Positions 1-64,000 of a DNA stretch of 64,000 bases are shown one piece after another. Source of the DNA: Strigamia acuminata. Its lineage: Eukaryota. The notes beneath the pieces were generated by a model, which ran no database searches, was not told the origin of the DNA, and saw nothing but the letters and a program-made list of their open reading frames with translations. The stretch lies in NCBI GenBank assembly GCA_949358305.1, contig OX442314.1, positions 1,798,001 through 1,862,000 on the forward strand. The letters run 5' to 3'. A program made the position numbers and the translations under genes. Position 1 is the stretch's first letter. Every line of letters begins with the position of its first letter.

Positions 1-339
1 CGTGCGGCGAACACGGCGTGTTGGACGCTTCAAGTCCCGACCGGCGACAGCATTGCTGCGTCGGTCCTTCGGGTCTCAACTACGATCGGCATTGCAAAGA
101 AGGTCGGAACACGACCGTTCGCCATGCTGGTCAAGAATCAACTGTCGGGCTTCTGCGGGGCCCACCACTTCCGGAAGGGGCACTTCCGGTTCCCAATTGG
201 CCGGAGCCAAATGACCAACAGCTCCACCTGGTGCGGGGGACCGCGCCAGGTCGCGCACGAGAAACACACGAGGTGCGCGAGAGCTGGGAAGCGCCGTGTG
301 TTGCAGTGAAGTGACACAGCCTGAGTGGGCAGCTGGTCA

Positions 340-620
340 CAAATTGAATGCATTTTAATTTAGTTTGAAACTTGTGAAGTGTGGCAATAAATAATTTACG
401 ATCAAATATCTCTGAAATGTCATTTTTTTTTGCCTGCGCGCAACAGTCGCGCGGGGTCAAGGGCAATTATGCCGGAATGTCCGGACGATCCGTTGCGTCG
501 TCGTCGTCGCTGCTCTTACATGCACTTATACCAACACCCAACGACCTTATGATGTAAAAATGTAAATAAAGTGAAAAATGAACCTTTTAAGATGGAAAAG
601 CGTAAATTATTTTAATTTGT
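340..620 (-). pseudogene. RNF216-like 5' fragment (exon 1/intron 1 remnant)
   Basis: Closely matches 9707-9920 and the exon-1/intron-1 regions of the fuller RNF216-like copies; truncated. Confidence 0.6.
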
Positions 621-714
621 AAAAATGTAAATAAAGTTTAAACCGATGAAATTTTTCGATGAGATAAATTTAAAATTGTGCGCTAAGACGCGCCGTTGTT
701 TGATTTGTCTTTGC

Positions 715-1030
715 TTATTGATACAAATTTGGATTTTGCCGGCAGGTAGAGCAACTGCATCCGTATTTACCAACACAACCATCACAACCACCGCCCACAT
801 CATTTTCACAACCTTTATTGCATTCAGCTTCGAAACCAGATGACCAAACGGTTAAGGTTGGATGTCCCAACCACCCGGAAACGTCGCGTGTAAATAATAT
901 AATTCAAATAGTTTGTCCATTTCTCAAGAAAAGTTTGTATATGTATCCGTGACCATTAGTCTGTCTTGACCAGGGCGCTAAGCAGACCGTTCGCGACCAG
1001 CCGACCAACAAGATCGAGATATTACCCTTT
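715..1030 (-). pseudogene. Degraded Cys-rich peptide gene (second family)
   Basis: Minus frame reads ...DVSGWLGHPTLTVWSSGFEAECNKGCENDVGGGCDGCVGKYGCSCSTCRQNPNLYQ* (stop 717-715). No clean ATG or splice acceptor was found. A diverged copy lies at ~9985-10100. Confidence 0.5.
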
Positions 1031-1258
1031 ATTTTTGGTTGAAAAAAAAAAACAAAAAAACCAAACAGCTCGGATTGCATGAAGTGCAGAGCCACAAAGT
1101 AAACAAATATCAATTTTAAAACAAAAAAGTCGTAATCAATTTTTTATTATTTCTTTAGCATGTGTTTCCATTGATTTTTCATATTGATAAAATGTCTACT
1201 TTTTATTCTGGTGCTGGTGCCCAGTTCGTCTCTTGTTTGGACACACGTGCTTATTTTC

Positions 1259-1495
1259 TCAATCCTGGTCGTGGTCACAATTGCAGTTATCGTCGTCGTC
1301 ACAATGACCGTCTCTTTGATGATCATTCTGACATTGATCTTGGCATTCATTTCCGTCACACGCATTTGCTGTCATGGCTAATCGGATGAAAACATGTCGA
1401 TGCTAAAAAAATTAATAGATTATTTTTCATGCAAAATATAACTTACCCATGAACGACAGAATTACAAGGAACAAGATGAATGCTAGATATTTCAT
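1259..1495 (-). CDS. Secreted CS-alpha/beta (defensin/toxin-like) peptide 1, strongly anionic, 55 aa
   Basis: Exons 1495-1447 and 1377-1259 with a 69-nt GTAAGT...TAG phase-1 intron. Translation: MKYLAFILFLVILSFMAMTANA-CDGNECQDQCQNDHQRDGHCDDDDNCNCDHDQD*. Cys pattern C-x4-C-x3-C-x9-C-x5-C-x-C; AATAAA downstream. Confidence 0.8.
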
Positions 1496-2496
1496 TTTCG
1501 ACTGATGAAACAAGTTGGAGAAACAAATTGACCGGTGGCTTGTGCAAGATTTTGTTAGCAGGATGTGACTGCTCCAGATTGCCTTAGTTGATATACACAA
1601 AATGTAATTACAGTTAATGGCCATGTGTGGAATTCAATTGTTTCTATTCACTTGATTTCATTACACAATAACTTTTAATGTTTTAATTAATTAAAATGAA
1701 TTGATAGCTGAGTAACAATCAGGAAAATGCAATTAAACTATACTTGACACGAGTTAAGGTTATTTAAATTTTAAATTCTGAATTCTAAATTCTACTCCGT
1801 AATTTATAATTAATAATTTATCAATTGATTCTTACTTTTCCCGAGCCATTTTTAATCCAAAACTAAAAAAAAAAATTCAAAAATTGATGTAAATGATTCT
1901 ATCCTTTGACTATTTCATATTTATGTTGAAATTTAACCAATTTGTTATACATTTTCGAAAGAAGTGTGACAAATATAATTGAGATTGAAAGCAAAAGTAG
2001 TGGGTAAACAATGAACATTTCATGGATTTTTTTTAATTTTAATTTTTCGATCAATCTAATTTTTTTTAATTGTTTGATTTCGATCCACCAGCGCAGTCGA
2101 ACCACGCACGTGCGAGTGCCACGTCGGCGCGTGGCACCAGCAGACGTCGATGAGGTCAAGGTAGTGCCCAAGAGCGCTGTTAACAGGCGCAAGAGATATT
2201 TGTTGAGGAAACACACTTATTCGGCGCCGGATTCGTTGGAGGATTCCACGCCGTTTGCTCATCGCTTAGCGGTTACGTATTACCTGGATAGCAAGTAAAC
2301 GAACGGGAAGCGTTCATGGCAGGGACTGTCGATGATTGCTGTTGTGATTGCTGTTGTGTTTGAAGTGTTCGCGCTTGTTGTTACATGATTTTGCCATGTT
2401 GTTTGCAGTAGCAAATAATGCGATTAGCAAATTGATCGCAGCAAATATTCTTCGATTAATTCGTGCAAAACTCCGTTTTTATTCGCCTTTTTTTGA

Positions 2497-2880
2497 CGTG
2501 CAGGTGGCGAAAGAAAAAAAAAGGAATAAATGAATAAAATGCTAATTTCGTTTGTAAATGAAGGTTGTGCAAGGAAGCGAACCATCTCCCGCTGCGCTGC
2601 GACGAGATTGAGTAGAAATCCAAATTGCAGTTTCGCACATACATCGAGGACCGGACGGACGGGTTGCTGCGCACGTGTCCGGGCATAACAATGGCGATTG
2701 AACAATACGTGCATCAGAACGTTTTACCGCCCAACGTCATGCGCAAGATCCAGGAGGAGGAGATCCAGCGTTCCGACATCAGACTTCGAGTCATGCCCGC
2801 ACTGGTCCTTCTTGCCTCGACTTCTTGGCGCCCTCCTGCACCTAAAGCCGATGCCGTTCATCGTCGTTGGAAAATTGAGG
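2497..2880 (+). pseudogene. RNF216-like scrambled IBR/RING2-region fragment
   Basis: QFRTYIEDRTDGLLRTCP and NVMRKIQEEEIQR match the fuller copy, with stops and rearranged order. Confidence 0.7.
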
Positions 2881-3470
2881 ACACCTGACAAGCGAATTGA
2901 AATGAGATTGATTAACTTTTGTGACTCATCAATCATTGACTTACCTTCCGTTCTCCAAATGCTTGTAATCCTCGATGGCCTCGCGACACACGTGGCCGCA
3001 CGTGCACGTCATCGAATTGCAGCCATGTTGTTTGATGATATGGCGTTTGCACCGGGTCCACGTACGTAGAAACGCGTCGTCATCTAGTCCTTGACATAAG
3101 TGCCGAACTGCACTTCGGGTTTCTGCTCGATTTCGTTGCAGTGCAGCGGGAAATGGTTCGGTTGCTTGCACAATCTTCATTTACAAACAAAATTAGCATT
3201 TTAATTATTATTTTTTTTTCTTTCGTCACCTGTACGTCACTTTGACACAGTCGGGGTTGAGGCAGCGGAAGATCTTGAGGTTCGCGTCCGGAATGATGGT
3301 TCAGAAAGAGCAGTGAGGACACGACTCGAGGTCCGGGTTGTCGGCGCGTCTCCTTCTGAATCTTGCACACCACGGTAAAACATTCTGCAGCTCGCAGTAC
3401 TGGTCGAGGCATGCGAACTGGTAATATAATTGTCCTGACCGATGTGCATCTCTGCTTGCATGTGGCTGTG
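2860..3470 (-). pseudogene. RNF216-like RING1-IBR-RING2 fragment, inverted relative to its neighbour
   Basis: QAEMHIGQ... and RCKRHIIKQHGCNSMTCTCGHVCREAIEDYKHLENGR, with frameshifts. Confidence 0.75.
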
Positions 3471-3539
3471 CGAGCACTGCAGAAATGGATGTATTATAAG
3501 TGCCGGTTATTAAATTTATCCGAAGTTTAATTAATTACT

Positions 3540-3995
3540 CAGAAATACCTGACTCAATTTGCTGCTACCAAATTAAATCAATAAAACCGCCGGTTTTATT
3601 GATTTAATCTCGTGTTCTTTTTAAACAGAAGCCGATAGGCTCTTAGCCCTTTTCGTCCGACATTCGAAAATGAAAGCCGAAACTTGCACAGCTCGATGAG
3701 ATGAATTCGAAATCTCACGCGCTGAACTCGCGCCGTTGTGTTTGATTTGTGTTTGAATTGTTTGTTGATACAAAGTTGAATTTCGTCGGAAGATGGACCG
3801 CTAGACGGAGATCGATCGGTCGCAACCATTCGACCAACAAAATTATATGCGCCTCCATATTTCCAGTTGAAGATAAAACCCAAACGGCTTTCTCGAACTC
3901 CGTGAAACACAGAGCCACCAAGTAAACAAATCAATTTTAAAACACAAAGTTCCGAATCAATTTTTTTTTTAATTTAACACATGTTTCCATTGTTT
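3540..3995 (-). repeat. Dispersed ~450-bp cassette spacer (also ~22310-22870 +, ~30170-30600 +, partial ~35840-36085 +)
   Basis: Shared sequence gtggctctgtgtttcacggagttcgagaaagccg...gtttcggctttcattttcgaatgtcgga. It resembles a deletion derivative of 620-1170. Confidence 0.75.
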
Positions 3996-4167
3996 ATTTT
4001 TGTCACACGTCTAATGATGTAATGTGAAGATGTGCAATTTCTTCTCTTTAGTTGCAGGTTGTTTTGTTAGTAAAGGTCTAGTAAATAAAGCAGTCCATCC
4101 GTATAACGTTTTACATTTGACTTTATTTGATTTTATTCGAGAACAAAGTCGTTGCCGAGTAGAAGAT

Positions 4168-4656
4168 TGTTAAATTTGAAGTAAATAAAAGATATTCAAA
4201 TTTACCAATCAATTTCTAAAGTCCTTGACTACAAGTGGATGTAACAGTTGAAAATCGCGTTGAAGTCCAAGATGGCGTTGGAGTATAAAAGAAGCACGAC
4301 CACACAGTTTAAGTTGAAAAAGTACACTGAGTTTATTCTATTCATAAAAGGAAAAGGAAATGCAAATGACACGGTTCACAGAACCAATCACAAGCATCCG
4401 TAAGATAGGGGAATGACGTGTTCAGGTGGAGGAATGCAAACGGATTAAAAAGGATTAACAATTTGAGATTCCAATAAAAATGAACAGGTCAGAACATACA
4501 AATGAAAATAAAAGACATATTATAACAAATTGGCAAAATCACAAATTCAATATCAAATTCTCGAACAAAAAATGGAAATACAAAGTAACAACATAAATAC
4601 AACAATATTAATACGACTCAAATAACAATTCACACGTAAAATCATCGATTTTCACA
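4168..4656 (-). mobile_element. BEL/Pao-type solo LTR (489 bp)
   Basis: TG...CA termini (tgttaaatttg...gattttcaca) similar to the LTRs at 12168 and 18120. 5-bp TSD AAGAT at 4163-4167 and 4657-4661. The empty site is visible in the paralogous segment at ~24780. Confidence 0.9.
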
Positions 4657-5137
4657 AAGATGTCCGAGTTGGCGTCGCTGTAGTCGGAGTCGCGGCACGA
4701 GGCGTACGAAACATTCTCGTCCGAGCGACACAAACTTTGCTTGTCGCTACATTCGCACTCGGACGCTGTTGAATCGATGCACATCAGACGAAATTTAGCT
4801 CTGAAAGTCGTCGTCTTCTTCTTCTTCTGCAGAAATCAAATTGAATTGATAGTATATGAAGTGCTAATCATGTAAATAATTATAAAGTCAAATTCCAAAT
4901 CGAATTAACGGTCATTTATTATGAATTTAAAATAAAAGTGAGAAGTAAAATAGAATTTCTGTTTATGTACACGACGACCAATCAATCAATCCATCGATTT
5001 CAAACAACAAACAATGAAGAATGTTTGTGTTCACAACGTCTTTGGATGCCAAAGAGAAAAATGAATTACTACGACGACGACCACTTGCCTCACTTCTTCC
5101 GGTTGTTCTTTTTGCCTGTCAAATTGAATTGTTGTCG

Positions 5138-8100
5138 TTAATTGGACGCACGAACGAAACGACGAGTACCTGCGTTGTCCGCCGCTTGTGTCGCTGGTGC
5201 AACAGGCCTGAGCAGAGTTCTCGGCGGGGGTCTGGGCGGGAGCACGGGCAGGGTCCTGGGCGGAGGCCTGAGCAGAGGCCAGAGCGGAAGCCTTGGGAGG
5301 GCCCTCGGCGGGGGTCTGGGCAAGAGTATGGGCATGGTCCTGGGCAAGGCCCTGGGCAGGAGTCTGAGCGGAAGCCTGGGCGGATTCCTCGGCACAGGTT
5401 GTACTGGTCGGATAATGGCATTGGCATTGGCATTGGCATTGGCATTGGCGTTGGCGGCGACCATCCGTTGGGCTTGGGCTTGCTGCTGCTGCATGAGTCG
5501 CTGGAAGGCGATTTGGCCACGCCCGTTGACCATGGGCATGAAGCCTTGCACGTACTGCTGCTGAGACTTCTGCACGGCCGCGAACGGCGTTTTGGTCGGG
5601 TCGTGGCGCAGCTCGACCGCCTGCGCTTCCGGATGCGTCTCGATGTACTCTTGCTTTGCCTTCTTGGCGCCCTGCTCCACCTCCAGCCGATGCATTTCGG
5701 CGTCGTTTGAGAATTTGGGACACCTGAAGTCGGAGTAATTCATTAATTGGCATTCCATTTCAATCATTAACTCACCGTCCGTTGTCGAAATGCTTGTAGT
5801 CCTTGATGGCCTCGCGACACACGTAGCAGAAGATCTGGCCGCACGTGCACGTCATTTTGTTGCAGCCGTGTTCTTTGACGATGCCCCGCTTGCATTTGGG
5901 ACACGTGCGCACCAACGCGTCCGTCATCTGGTCCTCTACGTAAGTGCGGAACTGAACTTCCGGTTTCTGCTCAATCTCGTCGCAGCGCAGCGGGAGGTGG
6001 TTCGGTTCCTTGCACAACCTTCATACATAAACTAAAATAGCATTTCATTTATTCCTTTTTTTATTTTTACGTCACCTGCACGTCACTCTGAGACATTCCG
6101 GGTTGAGGCAGCGGAAGATCTTGAGGTCCGCGTCCGGAATGATGGCGCAGAAAGAGCAGTGAGGACACGACTCGAGATCCGGGATGTCGGCGCGCCGGAT
6201 CTCCTCCTCCTGCATCTTGCGTACGACGTTAGAAAACACATTGGGTGGTAAAACACTCTGCAGGACGAAGGGCGGGAACTCGTGCTCGCAGTACGGGTCA
6301 AGGCAGGGAAAGTGGTAATTGCCCTGGCCGATGTGCACCTCGGCGTGGCGCCGGATGCACGATCTGCAGAACAAGTGCCCGTCCGTGCACTGCAGCATGT
6401 CCTCCAAGAGCACTTCGTCCTCGAAGCAGCAACTGCACTCCATCAGTTCGTCGTTTGCCTTCGCCACTTCGATTTTACTTAAACGTTCCGCTTCCTTGTC
6501 CTTCTTGTATTCTAGAAAAGAAATGACATGTATTTGCACGACACGAGTTTTGCTTTTTAAACTGTACGAATGATCCTGTCTTCTATCTCGATGAACAACT
6601 TCTCTTTGTAGAAGAGTTCGTCGATTTGTTGCGGCATCAATTTCAGGGGGCTCCTCACCTTCTTTTTCCTCAAGTTCTCCCTCCTTTTCTTGATTAACGG
6701 TTCTGTAATTAATCGAATCAATCACGTAAGTTGATTATTTTGTGACCGTTTGGCCACCCAAAGGTACGAAGTGTCGCTGACACACACTGCCCAATGGCCC
6801 CGAAGTAAGCCCGGTATCTTGATGCTAAATTCTTACTGCGCAGCGCAGGCGATTTTCTAATTCCACTTGTTATTTAGTAGTATTAAGCCTAATATTAGAC
6901 CTAATATGCTAAAATAAAGTAAATAAAACAACAATAAACTCATCATTAAAAGTAATTTGTGACCAAAATATTGGCCAGTTAGACGGTAGATCTCCAACCA
7001 CTAGTTGGAGATCAACCGAGGAATCCTTTCATCCGTTGTCTAGTACTAGACAACGGATTAAAGGTCACCAAACCCAACAATCTGGAGTTTCTTGTCTTTA
7101 TTTACGTGAGCATGCGTCCCACCCCAGGATATCTTGACCCTAGGGGGAAACGTTCCAGAGCGCATTCATCTCTTTCATGATGGGCGTGAGGTGGAAACGG
7201 TGTTTCTCCATCACTTGCGTCAAATCGTTTTTGTACGCGTATCGGAACTGGTTACTGACGTAGGATTGAACGTGCAACCTGTACGACGCACTCACGACTC
7301 GGTCGTTGTTTTTGAAGAAGTTCTCCGGGTCTGGGAACATCTCCAGGAATTCCTCAACGCTGAACTTTCTGCAAAAAGAAATTCAGTGGAAATGATGACA
7401 AAAATCAATACAAACAACGACAAATCATGAAAAAAACAACAGTAAAAGCGCTTTGTTCATAGAAACACCATAAAAACGAAATAAAATAAACAAAATAAGT
7501 AGAAAACCTTTCGACAAATTTCCGCTTGACCGCCGCCTTTTGAGCTTCGGCCAACTTGGGATACGAACGACTTTCCAACCACCCGTTAACCGTCGCGTTT
7601 ATGTAGTTCACATCGTTCTTCCATCTCTCCAGAAAAGTGCGCAGGTATTCGGGATCAGCGTCCGGAAAGAGCTCTAAAACCAAGTTGACTTTTTCCATCG
7701 TCGCCGACACATTGTTATTCTTTTCCGTAGAAGAGGACGCGATTGCTTCCGGCCCGTTATTCCCGGCATTCGGGGCCTCATTCGTTACTGGAGACGGCGC
7801 CATCCCCTTCATATCGAGCAACTCGCCGACAACTAAGCGTAAGCGCACCCGGTTTGCATTCCCGTGATGCGCCTCCAGATACGCGAGGATTTCCTCCCGG
7901 CTCTTGTTCGGGACGAATCTGCTCACGACCTCAATATCGTTGATTAAATCGTTCAATGTGTTTGGTTGGTTTTCTTCCGGGATGTGCAACGGCGCTTGTG
8001 CGGGTTGCTTTAATTGTTGCGCGATCAAACGATCGTTTACGATGTTTCTTCTATTGGGATTCGGACCAACGGCTCCAACCATCGCGTAAACTTCGTTCCG

Positions 8101-8445
8101 ATCCACCAACAAATCCGGGTGGAGCACTCGAAGCCCGTTAATGATATAATTCACTTCCTACATACAAATTAAATCAGTTTTAATTATTTTGTTTGATAGT
8201 TTGGATTAATTTACGACGAAATACTTCTGTGATGTCGTTTACTTCAACCGTGTGCTGTGGCGCGGAAGGTACGGACGATCCGCAATGTTGTCGTCGTCGT
8301 CGTCGCTGTTTTCTTCAACTGCGTCGTGTGGCGCGGGCGGAACTGCGATCATCCCGGGAATGTGCGGAATGTCGTCGTCTTCGTCGCCGTCTTCATCTTC
8401 GTCGTCACTGTCATCGTCCCATTTAAAAAATTTAACTTTTTTCAT
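5138..8445 (-). pseudogene. RNF216/TRIAD3-like RBR E3 ligase; complete 7-exon structure, damaged 5' half
   Basis: Acidic N-terminus, CUE-like segments (LELFPDADPEYLR), RING1 (CSCCFEDE...CTDGHLFCRSC), IBR (CPHCSFC...CLNPEC), RING2 (CPKCKRGIVKEHGCNKMTCTCG) and a Q/AN/PR-rich tail. There is a frameshift in exon 1 near 8270, and TAG at 7142-7140 replaces the exon-3 donor. Exons 4-7 are open. Confidence 0.8.
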
Positions 8446-9099
8446 CGTTTTTCATTTTTAAATTAAGAAATCAGTGTTATTTTTTGTTGATATCCATAAC
8501 TGTTCTATTCTGTAAAGTGAAACGGGAAGTTAGAACGGCTTTTGCAAGAATTACTCGAATGTTCACCTGGAAATTTGATGCGATCAAGTTCGAGCCGTCA
8601 ATTAAAACAGAGTGGTAGAAAAGTCAAAAAGTAAAAAAACATTTGTTGCAAGAAGAACCCGAAATAGGCTTTCAGGCCTAGATTTGGAAATGTGAGCCAA
8701 AAGTTGTGAGATGACAGTCGTTCTATATCGTTCTCATCCTTTTTGATTATTTTAGTTGCAATATTATTGTTATTATATTCATTATTGTTATTATTATTAT
8801 TATTCGTGAATCGATTTCACGGATTTTGAGAATGAGCGACCTGCATTGTTTCTTCGCCCTCGCTTTTCTTTTTGTTTCCAGGCCTAACTATACATGTAAG
8901 TATCATTCTTCTTCTTCTTTAGTCGTAAACAAAAAATAACTGGTGCAAAATTGCTCACCTTACATCGTAGTGGCGTCGATCTGACTCAAATAATAATAAT
9001 AATAACCGCGAATCTCGTCCAAAACTTCTTTTGAACGGGTTTAAACGACCATTTATGCGTCAGTGAATGCACCTGATACTAAAAATCACATAAAACAAA

Positions 9100-9920
9100 C
9101 AAAATAAAACAAATAACTATAAAACCTTTCTATAAATTCCGTTTAGTCGCCGCCTCTTAGGTTTCGGCCAACCTGGGATACGAGCGATTTCGCCAACCAC
9201 CAGAAGCGTTCGCCACGATGTAATCGACTCTTGCTCTACAAAAGATCGCAGGTATTCGGGATCAGCGTCTGGAAACAGCTCCAAAATCGTGGTTACTTCG
9301 TCCATCGACGTCGACTCTTTTCGGTCGAAGTGGTCGCGATTGCTTCCGTCCCATTTTTCCCGGCATTCGGGGCTTTATTCGCCACAGCATACGGCTCCAA
9401 CTCGTTAATGACGATGCGCACCCGGTTCGGATTCTCGTGAAGATCATCTCCCGGCTCTTGTTCGGAACGAACTTGCTCACCACCTCCACATCGTTCAGCA
9501 ATTCCTCGAACTTGTCTGTTTTCCTCCAGGATGTTCAACGGCGCTTCTTTGGGTTGTTTCAGCCGTTCGGCGATCAATCACGATGTTCCTTCTGTTGGCA
9601 CTTTTACTCCACGATGCAAGCAAGTCGTAAATCTGATTCGGATCTACTACGAAATCCGGATGCAGTTCTCGAAGCGTGTTTACGATCAAAGTCACTCTCT
9701 AGATGCAAATTGAATGCATTTTAATTTATTTTTATGCTTGTGAAGTGTGGCAATAAATAATTTACGATCAAATATCTCTGAAACGTCATTTTCTTCCGAA
9801 ATGTCCGGTCGATCCGTTGCGGCGTCGTCGCTGTTCCTACATGCACTTACACCCAACGAGCTTACGATGTAAAAATGTAAATAAAATGAAAAATGAATCT
9901 TTTACAATGGAAAAGCATAA
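9100..9920 (-). pseudogene. RNF216-like exon 1-2 fragment
   Basis: IVNTLRELHPDFVVDPNQIY, DVEVVSKFVPNKSRE and ILELFPDADPEYLRSF fall in shifting frames. Confidence 0.8.
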
Positions 9921-10649
9921 ATCCGATCGGTGAGATGAATTTGAAATTTCGCGCGCTAAGACGCGCCGTTGTTTGATTTGTCTTTATTTATTGATACAAA
10001 TTTGAATTTTCCCGGGAGGTGGAGCAACTGCATCCGTTTTCATCATCACAACCATCCTAACATCAGCATCATCTTCACAGCCTTTATTGCATTCAGCATT
10101 GTGAATTGGTATTGCATATCGATTTGGTTACAGTTACTGGTTTGTTACTTGATTGGTTTTAATTAAAAAGAATTGGGTGTAATATCCGGTTTTAAAAACG
10201 TAATTACAATCTTGCTGTTTTTAAGATACTTTTTTTAATGGAGAATGTAAATCCGGTGTTTTGTTAAATTTAGAAAATTTCAATTGTTTTCCTTTAAATT
10301 TTATTCAAATTCAATCATCTTCCCTAAAAAAAAAACACCAACTTCCGCAAACACAACCCACGAAACCACATGTAAAACCCAAACAAACCAACTCGAAAAC
10401 AAACAAAACCAAAAATAAACAAAATTCCCACAAAAATGGCTGACCACAATGACAATACGCCTAATTAGTCTTGGTTTATTGCTGATGAATTTACGACTCC
10501 CTCAAGGCCCCACATTTAACCGGAAACATTCGAATATAATCATTATGATTGTGTTTTGAGTGTGAATCAGTGAATTCTAAAGGCCCTAGGTAATATTAGG
10601 GGCTCTAGGTCAATATTAGAGGCCCTAGGTCAATATTAAGGGCTGTGAG

Positions 10650-11077
10650 AATGACAAGGACGACGCCACTGCGAATCGTCCGCAAATGTTCGTTGCACCC
10701 GTTGAAGAAAAGGACGACGACGACGACGTGGAAAATCGCCGCTGCACGATCGCCGTTGCACCGGCGCCACAGAAAACGACATTACAGAAGTATTTCGTCG
10801 TAAATTAATCCCAACTATCAAACAAAATAACTAAAATGCATTTAATTTGTATGTAGGAAGTGACTTACGGGCTTCGAGAGGTCCACCCGGATTTCTTGGT
10901 GGATCCGAACGAAGTTTACCAGTTGATTAAAACCGTGAATGCGAATCCAAACCGAGAAAACATCATCATCTATCGTTTGATCGCCGAACGGCTAAACGAA
11001 ACCGAGCAAGCGCCGTCGCACATCCCGGAACAATGTACACACAAGATCAACGAATTCATCAACGACGTGGAAGTGAT
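10650..11077 (+). pseudogene. RNF216-like exon 1-2 fragment
   Basis: ENDITE|gt...ag|EVTYGLREVHPDFLVDPNEVY...INDVEV; it then abuts an inverted exon-3 piece. Confidence 0.8.
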
Positions 11078-11217
11078 TAAATCACCGTCAGTGGGCAACA
11101 CTTTACATAGCGCATTCATCGGGCGTGAGGTGGAACGGTGTTCAGTGCTGGACTGGCAAGGCGGGCTACCGGGAGTTTCCCGGTGGCCCGTGGCTCGGTG
11201 GCCCGTGGCCGACCCGC

Positions 11218-11325
11218 TCGATCCGCCGTCGCCCGTCCCGTCCCGATCCGCCGTCGCCCGTCCCGTCCCGATCCGCCGTCGCCCGTCCCGTCCCGATCCG
11301 CCGTCGCCCGTCCCGATCCGCCGTC
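11218..11325. repeat. Subterminal GC-rich tandem repeat of the hAT element
   Basis: About 4-5 copies of gatccgccgtcgcccgtcccgtccc. Confidence 0.85.
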
Positions 11326-12776
11326 ATTCGTCCCGTTATACAGTATATAGCATGTAGTTTTTTTGTAATAAGTATGACGTCTACATTATTGCGCAATGCG
11401 CATGTTCAATTTAAAAGCATTCTGGTTCTGCACATCCGGACTGGTGTCATGGCGTCATGCTCTCACCATCGCCGTCGCCAAGAAGAACCAGTTTGCACAT
11501 TGGTTATATACATCATAAACACAGCAAACATCAAAGAAAATTATGATTTTCTCTTTGTATAAGGTATTTTGAACATATTTATTTACAAGTAGGATTTAAA
11601 AAATGTGATTTGATTCTAATTATGTAGGATATTTAAAACACTTAAAAATGCCAAAATTCAAACGGCGAAAATCTAAACGGGAAAGTGGATGGCAACGAGA
11701 AAAAGCAAAACAGCAAAAAAATTTGATGGCTGAAGCTGAAAACTGTCACAAAATAGATGCTCTCTTTCATACTGCAACATCATCCGCGAAAGATACATTG
11801 ATTGATTGTCACCAGGAAGAAAGCGTCGTTGAGGAAACAATAGAAGAAGAAGAAGAAGAAACACAAGTAAATATTCAGCAATGTCAAAGTTTCGAAACAG
11901 AAGAAATAAATGAGGAAATTGGCGAAAAAATTGATTATTTTCTACAACCTCAAAATGAAAATTTACCAAATTTCTTAAAGTTTCATCCGGTCCAGCCAAG
12001 TTTAGAATCAAAATGTAATTTAAAAGACAGAAAAATATACTTTCGAAAAGATGGCGTACGTAGATGCTGGTTAACTTTAGATGAAAATTGTGGAAAAATG
12101 TTTTGTTCTTTTTGCCTTGCTTTTTGTACGAATCCTTTGGAGCAATCTATTTTTATAAGTGGATATGTGTTAAATTTGCATAAAATAAAATAATACAAAT
12201 CTATCAAACAAATTCCACAGTCCTTGGTTACAAATGATGGGTAAAGTTGAGATATTTTGTTGAAATGTGTTGAAAATCTAAGATGGCGTCGGAGCAAAGA
12301 AAAGGCACGACCACACGTTTTGAGGTAAAAAAGTACACTGGTCTTTATTCAATTATTTACACAAAAGGAAAAAGTAAAGAATGCAGATGACACGCTCTGA
12401 GCACCAATGGAAACGGTGCACACAAATTTGGAAAAACCCCACCAATTAAAAGATTAACGTGGGGACAAGAACCTTGTACAAACTAGAACAGGTCAATACA
12501 CTCAAATGACAAATGGTAATTAATAATAAAAGTGTTACATGTTCAAATCAAAACATAATATTGAAGCCTAAATATGAGAAACAATAAAATCAGCAAATCA
12601 ATGTTAAATTCAAATCAAATATCAAAATCAATAATGTTATTATACAACACCTCAAAGCAATGTAAAAAATGGCAAATAAAATTACCCAATCACCAATATA
12701 GAAAGGAATAACAAATCAAGGTGGAAAATAGAAATACAAATGGCAATTTAAATAATGGTTTATTTAACCCGTAAAA

Positions 12777-14504
12777 TCACCCGATTTTCACACTGCCGGC
12801 CGGAGGATCACCCAATCTCACCTCCAACCATACGAGGCGTTGAACTGGTCGACGTAATTTTCCCCCATCCGCGAGCACGAGTTCACATGACCTAACTTTG
12901 TCATCGCGACCTCGTCTGACTTCGACCACTCTCCCCATCTTCCATTTCAAACGGGGTTTAAATTGCTCCTCAATTATCACAACGTCGTCAATTTGCAGCT
13001 CACGTTTGTCTGATTTTCCCGTTTGCACCTTCAGGTCCTTTAAATATTCACGGGACCAGCGTGACCAAAATGTTAACAACATGCGTTGTTGATATTGCCA
13101 CTGTCGAACGAATTCCTTTTGAGTCGGTTCGAGTATTTCAGTTGACCCTGAATCCGGCAAGTGTGTTTGCATGGTTCCCGTCAAGAAATGTGCTGGAGTA
13201 AGTGGTTCGGCTTCGCTTGGCTTCTCGTACACGTATGTGATGGGCCTACGGTTGATGACCGCTTCCGTCTGTGCCAAGAAAGTTCCAAATTGATAAAAGT
13301 TGAGGTGTGCAGATCCGATTACTTTTTTCAAGCAACGTTTAACTGTCTGCACCATCCTCTCCCAGAACCCTCCCCACCACGGTGCATTTTCTACAATGAA
13401 CTTCCACTCTATTCCCTTTTGAGCCAGATAATTTTGGAACGCCTCGTCTTTGGTGGAGCGTAAAAGAGATGAAAGTTCTAAATTAGCACGGTGAAAGGTG
13501 GACCCGTTGTCGCTGTATATCGTCTTTGGGAGGCCTCTACGACTGATGAATCGTTCAAACGCCCCCAAAAAGTCTGTTGTTGACAATGAGGGAACCAGTT
13601 CCAAATGCACCGCTCGAATGGTTGCGCACGTGAAAAGAGCTATATAAGCCTTGGTCGTTCGTCCCTTTATTATTATCGGTCCAGCAAAATCGACTCCAGT
13701 AACCGCGAATGGTTGGCACTTAGTCGTCCTGTCTGCTGGGAGGGGGCCTGGCACTTCTCGCATCAACCGTCCTTGAATCTTTTTGCAGACGACGCATTTG
13801 TCCAAAATCGATTTTAAGGTCCTCCTTGCGGATGGTGTCCAGTATAATTCTCGAAATTTAGACAGTGTGGCTGTCAATCCGCAATGAAGGACCTGTAAAT
13901 GAGAGTGTTGCAAAATTAATTTCGTGAGTTTATGGTTTGGAGGTAAAATCAAAGGTTGCACAGCGGTGTACAAATCTCGCGATTTTTGCAGTCGAGTTTG
14001 CAGTTCGATCAACCCCATCTCGTTCAGCTGTGGATTCAGGTCTCGCAATTTTGAATCCCTCTGAATTTGTCTGCCATCTCTCAATTGATTTATTTCCAGG
14101 CCATAAGCGTCCGACTGCGCGATTCGAATCAAGCTGAATTTCGCCCGTTTTATCTCAGCTGCAGTTAATGGACCTCGACCGCGTTGGCTGGCATCTGTCT
14201 GTCGCTTTCCAGCATTGTCAGCAAATCTGTAAACCCATGCCAGTGTTCGGATTGCTTTTGAAAACGATCCAAACCTGGCAAACGGGAAAATATTAGTTAC
14301 TGCTGTTTGCACGGCTTCGACGTGCGTTTCAGTCGTTTCGTCATCCTCTTCGACCGGCTCTGTTGGCAGGTTTGGCCAATCTCGACGACTTCCACGTAGC
14401 CAGTCCGGTCCCTGCCACCAAAGTTGCTCGGTTATCAATGCTTCTGCGTCCATTCCTCTTGTCAGGCGGTCAGCAGATTTTCCACGCCTGGCACGTGTCT
14501 CCAC
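12777..14504 (-). CDS. BEL polyprotein 3' part (integrase), separated by a 1-nt frameshift
   Basis: [20 protein letters not shown] zinc finger, [23 protein letters not shown]. The ORF ends inside the 3' LTR. Confidence 0.93.
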
Positions 14505-17500
14505 TCTTCAATTTTTGACTTCTCCCTTATCTCCAAAACTCGATTGTGGACGAAGGTTGGTGGTCGTTTGGATGTGTTCTTGATCCAATGGAGACATATC
14601 TGAGAGTCCGTCCAAAAAAATATTTCACCTGGCGTCATCAACTCCTTGATTTGGTCGGAGAGACGTACAGCAACCAGTGCTCCCATGAGCTCGAGTCTTG
14701 GCAGTGTAAGTGGTTTAACAGGAGCTACACGACACTTTGACAAAATGAAATTAGTCTCAATCAAATCACCATTAGAGTTCTGGATGTATGCCACCGCCCC
14801 ATATGCCTTCGGACTCGCGTCGCAGAATATGTGTACTTCACATTGGTCAAATTCGTCCTGTCCCAACCATCGTGGGATTTGAATTTTTCTTAGAGTGGGA
14901 ATTTGGTCGGTCCACTTCTTCCAATCAGCGCGCAACTCGTTGTCTAATTCGTCATCCCATGGCAAATTTCTCAGCCATAGGGACTGGAAAAACATGCGTG
15001 CTGTCACGGTGAATGGTGTAGCAAATCCTAAGGGGTCAAAAATTTGAGCAGTTATTTTGATTACTTCTCTTTTGGTCGTTTTCTTGCTAGGTGGGCAAGT
15101 TTCTACGACTGCTAGTCCTAATTCGTCCAAATTCGGGTTCCATCTAATTCCCAGCACCTTTGTGTCTTCATTAGACGTCAGTGTCGCGTCAGATGGGCAT
15201 TCCTCTCGAAATTCAGTTCTCAGTTCGGGCGAATTGGTTTGCCACTTAGCGAGTTCCATACCGGCTGCTGCAAAAATCAAGTTGGACTGGCAAAATGTCA
15301 TTAGCGCTTGAGCGACGGTCTTGAGCGACGAGATGAAATCGTCCACGTACAGACACCGTAACAACAACTTTACTGTTTCTGGGTATTTTTTTTCGTATTT
15401 GCGCAGGTGATGTCGGATTGTTGCGCTCAGTAAGAATGGACTCGGTGTAGCTCCAAATAACACTCGAGTCTGGCGCAGCACTTTCAATAATGCTTTTCCT
15501 ATGCCGTCCCAGCACTCATCGATCCAGAAAAATCTTGTTGCGTCGCGGTCCTTTAAAGCAATTTCGATCATGTGGAATGCTTTTTTAATGTCACCTATCA
15601 TGGCCACTCTCCCAAGACGAAATCCTAACAATATAAATATTAGTGACGGTAGAAAGTTTATACCTTTTGATAGGCAATCGTTCAAGGAGAGATAGCCCTT
15701 TCGATGTGATGAAGCATCAAATACGACTCGCAATTTCGTGGTGACGCGTTCCTCTTTGATCACCGGACTGTGTGGCATGTAGTATACTGGTCCAGTTGAA
15801 GTTTGGTTTGGTATCTCTTCAACAATTCCCATTTTTAACTGTTCATCAATGACTTTCTTGTATTCCAAGTAGAGGTTTGGCTGCTTTCGAAAACGACGAA
15901 TCAGCGACATGATGCGTTGTTCAGCTCCTCTGTAGTTGTCATCCAACTGGTTGGTGTCCACTATCCACGGCAGTTCCACGGAATATTTCGAACCCGTCCA
16001 TTTGATGGTTTTCTCAAATTTTTGTAACGTTTCTGCGTCGTCGTTGGTTTCGACCGACTCGTGGCGTACTCCAATCGGTTCCAGTTCCCACATCCGGCGC
16101 AAAAGGTCATCTGTTGATGGGGTAAGTGTAATTTTGTTTATTCTTACCGGTGCAGCAATAACTCTTGTTCCATTTGTGGTCTGTCCATGTAAAGTCCAGC
16201 CAAATTTTGTTTTCACTGCAATTAGATTTTCTTCTAAATATTCAGTTTGACCTGTCATTACACGCCAGTAATGATCCACTCCAATCAGCAAATCCACTTC
16301 TTTTGAATGCAACGCGACTTGTTTGCAGGCCACCTCGATTTTCCTTCGTTGTAACTCTGCCCTAAGTTGTCCATTTGGTTGCTCTCCGGGCGTGGATGTG
16401 ACGTGGGCAGTCTCAATGGCCTCGATCGTGACAGCGGGTGACTTCGAATTGGCGGGGCTGAGAATCAATTCGACTCTGTTGCGTATTTCCGACCTCGGCT
16501 CTTGTCCAAACACGGCCAAATTGATGGTTTCTGTTCCTAGAATTTTTAAGTTCAGTTTTTTCACCAATTCAGACCGTATGAAGGTGCGCTGGGCTCCTCC
16601 ATCGATGTAGCACACTCCCAACGTGGACAGTTTTGGTCCGGCCATTTTCACCATCTGTACCATCAAAAATTCGGACTTGGGTGGGCAGGTGGTGACCACT
16701 GAGTTGGAATGGACGATCTCCTCGGCGACCTCCGTAGGTTTTGGAGTGTCGCATATGTGGGTGTGATGTGTTCCTTCACAGCTGTAGCACTTCATTCGGG
16801 TCCTGCACTCCTCAGTCTTGTGGGGCACTTTTCCCAAGCATCGCAGGCAAATTCCCTTTTTTTGCAGCTTTTTGCGTCTCTCCTCCATCGTGAGCGGACA
16901 TCTTTTTCGGTTATGTTCTGTGGAATCACAAAATTGGCATTTTATTATCATTACCGACAATTGTGATGCTGATCCAGATCGAGGCTCCTTTTCTTTTCGT
17001 TTGAATTTCCCCTTATTGTTGTGGGCGTTATCCGTGAATGACGATTTGTTTGTTGTCGCATCAGGTTTTGTTTGTGTTTTCAACATGTCGTACTTGGCGT
17101 GTTTGGCGATGTGGTCGCTTAACCAGTCCATTAACCTCGTTATCGACCTCTCTCCATCGCAGTCTTTGTCATATTCCATGACGATACTGCGCGGAATGGC
17201 AGACGACAGCACGGGAAAAATGGTCCGCTGTATTTCCGCCAGGGGCACTTCAATGTTGGCTAAATTCTCTATATTTACCTCTACGTGCCTGTGTAGCTTT
17301 TGCAGGCCTACTCGATCTCGCTCGCTGTTAACAGAAGGTAAATTTATTAGATTCGACAGGTACTTGTTTTCGAGGACGATTTTGTCGCCATATTTCTTTT
17401 GTAGGCGTGCAATCGCGACGATGTAGTTTCCTGCGGTGATCTCGAGTGCCTTGATGTCGTCCAGCGCCTCTCCAATCAGGTAGGTTCTTAAATATAAAAG

Positions 17501-18064
17501 TTTATTTGTTCCATCCAATTGCTCATCGTTGCCAACTTGGATGGAAAAAGTCTTCCAAAAACCTCCCCATTCCTCCGGTTTGCGCCCGTCAAATTTTGGA
17601 ATTTCTAACGGTTTGCGTTTGATGAAGGGTTGTCCGTTCGTCGGGGTCACGCGTGGCGTTGCTGCCGTCACTGCTGCGGTAATGGCCGCCGCCAGTGCGT
17701 CGATGTTCGCCGCCGGTTGTGCCTCCGCGTCCGGTCGCAAGTTCTGGGGCGGTAAAGGTGGAAAATATGTTTGAATGTACCTTGCTAACTCCGCTCTTGC
17801 TGCGGCTAAACGGTCCTCCAACGCGTCGAGTGCCTGCACCGTGGTGTCGATTTCTTGGTCAGATTTGGCTTGATCCAAGGTGGCGTCGAACGTCGTTTGG
17901 GCTCGTTTTTGTTTCTGCTCGAGCTGCTGCATCCACAGTTCAATCGTGGCTTGCGGTATTGCTGCTCGTCCGGTCAGCGCGGCGGTTATTGTTGCTAGGA
18001 GTGTCTCAGTGACCATTATGGCCGCTCTGAAGGCCCTGTTCTTCAACTCAAAAACTCTCACCAT
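14462..18064 (-). CDS. BEL gag-protease-RT-RNase H polyprotein (5' part)
   Basis: IPKFDG gag region, Cys-His knuckles, IDGGAQRTF protease, LRVVFDAS and YVDD RT motifs, [12 protein letters not shown]ase H. Confidence 0.93.
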
Positions 18065-18100
18065 TTTGAATGATTTAGATTAGATGGGAAATTAAATAGT

Positions 18101-18118
18101 TCCCGGGTTTCGGCACCA
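18101..18118 (-). promoter_or_regulatory. Primer-binding site, tRNA-Phe type
   Basis: TGGTGCCGAAACCCGGGA lies one base inside the 5' LTR and is complementary to the tRNA-Phe 3' end. Confidence 0.85.
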
Positions 18119-20990
18119 ATGTTAAATTTGCATAAAATAAAATAATACAAATCTATCAAACAAATTCCACAGTCCTTGGTTACAAATGATGGGTAAAGTT
18201 GAGATATTTTGTTGAAATGTGTTGAAAATCTAAGATGGCGTCGGAGCAAAGAAAAGGCACGACCACACGTTTTGAGGTAAAAAAGTACACTGGTCTTTAT
18301 TCAATTATTTACACAAAAGGAAAAAGTAAAGAATGCAGATGACACGCTCTGAGCACCAATGGAAACGGTGCACACAAATTTGGAAAAACCCCACCAATTA
18401 AAAGATTAACGTGGGGACAAGAACCTTGTACAAACTAGAACAGGTCAATACACTCAAATGACAAATGGTAATTAATAATAAAAGTGTTACATGTTCAAAT
18501 CAAAACATAATATTGAAGCCTAAATATGAGAAACAATAAAATCAGCAAATCAATGTTAAATTCAAATCAAATATCAAAATCAATAATGTTATTATACAAC
18601 ACCTCAAAGCAATGTAAAAAATGGCAAATAAAATTACCCAATCACCAATATAGAAAGGAATAACAAATCAAGGTGGAAAATAGAAATACAAATGGCAATT
18701 TAAATAATGGTTTATTTAACCCGTAAAATCACCCGATTTTCACAATATGATATTTATAAAACTAAGCACATGTATCAAAGAATTACTGAACATGAAAATT
18801 CTGCGCTTCATAATACAAATACCGAAGCATATTTCTTGAAAGTAAATAATAGAGATACGTTTAGTTTAATAAATAAACAGAAATTAGAAAATAATAATAG
18901 AAATCGCCAAATTTTAAATCGAGTTATTGAAATAATTAAGTTAATTGGCAAACGGGGGCTAAGCTATCGCAGCATCAATGAATCTACTTCTCAGCTGTTG
19001 AATGAAAATCTAGATCATGGTAATTTTCTAGAATTGCTTTTGTTGATAAGTAAATTCGATCCCTTATTAAAAGTGCATATTGAAGATACCGTAAATAAAA
19101 GCAAAGGTAAAGGCAAAGGGCGGGGTAGTTTGGTAACATTGTTTTCCAAAACTACCGCCAATAATGTAATAGATGTTATTCATTCTCTTATGAAAGAAAC
19201 ATAGGCTTCAGAAATAAGGGATGCAGAAATGTTTAGTGTTCAAATCGATACCACACAAGACATTAATGTTGTAGATCAATGTTCTATTATTATCAGGTAT
19301 GCAAAAGATCGTGTTTATGAACGATTAATATCACTAGTTAATTGCTCATCCACTACAGGGGAGGATCTTTGTAATTTAATATGTGAGCAATTAAAAAACA
19401 ATAATATTGATATTTCTAAGTGTATTGGGAATTGCACAGATGGTGCATCAAATATGCAAGGGGCATACAAAGGCTTCAGTGCTTGGCTGAATAAAGTTTC
19501 ACCAGGTCAAATACATACATGGTGTTATGCACATGTTTTAAATTTAATAATTGTTGATATAACTCAAAAGACAGCTGAAGCCATTTCTTTATTTGGTCTT
19601 TTAAATACTTGTGCAGTTTTCTTCAAAGAATCACATAAAAGAATGAATGTATGGAGGGAATTTAGTAAATTTAAATTTATTGCAACAATTGGAGAAACTC
19701 GCTGGTGGGCAAAAGACAAAATTTTAAGAAAAGTATTTGGTAATTATAATACTACATCCAGTATTATGTTTTATGTAGATGTTATTCAAACTTTTCAAGA
19801 CACATCTGTCTCCAGTAATTTTAATAATGATGTTCGGCACAAGGCAAAATGCATGTTAGAATCTTTGTTAGAGTTTAAAACAATTCTCGTAGCTCAAATA
19901 TTCTTACGTGTATTTGAGGAAACAACGCCATTGTCGTTGTATTTGCAAACAAGAGAAATGGACATAATTACTGCTTTTAGTATGGTGAAAAATACAGCTG
20001 AAAACATATTAAAAATTACCCGAGGTTTTGATGAAGTTTTTCAAGCAGCAGTTAATTTTGTATTGGCTGCCAATAAGGAATTGGAAAAGCGTGATATTGA
20101 TATTTTCATTGTGCCACATTTAGATGATAGGAGAAAGCGAAATACAACTATTAGTGCAAAAGATTTATTTCGCATTAATGTACATAACATTATAATGGAT
20201 AATGTTATGAACGATTTAAACGAACGATTTCTAAAAAACGATAACCTGTATGCCGAGTTATATTATTTAAATCCATGTAATTTTCAAAATATTGTAAGTA
20301 ACAATATACCAGATTTAACTTTTCAATCAATTGTAGAAGTAATTAATAAGAAATTCAACAAAACCATAAATATAGTCGATGTACATGCAGAATTAAAAGA
20401 TTTTGTAAAAAAGTGGCAATTGTTTAAAGATACAGTTACTGACGACATAAATAAGGTTGATGCAGATTCCGATTCAAATGATGAAAATGATGATAACGAA
20501 AATTTGATAATCGGAGAAAATAATTCGTTAAAGTGCCAATCTTGTAAAAATTGTGTCACCTGCTGTTTTATGGTTTTGCAAAAATTTAATTTACATTCCT
20601 TAGCATATCACAATTTATTTTTAATATATAAATTTGTTGTAACATTGTCTTCCACACAAGTATCGTGCGAACGGTCATTTTCAAAATTAAAATATATATT
20701 GAATAGATTACGTAATTGTTTAGGCCAAATTAAATTAGAAGCATTCATGATTATGTCTTGTGAAAAAGATATTTTGAACGTAATAAAGAATGATCAAATT
20801 GTTAATGCAATGAAAGAAAAAAGTAGTTTACTGAGGAAAATTTTATAATTGAAAATTATTATGTATACGAATACACCTTTTACAATAAATCATTTCCTGT
20901 GTATTGGCACTGTTCACTCACTCGCTGTATTGTGTTGGAATTTTAAATAAATAAGTTAATCAAATTTGGAATTTTTTTCATTTCACTAGC

Positions 20991-21023
20991 CTAGGTTAGG
21001 TTAGGTTAGGTTAGGTTAGGTTA
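20991..21023. repeat. (TTAGG)n tract in the hAT right subterminal region
   Basis: ctagg(ttagg)5tta. Confidence 0.9.
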
Positions 21024-21081
21024 TATGTGGCCCGACCGATCCAGTTTTCCCGGTAGAAAATTGGTTCCCAGTCCAGCCCTG

Positions 21082-21960
21082 ACGGTGTTTCTCCATCACT
21101 TGCGTCGAATCCTTTTTGTACGCGTATCGGAACTGGTTACTGACGTAGCATTCAACGTGCAACCGGTACGACGCACTCGCGTCTCGGTCGTTGTTTTTGA
21201 AGTAGTTCTCCGGGTCTGGGAACATCTCCAGGAATTCCTCAACGCTGAACTTGCTGCAAAAAAAATTCAGTGGAAAATGATGAGAAAAATCAATATAAAC
21301 AACGACAAATCATGAAAAATAAACATTTGAAACGGTTTGTTTGTGGAAACACTATAAAAAAGAAACAGAATAGACAAAATAAGTAGAAAACCTTTCGAGC
21401 TTCGGTTGGCATTCTTCCGGGATGTTCAACGGCTCTTGGATGCCTTTAGCCGTACCGCGATCAAACGATCGATTACGATGTTTCTTCCGTTGGCATTCGC
21501 CCTCGAGGTTTCAACCATCGCATAAACTTCGTTCCGATCCACCAAGAAATGCGGGTGGAGCACTCGAAGCCCGTTAACGATATTAGTTACTTCCGACAGA
21601 CTAATTAGATCCATTTTAATTACTTCGTTTGATAGTTTGGATTAGTTTAGGACGAAATACTTCTGTGATGTCGTTGTCTTCAACAGCGTGCTGCAGCGCG
21701 GGTGCAACGGCGATCATGCCGGGAATGTACGGAATGTCGTCGTCGTCGTCGTCGTCGTCGCTGTTCTGACGGGATTTACAAAATTAAACCTTTTTCGTGG
21801 TTTTTTATTCTTAAATTAAGAAATCAGATGGCTTTTTTGTTGATATTCATAACTGTTCCACTCTGTGAAGAGATACGGGAAGTTAGAACGGGTTTTGCAC
21901 GAATTACTCGAATGTTCACCTGGAAATTTGATGCGATCAGTAAGTTCGAGCCGTCAACTA
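21082..21960 (-). pseudogene. RNF216-like exons 1-3 with internal deletion; continues at 11080-11142 beyond the hAT element
   Basis: EVTNIVNGLRVLHPHFLVDRNEVY and MFPDPENYFKNNDRDASASYRLHVECYVSNQFRY. Confidence 0.85.
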
Positions 21961-22874
21961 AAACAGGGTAGAATAAAAGTAAAAAAAAAGTAAAAAAAAA
22001 ACATTTGTTGCAAGTAGAACCCGAGATAGACTTTCAGGCCTAGATTTGGAAATGGAAGCCAAAAGTTGTGAGATGACCGTTGTTCTATTTGTTTTGTTTT
22101 AAACAAAACAAAATATCGTTCTCATCCTTTTTGATTACTTTAGTTACAAAAGTATTGTTATTATTTCCATTATTATTATTATTATTCGTGGAACGATTTC
22201 GCGGATTTTGAGCAAAACGAGCGGGTCGAGGAAAATGATGGGCACAAACCGCGTTATATTAAATTAAAAACTGATAAATGTCCCCTTTATTTTTTACTGG
22301 TCACCGGCAGGAAAATAAACATTTTATTAGCGATATTGCAAACAAACAATATAAACATATGTTAAATAAAAAGAATTAATTAGAAACTTTATGTTTTAAA
22401 ATGGATTTGTTTACTTTGTGGCTCTGTGTTTCACGGAGTTCGAGAAAGCCGTTTGGGTTTTATCTTCGACTGGAAATTTGGAGGCGCATATAGTTTTTGT
22501 TGGTCGAATGGTTGCGACCGATCGATCTCCGTCTAGCGGTCCATCTGCAAACAAACACAAATCAAACACAACGGCGCAAGTTCAGCGCGTGAAAGTTCAA
22601 ATTCATCTCATCGAGCCGTGCAAGTTCCACCTTTCATTTTCGAATGTCGGACGAAAAGGGCTGTGAGTCTTTCGGCTTCTTTGTAAGAAGAACACGAAAT
22701 TAAATCAATAAAACCGCCGGTTTTATTGATTTAATTTCGTGTTAAATCAAATCAATAAAACCGGCGGTTTTAATGATTTAATTTGATAGCAGTAAATTGA
22801 TTCAGGTATTTCTGAGTAATTAAACTTCAGATTAATTTAATAACCGGCACTTAAAGTACATCGATTTCTGCTGT

Positions 22875-23500
22875 GCTCAGACGCCACTTGTTCGGCAGGA
22901 CACATGCGGGCAGAGATGCACATCGGCCAAGACAATTATATTACCAGTTCCCACGCCTCGACCCGTACTGCGAGAGCCACTTCCCGCCCATCGTGCTGCA
23001 GAATGTTTTGCCGCCCAACGTGTTTTCCCACGTCGTGCTCAAGATTGAGGAAGGGGCACGCCGACATCCCGGACCTCGAGTCGTGTCCACACTGCTCTTT
23101 CTGAGCCATCATTCCGGAATGTCTCAAAGTGACGTGCAGGTGACGAAAGAAAAAAAAATAAATAAATGAAATGCTAATTTAGTTTGTAATTGAAGATTGT
23201 GCAAGGAACCGAACCACATCCCGCTGCGCTGCAACGAGATAGACCAGAAACCGGAATTGCAATTATGCAAATATGTTGAGGAGCAGATGACGACGCGTTG
23301 CTGCGCACGTGTCCCCGCTGCAAGCGGCGCATCATCAAAGAACAAAACTGCAACAAGATGACGTGCACGTGCGGCCACGTGTGTCGCGAGGCCATCAAAG
23401 ACTACACGTATTTCGAGAACGAAGGTGAGTTAATGATTGACGAGTCACAAAAGTTAATCAATCTCATTTCAACTCACTCGTCAGTTGTCCTCAATTCCCC
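22875..23500 (+). pseudogene. RNF216-like RBR fragment
   Basis: AEMHIGQ, DLESCPHCSF* and LRTCPRCKRRIIKEQNCNKMTCTCG, with frameshifts. Confidence 0.8.
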
Positions 23501-24050
23501 AACGACGCGTCTGGAGATGCAGGAGGCAAAAAAGACCAGTGCGGACATGACTCGAGGTCCGGGATGTCGGCGCGGCGGATCTCCTCCTCCTGCATCTTGC
23601 GCACGACGTTTGAAGTATTTTCAAACGTCGTGCGCAAGATGCAGGAGGAGGAGATCCGCCGTTGGGCGGCCAAACACTCTGCAGCACGATGGGCGGGAAC
23701 TGGCTCTTGGAGTATAGGCCGAAGCACGGGAACTGGTTCCTGTCCTGGCGATGTGTACCTCGGCGTGGCGCCAAATGCCGGTTGCGCAGAACAAGTGTCC
23801 ATCGGAGCACTGATGCATGTCTTGGATGAGCAGCAACTGCACGTCATCAGTTCGTTCTTTTCCCGCTCTGTTTCTTTGTACTTTTTAAATTCTAGAAGTG
23901 GAATTAAATGTAATTACATGCCACAATTTTTAGTTTTTTCCGTCTCCATCTCGATGAACAATTTCTCTTCGATGTTCGATGTCTTGCGGCATGGTCATCT
24001 TTTTCCTCATGGTCTGGTGGTCTCCCTCCTCTTGATTACCGAATCCACCG
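23480..24050 (-). pseudogene. RNF216-like exon 4-5 fragment with internal fold-back
   Basis: CSCC, QCSDGHLFC and NVVRKMQEEEIRRADIPDLESCPH, with frameshifts. Confidence 0.75.
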
Positions 24051-24074
24051 AATGATTTGTTTGTGGAAAATCCC

Positions 24075-24445
24075 ACTTAGGCTCACGTTCGTGGCCACGT
24101 AGGAAATCGTGTACTCGCTCGGGACGAACAAAAGCGGAGAACTCCACGTCAAAGTGGCGGAACTCGTGGACGCGTCGTGCGCTGGAAGCCACGTTGTCGT
24201 CCAACTCGCTTTCATTTATTTCTAGAAACCCTAACAAGAAAAAGTAGGAAACAAAGCATAATTTCATTTATCTCATAACTAGGAAGTCACGTTGCAGCTC
24301 ATTTTCTCTTTTTTAACACCGGTTTAATCAACAAAAAAGAAAAAATGGCCAAATTGCAACTCCACCTTCTTAAAGGAGTGGCGTAGCGCTGATCGCTCGT
24401 GTCCACTGAGACCATGTTCTTGAGCCAGGTGATGGTGAGTGGAGT
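24075..24445 (-). pseudogene. Possible Ig/fibronectin-III gene fragment
   Basis: Minus frames read LTITWLKNMVSVDTSDQRY (Ig-like) and AHDASTSSATLTWSSPLLFVPSEYTISYVATN (FN3-like); recognised by pattern only. Confidence 0.4.
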
Positions 24446-24719
24446 TGAAATAAAGGAATTATGTTGCACTTTCTAAACTTATGAAATGATTTTTTCAAGT
24501 TTCTAAACTTTTGGCACAAGTAATGTTTTGAAAATCTGGATTTGTAACTAAATGACATAACTAAATATATCTAATTTTTTGTTATTTTAGATGAAAAATA
24601 ATTGTTTTATTCCAATCTGATGGTATAAATTGGCTTTGCTTAACTTTTATGTCATATTTTTGATGTTATTCACAAAGTGAGTGAATTTTTCAATCACTTT
24701 CTAAACTTTTGAAATGTAG

Positions 24720-27700
24720 TTGTAAATAAAGCAGTCCATCCTACATCAATTTTTTTCGAGAACAAAGTCGTTGTCGGAGTAGAAGACGTCCGAGTTGGCG
24801 TCGCTGTAGTCGGAGTGGAGTACGAGGCGTATGAAACATTGTCGTCCGAGCGACACCAACTTTGCTCGTCGCTACATTCGCTATATTCGCATTCTGTTGA
24901 GTCGATGCACGAGTTCCACGCGTCGGACGATATTTCGCTCTGACATTATTCTTCTTATTTTGCGGAAATCAAATTGAATTGATAAGATGTGAAGTGCTAA
25001 TCATGTAAATAATCATAAAGTCAAACTTCACATCGAGCTCACGGTCATTTATTCGGAATTTAAAATAAAAGTGAGAAGTGAAATAGAATTTCTGTTCATG
25101 TACACGACGACCAATCAATCGATCCATCGATTTCAAACAACAAACAATGAAAAAAAATTGATATTTGTTTGTGTTCACAACGTCCTTGGATGCCAAAGAG
25201 AAAAACGAATTACGCTGACGACGACAAGTTGCCTCACTTCTTCCGGTTGTTCTTGTTGTTGCCTGGAGGCCACGGCGGAAAAAGCCAGGACAGAAGACTG
25301 GGCGGAGGCCTGGGCGGAAGCCTGGGCGGAGGCCTGGGCGGACGCCTGGGCGGACGCCTGGGCGGACGCCTGGGCGGATTTCTCGGCGCAGGTTGTAGTG
25401 GTCGGATGATGGCGTTGGCATTGGCGTTGGCGGCGACCGCCAGTTGGGCTTGGGCTTGCTGCTGCTGCATGTGTCGCTGGAAGACAATTTGGCCACGCTC
25501 GTTGACCATGGGCATGAGGCCCTGCGCGTACTGTTGCTGGGCCTGCTGAACGGCCGCGAAAGGCGTTTTGGTCGGGTCGTGGCGCAGCCCGACCGCCTGC
25601 GCTTCCGGATGGGACTCGATGTACTCTTGTTTCGCCTTCTTGGCGGATTTCTTCACGCCGCAGTCCAGCGGGAGGTGGTTCGGTTCCTTGCACAACCTTT
25701 ATTTGCAAACTAAATTAGCATTTCATTTATTACTTTGTTCTTCTTTGTCATCACCTGCACGTCATTTTGAGACATTCCGGGTTGAGACAGCGGAAGATCT
25801 TGAGGTTCGCGTCCGGAATGATGGCGCAAAACGAGCAGTGAGGACACGACTCGAGATCCGAGATGTCGGCGCGCCGGATCTCCTCTTCCTGCATTTTGCG
25901 TGCGACGTTTGAAAACACATTGGGTGGTAAAACACCCTGCAGCACGACGGGCGCGAACTCGTGCTCGCAGTACGGGCCGAGGCAGGGGAAGTGGTAATTG
26001 CCTTGGCCGATGTGCATCTCTGCCTGACGCCGTATGCACGTCCTGCAGAACAAGTGCCCGTCCGTGCACTGCAGCATGTCCTCCACGAGCACTTCGTTCT
26101 CCAAGCAGCAACTGCACTCCATCAGTTCGTCATTTGCCTTCGCCACTTCGATTTTACTCAGTCGTTCCGCCTCCTTGTCCTTCTTGTATTCTAGAAAAGA
26201 GAAAAGAAATGACATGTATTTGCACGACACGATTTTTGCTCCGCCTCCTTGTCCTTCTTGTATTCTAGAAAAGAGAAAAGAAATGACATGTATTTGCACG
26301 ACACGATTTTTGCTTTTTAAACTGTACGAATGATCTTGTCTTCCATCTCGATGAACAACTTCTCTTTGTAGAAGAGTTCGTCGATTCGTCCCGGCATCAC
26401 TTTCAGGGGACTCATCACCTTCTTTTTCCTCAAGTTCTCCCTCCTTTTCTTGATTAATGGTTCTGTAATTAATCGAATTAGTTAATTATTTCGTAACCGT
26501 TTGGCCACCCAAGGGTATCCAGCGTCACAGACACACACTGCTCAATGGCCCCGAGGTCAGCCCTACCCTTGTGGAGTGTGGATTGGTTCGCGCCCGTGTA
26601 CTTGATATTAAATTTATACTGCGCATCCCATTCTGCGCAGGGATTCCAGTTGTTATTTAGCAGTATTAAGCCTAATATTAGACCTAATAATGCTAAAATA
26701 AAGTAAATAAAACAACAATAACCTCATCATTAAAAGTAATTTATGACCAAAATATTGGGCAGTTAGACGGGGATCTCCAACCACTAGACAGCGGATTAAA
26801 GGTCACTAAACCCAACAATCTGGTTGTCTTTATTTACGTGAATATTAATCCCACCCCACAGTCACAATTTGTTATTTTCGTTTGCTTAATTCACCGTCAG
26901 TGGGCGAAACGTTCCAGAGCGCATTCATCTCTTTCATGATGGGCGTGAGGTGGAAACGGTGTTTCTCCATCACTTTCGTCAAGTCAGCTTTATATGCGTA
27001 TCGAAACTGGTTACTGACGTAGCATTCAACGTGCAACCGGTACGGCGCCCTCACGACTCGGTCCTTGTTTTTGAAGAAGTTCTCCGGGTCTGGGAACATC
27101 TCCAGGAATTCCTCAACGCTGAACTTGCTGAAAAAGAAATTCGGGGGAAATGATGACAAAAATCAATACAAACAACGACAAATCATGAAAAAACATCATT
27201 AAAAGCGCTTTGTTCATAGAAACACTATAAAAACGAAGTAAAATAAACAAAACAAGTAGAAAACCTTTCGACAAATTTCCGCTTGACCGCCGCCTTTTGA
27301 GCTTTGGCCAACTTGGGATACGAACGACTTTCCATCCACCCGTTAACCGTCGCGTTTATGCGATTCACATTGTTCTTCCATCTCTCCAGAAAAGTGCGCA
27401 TGTATTCGGGATCAGCGTCCGGAAAGAGCTCCAAAATCGCGTTTAGGTTCTCCATCGTCGCCGACATATTGTTATTCTTTTCTGTTGAAGAGCACGCGAT
27501 TGCTTCCGGGCCGTTATTCCCGGCATTCGGGGCTGTGTTCGTCACGGGAAACGGCGCCATCCCGTGTATATCGAGCAACTCGCTGATGACTAAGCGCACC
27601 CGGTTTGCATTCCCGTGATGCGCCTCCAGATACGCGAGGATTTCCTCCCGGCTCTTGTTCGGGACGAATCTGCTCACCACCTCCACATCGTTGATCAAAT

Positions 27701-28620
27701 CGTTCATCTTATTCGGTTGGTATTCTTCCGGGATGTGCAACGGCACTTGTGCGGGTTGCTTTAATTGTTGCGCGATCAAACGATCGATGACGATGTTTCT
27801 TCTGTTGGGATTCGCACTCAAGGTTTCAACCATCGCGTAAACTTCGTTCCGATCCACCAAGAAATCCGGGTGGAGCACTCCAAGCTCGTTAACGATATTA
27901 GTCACTTCCTACATACAAATTATATTCATTTTAATTACTTTGTTACATAGTTGGGATTAATTTATGACGAAATACTTCTCTGATGTCGTTGTCTTCAACT
28001 TCGTGCTGTGGCGCGGGCGCAACGGCGATCATGCCGGGCATGTACGGAATGTCGTCTTCCTCGTCGTCTTCGTCTTCGTCTCTGTCACCGTCATCTTCGT
28101 CTTCGTCTCTGTCTTCGTCTCTGTCATCGTCGTCTTTGTCATCGTTTTCGTCTTCTTCGTCATCGTCATCGTCGTCGTCGTCGCTGCTGTGGCGGGATTT
28201 AAAAAATTTAACTTTTTCCATTGTTTTTCATTCTTAAATTAAAAAATCTGTGTGCTTTTTTGTTGATATCCATAACTGTTCCACTCTGTGAATAGAAACG
28301 GCAAGTTAGAACGGCTTTTGCACGAATTACTCGTACGTTCACCTGGAAATTTGATGCGAGCAAGTTCGAGCCGTCATCTAAAACAGGGAGGTCGAAAAGT
28401 CAAAAAAGTAAAAAAAAAACATTTGTAGCAAGAAGAACCCGGAATAGGCTTTCAGGCCTAGATTTGGAAATGTGAGCCAAAAGTTGTGAGATGACCGTCG
28501 TTCTAAATCGTTCTCATCCTTTTTTATAATTTTAGTTGCATAATTATTGTTGTTATTTTCATTATTATTATTATTATTATGATTCGTGGAACGATTTCAC
28601 GTATTTTGAGCAAAACGAGC
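24720..28620. repeat. Direct segmental duplicate of ~4080-8830
   Basis: Collinear similarity across the 3' flank, exons, introns (including the enlarged intron 3) and upstream region. Confidence 0.9.
25234..28221 (-). CDS. RNF216-like paralog lacking RING2; open frame, ~718 aa
   Basis: Exons 28221-27976, 27908-27265, 27127-26895, 26462-26328, 26190-25755 and 25696-25234 sum to 2157 nt with GT-AG sites and no stop. RING1 and IBR are present; LCKEPNHLPLDCGVKKSAKKAKQEY skips RING2. Confidence 0.75.
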
Positions 28621-28894
28621 GAATTTGAGGTTGCCAGGCGACTCCAGCTTAGCAGTTCAACATTATTTTGTGTAAGTATTGTTGCAATACCAAATTCAAT
28701 GGCGAAAACATAAAAATGAAATCCGTTTTGGATCACCCGAGTTTAAACATATTTCACAACCATTGTTACGATCGTCGTATCATCTGACCTCAGCTTTATT
28801 AAACACACTGCTGTGTTCACTTTGAATCGTTTTTATACAGGACAGAACAATAGATTCGAAATGAGTTTCAAGGTTAAACAAAAACAAGGAAAAA

Positions 28895-29570
28895 CAAGGA
28901 CGAGCAGCGCCTGAGTAAAATCGAACTGGCGAAGGCAAACGACGAACTGATGGAGTGCAGTTGCTGCTTCGAGGACGAAGTGCTCGTGGAGGACATGCTG
29001 CAGTGCACGGACGGACACTTGTTCTGCAGGACATGCGTCAGGCAGAGATGCACATCGGCCTGGGCAAGCACGAATTCCCGTGCCTCGACCCGTACTGCGA
29101 GAGCCACTTCCCGCCCATGGTCCTTCAGAACGTTTTACCGCCCAAGGTATTCTCCAACGTCATGCGCAAGATTCAGGAGGAGGAGATCCTGCGCGCCGAC
29201 ATCCCGAATGGTGTTCGCACTGCTTCTTCTGCACCGCCATGGCAAACGCCAACGTCAAGATATTCCGCTGCCTCAACCCAGAATGTCCCAAAGTGACGTG
29301 CAGGTGAAAAGAAAATTAATAAAAACAAAAAAATTGTTTTTAAGTCTTAATTAATTTTCTTTAAAAAGACTTTGCAACGAACCGAACCACCTTCCGCTAC
29401 GTGTCACGAGGCCATCAAGATCTACGAGCATTTCAAGAACGGAAGGTGAGTTAATGATTGATGAGTCACAAAAGTTAATCGATCTCATTTGAACTCACGT
29501 GTCAGGTGTCGACGATGAACTGCGTCGGCTGGATGTGCAGGAGAGCCCAAAGGAGGCGAGACAGGACTGA
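28895..29570 (+). pseudogene. RNF216-like RING1-IBR fragment
   Basis: ELMECSCCFEDEVLVEDMLQCTDGHLFCRTC followed by frameshifts; RING2 is mostly deleted. Confidence 0.85.
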
Positions 29571-30708
29571 AATGTGATAAAATTATTTAAAGAATTGAGA
29601 TGACTGAAATTCAACGTTTTATTTTCTGTTCATTGAATTTTCATTCTTTTCTGTTTCTCTAGGAGGAGAGGAAGAAGAAGACAAATATTTTTTTACTTTT
29701 GGAGAAACCGGATTTCTTTCAACCTGATTTCCATTCGATTTTTTCAGAGTTTTTCCGATTTCAGGATTATTTTTGATCAGGAAAATTTTCGACCAGGATT
29801 CCTTTCGACTGGGACAATTTCCGACTTGTTTGAAAGGAATTCTGATCAAAAAATGACGGGCAAAAACCGCGATATATTGAATTAAAAATTGAAAACGTCC
29901 CCTTGATACTTCACTGCATCTCACAAGGAATAAAAAAATGCGGGATGTTGCGCCAATGCGTAAGATCAAGCATTAAAAAAATAAGATTAAAAAATTAAAA
30001 TTAAAAGAATAATTTTTGAAATTTCCAGTGTATACCCACTAATTTCACATTCAATCTCAATTAATTTTGTCACGCACCTTTTGCAAACAATAAATTGGTT
30101 AAATTTCAACATAAAAATGAAATATTCAGAGATTAGAATCATTTTCAAACATTTTTGCAATTTTTTTTTACTGAGCACCACCAGAAAAATAAACAGTTTA
30201 GCAATATTGCAAATAAACAACGCAAACAAATGTTAAATAAAAAAAAAATTGATTACAAAATTGGTGTTTTAAAATGGATTCGTTTACTTGGTGGCTTTGT
30301 GTTTCACGAAGTTCGAGAAAGCCGTTTGGTTTTTATCTTCGACTGGACATATGGAGGCGCATATCGTGTTTGTTGGTCGAATGGTTACGACCGATCGATC
30401 TCTGTCTAGCTGTCCATCTGCCGACGAAATTCAACTTTGTATCAACAAACAAACACAAATCAAAAACAGCGGCGCGAGTTCCGCGCGCGCAATTTCAAAT
30501 TCATCTCATCGAGCCGTGCAAGTTTCGCCTTTCATTTTCGAATGTCGACGAAAAGGGCGAAGAGCCTTTCGGGTTCTTTTTCCCGTTTCTGTTCACAGAG
30601 TTGAGCCGTTTTGGATATCAATAAATAACTGGCACATCGATTTCATAACTCAATCAAGGAAATCGAAGAAAAAAGATGAATTTTTAAAATCCTGCCACAG
30701 CAACGACG

Positions 30709-32471
30709 ATGAACAGCAACGGCGACGACAATGAGGATCGTCCGAACACTGCCGGCAAGATCGCCGTTGCGCCCGCGTCAGAAGCTGAAAACGACATCAC
30801 AGAAGTATTTCATCGTAAATTAATCGAAACTATCAAATAAAATAATTAAAAGGGATTTAATTTCTATATAGGAAGTAGCTTTGATCGTTAACAAGCTTCG
30901 CGAACTGTATTCGGATTTCACAGTAGATCCGAACGAGGTTTATGCGTTGCTTCAACCAGTGAGCGCGAATCCCAACAGGACGAACATCGTGATTAATCGG
31001 ATGATCGCCAAATGGCAAAAGGAACCCGAAGAAGTGCCATTGAACATCCCGGAGGAACAGAAAGCAGACAAGTACGACGAATTGGTGAAAGATGTGGAGG
31101 TGGTTAGCAAAGTCGTTCGGAACAAGAGCAGGGAGGAGATCCTCGCGTATTTGGAGGCGTTCCACGCGAATCCGGACCGAGTACGCATCGTGGTCACCGA
31201 GTTGCTTGAAATAAACGGGCCGGCGCCGTTTCCTGCGGCGAATGACGTTCGGAGCGCCGGGAATGATGGGGCGTCGACTTCGCCCGAATCGATGGCGATG
31301 GAGAAAGTCGGATCGATTTTAGAGCTTTTCCCGGACGCAGATCCCGACTATCTGCGGAATTTCGTCGAGAAATGGGCGGACGATGTGAATTACATCAACG
31401 CGACGGTCTACGGGTGGATGGACAATCGGAATTATCCGAAGTTGGCGGAAGTTCAACGAGCGGCGACAAAACGGAAAATTGTGGAAAGGTTTTCTTGTTG
31501 TTTTATGCATTCGAAATATATTTATGAAAAAAGAGAAGATTTTTATTAATTTTTCTCAATGATTTTGCTGTCCGTTTTGCAGCGATTTCAGCGACGAGGA
31601 TCTTTTGGAGATGTTCCCATATGCGGAGAACTTTTTCAACAACGAAGACAGATCCACGAGTGTATCGTACAGACATCACGTCGATCGCTACCTCCAAAAC
31701 CAGTTTAAATACGCGTTTCACGCCGATTTGTTGAAAGTGATGCATAAACACCGTTTCCACCTTACGCCGGTCATGAAGGAGTTGAACGCCATCTGGAACG
31801 TCTCCCCAACAGACGGTGATTTAATCAATTAATCAATCAATAAATAAATAATAAACTTAAATGATTAATTCGATGAATGCAGAACCGCTAGCCAAGAAGA
31901 CGAAAAAGACCGTGAGGACAAAAAAGTTTCCGACTCAACGCGTTCCCATGCCGACAACGATCGACGAACTCTTCTACAAAGAAAAGTTGTTCATCGAAAT
32001 GGAAGACAGAATCAAACGTAATTTAAAATTATAAATCATGTCGTGTAATTACGTGTGATTCAATTTCTAGAATACAAAAAAGAAAAGGAAGAGCAGCGCC
32101 TGGGTAAAATCGAGCTGCGCCACGACGACCCGACCAAAACGCCGTTGGCGGCCGTCCAGCAGTCCCAGCAGCAGTACGCGGAAGGCTTCATGCCCATGGT
32201 CAACGAGCGTGGTCAAATCGCCTTCCAGCGATTCATGCAGCAGCAGCAAGCCCAAGCCCAACTGGCGGTCGCCGCCAACGCCAACGCCATCATCCGACCA
32301 GTGCAACCTGCGCCGAGGAATCCGCCCAGGCGCGCGCCCAGGCCCCGACCGTGGGCCCTGCCCAGATTCCCAATGTGGGTCCTGGGCATCTTACCAGACC
32401 CGCCTAGCTTCCCAACGTGGGCCCTGCCCAGCTTCCCAACGTGGGACCCGTCGTCGTCGTCATCATCGTAA
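30709..32471 (+). CDS. RNF216-like paralog lacking the whole RBR; open frame, ~493 aa
   Basis: Exons 30709-30804, 30872-31488, 31583-31815, 31883-32017 and 32071-32471 sum to 1482 nt with GT-AG sites and no stop. QRLGKIEL|RHDDPTKTP joins the pre-RING1 helix to the C-terminal tail. The start codon is uncertain. Confidence 0.7.
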
Positions 32472-33719
32472 TTCCTTTTTCTCTTTGGCATCCAAAGACG
32501 TTGTGAACACAAACAAAAATCAATTTTTTTCATTGTTTGTTCTTTGGAATCGATGGATTGATTGATTTAGTCGTCATGTACATGAAAAGAAATTCTATTT
32601 CACTTCTCACTTTTATTTTAAATTCAGAATAAATGACGGTGAACTCTATTTGAAATTTGACTTTATAATTATTTACATGATTAGCACTTCGTATCAAAGA
32701 AAAAGGGAATGTGAGAGATTGGAAAAGAAGTTGAAGCGCGTGCAGAGTGAATTAAGCCAACAGCGTGACTACGGAAACCTTTAGTTTGGGGCACAATTCG
32801 TTTTGAAGTGCCGGTCTCTTCGTTTGTTCTCGACGTGTGGTTGTTCTGTTCTCCCTCGAACGAGACGTCGCCATGTCTTGTTCATGCAGATTTAGTTTAT
32901 TTTCTTTACACTGGATTAAACCAGCTTTGTTTTTTCTCTTCATCTTGTCTCCTTTTCTCCAAATGATCATTTTCGAGAAGGAATTTGAGCCGAGTGAACT
33001 CGAGGAGACAGAGAAAAACGAGGCAGGTATGAAATTGCAAACCAGGTTACAAGCCAAACATAAGCCTGGCCAAACTCGAAATGATGCGCGCCTCCGCCAT
33101 CACGGCCAGCGGGGAAGGCCGCCGCAACATAAATAATTCTCTGAAAAACGCACGATACCGAACTGCCATCATTGGGATATTCCAACATCTGTAATAAATG
33201 TCCAAGTACCCATATCTTTGCACAAAAATGCTTTGCCGCCGTTGAAGACAAATCTACGGATAACCAATCCCGATTTAAATGTATAAAAATAATTGTGCCG
33301 TATATCAAAAGAAAACTATTCACGTCAAACAGCGACGAAGCATATTTGATTCTTCTTTGTGTGTTGCAGAGAAGTTTCAATAATTTTCGTTTCGTCCAAT
33401 CAAAATAAGCAGAAGAATGAATTCAACTGCAATCAGCAGGCCTACGAAAGATTGTCAAACGTTGAATTTCAGGCATGTCACAAATGAAGGAATTCGTTCT
33501 CTACAATTCGTGAAACAATTTTGTCAAATTTCAACCGGGTTCACTCGCAATTTATTCTTATTTTATAAAGGTAGAAAAACAAATAAAAACGGATGTGTAA
33601 ACACGTATACACGAAGACCAATCAATTTCAAAGAACAATAAAAATAATAATATTTAATTATTCCTTTTTGTTCAATTTCTTTCCCCTTTGATGGCAAAAA
33701 GAAAAAAAAACGACGACGA

Positions 33720-33950
33720 CGCGGCCTCGGCGCAGGTTGTCCAAACAGAAAAGGGTCTTGAGCAGATTGTCCAAAAATAATAGGGTGGGGGTTTCTGGAA
33801 GACGATCTGGCTTTGCTCGTTAAACCTGAGCACGGCTCCTCGTGCGTACAGCTGCTGCTCCCTCTGCACGGCCTCCAACGGCGTTTTGGTCGGGTCGTGG
33901 TGTAGCCCGACCGCCTGCGCTTCCGAGTAGTCATGCCTCGCCTTCTTGTA
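33720..33950 (-). pseudogene. RNF216-like last-exon fragment
   Basis: KKARHDYSEAQAVGLHHDPTKTPLEAVQREQQLYARG. Confidence 0.7.
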
Positions 33951-34198
33951 AATCAAGAAAATTGAGAATTTAAATTTTAAATTTTTTATTATTAATTTTT
34001 AGTATATTTAATTAATATTTCATTTCGTGGAGACCGCACTGGAAAAAAAGTAAATTTCCAAACATTTTCAAGTTGGACATTAATATGGAAAATTGGAATT
34101 TACTATCATGTAAAAATTTGATGGAAATACGTTGGAAATATCCACATATTTCCAAACTTCTGAAAATTAGTAGTAAATCCTAGAGATTAAACCTAATA

Positions 34199-34614
34199 TA
34201 GGGTGTCCCAAAAGTAACGCAAGATTTGAATTAGCCGCCATTTGTGCAGTAAATTGTTGGCGACCCTGAAACAACAACGATTTGACAGCTGAAAGTTTAG
34301 GGTTTTTTCTGCCGAAATTGGATGATATTGATGTGGCCAATATGTGGTTTCAACAAGACGGTGCCACATGCCATACAACCATGGAAACAATTCAATTACT
34401 GCATGAGACATCACCGGTTTCGGTGATCAGAATTGGCCCCTTTTTCTTGCACCGTCTTGTTGAAACCACATATTGGCCACATCAATATCATCCAATTTCG
34501 GTGAAAAAAAAATTAAACTTTCAGCTGTCAAATCGTTGTTGTTTCAGGGTTGCCAACAATTTACTGCACAAATGGCGGCTAATTCAAATCTTGCGTTACT
34601 TTTGGGACACCCTT
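34199..34614. mobile_element. Tc1/mariner-derived fold-back MITE
   Basis: ~165-bp inverted arms (agggtgtcccaaaagtaacg...) with TA on both flanks, and a transposase remnant MWFQQDGATCHT. Confidence 0.85.
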
Positions 34615-34739
34615 TATTTCCAATAAGTTGTTAGTCTTTTGTTTAAAATGTTATGTTTCCAATCAGTTTTCTTTCAGATGGAAATGTGTTGTAAATGTCT
34701 GAAATGAAAACTTATCATTTCTGGATCCGCACATGCCTC

Positions 34740-35283
34740 TATCCATCCCACTACCTTTTTTTGCCTTTTTCCAACTCCTGCTGACTATCGGTTTGTTGGT
34801 GCAAATCAACAACCGATCCTTCATATAACTCAATCCCTTCGCTTCATTTTTCTCGATCTCGTGAAAAAGGCCAGGAACGTGAATAACCACGGCATTAACT
34901 AGGATAAATATCAAATAAATATCAATAAAAACCAACGACAAATTCCATTGGGCCAACTCACCGATGACCGAAATGCAACTCGGGTTGATCACTCCGCTCG
35001 GCAAAAGATGGAAATCGTACGTTTTATTATTCACCACGAGACCGTGTGGCCCGCGTTGTTTCCACCCTGCGAATATAAACCAACAAAACTCAATAAAATA
35101 AATTAAATATTGTAAAATAACACGACAAAAATCACTAACTTGGCACCGGCAAATGACGTCGGCCGTCGCGGCGAGAAGATCCACGATTTTGCCTTTTCCC
35201 TCGTCGTCCCACTGCGGGCCCAGCACAACCTTGACCGAGCCCGCACTCGTTTCTTCCTCGGTCGGCACGGCTCCGTTCAGCAA
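34740..35283 (-). pseudogene. ADSS: Adenylosuccinate synthetase 5' fragment
   Basis: [39 protein letters not shown] and [11 protein letters not shown] over three exons. The P-loop is altered, there is a frameshift after GHTV, and the gene is truncated. Confidence 0.85.
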
Positions 35284-36397
35284 AATTTAAAACGTCGGAG
35301 ACTAGTCAATTGTAATGATTTTGTTCTAGCGTCGACCTAAAAAATGTTTAATTAATAATTAATAAAAACCTGTACACAACCGGATTTTAGATAATTTACG
35401 CGTTGACGATCACATTTATAACGTTTGCGTTAAGTGCAGCAGGAGCAGGAGGAAGGGGTGGTGGAGTTTGGTAGATAATGAGCACAATTACAGCAATTTC
35501 TACAAAAATATAAATAATAATTCTCTCGATGTAATTTAGTATCTCGAAAAAATCATTTCTTTGAATTCCCAGAATGGTTTTGGCTTTCTTAATTTTTTCT
35601 GTGCCATTCATCCTTAAGAAAATGTAAAAAAAAATAACTCTCAATTTTGGTTGAAAAAACAGTAACAGAAGCGAGTCATAGTAACGCTGCAGTCCAATCA
35701 CAATGCAGCACAAAATTGCACATTTTTAAAAAAAAAATTTCTCGAATTTGTCAAGATAAGTTACGTGAAATTTATTTTTCCCAAATTGTTTAAAAAAAAT
35801 TAAATTTTTGCAACTTGTCCAAATTTTTCTCTAATTTTTCTAGCGGTCCATCTGCCGACGAAATTCAATTTTGTATCAACACAACGGCGCGAGTTCAGCG
35901 CGTGAAATTTCAAATTCATCTCATTGAGCTTACAAGTTTCGGCTTTCATTTACGAATGTCGGACGAAAATGGCTAAGAGCCTTTCGGCTTCTTTGTAAAA
36001 AGAACACGAAATTAAATCAATAAAACCGGCGGATTTATTAATTTAATTTGATAGCAAATTGATTCAGGTATTTCTGAATAATTAATTAAACTATTTTAAA
36101 TATTTTAAAAAATTAAATTTTTGCATCAAAGTTCATTGAAATACATTACATTAATTATTCACTAAATTTCACAAAATTCATCAAATTTAATTAAGAATTT
36201 ATCAAATTTTATTAAAAATTTATCAACTTTTACTAAAATTTCATAAAATTTCATCAAATTTCACTAAAATTTCATCAAATTTCACTAAAATTTCATCAAA
36301 TTTCACTAAAAATTCAACAAATTTCACTAAATATTTATCAAATTACATTAGTAAGAATTCATCTAGATTTGCAACTCGGTTTGCAGTTCAACGTGTT

Positions 36398-36725
36398 GCC
36401 GCCAGCATATATTTTTTTCCACATCATCACTACAGATCCTCCGCCCATTACCGATCGCCAGACATTGCTAGCGATCATCACACATCATCATCGCCTGTTC
36501 TTGGTTTTTTTTCTTTTTTTTCTAACAAGGGGGGGCTAGCGCCTCCTCCTTGACCCCCCCGCGAACCTCACCTTAACTGGTTTTTTTAATGGGATGGGAG
36601 TTTGGCACTTACTGACTAAGGATAAGTCTGGGGAAAATTATGATTATCATTGGCAATGTCTGGCGATCGGTAATGGTCGGATGATCTGTAGTGATGATGT
36701 GGAAAAAAAGAAATGCGGTCGGCAT
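36398..36725. mobile_element. Degenerate inverted-repeat (MITE-like) element
   Basis: tttttttccacatcatcactacagatc...cattaccgatcgccagacattgc (~36412-36468) recurs inverted at ~36652-36709. Confidence 0.55.
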
Positions 36726-37981
36726 ACTGGTTCCAACCGGTCTCCGCTTGGCGTCTAAAATTAACCTGGAAGTTTGATGTATCGCACTTTTTCGCTCACG
36801 CACGATTAAACGCATTTTTATTTCGTTTGAAAGGTGTCGAAGTTGCTAAACGCTACAAAAATGGTAGCAGACGATTGCTAAAGGTAAATGGAGTCTATAA
36901 ATTTTCTTTTTGAGCAATAATCTAAATTTTTTTTATTCTATATTTTCCTGCATCGAACGTTAGGCCTAACTCGTGGAATTGAATTCGATCTTTGCCCACC
37001 AGAACTCCTTTCGACCGCATTCTTTTTGATCAGGTAAACTTGACACTATTTAAAGATTGTGGCGGAAAGCTGACCCATGGTGATTATATGGATGTAACCC
37101 CCAGAGTGCACTCGATAAACTGTGTGTTGTGGAAACTAAAACAATGTTGTTGGTGGGTGTTTAGCCAACTCAAGTATAAATTTAGTTAATTAAACCAAAG
37201 ATTTTGGTTGTCAATAAAACTATTTCATACAGAATAACATGTTTAGTCATTTTATGCAAATTCCATTTAACACATTTATTTAGTTCAACCAACCAAATTC
37301 ATGCAACAAAATAATTTTGTCTGGTAACTTAGTCGTTGGTTGTCACCTATTTTAATAAAAAATTTGGTTGCAATAAATTTAATAATACGAAATTACGAAT
37401 AGCTGTCACGACAACACGTTTTTTTAGATTGTAAAGATTTGAAATTGTAGGATGCGTTTCACCTGTTCAGAGTATTATTAAAGGACTGCCTAATTTCACA
37501 CACGTTAATTGTTATTTTTAAAATTTCAGAATTATTAGCATACAACTTCAAGCTTATTGCTACTTTACTGGAGAAAAAAATGGAGAGAAAACGCCAGGAT
37601 TATTGTTGCAATCTGTGCGACTATTCGTGTTCATACATTTATCTCATGAACCGGCACATGCTCAAACACACTGGTGAAAAGCCTTTCAAATGTCAAATGT
37701 GTTCACTTTCATTTCGACTTAAAGCAAAGATGACTGTCCACGTGCGAATTCACACCGGAGAAAAACCATTCAAGTGCCATTTGTGTGATTATTGTTCCAG
37801 TCAAAATGGAAATTTAAAAAGTCATCTATTAATCCATTTGGGAGAAAAACCATTCAAGTGTCATTTGTGTGATTATTCTAGCAATCAAAATGGAAATTTA
37901 AAAAGTCATCTATTAACCCATTCAGGAGAAAAACCTTTCAAATGCCATTTGTGTGATTATTCTTGCAATCAAAGTGGGAAT

Positions 37982-40408
37982 TGTGAAAACCAACACGATT
38001 TTATGCGTTTTGATTATTATTGCCACTGTTTATTTGTTTTTCATGTTGATTATTAAATTTTAATTGTTTTTATAATAATGTGAAATTTTGATATATTGCT
38101 GATTTTAATTGCTCATTAATTGATGTGTTGTTAATTTAATTTTGACAAACTATTATTTTATTGTGTTTTATTTGAACCCTTTTGAAATTATATTTGTTTA
38201 GTTAAAAATAGTTGTTTTTTACTTCAAATCACTTATCTTTTCCATTCCAAGAATTCACCTACTTTTAAATGTGTAACCAATTATCTTGCGCTCCCCTTTT
38301 GGAGCGCATCATCTTTTCTCTGTGTGCTTTACTTGTAGCACAGAAATATTAGTCATTTCCTTTTTGTATATTTAATTATCGTTGTTTGAAAGAAAGAATA
38401 AACCAGTCTTGAGGAAGTTTTTGAGTAGAAAAGTCATGCTTCTTTATTTCTCACAAAAATTACATTTCAATTTGAAATAAGCATCCCAGGTAGCATTAAA
38501 TATTGGCGCAACATTGGCCCAATATTTGCTAAAATATTGGGCCAATGTTGGGACACAATATTGGGCCAATGTCGGGATGTAAGAAAACGCCAGATTGGCC
38601 CAATATTGTTTCCCAATATTGGGCCAATAATCGTAACCAATATTGGGCCAATATTTTGAACCAATATTGGGCCAATCTGGCGTTTTCTTACATCCCGACA
38701 TTGGCCCAATATTGTGTGCCAACATTGGGCCAATACTCGTAACCAATATTGGGCCAATATTTTGAACCAATATTGGGCCAATCTGGCGTTTTCTTACATC
38801 CCGACATTGGCCCAATATTGTGTGCCAACATTGGGCCAATACTCATAACCAATATTGGGCCAATCTGGTGTTTTCTTACATCTTGACATTTATTGGACCA
38901 ATATTGGTCTAATATTAAACAGGCCAATCGTGGACCATTATTTCTAATCATTTACAGAAAATATTAAAATTTTCAGTGTTTATTAATGGCAAAAAAAAAC
39001 AGTGAAAACCTTATATAAAATCCAATGAAAATTAATCCCATAAAAAATTTCTTAGAAATTTTATAGAAATCATCAGAAAAGGCCTTGTTAAAACTTTGTA
39101 AAAGTCAAACATTGGAGTATTCATCCACAGCTACAATATAAAAGTAAAGCAAAATCTGCAGAAGGCAGTTATACAAACTCGCATCAATTGCGATGGTGTT
39201 CCAATCATTAGATGAATAATTAAAATAAAAAATTAAAGAATTTGGTACAACTTTTTATTTCATCTGACTCTAGCAATGATAAATTAATTAAGTGTTGAAG
39301 TATAAATGATAAAACCTCCATGCTAAAGAAATATACATTATTTTGGTTGGAATCCAGACATTGTTCCAGACTTTTACAAAATGATCAAAAATGCATTTTT
39401 TGGCATAAAAATTTATGTTCTCAATATTTCAGCCTAATTTTTAGAGACAAGTGTAAAAAACACTGAGGAATTCAAAAATTTGGTCAGTTTTTGATAATTC
39501 CAATTTCTAAGTGACTGTTGCCAGATTGATCCATTATTGGATTTACAATATTGGCCAATTAATGGCAACCAACGTACAGCCAATATTGGCTAACAAACGG
39601 CTAGTTAATATTGGACCAATATCAACAACCAATATTGGGCCAACATTGGCTCAGACATTGCAACCGAATATTGGCTTGCCAATCTTTAGCCAATATTGGG
39701 CCAATATTGTATTCCAAATAATGGCCAATCAATGGCTGCCTACCGACAGCCAATATTGGCTAACAATTGGCTATTTAATATTGGGCCAATATTGCCAGCC
39801 AATATCGGGCCAACATTGGGTCTGGCGTGGAAACCCAATATTGGCTTGCCAATCCTTAGCCAACATTGGGCCAATATTGTATTCCCAATCAATGGCCAAT
39901 CAATGGCTGCCTATCAACAGCCAATATTGGCTAACAATTGGCTAGTTAATATTGGGCCAATATTGCCGGCCAATATCGGGCCAACATTGGGTCTGGCATG
40001 GAAACCCAATATTGGCTTGCCAATCCTTAGCCAACATTGGGCCAATATCGTATTCCCAATATTGGCCAATTAATGGCTGCCTATCGACAGCCAATATTGG
40101 CTAACAATTGGCTGGTTGATATTGGGCCAATGTTGCCAGCCAATATCGGGCCAACATTGGGTCTGGCATGGAAACCCAATATTGGCTTGCCAATCCTTAG
40201 CCAACATTGGGCCAATATCGTATTCCCAATATTGGCCAATATTATGTTCCCAATATTGTACCAATATTGGTTGAAGGTTGGTTATATTGGCCAGCAGAAC
40301 CCCAAGATACCCGATATTGGTCCAATATTGGCCCAATATATAATGCTACCTGGGATTGTTATTCAGGGATTTAATTATTTTATCCGCAATACCTTATTGC
40401 ATTTCAAA
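37982..40408 (+). mobile_element. BEL-like solo LTR (~555 bp) carrying a nested insertion
   Basis: Starts TGTGAAAA like the BEL LTR in sense orientation, has an internal AATAAA and ends tgcatttcaaa. 5-bp TSD GGAAT at 37977-37981 and 40409-40413. Confidence 0.75.
38485..40354. mobile_element. Non-autonomous EnSpm/CMC-like DNA transposon
   Basis: TIR CCCAGGTAGCATTA / TAATGCTACCTGGG with a 2-bp TSD (AT). Both subterminal regions are arrays of the palindrome CCAATATTGG, around an AT-rich core. The superfamily is inferred from the termini. Confidence 0.8.
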
Positions 40409-42196
40409 GGAATTTAAGAAGTCATTTATTAACCCATTCAGGAGAAAAACAATTCAAGTGCCATTTGTGTGATTTTTCTTGCAATCAAAGTGGGAGTTTA
40501 AAAGGTCATCTATTAACCCATACTGGAGAAAAACCTTTCAAATGCCATTTGTGTGATTATTCTTGCAATCAAAATGGATCCTTAAAAAGACATTTATTAA
40601 CCCATACTGGAGAAAAACCATTCAAGTGCCATTTGTGTGATTATTCTTGTAATCAAAGTGCGAAATTAAGAAGACATCTATTAACCCACACTGGAGAAAA
40701 ACCATTCAAATGCCATTTGTGTGATTATTCTTGCAATCAAAATGGGTCCTTAAAAAGACATTTATTAACCCATACTGGAGAAAAACCATTCAAGTGCCAT
40801 TTGTGTGATTATTCTTGTAATCAAAGTGCGAAATTAAGAAGACATCTATTAACCCACACTGGAGAAAAACCATTCAAGTGCCATTTGTGTGATTTTTCTT
40901 GCAATCAAAGTGGGAGTTTAAAAGGTCATCTATTAACCCATACTGGAGAAAAACCTTTCAAATGCCATTTGTGTGATTATTCTTGCAATCAAAATGGGTC
41001 CTTAAAAAGACATTTATTAACCCATACTGGAGAAAAACCATTCAAGTGCCATTTGTGTGATTTTTCTTGCAATCAAAGTGGGAGTTTAAAAGGTCATCTA
41101 TTAACCCATACTGGAGAAAAACCTTTCAAATGCCATTTGTGTGATTATTCTTGCAATCAAAATGGGTCCTTAAAAAGACATTTATTAACCCATACTGGAG
41201 AAAAACCATTCAAGTGCCATTTGTGTGATTATTCTTGTAATCAAAGTGCGAAATTAAGAAGACATCTATTAACCCATACTGGAGAAAAACCTTTCAAATG
41301 CCATTTGTGTGATTATTCTTGCAATCAAAATGGGTCCTTAAAAAGACATTTATTAACCCATACTGGAGAAAAACCATTCAAGTGCCATTTGTGTGATTAT
41401 TCTTGTAATCAAAGTGCGAAATTAAGAAGTCATTTATTAACCCATTCAGGAGAAAAACAATTCAAGTGTCATTTGTGTGCTTATTCTTGCAATCAAAGTG
41501 GGAATTTAAGAAGTCATTTATTAACCCATACTGGAGAAAAACCATTCAAGTGTCACTTGTGTGCTTATTCGTCTAACCAAAATGCTCGTTTGAAAACTCA
41601 TTTAAGAAAGCACAGAAATTAAAAGATTTCGTATCGTTCATTCCATTCATAAAATTTAAGGTGAAAACGGTTGATTTCTGCTTTTATTAGGGCAATTCAA
41701 CTTTTACCCTTTTGAAAAATTTAGAAAAAGTAAATCTGGAGATTCGGATATTTATCTTGCTTAATTTCCAATTTTTGAAACTCAAACAAAACATGCATTG
41801 TATAAGAAATGTTAACATCATCTTTCTGCCATTTTTAAATTGGTGTTTGCCATTTTTTAATTAGCTGTTGGCGTATTTAATTATTTTAGATTAGAATTTG
41901 CCATTTTTCCTTATTTCAATTACATTTTGTTGTGTTTATTCATTTTCAATTACATTTTGTTGTTTTTCTTCATTTTCAATTACATTTTGTTGTTTTTCTT
42001 CATTTTCAATCGAATTTTGTTGTGTTTGTTTATTTTCAATTACATTTTGTTGTGTTTATTCATTTTCAATTACATTTTAAACTTTTCTTTATTTTAAATG
42101 AAATTTAGCCATATTTTTTTATTTTAAATGAAATTTAGTCATTTTTTTTCATTTTAAATAAAATTTTATCCATATTACTTTATTGTAAGTTAAATA

Positions 42197-42493
42197 TTGC
42201 CAGGACGTGCATACTGCATACGACATCAGGCAGAGATGCACATCAGCCTGGGCAAGTACGAGTTCTCATGCCTCGACCCGTACTGCGAGAGCGACTTCCC
42301 GCCCATTGTGCTGCAGAATGTTTTGCCGCCCAACGTGTTCTGCAACGTCGTGCTCAAGATTAAGGAGGGGGCCCGCCGACATTCCGGACCTCGAGTCGTG
42401 TCCACACTGCTCTTTCTGCGCCATCATTCCGGACGCGAACCTCAAGATCTTTCGCTGCCTCAACCCGGAATGTCTCAAAGTGACGTGCAGGTG
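42197..42493 (+). pseudogene. RNF216-like RING1-IBR fragment
   Basis: CIRHQAEMHISLGKYEFSCLDPYCE and ADIPDLESCPHCSFCAIIPDANLKIFRCLNPEC, with a frameshift. Confidence 0.85.
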
Positions 42494-43012
42494 ACAAAAT
42501 CTCCCACAAACTCGTTTGAAGAGCGAGTCTGGGAAAGAAAGCGCATAATTTTACCTTGTACTAACGGTTTGGGCTTTTGATGCTTCTGCATGAGAGCAAC
42601 CACTGCTGTGAACGCCATGGTTGTTGGGTCCTGTGGTCTGGCCAGGTCCGTGATGCGCTTGAAGGTGGCCATTCCCACGCAAGCCAGTAGGAAATTGACC
42701 TTGTCAGCATCGTCCACAGGTTCGTCCACAGGTTCGTCCACCACTTTATTTACCGCAAAAACGCATTTCATTTGTGAAATGTACGTTTCCCAGTTGTCGT
42801 TGTGGTCGTATTTATCCGGAGTACTGACGTAAGGCATGGTGAAACCAAAAAAAAAAAAGTTGAAGGTGAACAAAGAAACTCACGGCGGCGAACTAGGCCT
42901 AAAGGAAGTCCTCAAGGTCAGCGTGGTCAGCAAAGTCCAAAAAATCACGAATTTTGGCACAAAAGTTCGCGAAAAAAAAAAAAAAAAAGTTATCTCATTC
43001 TTGTCGCCATTT
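42494..43012 (-). mobile_element. Truncated Ty3/Gypsy-type gag fragment
   Basis: DNWETYISQMKCVFAVNKV...KVNFLLACVGMATFKRITDLARPQDP, with a PBS-like TGGCGACAAG near 43000-43009. Confidence 0.65.
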
Positions 43013-43879
43013 CTGTGCATACGGTACATCTATATTATTGTGTAATTTTGATCCCATGAATGTATATGAATGTATAAAAACCTTTATTAATATATTCGTG
43101 GTAATTCTTATATTACATATTTCGAATTTACCGCTGATTCGCCTGCACGCCACCTATGGGCAACAAATTTAAAAATTTAAATTTTTTGAATCGTTTGAAT
43201 TACCGAGTGAATTGCTCAAGCAATGACTGGGCACCTAACCGTCGATTGGACAGATATCTACGTCCAACTTGCCCGGATCGACCAGTGCTGCAAATTAATA
43301 AATTATCATCACTTTTAATTAAAACGTCAGAGTAAATTAAATTACCTGTCGTCAACGCGTCCATTACGAGTGAATGGATCCATATTTTTATTCCTGGAAC
43401 TTCCATCAATTGAACCGTTTTTAAAATACGTACATTAAACCACACTTCAGGTCTGAAAGAAATTGGAATTTTAATGAAAACTGCAAAAATTTAATTTTTA
43501 TATGCAAAAATTGATATTTTATCTGCAATTTTTATTTTCAAAAATGCAATTTCACAAGTAAAACTCCAATTTTTATCAGCAAAACCGCAATTTTTATCTG
43601 CAAAAACGCAATTTGTATATGCAAATACGCAATTTTTATATGCAAAAATACAATTGTTATATGCATAAACGCAATTTTTATATGCAAAGGTGCAATTTCA
43701 CGAGCAAAACTGCAATTATTATGTGCTAAACTATAATTTTTATGTGCTAAACTGCAATTTTTATGTGCAAAAATCCAATTTTTATATGCAAAATGCAAAT
43801 TGCATAGGCAAACTGCTATTTTAGTTGGCAAAAAAATTTATAAGAACAAAATTGCATCATAAACTGCAAAATTCCATCA

Positions 43880-45240
43880 ATTCTTCATTACTTTTTGAGA
43901 AAAGAAATAGTTGCTTTTGTCACGTGCGGAAAACTAGAATCCATATTCAAGTTGAGAATCAAACTCAATTTCCCATTAATGTTTAATTCCTCGAGGGCGA
44001 TGTCCAAATCCATTCCAACTCTTAAAAACCAAAATTAAAAAATAAAATTAAAATTATTTCCAGCCATTCGAATCAAATATAAATTTCCCCAAAATAACTC
44101 CATACTCTTTTCCACCCAATCGCGAGTAAAGCAACATCCGAAAATCCGGACACTGCAATCCCACGTCCAATTCCAGATTCAACTGACATTTCTCGGTTTG
44201 CGTCAAATCAAACCCGGACTTAGCGAAAACAGTCGAGTAAGTCAGCGGCGTTTTCGCTCCCGAACTCACGTCAAACGCCTTAACGGACTTAATAAACGGC
44301 GTCTTACGACCCAAGCTAAATTCCCGAAGTTCGACGCTCTCTAAACAACAACAAAAAAGACAATTTAGAAAAATCCATTCATCCCCACAAACCGACAATT
44401 CGAAAAACAACCAACAAAAGACGGCTTCGACTCATTCAGCAACGGATCCAACGAATCTTTCACGAGTCGAAAAATACTCGGAGAACTGAAAATCCACCTA
44501 AATTAAAAAAAAAAAAAAACATTGAATTAAATTTTATTAAATTTTAGTAATCAAATACCATCGGTTGATGAGGAAATTGAGCCACTCGACGGTTTCGTCG
44601 TTCTGCAAAGCTCTCCGTCGATGTAGTAGCAGTTTCTCGAATGCCACGGACTCATTCAATCGGTGGAAAATACTGAGCAAAACAGCAGCCAAAAAGAGCA
44701 GCAAAAGGACGACCCAAGCGACCGGGAATCCCATTTGACCCAGCAGCCAACTGAGCAGCAAACACAAGCTCACAAGCACGTAGCTGTACGTCAATTCAAT
44801 CCCGCGCTGAAACCGAATCAAAATCTCATCAAACTTCGAATTTCAAAGAAATTTGTCGATCGTTACCAGAATTTTTCGCGCGAGAGCTTCGAAGTTTTCG
44901 TCCGGCTCGGCCGCGCAGATCCCGTCGTCGTTTGCTGCATTCGGCGTGTCGAAATTCGCGTTTCGTTCGTCGTTTGAATTTGGCAAGAGACCCGCACCAA
45001 CTTCGCCCGCTGTCGGAAAAATAAACACAAATTTAAAATAGAAATAACAAACGGCCTCGATGTCGTTTGGAAAATGGATAAAAATTAAAATAAAAACAAT
45101 AAATGGCCTCGATTATCGTCTTTAATTCAATTCAAACAAAATTCGGCGAGTTCGGCTTTAAAAAAATCGTAAATTAAATCGGATTAAAACTTACATCTGA
45201 TTGAAGGCACTTTATCTTTTGTGCATGTGTCTGAGGAGCC
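43880..45240 (-). pseudogene. SMP-domain (extended synaptotagmin/tricalbin-like) gene, 5' part
   Basis: Hydrophobic hairpin, then ETVEWLNFLINRW, VELREFSLGRKTPFIKSV and IALEELNINGKL. In-frame TGA at 44845-44843; no downstream C2 exons seen. Confidence 0.7.
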
Positions 45241-45790
45241 ACGAAATTATAATAAGCCAAAAAGCAATATCAAACACGTAGCGATTTACTCAGCCAAACT
45301 AACTCCAGATACGATTTAGAACCATTTTAAAAATTTTTTAAAAAAATCTAAAATTCTCTTCTCGTCGTTCCCTTGTTTGCAAACGGCATTCAGAGTTCCT
45401 TCCTTGTTTGACGTTATCTATCTGTTCTGATAGTCGAGTTTACCGGCACATAATGTAAGTCAAAGTCGAAATAAGGTAGCTTATCTGTCTATAAATAAAA
45501 ATATTAAAACGGTTGTCACGAAATCCTAATTTGAGTCAGATTTAAATAACAAAATTAATTGCGCGTGGGTCCAGGTCCTTTCAACACGGGCGTTGGGCGG
45601 TGAGAAATCCCTGTTCGTTGGATGACAACAACTGTTTGTAAATTACAAAATCCATTGATTACACGAAGTTAAAGCAATGTAATGTCTCAGGTTTCAACTT
45701 CAAATGGGTGAGGAATACTCACTGAGCATGGTAAAATGGTAAACAATGGAGCCCGAATCGGTCAGTTTAAAGATGGATGGCGCTTTTTAA

Positions 45791-46266
45791 CCTTCCCATA
45801 GCCAAGCCCACAGATTAGGGAAAAACCCCTAGCCTGGCTAGCTGTGGTCGGTCAAATCGGCCTTCTTTTAAAATGCTTCTGCGCATGTGCAGAATCTTAT
45901 TTCTCCTGGTGCAATCGCATTTTTTCTGGTTTGACATGTGCTGAGGCCAGAAAAAATGTGATTGCGCCTGGAAAATTAAGATTGTGCACATGCGCAGAAT
46001 CGTTTCAATACACCGCCTAGTGCTAAAAAGTGGCAAAACAGTGTACGGCGCTCACGTAATGGTGTTTTATGTTGTAAAAATTATCATTATCATTAGTTTA
46101 ACTTATTCCTAATCGAAATAATATTAGAACTTTGTTATTATAAATTTAGAAAAAATATTTTTGGAGGAATTAAAGCTGGTCCCCTAAATTAATTTTCAGA
46201 AAAAAAAGAGTTTTCGTTATTTTACTACTTTTGTTATTTTTCTGACCCACCATGGCTATGGGAAGG
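45791..46266. mobile_element. MITE-like element
   Basis: Perfect 14-bp TIR CCTTCCCATAGCCA / TGGCTATGGGAAGG; TTAA on the left flank only. Confidence 0.55.
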
Positions 46267-47140
46267 AACAAGATGGAGGATTATTCAGTGTTGAATTGGC
46301 TTCCCTGCATGCACTGTCAGTGTTTTTATAAAGGTAGTGTAGCCCACAAGTCACCTTTGATCACATGATTGACAAGCCATGCCAACTGTGATCAGAGGTA
46401 GCCTCAGAGTCATAACGATCAGATAATGGTCGCGTGATCAAGGACCGGGATTTGTTGCACTGGTTCGCCTTCCCGCAAAAGCTTGTGTATAAGCGGTAAA
46501 ATGACAGCGATTTAAGATATCAGCTGAATTTGAATTTTGCGCCACAAATTACCAACTCGCATGCACAAACACTTGTTTTGACCAGCCGACTGCTAATGCC
46601 CACTGGTGAGAGTTTGAAGCTTTTACTTGAAGCGCTCTTTCTTAAAGGAGTAGAAAATTTCCACGTAGAATATCTGATTAAATAAATAATGGACCACTAT
46701 AAATTTCACTTGAGATATACTTCATTATCACATAAAAAAAACTCACAAATTTGCAGGAAAAAAAAATCAATCGGGACAAAATTTTCCGATTCAAGAAAAT
46801 GGTTGTCCCTAGACAGACCAGAGGACACTTGCGTTGAAATGCGATTGACATTTGGATCCGCTATTTCACCTTGAATCAAGTCTCACCTTCCGTTCTGGAA
46901 ACGCTTGTAGTCGGCTATCGGCTCGCGACACACCGTGCTCCTTGATGATGCGCAACCATTCGAGCAACAAGAACGAGATGCGCCATAGAGAAAACAAATC
47001 AATTTTAAAACAGAAAGTTTCTAATCAGTTTTTGTTTTATTTAACATATGTTTCCATTGTTTATTTTAATATTGCAAACATTTTTATTTTCATGCAGGAG
47101 CCCGAGGTTTGCAAAATTTTGGCCCTTTCCTCACTGGCTA

Positions 47141-47360
47141 TCAGCATTTGCATGTACTGCTGTCGAGACAAGTACCTCCCCCACCTCTTAATCTGCATTT
47201 TTCTTTGCATTTATCAGCTTCACAGGCTGCCATAGCCGTCATTGCTAATCAAATCAAAACATGTCAATGGCAACTAATGAATTCATTATTTTTGTGCAAA
47301 ATATAACTTACTCATGCACGACAGAATTACGAGGAGCAAGATGGTTGCTAAATATTTCAT
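47141..47360 (-). CDS. Secreted CS-alpha/beta (defensin/short-toxin-like) peptide 2, 50 aa
   Basis: Exons 47360-47312 and 47244-47141 with a 67-nt phase-1 GT-AG intron. Translation: MKYLATILLLVILSCMTMTAMA-ACEADKCKEKCRLRGGGGTCLDSSTCKC*. TATA upstream and AATAAA downstream. Confidence 0.85.
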
Positions 47361-47453
47361 TTTCGACGAATGAAATAAGTTGGAGAAAAAAGTTAACTAG
47401 TGGCTTGTGGAAGATCTTGTTTGCAGGATGTGACAGCCGTAGTTGCGATTAGG

Positions 47454-47461
47454 TTTATATA
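47454..47461 (-). promoter_or_regulatory. TATA box of peptide gene 2
   Basis: TATATAAA ~95 nt upstream of the ATG, at the same relative position as in peptide gene 3. Confidence 0.6.
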
Positions 47462-48383
47462 GATGGTGATTAATTTAATGGCCATGTATGGAGTTTAATT
47501 GTTTCGATTCAATTGATTTCATGAGAGACAATAAATTTTAACATTTTAGTTAGGTTAAAATAATTTGATTGCTGAATAACAATAAGAGGAATGCAATTAA
47601 ACTATATATTTCACACGGGGCAAGGTTATTTTTAAATTGCGAGTTAATTCTAATTAATAATTTATATAATTTATCAATTTATTCTCTCTTCTCTTAAGCC
47701 CAACACTATTGACATTAAAAAAAATTTTTAGCATCCAAACCGGGTCTTTTTTTTTCCTTAAAATTTGGTTTTATAACAGAAAAATGGACTTTTTTAAATT
47801 TAAAATCAGATGTTTTTGCTTACAAGTGAGTTTTAAATTGAGTTATAAGGGCTCAAAATTTAGTTTTTTGAGCTAAAAGTGAGTCATTTGACCAAAATGT
47901 TTCGTTGTTTCGATGTTACATTCCAAAGTCTGCCAGATACGCAAATTCCAATTGGGGGAATCGATTTTTTAGGTTATTTTATGTCTAATCAGCACGTTTT
48001 TGGCACTTTTTCAATTTTGGCCATTTTTCTAAGGTTAGCCTTTGACTTGTGTCTCCTTTAGGAAATTGCAATTTTATTAAAAAATTTTAGTACTAAAGAT
48101 TTGAGGAGTAGTCATTATTAGACTAAATGTTGCTCTACAAGTTTACAATTGGAAATTTCTGTCTATCTCTAACGGTTTCCAAGATAATTTTCCAATGACA
48201 TTGATTGAACATCCCAAGGTCAAATTTTGGGTCACCAAAAAATTGCCCCACCCAACTATAATACTTTACCATCATTGGATTAGATGCATTGTCAGCCACC
48301 TGTATAGAAATGACCATATATGGAGTTTAATTGTTCTATTCAATTGATTTCATGAGAGACAATAAATTTTAACATTTTAATTA

Positions 48384-48574
48384 GGGGCCATCCATAAATT
48401 CCTGAACCCCCACCCCCTAATTACTGAAATCCCGCCCCCAAATTTTCCAAAAATTGTATAAAAAATGATTATACTTTGATTATTTAAAATTAAATTTTTT
48501 TTTTACATGGGATGTAACAAAATTTGAAACCGCCCCTCCCCCCTTGTTGCGTTACGTAATTTATGGACGGCGCC
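48384..48574. mobile_element. PIF/Harbinger-type MITE
   Basis: TIR GGGGCCATCCATAAATT / AATTTATGGACGGCGCC, flanked by TTA on both sides. Confidence 0.65.
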
Positions 48575-48707
48575 TTAATTAAATTGTTCAAAAAGGATTA
48601 AAATTGATTTAAATCAAAATGTCTTTTCTAGCAATTTTCCCATTCATTTATTTAGTATTTTTTACTTTGTTTACAAAACTATTATTATTTTATTTTTGTT
48701 TAAATTT

Positions 48708-50600
48708 TCAGTATTCCGACGAGAAATCGGGCACAAATTTAATAAGCATCGCTCGTTTCGCACCCAAGTTCAACGACGACAGTCCGACACGTCCTTTGGC
48801 AGGAAAACACTCACTTCCGCTGTCCAATAAGACGCTGCCGAAGTTAGGAAATGCGTACACGTCGGCCGGTGTCGCGCGCGCTCCGACATAATCGATCGGT
48901 TTCATTTTCGGCTGTGCGGTCAAATCGACGCCGGTCGCATTCGCCCCGAAATTGACCAAAACCAACAAACCCGGCGAACCTCTCTTGACGCGAGCGAACC
49001 CGAAAACGTCGTCGACGACCCGCAAAAACGCCACGGAGCCGAACTTGGCCGCAGTTTCGTCGCGAAACGTCAACAATTTCTTGTACGTGCGAACGTGCGA
49101 CCGACAACTCGATCCGAGCTGAGTCTGCAAACAAAAATACACAAAAAATAGTTGTTTCGGTCATTATTTTGTAAGAATACCTCGACGTCGATTCCCGCTT
49201 TGTAATTCGCACTCAACCGAAACCAGGCTTTCACGTTCGCGCCGGTGAAGCCCGCGTTCGGTTCCTCGGCGGTCCACTGCATGGGCGAAATACTCTCGTC
49301 GAAATCTCGCATTCCGATCTCCTCCCCGTAATACGTGATGGGCGTGCCGGTGAACATCGTGGTAATCATGTTCAGTCCGTCGACGAGGCGGGCGTCGACC
49401 TTGTCGGTGACGCGAGGCCGATCGTCACTTCCGAGCGCCCAGTTGGGCCACCCGCCATCCGGCACGGCGTCCAGAAATCTGCGGACGAGTCCCAGAACGT
49501 CCGTCGCATTTGTATTTTCGTCCAAATTGTCGACCAATCGGAAATTGAGAGGGAAATCAATCCCGCTGCCGTACAACATTCGCATCGTGTCCTCCGAGTC
49601 GCTCGTCGCATCCACCGTTAAAAATCTATTAATAAATAAAAATAAATAAAATAAAATAAAATAAATCAATAATACGTACACGTGTCCCGTGTCGTTGTTG
49701 TTCGAGGAATAATCGTCCAAGTGCGACCTCCACTCGGCCAAGAGATGTGTGTGATTTACACGACCGTAGTCGTTTGCGGCATTCACTCGGAATCCTCGAA
49801 CGCCCAGGTCCAGCCAATAGGTGAGCACGTCCCGCAACTCCCGCCGCACTCGTTCCGAGCGCAAATTCAAATCCGGTTGGTCCGGATGGAATCGGTGCAA
49901 GTAGTATTGTCCGCGCAGCTGGTCGAAACTCCAGGCCGAACCGTCCTGCAAAGAAAAATGTAAAAAATAAATTACATAAATTTAATTCAATTTCGTACAC
50001 TTTCGTTCGGCGGTCGTCGGTTGCCGACTCCGTCTCGCGCGCCCTCGTGCCAGATGTAGTAGTTGGTGTAAGGATCGACGTGGCGACGGCTCCGTTCGAA
50101 CCAGACCGACGTGTTGCTCGTGTGGTTGGGCACGAAATCCAAAATCAATTCGATGCCTTTCGAGTTCAATTCTCCCACTAAATCTAGAAAATCCCACACA
50201 CTCGATCGCCGTGTGGTTCTCGACGTCGTAGCCGGATCGTCTCATCGGCGATTTGTAAATCGGACTCCACCAAAGCGCGCGAACTCCCAAATCCGCCAAA
50301 TATCCGGCGCGAGATTCGATCCCTGCGAAATTTATGAAATTTAGTTTAATATTTATTCATTTTCGTTTGTTCTCGAACCTTTGAAGTCGCCGAAGCCGTC
50401 GCCGTTGGAATCTTGGAAGGAGAGCGGGAATATTTGATACGCGGGGCTCGTCTGCCACCAATCGATGACGGGCGGCGGACGACATGGCGGCGCGCGCACG
50501 ATGATGACGACGGCGCTGGTGAGCATGAGGAGCCAACAGAGCCAGAACGCTCCAATCCTATTTTGGACCTCCACTGGCGTCTATCATTCGTTCATTTGTC
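48708..50600 (-). pseudogene. SLC3A1/SLC3A2-like (GH13 alpha-glucosidase fold) heavy-chain gene, probably disrupted
   Basis: TM segment [22 protein letters not shown], then [41 protein letters not shown] and GTPITYYGEEIGM. Frameshift near 50200; the N-terminus is unclear. Confidence 0.8.
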
Positions 50601-50619
50601 GATGATAATTTTCTGTCTC

Positions 50620-51035
50620 GCGTGACTCCAGCAAACTCTAGTGTCGATTCCTCCGACCTCTTTTCTGCCGACATTTCCACTCTAACTGACTGGTATACGT
50701 CTCATCCCGCGCATTTTATTACCGACCAATACCACCCTGAGGCCTTCGTTCGAACCACTCGCAGACACATGTTCGAACCTACCTCACATACCACTACATA
50801 CTTGTCGAAATCATTCCCTTTTCGGTGTTTCTCTTCTTGGAACAATCTCCCCCTCGAGCTTCGTTCTTCCGCCCTTATTCTTCCGCTATGTGTGTGTCCC
50901 ATTGCCGCGTCACTTCCATCGGCGCTTACATCGTCATTTATTATCTGTTCAATAATATTTGTACCTCACTTGTATCTCATTTCTTTTTACTCCTTTGGAG
51001 TGCGATTAAATAAATAAATAAATAAATAAATAAAT
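50620..51035 (+). mobile_element. 5'-truncated non-LTR retrotransposon 3' end
   Basis: SKSFPFRCFSSWNNLPLELR resembles a LINE ORF2 C-terminus and is followed by a (TAAA)n tail. Confidence 0.6.
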
Positions 51036-51195
51036 TATATAACCACCGGAAATGACGTAATATGCAAATTTTAAAACACAAAGTTTCTAATCAGTTTTTA
51101 TTTTATTTAACATATGTTTCCAGTGTTTTATTTTAATATTGCAAACATTTTTATTTTTATGCCGGAGCTCGAAGTTTGCACACTTTTGCCCTTAG

Positions 51196-51421
51196 CTATC
51201 CGCATTTGCATAGAGGGCCGTTACAATAACCGCCCTCTTTGCCTCTGCTTTTGCAACGATCTCTGCAAGCAGCGTCATCTTTACAGCCTGCATTAGCCGT
51301 CATTGCTAATCAGATAAAAACATGTCAATGCCCACTAATAAATTCATTATTTTTGTGACAAATATAACTCACCCAAGCACGACAGAATTACGAGGAAGAA
51401 GATGATGGCTAGATATTTCAT
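51196..51421 (-). CDS. Secreted CS-alpha/beta defensin-like peptide 3, 52 aa
   Basis: Exons 51421-51373 and 51305-51196 with a 67-nt GTGAGT...TAG phase-1 intron. Translation: MKYLAIIFFLVILSCLAMTANA-GCKDDAACRDRCKSRGKEGGYCNGPLCKCG*, with CxxxC, GGYC and CxC motifs. Confidence 0.88.
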
Positions 51422-51514
51422 TTTCGACGAATGAAGCAAGTTGGAGAAAATAGTTGAGTGGCGGCTTGTGGAAGATCTTGTTTGCAGGATGTGACAGCCG
51501 TAGTTGCGATACGA

Positions 51515-51522
51515 TTTATATA
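51515..51522 (-). promoter_or_regulatory. TATA box of peptide gene 3
   Basis: TATATAAA in a position conserved with peptide gene 2. Confidence 0.6.
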
Positions 51523-51899
51523 GAAAGAAAGGTGATTTTATTAATTGTCACGTATGAATGGAGTTTAATTAATTCCATTCAATTCATTTCATGAGACACT
51601 AAATTTTTAATATTTTTATTAATTGAAATGAATTGATTGCTGACTAACAGAATAAATATTATATAGGAAAAAGAAAAATGCAATAAAACTATATTTGGCA
51701 CGAGGCAAGGTTATTTTTAAAATGCGAGTAAATTCTTTATAATAATTACGGAGTAATATAATTTATCAATTTATTTCTCTCTTCTCTTAAGCCCAGCACT
51801 ATTGACATTAAAGAAATTCTTCTAGCATCCAAACCGGGGCAATTTATTTTTCTCAAAATTTGGTTTTTATTACATAAAATTTTTTTTTTTTAAATTTAA

Positions 51900-52400
51900 A
51901 ATTAGATGTTTTAGGCTAAAAGTGAGTTTTTTGGTCTAAAAGTGAGTTTTTTTTTTTCCTAAAAGTTAGATTTTTGGCCAAAAATGAGTTTTTTGAGCTA
52001 AAAGTGAGTTTTTTGGCCTAAAAGTGAGTTTTTTAGCCTTAAATTTTATTATTTTTGCTTAAAATTTAGTTTTTTGGCCTAAAATTAAGTTATAAGGACT
52101 CAAAATTTCGTTTTTTGAGCTGAAAATGAGTTATTTGCCCAAAATGTTTAGGCGTTATTCACTGAAAATGAGTTTTTTGTCTTGAAAGGGAATTTTTGGC
52201 CTAAAATTGAGTTTTTTGGCCTAAAATTGAGTTTTTTGGCCTAAAATTGAGTATTTTGGCCTAAAATTGAGTTTTTTGGCCTAAAATTGAGTTTTTTGGC
52301 CTAAAATTGAGTTTTTTGGCTTAAAATTGTGTTTTTGGCCTAAAATTGAGTTTTTTGGCTTAAAATTGTGTTTTTGGTCTAAAATTGAGTTTTTTGGCCC
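51900..52400. repeat. 20-bp minisatellite
   Basis: (ttttttggcctaaaattgag)n. Confidence 0.9.
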
Positions 52401-52483
52401 ACGATTTGGCGCCCTCATCAGTTTTGTGATCCAAGCAATCGCTTGCTCAACCTGTACCCTAGCGGCGACCCCGAGTTTTAAAA

Positions 52484-53197
52484 TCTATCTAATATAAATA
52501 AAAATGTAGTGTTTGTTTGTTAATGACCTAAGATCTCGGAAAGTTTTTTACGGATTGTTGTAAAATTTTCACACACCGTAGATTTCGAATAGGGGAGTGT
52601 TTTTATATACCCGCGATACCTGTGACAGGCAAAAATGTGCTTTTTTCAAACCAATATGGCGCCGTCGGTTCTAGCACCATCTGTTGCACGCTTCGCGCCC
52701 TATTCAACAACGGATGACTCGAAAACCTGGTGTAGCAATTCAGCGAATGTGCGATCGCCTTGGATTCGTAATTTGCACAGGATTTATTTTTACGTGATTT
52801 CCACGAGATTTATTTATTTCCATGGGATTTATTTATTTCCATGGGATTTCCACGGGATTTCCACGGGATTTCCACGGGATTTCCACGGGATTTCCACGGG
52901 ATTTATTTGGTGCGGTGCGTTGCCAGCGACTAAGGCTGCCAGCGTGGATATTAATGTTTCTGAGGGATTTATTTCCAAGGGATTTATTTCCAAGGGATTT
53001 ATTTCCAAGGGATTTATTTATTTCCAAGGGATTTATTTCCAAGGGATTTATTTATTTCCACGGGATTTCCATGGAATTTCCACGGGATTTATTTCCAAGG
53101 AATTTATTTATTTCTACGGGATTTCCACAGGATTTCCATGGGATTTATTTTCATTGGATTTATTTATGACTTATGAGCCATTTGGCTAGACCGCTAG
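52484..53197 (+). mobile_element. Possible non-autonomous Helitron with internal minisatellite
   Basis: Begins A|TCTATCTAATATAAATAAAAATGTAGTGTTTGTTTG and ends with a short hairpin agccatttggct then CTAG, followed by A rather than the canonical T. Internal gggatttccac repeats. Confidence 0.45.
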
Positions 53198-53837
53198 ACT
53201 CACATAAAAAGTTACAAAGGATTGTTGTATGTTCCTCACAGGGCTCCGTAGCACAATACACCAGAAGCACCTAAACCACTTTCTTAAAAAAATAATGATT
53301 TTACAAATAAAATAAATATATTCTTTATAAAAAAAATTCCCAAAACATCTTAAAATAGTACAGCTAATAGAAATGGAACAAAGTTTAGTTTCGTGGTGCA
53401 TTAGACATTCCCGGAACTGGTAACAATTTAACCCGTGGAGCCGTGCTGCGGTTAACAAATTAACCCGTTAAGGCGTGCTGTGGCTACCCGATCATGGAGG
53501 GTGGATAAGTGGATTTTGTAATCTTATCACAATCATCGTGATAAATGAATGTTTTCAATCGTGTAAATTGGAGCAGTAAGGTAATCTCGCGAGTGACTGG
53601 TTGAATGTATTAATTGTCGGTGTAGGCTAGGCACGCGTTTTTAACCTCGACGTAACCGTAAACGTAATCGTAATAACATCTGCATCTGCAGCGATGGATT
53701 TCTAATAATTGCGAGGTTAATCTTTTTAAAACACATTTTATTTATCCACCAACTCGTTCAAATGGTGACGGTTTGTTGTCAAACGATTTATTTTTACTTA
53801 ATTTTGCGTATTTCCCTTGTAGGATTCCGTTTGCGCC

Positions 53838-56800
53838 ATGTATTACGAGTGGAGCTCGCTGCAGTCGAGTTTGCAGACGGAGGACTCGACGCTGAGTGTT
53901 CTCAACAAGTTTTCTTGCGCGGCCGGAAAAGACGTGGCGACGGCCGTGGTCAAACATCTCGCGCAAAATTTGGGAATAAATACGACACATTGTGATAAAT
54001 CGAGTCTGCAGACTGATAAAGACGTGCAATGGTGCATGGAAGTGAGTTAAATGTCGTAGAAAGGTGGGAAATTGATTGTTTCGATGCCAAGTGCGAAAAA
54101 GCCGGGCAGACATTTTGGAAATAGAATTACAATTGAATAATGTAGACAAAATTAATTTTTTTACGTCTAAATTAATTTTTTGGAGTAAAAATTTAATTTT
54201 TCGAGTCTAAAATAGTAAAAATTTAATTTTTTGAGTCTAAAATTCAATTTTTTTATCAAAATTCAATTTTCCCATCAAAATTTCAATTTTTCCATCAAAA
54301 TTTCAATTTTCCCATAAAAATTTCAATTTTTCCATCAAAATTTCACTTTTCCCATCAAAATTTCAATTTTTCCATCAAAATTTCACTTTTCCCATCAAAA
54401 TTTCAATTTTCCCATCAAAATTTCACTTTTCCCATCAAAATTTCAATTTTTCCATCAAAAAAATCAATTTTTCTCATCAATTTTCTTGATTCGCAGGTGA
54501 TTTGTTTCGGCTTGGGTCTCACCCTCTCCGAACACGACACCATCAAGGACTGCGTCAACATCTACTGCGAGTGGTTGATGGCCCTACGAACTCCCAAGTC
54601 CTGCGTGCCGACACCCGTGTGTGACGAGCCCAATCTCTACGCCCGAAAAATGATCCAACATCTCTACAACCTCTTCAAACCTCGTCAGGACGCCGGTGTG
54701 CATCCAATCCCTTACTTTTTACCTTCAAAACCATTCTAAACGCTATTTCTCACTTGCAGCCGACAACATCAGCAAACAAGCGGTTCTGTGTCATCGAGTT
54801 TTGCGAATCCTGCAGTTAGTGGCTCAGGAATCGAGCGTCATCACGTGGGAAACTTGGGAAACTCTATTATTATTTCTTTTGGCTGTCAACAACACGCTGT
54901 TGTCGCCTCCTACACTCAAAGGTTGGCAAATTACGTGAGAATTACGTAAAATTGACGTCGTTTTGTATTGTTTTTTAGATGATATCGGTGATCACATGTG
55001 CGAGCGTGTTTTGAGCGTTCTTTTTGAAATCTGGCTGTTGGCGTGCGCTCGTTCGTTTCCGACTCCTCCGCTGTGGAAAACGTTTCGCGACGTGTGCGTT
55101 TTGTGGCGACATCGACCCGCGCTTGTGGACCAGTGGAATCGAGTCAATTTGGCGCTCACCTCGCGTCTTTTGAAATTCATTTACGGTCCTAATTTTCCAG
55201 CGTTGAAAATACGTAAATAATCCCATTTTAAAAAATATATTTTTTTAAATTAGTGAATTTTATGCATAAAAATTTGTTTTTGGGTGCAAAGATTGAGTTT
55301 TTGCGTGCAAAGTTCCAGTTTTTGCGTGCAAAGATTCAGTTTTTGAGTAAATTAGTGCATTTTTGTGCATAAAAATTTATTTTTGTGCATAAAAATTCAT
55401 TTTCTTTAATTTATGTGCTTTAAAATTCATTTTTGTGCATAAAAGTTCATTTTTTCTCATTTTTGTGCATAAAAGTTTATTTTTTCTCATTTTTGTGCAT
55501 AAAAGTTTATTTTTTCTTATTTTTGTGCAGAAAAATTTATTTTTTCTCATTTTTGTGCAGAAAAATTTATTTTTCTCATTTTTGTACATAAAAATCCATT
55601 TTTGCACATAAAAATCTATTTTTGTGTATAAAAATCCATTTTTGCGCATAAAAATCCATTTTTGCGCATAAAAATCCATTTTTGCGCATAAAAATCTATT
55701 TTTGCGCATAAAAATCTATTTTTGTGCATAAAAATCCATTTTTTGTACATAAAAATCCATTTTTGTGCATATAAATCCATTTTGTGCATAATAATCCATC
55801 TTTGCTCATAAAAATTCATTTTTGCTAATAAAAATTCATTTTTGCTCATAAAAATTCATTTTTGCTCATAAAAATTCATTTTTTCATCACCATTTTAAAA
55901 TTTTCATCTTTCTTTGTTATTATCTCAGCCGAAGAAGACGCGCATCTAGTTCCGGCCGAAATGAGCAACGACTGCGTGGCACAGACCTGGTTTCGATTTC
56001 TCCACACTTTACAAAACCCAGTGGATTTATACCGCTCGCTCACCATCAGTCAAACGCCCAAATTCCTACACTACGCAATCACGAGCAGTTACGTGACCGA
56101 TCCCTCGCAGCACCCGTGTCTCACCGTCTTACCGTTAGTCTTTCTGCGAGCAATGAAAGGCATCGCCATGTTGACCGACGCGTTTCTAGGGATCTGTCAG
56201 TCGTGCGACATCCCCAAATCGGCGGCCAATTCGAGCAAAATGTCCACTTCGCAAATGTCGGTCACTCCGCCGCAGCAGAGGCGCATCGCCAAAAGCTTCA
56301 GCGTTTCCTCGGCAACCGGAGCAACGAAAGGCAATTTAATTTGATTAGATTTAATTTAATTTAATTTAATTTGATTTTTTTGGATTTAGGGCACCAGAAG
56401 GGTTCTTTGAGCGGGAAGCAGAGTCAGTCGCAGACGGTGCCGCCGTCGACTTTGGCGGGCAATTATTCGTCGTCTGTGGGTTGCGTGGCCGAACCTCGGG
56501 TTCCGTTGACTCCGGCGCGACCCAAATGCAATAGTATTTTGCATTTGTTTGGATCGTGGCTCTTCGAAGCGGCTTTGATCGGTTCTAGTTTGGACAACGC
56601 CTCGCGTTAGTTTCGGTTATAAAATTGTAATGTCGGGTTTTTTTGGAAAAATGTCGATTTTTGTGGGAAAAAGGTCGATTTTTGTGGGGAAAATGTCGAT
56701 TTTTATGGGGAAAGTGTCGATTTTTGTGGAAAAATGTCGATTTTCGTGGGGAAAGTGTCGATTTTCGTGGGGAAAGTGTCGATTTTTGTGGAAAAATGTC

Positions 56801-59800
56801 GATTTTCGTGGAAAAATGTCGATTTTCGTGGAAAAAATGTCGATTTTTGTGGGGAAAGGGTCAGTTTTTGTGAGAAAATATCGATTTTTTGAGAAATATC
56901 AATTTACGTAAAAAAACTTTTTTTTAACAAAATATCGATTTTCTAGAAACAAATACGACTTCTCTGAAAAATGAACGATTTTTCAGGAAATCCCCCGAAA
57001 ATAAACGATTTTCGTAGATAAATTTTTTTTTATTAAATAATATCGATTTTCTAAATAAAAAAACGATTTCCCGGGAAATCTCGGAAAGAAGAACAATTTC
57101 TCGCGGGAAATCCCGGGAAAATGAGCAATTTCTCGGGAAATCCCAAGAAAATGAACGATTTCCCGAGAAATCCCGGAAAAATGAACAATTTCTCGGAAAA
57201 TCTCGAGAAAATGACCGATTTCTCATGAAATCCCGTTAAAATGAACAATTTCTCGGGAAATCTCGAAAAAATGAACGATTTCCTGGAAAAACGTTTGATT
57301 TTCATTGAAAAAACAATTAATTATAAGAACCACCATTTTTTTTCTGTATTTTATACAGAAAGTTAAAGATAAATAACAAAATCCGTAGAAACCTAGAATC
57401 AAACCCGTTTTATTCCGTTTTCCCACCACAGAATTTGACAAAAACTCCAAACAATCCGATTCCCGTCGAGGCTCAGGCAGCAATTCGTCCGAGCTCCGTT
57501 TAGACTTCTCTCAGCCAACAAACCCCGACGATTACGAGGCGGGCCGAGCGGAAGCGATCGGTGCCCTCTGCCGCATCTTTTGCGCCAAAAAGACGGGCGA
57601 AGAGATTCTCCCCGTCTACCTCGCCCGTTTTTACCTAGCTCTCGAACACGGACTGCGAGTCGATCAAGTAATCACTCAAAATCAAACATTTATCGCATTT
57701 AATGTCTCGATACGACGCAGATCGCGACGGGACAAGTTTTGTGCAGCATTCTCTTCAATTCCGGCGATTTATTGCGATTGGATCTCGATGGCGTTCAAAT
57801 CCTCGTTCCACAGTTCCTCACCGCCTTGGAGATGGTTTTGCCAGAGCGGGAACTCGACTTAAAGTACGTTATTCGATTATTTTGGTTAAAATGGAGAATT
57901 ATATATGTTTTTTTTTAGAATTTTTAGTTGCATTTCTCAGGCGGAATTGCGTCGCGCCGCCATTAATTTGCTTCTTTCGCTCGTTCCGTTGCCGCTGCAT
58001 TTTCGCAGTTTGCCGATTAGAGGTTTTTTGGTTTGATTTGGCGTTTAGTTTGGTTTAGTTGTGTGATGTATGTTTGTGTTTTTTGATAGATGTTACGGGG
58101 AAGTCGAGCGGGGTTACATTCCAAAGTTTGCGATCTCGTATAGTGAATTTGTTGTTTAATGCTCTACAGTGCGAAGTGGATTCGACAAACACGCAAATGT
58201 TATTAGGTGAGAATTGAACATCTTTTTGACAGTAGGTCCATTTTAAACTCAAAAGTACATTCTAGATGAGAATAATGCAAAAAATTGCATTCTAGATGAG
58301 AATAATGCAAAAAAAATGCATTCTAGATGAGAATAATGCAAAAAAAAACATTGTAGATGTAAATAATGCAAAAAAATGCATTTTAGATGAGAATAATGCA
58401 AAAAATTGCATTCTAGATGAGAATAATGCAATAAAATGCATTCTAGGTGAGAATAATGCAAAAAAAATGCATTCTAGATGAAAAAAAGCATTTTAGACAA
58501 CCAACGATATATTTTAGAAAATAAAAACTACATTTTAGACAACAAAAATTACATTTTTAGTCATAATAATGTACTTTAACGTTAAAAAAGCATTTTAGAT
58601 CAAAATAATGCATTTTTACGTTTCAGACAACAAAAAATATATTTTAGACAACAAAAAATATATCTTAGACAACAAAAAATATATTTTAGACAACAAAAAA
58701 TATATTTTAGACAACAAAAAATATATCTTAGACAACAAAAAATATATCATAGACAACAAAAAATATATCTTAAGACAACAAAAAATATATTTTAGACAAC
58801 AAATACATTTTTGACTACAAAAAAAACATTTTTGACTACAAAAAAAAACATTTTTGACTACAAAAAAAACATTTTTGACTACAAAAAATGCATTTTTGAC
58901 TACAAAAAATGCATTTTTGACTACAAAAAATGCATTTTTGACTACAAAAAATGCATTTTTGACTACAAAAAATGCATTTTTGACTACAAAAAATGCATTT
59001 TTGACTACAAAAAATGCATTTTTGACTACAAAAAATACATTTTTGACTACAAAAAATTCAATTTTGGTCAAAATATGCACTGTAGACTAAACTAATGCAT
59101 TTTTATATACCAAAAATGAATTATTACGTTTGATAAAAGCTTTCAGCCATCCAAAATTGTATTTTGCGTGCAATAATGAAACATTTTACACAAAAATTCA
59201 ATTTTACCTTTACAAAATATATATATTTTAGTAGCCAAAATGCATTTTCAAGCACACACGTGGTCTATTTGACCCAAAAAAATGTAACTGACAACTATTT
59301 TGTTCCTCAGCCGGTTTGTTGGTCTGCGTCCAAGATGCCGCCGCCATCGAAGAAGTGGAACAATGCGCTTTACAACAAGACGCCGGTTCCGACACGGTGG
59401 TCAGCCTACAATGCTCCGGTACGTACAGCCAATCAAGTAAACGACTCAATGAACAAAGTTTGTAGTCGAATTGGGTGAGATTTGTTCTAATTGACTTGTC
59501 GAATCTTTTGGAACGAAATGCATTTTAGCTGGCAGTCCGTGCGAATCTTTTAGTTCTTGGAGTGCGAGTGCGAGTGAGTTTTCAGGCGTAGCAGCCGACG
59601 AATTGAGTAGTTTGGAGACGGATTTCAGTCCGTCGTACGGTAAATATTTGCTCACGCAGACATTTCTTCTGTTTTACGGGACATCGCATGCAAAATGGAC
59701 GTTCTCCTCTTCCGACTAATAACCCTAACTCTACTTTAGCTAACCACGCTTCTGAAAGCCGACAGATTCGTGTTGGTTTTGGTTGATTTGGGTTTTTTGG

Positions 59801-62800
59801 TTTTTGGTTTTCTAGATTCTGCTCACGCGTTGTTCGTGCGGGCGACGTATTTGGTTTGTCATCGGTTGATTTCGTCGTGGAAGACCGATTTGGATGTGTC
59901 GTTGGCTGCGTTGGAGCTTCTGTCGGGGTTTTGTAAAATTAAAATCCACGAACAAGGTAAGTCGCGTTGAAATGCAATAGGTTTTGATGGAAATTCAATA
60001 AATAATTAAATTCAATAAAATTTGACCAAAATTGCACTAATTTCGACCAAAATTGCACTAATTTTGACCAAAATTGCTCTAATTTCGACCAAAATTGCTC
60101 TAATTTCGACCAAAATTGCTCTAATTTCGACCAAATCCAACTAATTTTGACTAAAATTGTACTAATTTCGACCAAATCCAATTAATTTTGACTAAAATTG
60201 TACTAATTTCGACCAAATCCAATTAATTTTGACTAAAATTGTACTAATTTCGACCAAATCCAATTAATTTTGACTAAAATTGTACTAATTTCGACCAAAT
60301 CCAATTAATTTTGGCTAAAATTGTACTAATTTCGACCAAATCCAATTAATTTTGACTAAAATTGTACTAATTTCGACCAAATCCAACTAATTTTGACTAA
60401 AATTGTACTAATTTCGACCAAATCCAATTAATTTTGACTAAAATTGTACTAATTTGGACCAAATCCAATTAATTTTGACTAAAATTGTACTAATTTCGAC
60501 CAAATCCAACTAATTTTGACTAAAATTGTACTAATTTCGACCAAATCCAATTAATTTTGACTAAAATTGTACTATTTTCGACCAAATCCAATTAATTTTG
60601 ACTAAAATTGTACTAATTTCGACCAAATCCAATTAATTTTGACTAAAATTGTACTATTTTCGACCAAATCCAACTAATTTTGACTAAAATTGTACTAATT
60701 TCGACCAAATCCCAACTAATTTTGACCAAAATTGCAATAATTTCGACCAAATCCAACTAATTTTGACCAAAATTGCACTAATTTCCATCAAATTTTAATT
60801 CAAACTGTTTAAGTATTAATTTCATCCTCGTCTAATTGTGTAAATAATTGTATTTTTTGTGCTGCTAGCCAAGAAACTTTCAGGTAGAATCGCGTATTGG
60901 CTAGTAGCGAAGGATAATGAGTTGAATGTTGTTGTTGCAGAAGCGATGGAGTGTAAACGAGCGGTGAAATGGATCTGCGATTACATCGTGTCGCAGTGCA
61001 ATCGTCCACCGCCGGCGCATTCCAAGGATCTACACTCGACTATCGTGGCCGCTTTCCAGTGCGTCAGTTCGTGGCTCGTCGAACATCCGTATTTGCTGCA
61101 GGATAAAGAGTGTTTGGCCACCGTGCTCGAAGTCATCGAGTTGGGCATTTCGGGATCGAAGTCTCAGGTTTAACATTAAATATTGATGAGTTTAGATCAA
61201 AGTTTGCGTGATTTATTGAAATTTGTTGAATTTTTGATCAGATTTATCAAAATAAGGCGATTTCTCGAGGATTTTGATCTAAATTATTCGATTTTTCAAC
61301 GATTTTGATCTAAATTATTCGTTTTTTTTAACTATTTTGATCAAAATTGTCTGATTTTTAACGATTTTGACCAAAATTATTCGACATTTAACCATTTTGA
61401 TCAAAATTATTCGTTTTTTTTTAACTATTTTGATCAAAATTGTTCGATTTTTAACGATTTTGACCAAAATTGTTCGATTTTTAACGATTTTGACCAAAAT
61501 TGTTCAATTTTTAACGATTTTGACCAAAATTATTTGATATTTAACTAGTTTGATCAAAATTATTCGATTTTACAAGGATTTTGATCAAAATTATTCGATG
61601 TTTTAACGATTTTGATCAATTTTCAACGATTTTAATCAATTTTCAACGATTTTGATCAATTTTCAACGATTTTGATCGAAATTATTCGATTTTACAACGA
61701 TTTTATTTGCAATTATTAGATTTTTTCAAGGATTTTGATCAAAATTATTTTTATCATCGATTTTTTTATCATCGAGAACGTGATTTTGTTCAAAATTATT
61801 TTTAATGATTTTGATTTAATTTCAGACAAAACACACAGATACGCCGTGTATGAAAGGAGACAAAGTGTGCAAACCAGCATCGTTGCGAGTGCGCGACGCG
61901 GCCGAGGCGGCTCTCAATTACGTTTTGGACCAGGCCGGTGCGTTCCCCACAGCTTGCGGCCCCGAAACATTATCATCTCTTTTGGACGAAGAAACTTTGC
62001 TGCCGCATTGCGATTCCAAACAAGAAGCGCTCTCCCGATTTTGCTACTGCGTCGTTGAGAATTCCTTCATTTTGGCGCTTCTAGAGCAACCGCTGGGCAA
62101 CGACCAAGGTCAAATTGACCAATCCAAATTGCGAAAAATTCCTCATTTTCGTCTGTTTTTAGATCCGCAACCGACGGTGACGGTTCTAAACCGCGGACCC
62201 TTTGGTCGACACGCCTGGGCGATGCAATTACGTCATTTGCCGCGGCACAAGTCCGGCACCAAGTGCTATGCGGTCAATCCCGGTCGTCCGTTGCCGATGA
62301 ACGACTTGGGCATTGTGCATAATATCCGGCAGAGACATTTCCCCGAGTCGGTCGATCGAATTAATTTTTGCAAAGCGTAAGTTTGTGTCAATCTTAGTGA
62401 AGAAATGCGCTTCGAGCTCCATTAATGGTCGATATATGAACGAAAAATCCAAATATAGTTGAAAAAATGCATTTTAGCTGAAAAAATATGCATTTTAAGG
62501 AGAAAAAACGAACAATTTTATGCGATCGAATTTAATTTTAGCTTTTATAATGCATTTATAATGCATTTTGAACCTTTATAGTGCATTTATAATCTATTTT
62601 GAACCTTTATAATGCATTTATAATGCATTTTGAACCTTTATAATGCATTTTGAACATTAATAATGCATTTATAATGCATTTTGAACATTAATAATGCATT
62701 TATAATGCATTTTGAACCTTTATATTGCATTTATAATTCGTTTTGAACCTTTTTAATGCATATTTTAGGATTAAAATTTGTTAGAGTGCTATTTTATTGT

Positions 62801-63747
62801 GTGTTTTAATCGTTAATAGAGAGAGAAGCATTCCGACTCTGGAGTCTTTGCTGAACGACGAGCAAATAGCTACTGAACATGAGAAATTGTCGCAGTTATT
62901 GGATTCGCAAATTGCGTTTGAAGAGAAAATCCAACGCAAAAACGAAATTTCCAAATCGGAATATCCAAACTCGGAAACTGAGTGCAGAGCACCCGAGTAA
63001 AACAAAAACGACATAATAGTAAAAAGTAAAAATAAAAATACAATGTCTTTTTCAGGTTATGTCACGAATTCCAAACGGCGCGCTTGTTTCTATCGCATTT
63101 CGGATTTCTTTCGTTAGAATCGCTACGGGTAAAAAATTTAATAAAAAAAAACCGAAATAAATTCAAAAAAATTCAAAAATTATCAAAAAAAATACGGAAA
63201 AATTCAAAGTATTCAAAATTTAATTTTTCTTTTTGTCACAGGAATCGATCATTTGTTCGCATCCGTCACTAATCCGTCTGGACAGCGGTCAAACGAATTT
63301 CATGAGCGACATTGAGACCTTGGACAAAATGTCTGGTCGCACTTACGACACGGTTTTCGTGTTTTACGTGAAAAGCGGTCAAAAAAATGCGCAAGAAATC
63401 ATCGCGAACGTTGTAAACATGATCATTCGATCTATTTTGAATTGTTTTGAATTGTTTGAATTGATTTAGACGCATCGAGAGAACGTGAGCACTTCGTTCA
63501 TGGAGTTTCTTTTGAGTCTGGGCTGGCCGGTTGATGTGGCCAGACATCCCGGTTGGACGGGTCACGTGAGCACGAGTTGGAAAGTGACTTCTGGTTGCGA
63601 GTTGTCGGATTCGGACGAGGAGGAGCACGGTGGGGCGCGATATTGTGGCCAGAAACAAGTTTTGTATTGGTCGGACTTCAGTTCCGAAATGGCTTTTGTC
63701 GTGCCAACCGCCAAACGGAAAGAAAATGTGCAATTAAACCACGAAGG
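53838..63747 (+). CDS. RALGAPB: Ral GTPase-activating protein subunit beta; multi-exon, continues past the window
   Basis: MYYEWSSL...[105 protein letters not shown] and FLLSLGWPV appear in the expected order. Confidence 0.93.
54240..54475. repeat. Intronic ~20-bp minisatellite
   Basis: (catcaaaatttcaattttcc)n. Confidence 0.85.
55360..55885. repeat. Intronic 20-30-bp minisatellite
   Basis: (tgcataaaaatccattttt)n variants. Confidence 0.85.
56635..57295. repeat. Two intronic minisatellites
   Basis: (gtcgatttttgtggaaaaat)n, then (aaaatgaacaatttctcgggaaatctcg)n. Confidence 0.8.
58250..59055. repeat. Three adjacent intronic minisatellites
   Basis: (tgcattctagatgagaataatgcaaaaaa)n, (ttagacaacaaaaaatatatt)n and (tttttgactacaaaaaatgca)n. 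Confidence 0.9.
60020..60790. repeat. Intronic 41-bp (21+20) minisatellite
   Basis: (ttttgactaaaattgtactaatttcgaccaaatccaattaa)n. Confidence 0.92.
61260..61750. repeat. Intronic ~30-bp minisatellite
   Basis: (ttttaacgattttgaccaaaattgttcgat)n. Confidence 0.8.
62545..62765. repeat. Intronic minisatellite
   Basis: (ataatgcatttataatgcattttgaaccttt)n. Confidence 0.8.
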
Positions 63748-64000
63748 TGAAACATCCATTGGAGTATTGAATACATTTTCGATTTTGACAGGAATAATTA
63801 AGAAAATTCAATTTCTTGTGCATTTTTCTTTGAAATATTTAGAAAATTTTATTTCTTTTTATGATATATCGAAAAATTTCGATTTATTTTTGATTTTTCT
63901 GATAAAAATTAAAAAAATTCGATTTCTTTTGCATTTTTCTTTGAAAAATGTAGAAAATTTAATTTCTTTTTATGATATATCAAAAAATTTCGATTTCTTT

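What the first reader, a model, noticed from the sequence alone, without database searches (positions are those of the whole stretch)
1259..51421. Hidden family of three intact secreted CS-alpha/beta defensin/toxin-like genes with hypervariable mature peptides
Seen: three minus-strand two-exon genes (1495-1259, 47360-47141, 51421-51196) are missed by the ORF track. Each has a 49-nt first coding exon, a 67-69-nt phase-1 intron inside a MKYLA... hydrophobic leader, a clean stop and AATAAA; two have a TATA box. Leaders, introns and several hundred bp of flank are clearly similar, but the mature peptides share little beyond six Cys and the GxC glycine (C...CxxxC...GxC...CxC). Known: this spacing defines the CS-alpha/beta fold of arthropod defensins and scorpion short toxins, and a phase-1 intron in the signal region is typical of scorpion toxin genes. 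Inference: a lineage-specific, diversifying antimicrobial or toxin family that automated annotation would probably miss.
Basis: partly seen in the sequence, partly recalled or inferred. Interest (0 to 1): 0.88.

Follow-up and report, generated by a model that had tools for sequence, protein, structure and literature searches.

The report
Hidden fast-evolving centipede defensin-like peptide family
Three small intact genes in what is likely a soil-centipede genome encode predicted secreted defensin-fold peptides whose mature parts differ far more than their leaders and introns; they likely belong to a family of a dozen or more copies and are likely antimicrobial peptides of a kind that earlier searches of a close relative's genome did not find.

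Summary
Observation confirmed. The three minus-strand two-exon genes are present as described, and they carry the only three CS-alpha/beta cysteine motifs in the window (1 hit in 40 shuffles). A neighbouring gene places the DNA close to the geophilomorph centipede Strigamia maritima. Gene 3 passes the Pfam Defensin_2 cut-off and models as CS-alpha/beta; genes 1 and 2 fit by cysteine spacing and paralogy only. Non-cysteine mature codons are 44-57% identical, introns 79-88% (p about 1e-4). Contigs of two public runs show 23-27 leader-bearing pieces but only 3 matching gene 2's mature core, so the family is likely 12-25 loci. Gene 1 is strongly acidic (net -11). None of the three has the scorpion K+-channel toxin signature, and the phase-1 intron is shared by scorpion defensin genes, so it is no toxin marker. 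Best reading: a diversifying host-defence peptide family (0.55); venom or gland toxin (0.22). Two papers found no defensin-type peptide in S. maritima. Expression and activity are untested. The scan has not noted this sequence on other DNA.

The parts
1259..1495 (-). g1: two-exon gene (exon 1447-1495, intron 1378-1446, exon 1259-1377); 55-aa precursor, predicted 22-aa signal, acidic mature peptide (net -11, 3 His, no hydrophobic residues from the first Cys on)
   Evidence: sub-threshold Pfam SLR1-BP and gamma-thionin; weak CS-alpha/beta-like model
1496..1840 (-). g1 upstream/promoter region, about 75-77% identical to those of g2 and g3; TATA degenerate
1056..1258 (-). g1 3' flank with AATAAA at 1207 and 1148; also present at gene-less sites
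47141..47360 (-). g2: two-exon gene (exon 47312-47360, intron 47245-47311, exon 47141-47244); 50-aa precursor, mature net +2, ends at the sixth Cys
   Evidence: no Pfam hit; 158-nt contig identical across exon 2 in both public runs
47455..47461 (-). TATA box of g2
48309..48385 (-). isolated fragment of the family's upstream region (94% to 47477-47554), no coding part
51196..51421 (-). g3: two-exon gene (exon 51373-51421, intron 51306-51372, exon 51196-51305); 52-aa precursor, mature net +3, insect-defensin-like sequence round the fourth Cys, C-terminal Gly (possible amidation signal, inferred)
   Evidence: Pfam Defensin_2 24.9 bits against cut-off 20.4; lucifensin and sapecin best PDB hits; model
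51516..51522 (-). TATA box of g3
29965..30334 (+). gene-less paralogous site: sequence matching g1's far upstream flank (2078-1867) joins directly to sequence matching g1's 3' flank (1215-1056); about 650 nt holding the gene is absent, likely deleted
22304..22461 (+). 3'-flank remnant without gene; its junction resembles that at about 30170
3875..4000 (-). 3'-flank remnant without gene

Best explanation
These three genes are intact paralogues that likely belong to a large, lineage-specific family of secreted cis-defensin (CS-alpha/beta) peptides in a Strigamia-like soil centipede, most likely acting as host-defence effectors against microbes. Shown: the gene anatomy, the six-cysteine frame, the homology of leader, intron and flanks, and the excess divergence of the loops. 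Inferred: the intron is spliced, a 22-residue signal is cleaved with no propeptide, three disulfides tie a helix to a beta-hairpin, and the 28-33-residue peptide is released into haemolymph or onto the body surface. Also inferred: copies are made by segmental duplication and lost again (the gene-less sites), and selection from varied microbial targets drives the surface residues apart while the scaffold stays fixed. Because the peptides carry few hydrophobic residues and range from net -11 to +3, they would act by binding specific targets (wall precursors, lipids, microbial enzymes, or metal in the case of g1) rather than by generic cationic membrane lysis.
For: g3 passes Pfam Defensin_2 (24.9 > 20.4 bits); its three best PDB sequence hits are insect defensins (E 0.001-0.002). 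Its model has helix 10-19 and strands 25-28 and 31-34, pLDDT 76, and the top structural rows are CS-alpha/beta peptides. Intron identity 79-88% and upstream identity 77-82% stand against 44-57% for non-Cys mature codons (Fisher p 3e-7 to 1e-4); dN is 0.80-1.09 in the mature region and 0.09-0.18 in the leader. All 6 Cys and the frame are kept in 3 of 3 despite indels. In two public runs 27 and 23 contigs lie on g2's splice donor but 3 and 3 on its mature core. The toxin signature is absent in 3 of 3 (definition from PMC8252768 passages). Other centipedes have CS-alpha/beta defensin-like SLPTX02 sequences, mostly labelled as trunk, whole-body or non-venom-gland libraries (PMC6878950 Fig. S41 text), and S. 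maritima's venom table has no SLPTX02 row. Intron length fits the 55-67-nt short introns of the neighbouring gene.
Against: No transcript or activity data. g1 and g2 do not reach any Pfam cut-off, g1's model gave 0 Foldseek matches and best Z 3.1, and g2 was not modelled. The first loop is short (4-5 residues), as in scorpion short toxins: g3's nearest language-model clusters are Toxin_2 (score 0.87, a lead only) and its best VIA rows are navitoxin and BmBKTx1 (Z 4.2 and 3.9, tied with defensins). Arthropod AMP genes are said to show little adaptive divergence (PMC4874389, search listing only), whereas a conserved leader with a hypervariable mature part is typical of venom families (own knowledge). 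My kappa-B-like pattern found no site within 700 nt upstream in 3 of 3 (pattern recalled). Mature dN/dS is 2.1, 2.8 and 0.64, so one pair is below 1. Of 14 listed differences in g2-like mature exons 13 are non-synonymous, which is not clearly above the roughly 77% expected from site counts. Gene conversion of leader and intron could mimic part of the contrast.
Confidence: 0.55

Rival explanations
1. The family is a venom or defensive-gland (sternal or leg gland) peptide family acting on ion channels or receptors of prey or predators, recruited from a defensin as in scorpions and robber flies.
For: The host is likely a venomous centipede. The scaffold is compact and has no propeptide; nearest feature clusters are scorpion short toxins and the top structural rows include navitoxin and BmBKTx1. 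Large family with conserved leader and variable mature part. SLPTX02 defensin-like peptides were recruited into venom in Lithobius and Ethmostigmus. g3 ends in a possible amidation Gly.
Against: Lys-Cys4-x-Asn is absent in 3 of 3, though some scorpion blockers act without the classic dyad (PMC8252768 passages). g2 and g1 have no aromatic residue and g1 is net -11. S. maritima venom has 12 families, none filed as defensin-like, and its new peptide families are described as unlike any known fold. I could not see the GEOTX01 or CHILOTX01 sequences, so identity with them is not excluded.
Confidence: 0.22
2. The peptides are reproductive or social signals (seminal, spermatophore, brood-care or recognition peptides) built on the defensin fold, diversified by sexual selection or species recognition.
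For: Wide charge range, few hydrophobic residues and rapid divergence. Defensin-like families serve as recognition signals in plants (PMC3525529, search listing only); g1's best Pfam row is a pollen-coat family, below cut-off.
Against: No expression data. g3 keeps an insect-defensin-like core. No centipede precedent came up in my searches, though none was aimed at this.
Confidence: 0.13
3. The copies are passengers of segmental duplications in a repeat-rich region; the loops drift under relaxed constraint while leader and intron are homogenised by gene conversion, and some or all copies are silent.
For: The genes sit among many partial RNF216-like duplicates and transposons, with gene-less paralogous sites and a promoter fragment. 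One of three pairs has mature dN/dS below 1.
Against: 3 of 3 copies keep frame, six Cys, splice signals and polyadenylation signal although 43-56% of non-Cys mature bases differ. The mature codons differ more than intron, upstream and downstream flanks alike, which drift alone would not give.
Confidence: 0.1

Closest known systems
Insect-type (arthropod) defensins, Pfam PF01097: sapecin, lucifensin, insect defensin A
   Same: Six-Cys CS-alpha/beta frame; g3 passes the Pfam cut-off and aligns best with these across the helix and the fourth-Cys region.
   Different: Short first loop (4-5 residues; longer in insect defensins, own knowledge), no propeptide or dibasic processing site, few hydrophobic residues, one member strongly acidic; g1 and g2 below cut-off.
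Centipede SLPTX02 defensin-like family and 'CSabD' trunk sequences (PMC4379518 table; PMC6878950 Fig. S41)
   Same: Six cysteines ending in C-x-C, centipede origin, mostly non-venom libraries with occasional recruitment to venom.
   Different: The S41 tree text lists no Strigamia sequence, and many members are multidomain precursors, whereas these are single-domain. Their sequences were not visible to me, so homology is untested.
Scorpion short-chain K+-channel toxins (alpha-KTx, PF00451) and scorpion defensin genes
   Same: Compact CS-alpha/beta scaffold; two exons with a phase-1 intron (scorpion defensins: PMC6435467 abstract; toxins: own knowledge); feature similarity for g3.
   Different: Lys-Cys4-x-Asn signature absent in 3 of 3; no Toxin_2 Pfam row at E up to 10.
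SLPTX15 two-disulfide CS-alpha/beta centipede toxins (U-SLPTX15-Sm2a, PDB 6bl9)
   Same: Centipede peptides on a related fold.
   Different: Only Z 2.0, rank 33 of 35, 13% identity to the g3 model. The two-disulfide core is recalled; the paper (Dash 2019) was not held.
Expanded defensin-like families of ticks, Nasonia, mussels and plants
   Same: Multigene, signal-conserved, mature-variable families (search listings; own knowledge).
   Different: No sequence link shown here; these are analogues of the evolutionary pattern.

Membership tests
CS-alpha/beta (cis-defensin) fold | Six Cys with C-x3-C and C-x-C | tested here: met
   3 of 3
CS-alpha/beta (cis-defensin) fold | Gly two residues before the fourth Cys (gamma-core) | tested here: met
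   3 of 3, read from the translations
CS-alpha/beta (cis-defensin) fold | Helix packed on a beta-hairpin | tested here: inconclusive
   Clear in the g3 model (pLDDT 76), weak in g1 (pLDDT 68), g2 not modelled; no structural match at E 0.001 or Z 5
CS-alpha/beta (cis-defensin) fold | Disulfides 1-4, 2-5, 3-6 | not testable with these tools
   Model coordinates are not returned; needs mass spectrometry or NMR
Secreted peptide | Cleavable signal peptide | tested here: inconclusive
   Basic N-terminus, hydrophobic core (best 11-residue hydropathy 2.95-3.31) and A-x-A at residues 20-22 in 3 of 3; SignalP not available
Arthropod defensin PF01097 | Score at or above the gathering cut-off of 20.4 bits | tested here: met
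   g3 only: 24.9 bits; g1 and g2 gave no row, so 1 of 3
Arthropod defensin PF01097 | Cationic, amphipathic mature peptide | tested here: not met
   g1 net -11 with no hydrophobic residue; g2 and g3 +2 and +3 with 3-4 hydrophobic residues; partly met for g3
Arthropod defensin PF01097 | Antimicrobial activity and immune or barrier expression | not testable with these tools
   No RNA run could be laid; no assay
Scorpion alpha-KTx toxins | Lys-Cys4-x-Asn scorpion toxin signature | tested here: not met
   Absent in 3 of 3 (definition)
Scorpion alpha-KTx toxins | Short first loop | tested here: met
   4, 4 and 5 residues
Scorpion alpha-KTx toxins | Venom-gland expression and K+-channel block | not testable with these tools
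   Needs tissue RNA, proteomics and electrophysiology
Centipede SLPTX02 | C-C-C-C-CxC defensin-like frame | tested here: met
   Frame from the PMC4379518 table; 3 of 3
Centipede SLPTX02 | Sequence homology or placement inside the SLPTX02 tree | not tested
   The alignment lies in the cut part of the supplement; database searches returned no centipede relative

The most novel reading that the evidence does not exclude
Geophilomorph centipedes hold an unannotated arsenal of 20 or more positively selected mini-defensins that use a toxin-shaped scaffold and span anionic to cationic chemistry. It is the missing antimicrobial effector arm of the Strigamia immune system, or an unrecognised gland secretion, and it turns over by riding on duplications of an RNF216-like ubiquitin-ligase segment.
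Probability: 0.3. Interest if true: 0.65.

Novelty: new member of a known kind. Interest (0 to 1): 0.47.

Why it matters
[quoted passage not shown] This family gives concrete candidates for those missing effectors, with leader and intron sequence by which the rest can be found. It also offers a natural series of minimal CS-alpha/beta peptides from net -11 to +3 for studying how one scaffold is shared between immunity and venom. The pattern itself, an expanded and variable defensin family, is familiar from other lineages, which caps the interest.

Tried and rejected
No whole genome was held, so no genome-wide tBLASTn was possible. The run search listed no RNA holder; that says nothing on expression. 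No intron-skipping joint appeared among the joints shown (15 of 40, 2 of 2), but these contigs cover introns and intergenic DNA and behave as DNA. Word-seeded protein searches with the exon pieces found no homologue at 8-83 aa and none among 116 candidates at 84-2000 aa; short genes are often not called, so this is weak. The profile search of 1.84 billion proteins gave 1 hit, a fivefold-repeated insect-type defensin precursor filed under a jellyfish; it scores by summing repeats and is not a close relative. The Atlas search for g2 did not complete. Alternative acceptors giving 38-44-nt introns break the frame and are shorter than the neighbouring gene's reliable short introns (its 35-, 53- and 54-nt calls may be alignment artefacts); rejected. 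Conserved Cys codons (4-6 of 6 identical per pair) were considered as a conotoxin-like feature, but they match the intron's level of divergence. A relaxed search found no fourth leader exon in the window. Short-motif searches of the visible part of the Jenner 2019 supplement found no matching peptide, but the file is cut before most peptide alignments, so GEOTX01, CHILOTX01 and SLPTX02 sequences were unseen and may bear on the venom question. Dash 2019 was not held. Earlier scan notes held nothing with this sequence.
Full report
Observation. The three minus-strand genes are present at the stated coordinates. Enumerating all GT-AG pairs gives, with a 49-nt first exon and a 69-, 67- and 67-nt phase-1 intron, open frames of 55, 50 and 52 residues. 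Each has a basic-then-hydrophobic leader ending in A-x-A at residues 20-22 and a six-cysteine mature part spaced 4-3-9-5-1, 4-3-8-5-1 and 5-3-9-4-1. These are the only three such motifs in six frames; 40 shuffled windows gave one hit in all. TATATAA lies 101 nt above the ATG of g2 and g3 and is degenerate in g1, and AATAAA follows each stop within 53 nt. Short introns of the neighbouring RalGAP-beta gene are mostly 55-67 nt, so the proposed introns fit and the frame-breaking 38-44-nt alternatives do not. Splicing itself is not shown.

Host. An ORF over a RalGAP-beta exon region is 86% identical to the Strigamia maritima protein, against 53-60% for the other 119 rows listed of 706 hits, and several exons are 94-100% identical. 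The window therefore likely comes from a Strigamia-like geophilomorph centipede, a venomous soil animal. The species was not determined.

Fold and family. g3 exon 2 scores 24.9 bits on Pfam Defensin_2 (cut-off 20.4); g1 has only sub-threshold rows and g2 none. g3's best PDB sequence hits are lucifensin, sapecin and insect defensin A. Its model has one helix and two strands at pLDDT 76. Foldseek gave no match at E 0.001, but nearly all listed rows are CS-alpha/beta peptides, and VIA ranks navitoxin (Z 4.2, rmsd 1.5), BmBKTx1, a plant defensin and plectasin within 1 Z of each other. The g1 model is weaker (pLDDT 68; 0 Foldseek matches; best Z 3.1 to plant defensins). g2 was not modelled. The Atlas places g3 nearest scorpion short-toxin clusters at 0.87, a lead only. 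No close relative turned up in the protein collections.

Divergence. Pairwise identity is 77-82% upstream, 80-86% in the leader, 79-88% in the intron and 72-90% downstream, but 44-57% in non-Cys mature codons, with Fisher p from 3e-7 to 1e-4 against intron and upstream. Mature dN is 0.80-1.09, leader dN 0.09-0.18, and intron distance 0.13-0.25. Mature dS is 0.53, 1.46 and 0.29 on 11-14 sites, giving dN/dS of 2.1, 0.64 and 2.8, so positive selection is likely but not established, and gene conversion of the leader and intron remains possible. Net charge from the first Cys is -11, +2 and +3, with 0, 3 and 4 hydrophobic residues.

Family size. Two public runs from one study hold the region; they may include the window's source and are not independent support. 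Their contigs cover introns and flanks, so they behave as DNA. Laid on g2 at 80% likeness, 27 (X1) and 23 (X2) contigs cover the splice donor at 47312, while the mature core is covered by 3 contigs in each: one identical to g2 and two variants. Summed depth is 9790 and 2476 at the donor, 721 and 195 in the core, and rises again over the 3' UTR; the neighbouring glucosidase gene has 556 and 105. Summed depth is not a copy number and alleles can inflate contig counts, so I estimate 12-25 loci. One joint links conserved flanks across an unlike mature region. Of the 40 differences shown (46 not shown) I classed 22: 13 of 14 in the mature part, 1 of 1 at the end of the signal and 4 of 7 in exon 1 are non-synonymous when taken singly; the first figure is not clearly above neutral expectation. 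All contigs at 47312 differ from the window's letter there, which is unexplained.

Context. The genes lie in a duplication-rich region with about nine whole or partial RNF216-like segments. g1 sits just upstream of sequence matching the 5' region of one such copy, and an RNF216-like fragment follows g2. At 29965-30334 the sequence matching g1's far upstream flank joins straight to that matching its 3' flank, with about 650 nt missing. The retained flank holds g1's AATAAA region and is attached to all three genes, so deletion of a gene is likelier than insertion. Similar gene-less flanks lie at 22.3 and 4.0 kb. This suggests birth and death by segmental duplication (inference).

Function. The scorpion toxin signature is six Cys plus Lys-Cys4-x-Asn (PMC8252768, passages); it is absent in 3 of 3, although the short first loop is toxin-like and the same review notes blockers without the classic dyad. 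A two-exon, phase-I-intron layout is shared by scorpion defensin genes (PMC6435467, abstract), so it does not mark toxins. Centipede defensin-like peptides are known as SLPTX02 (PMC4379518, table passage). The tree text of that family lists mostly trunk and whole-body sequences, one from the geophilomorph Himantarium and none from Strigamia (PMC6878950 supplement part 20). The S. maritima sheet has no SLPTX02 row, and its venom has 12 families whose new peptides are called unlike any known fold (passages); GEOTX02 has 8 or 10 Cys (PMC7864903, passages). The supplement is cut, so GEOTX01 and CHILOTX01 sequences were not seen. Host defence is therefore the best reading (0.55), ahead of venom or gland toxin (0.22), reproductive signal (0.13) and passive duplication (0.10). 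g1 cannot be a cationic lytic peptide and would need a specific target or a metal-binding role.

Novelty. [quoted passage not shown] A 2022 myriapod genome paper has 0 occurrences of 'defensin' (PMC9151784, term search), as has the Lithobius gland paper (PMC11170834); PMC9325314 has it only in references. My searches on Strigamia plus defensin, centipede venom CS-alpha/beta, myriapod defensin and geophilomorph sternal gland secretion listed no paper describing this family; subscription journals, including Dash 2019 (title only), are not covered. PMC4874389, PMC3525529 and PMC4269947 were seen as search listings only. Expanded variable defensin families are known elsewhere, so this is a new member of a known kind that fills a specific gap in centipede immunity. 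Interest 0.47.

Noticed in passing
window 12168-18744: BEL/Pao LTR retrotransposon with 100% identical 625-nt LTRs and a 5-nt target-site duplication, so a very recent insertion; it appears to split a hAT transposase gene (11609-12190 and 18704-20845).
   Followed up: partly
window 340-42500: About nine whole or partial copies of an RNF216/TRIAD3-like RBR ubiquitin ligase in both orientations (E 8e-24 to human RNF216). RNF216 regulates Toll-like receptor signalling in mammals (own knowledge) and S. maritima has expanded TLRs; intactness of the copies was not checked.
   Followed up: partly
window 48711-50356 (-): Alpha-amylase-family (maltase or rBAT-like) gene between g2 and g3.
   Followed up: no
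window 50529-51014: Sequence resembling the 3' end of a LINE with a TTTA-repeat tail cuts off g3's 3' flank; no Pfam hit.
   Followed up: no
window 47312: All 27 and 23 contigs laid at the last base of g2's first exon carry a different letter from the window, although g2's second exon is matched exactly.
   Followed up: no
runs X1/X2 on window 47152 and 47238: Loose ends, read by eye from low-agreement consensus rows, suggest paralogues with a longer loop before the last two Cys and one with a non-Cys extension after the predicted cleavage site.
   Followed up: no
window 37451-41619 (+): Two C2H2 zinc-finger arrays separated by a tandem-repeat block (38.5-40.3 kb).
   Followed up: no
window 34666-35286 (-) and 53823-63745 (+): Adenylosuccinate synthetase exons and a RalGAP-beta gene running off the window end.
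   Followed up: partly
P0121: A 443-aa protein filed under the jellyfish Sanderia malayensis is five near-identical insect-type defensin precursors in tandem; possibly an assembly artefact or contamination.
   Followed up: no
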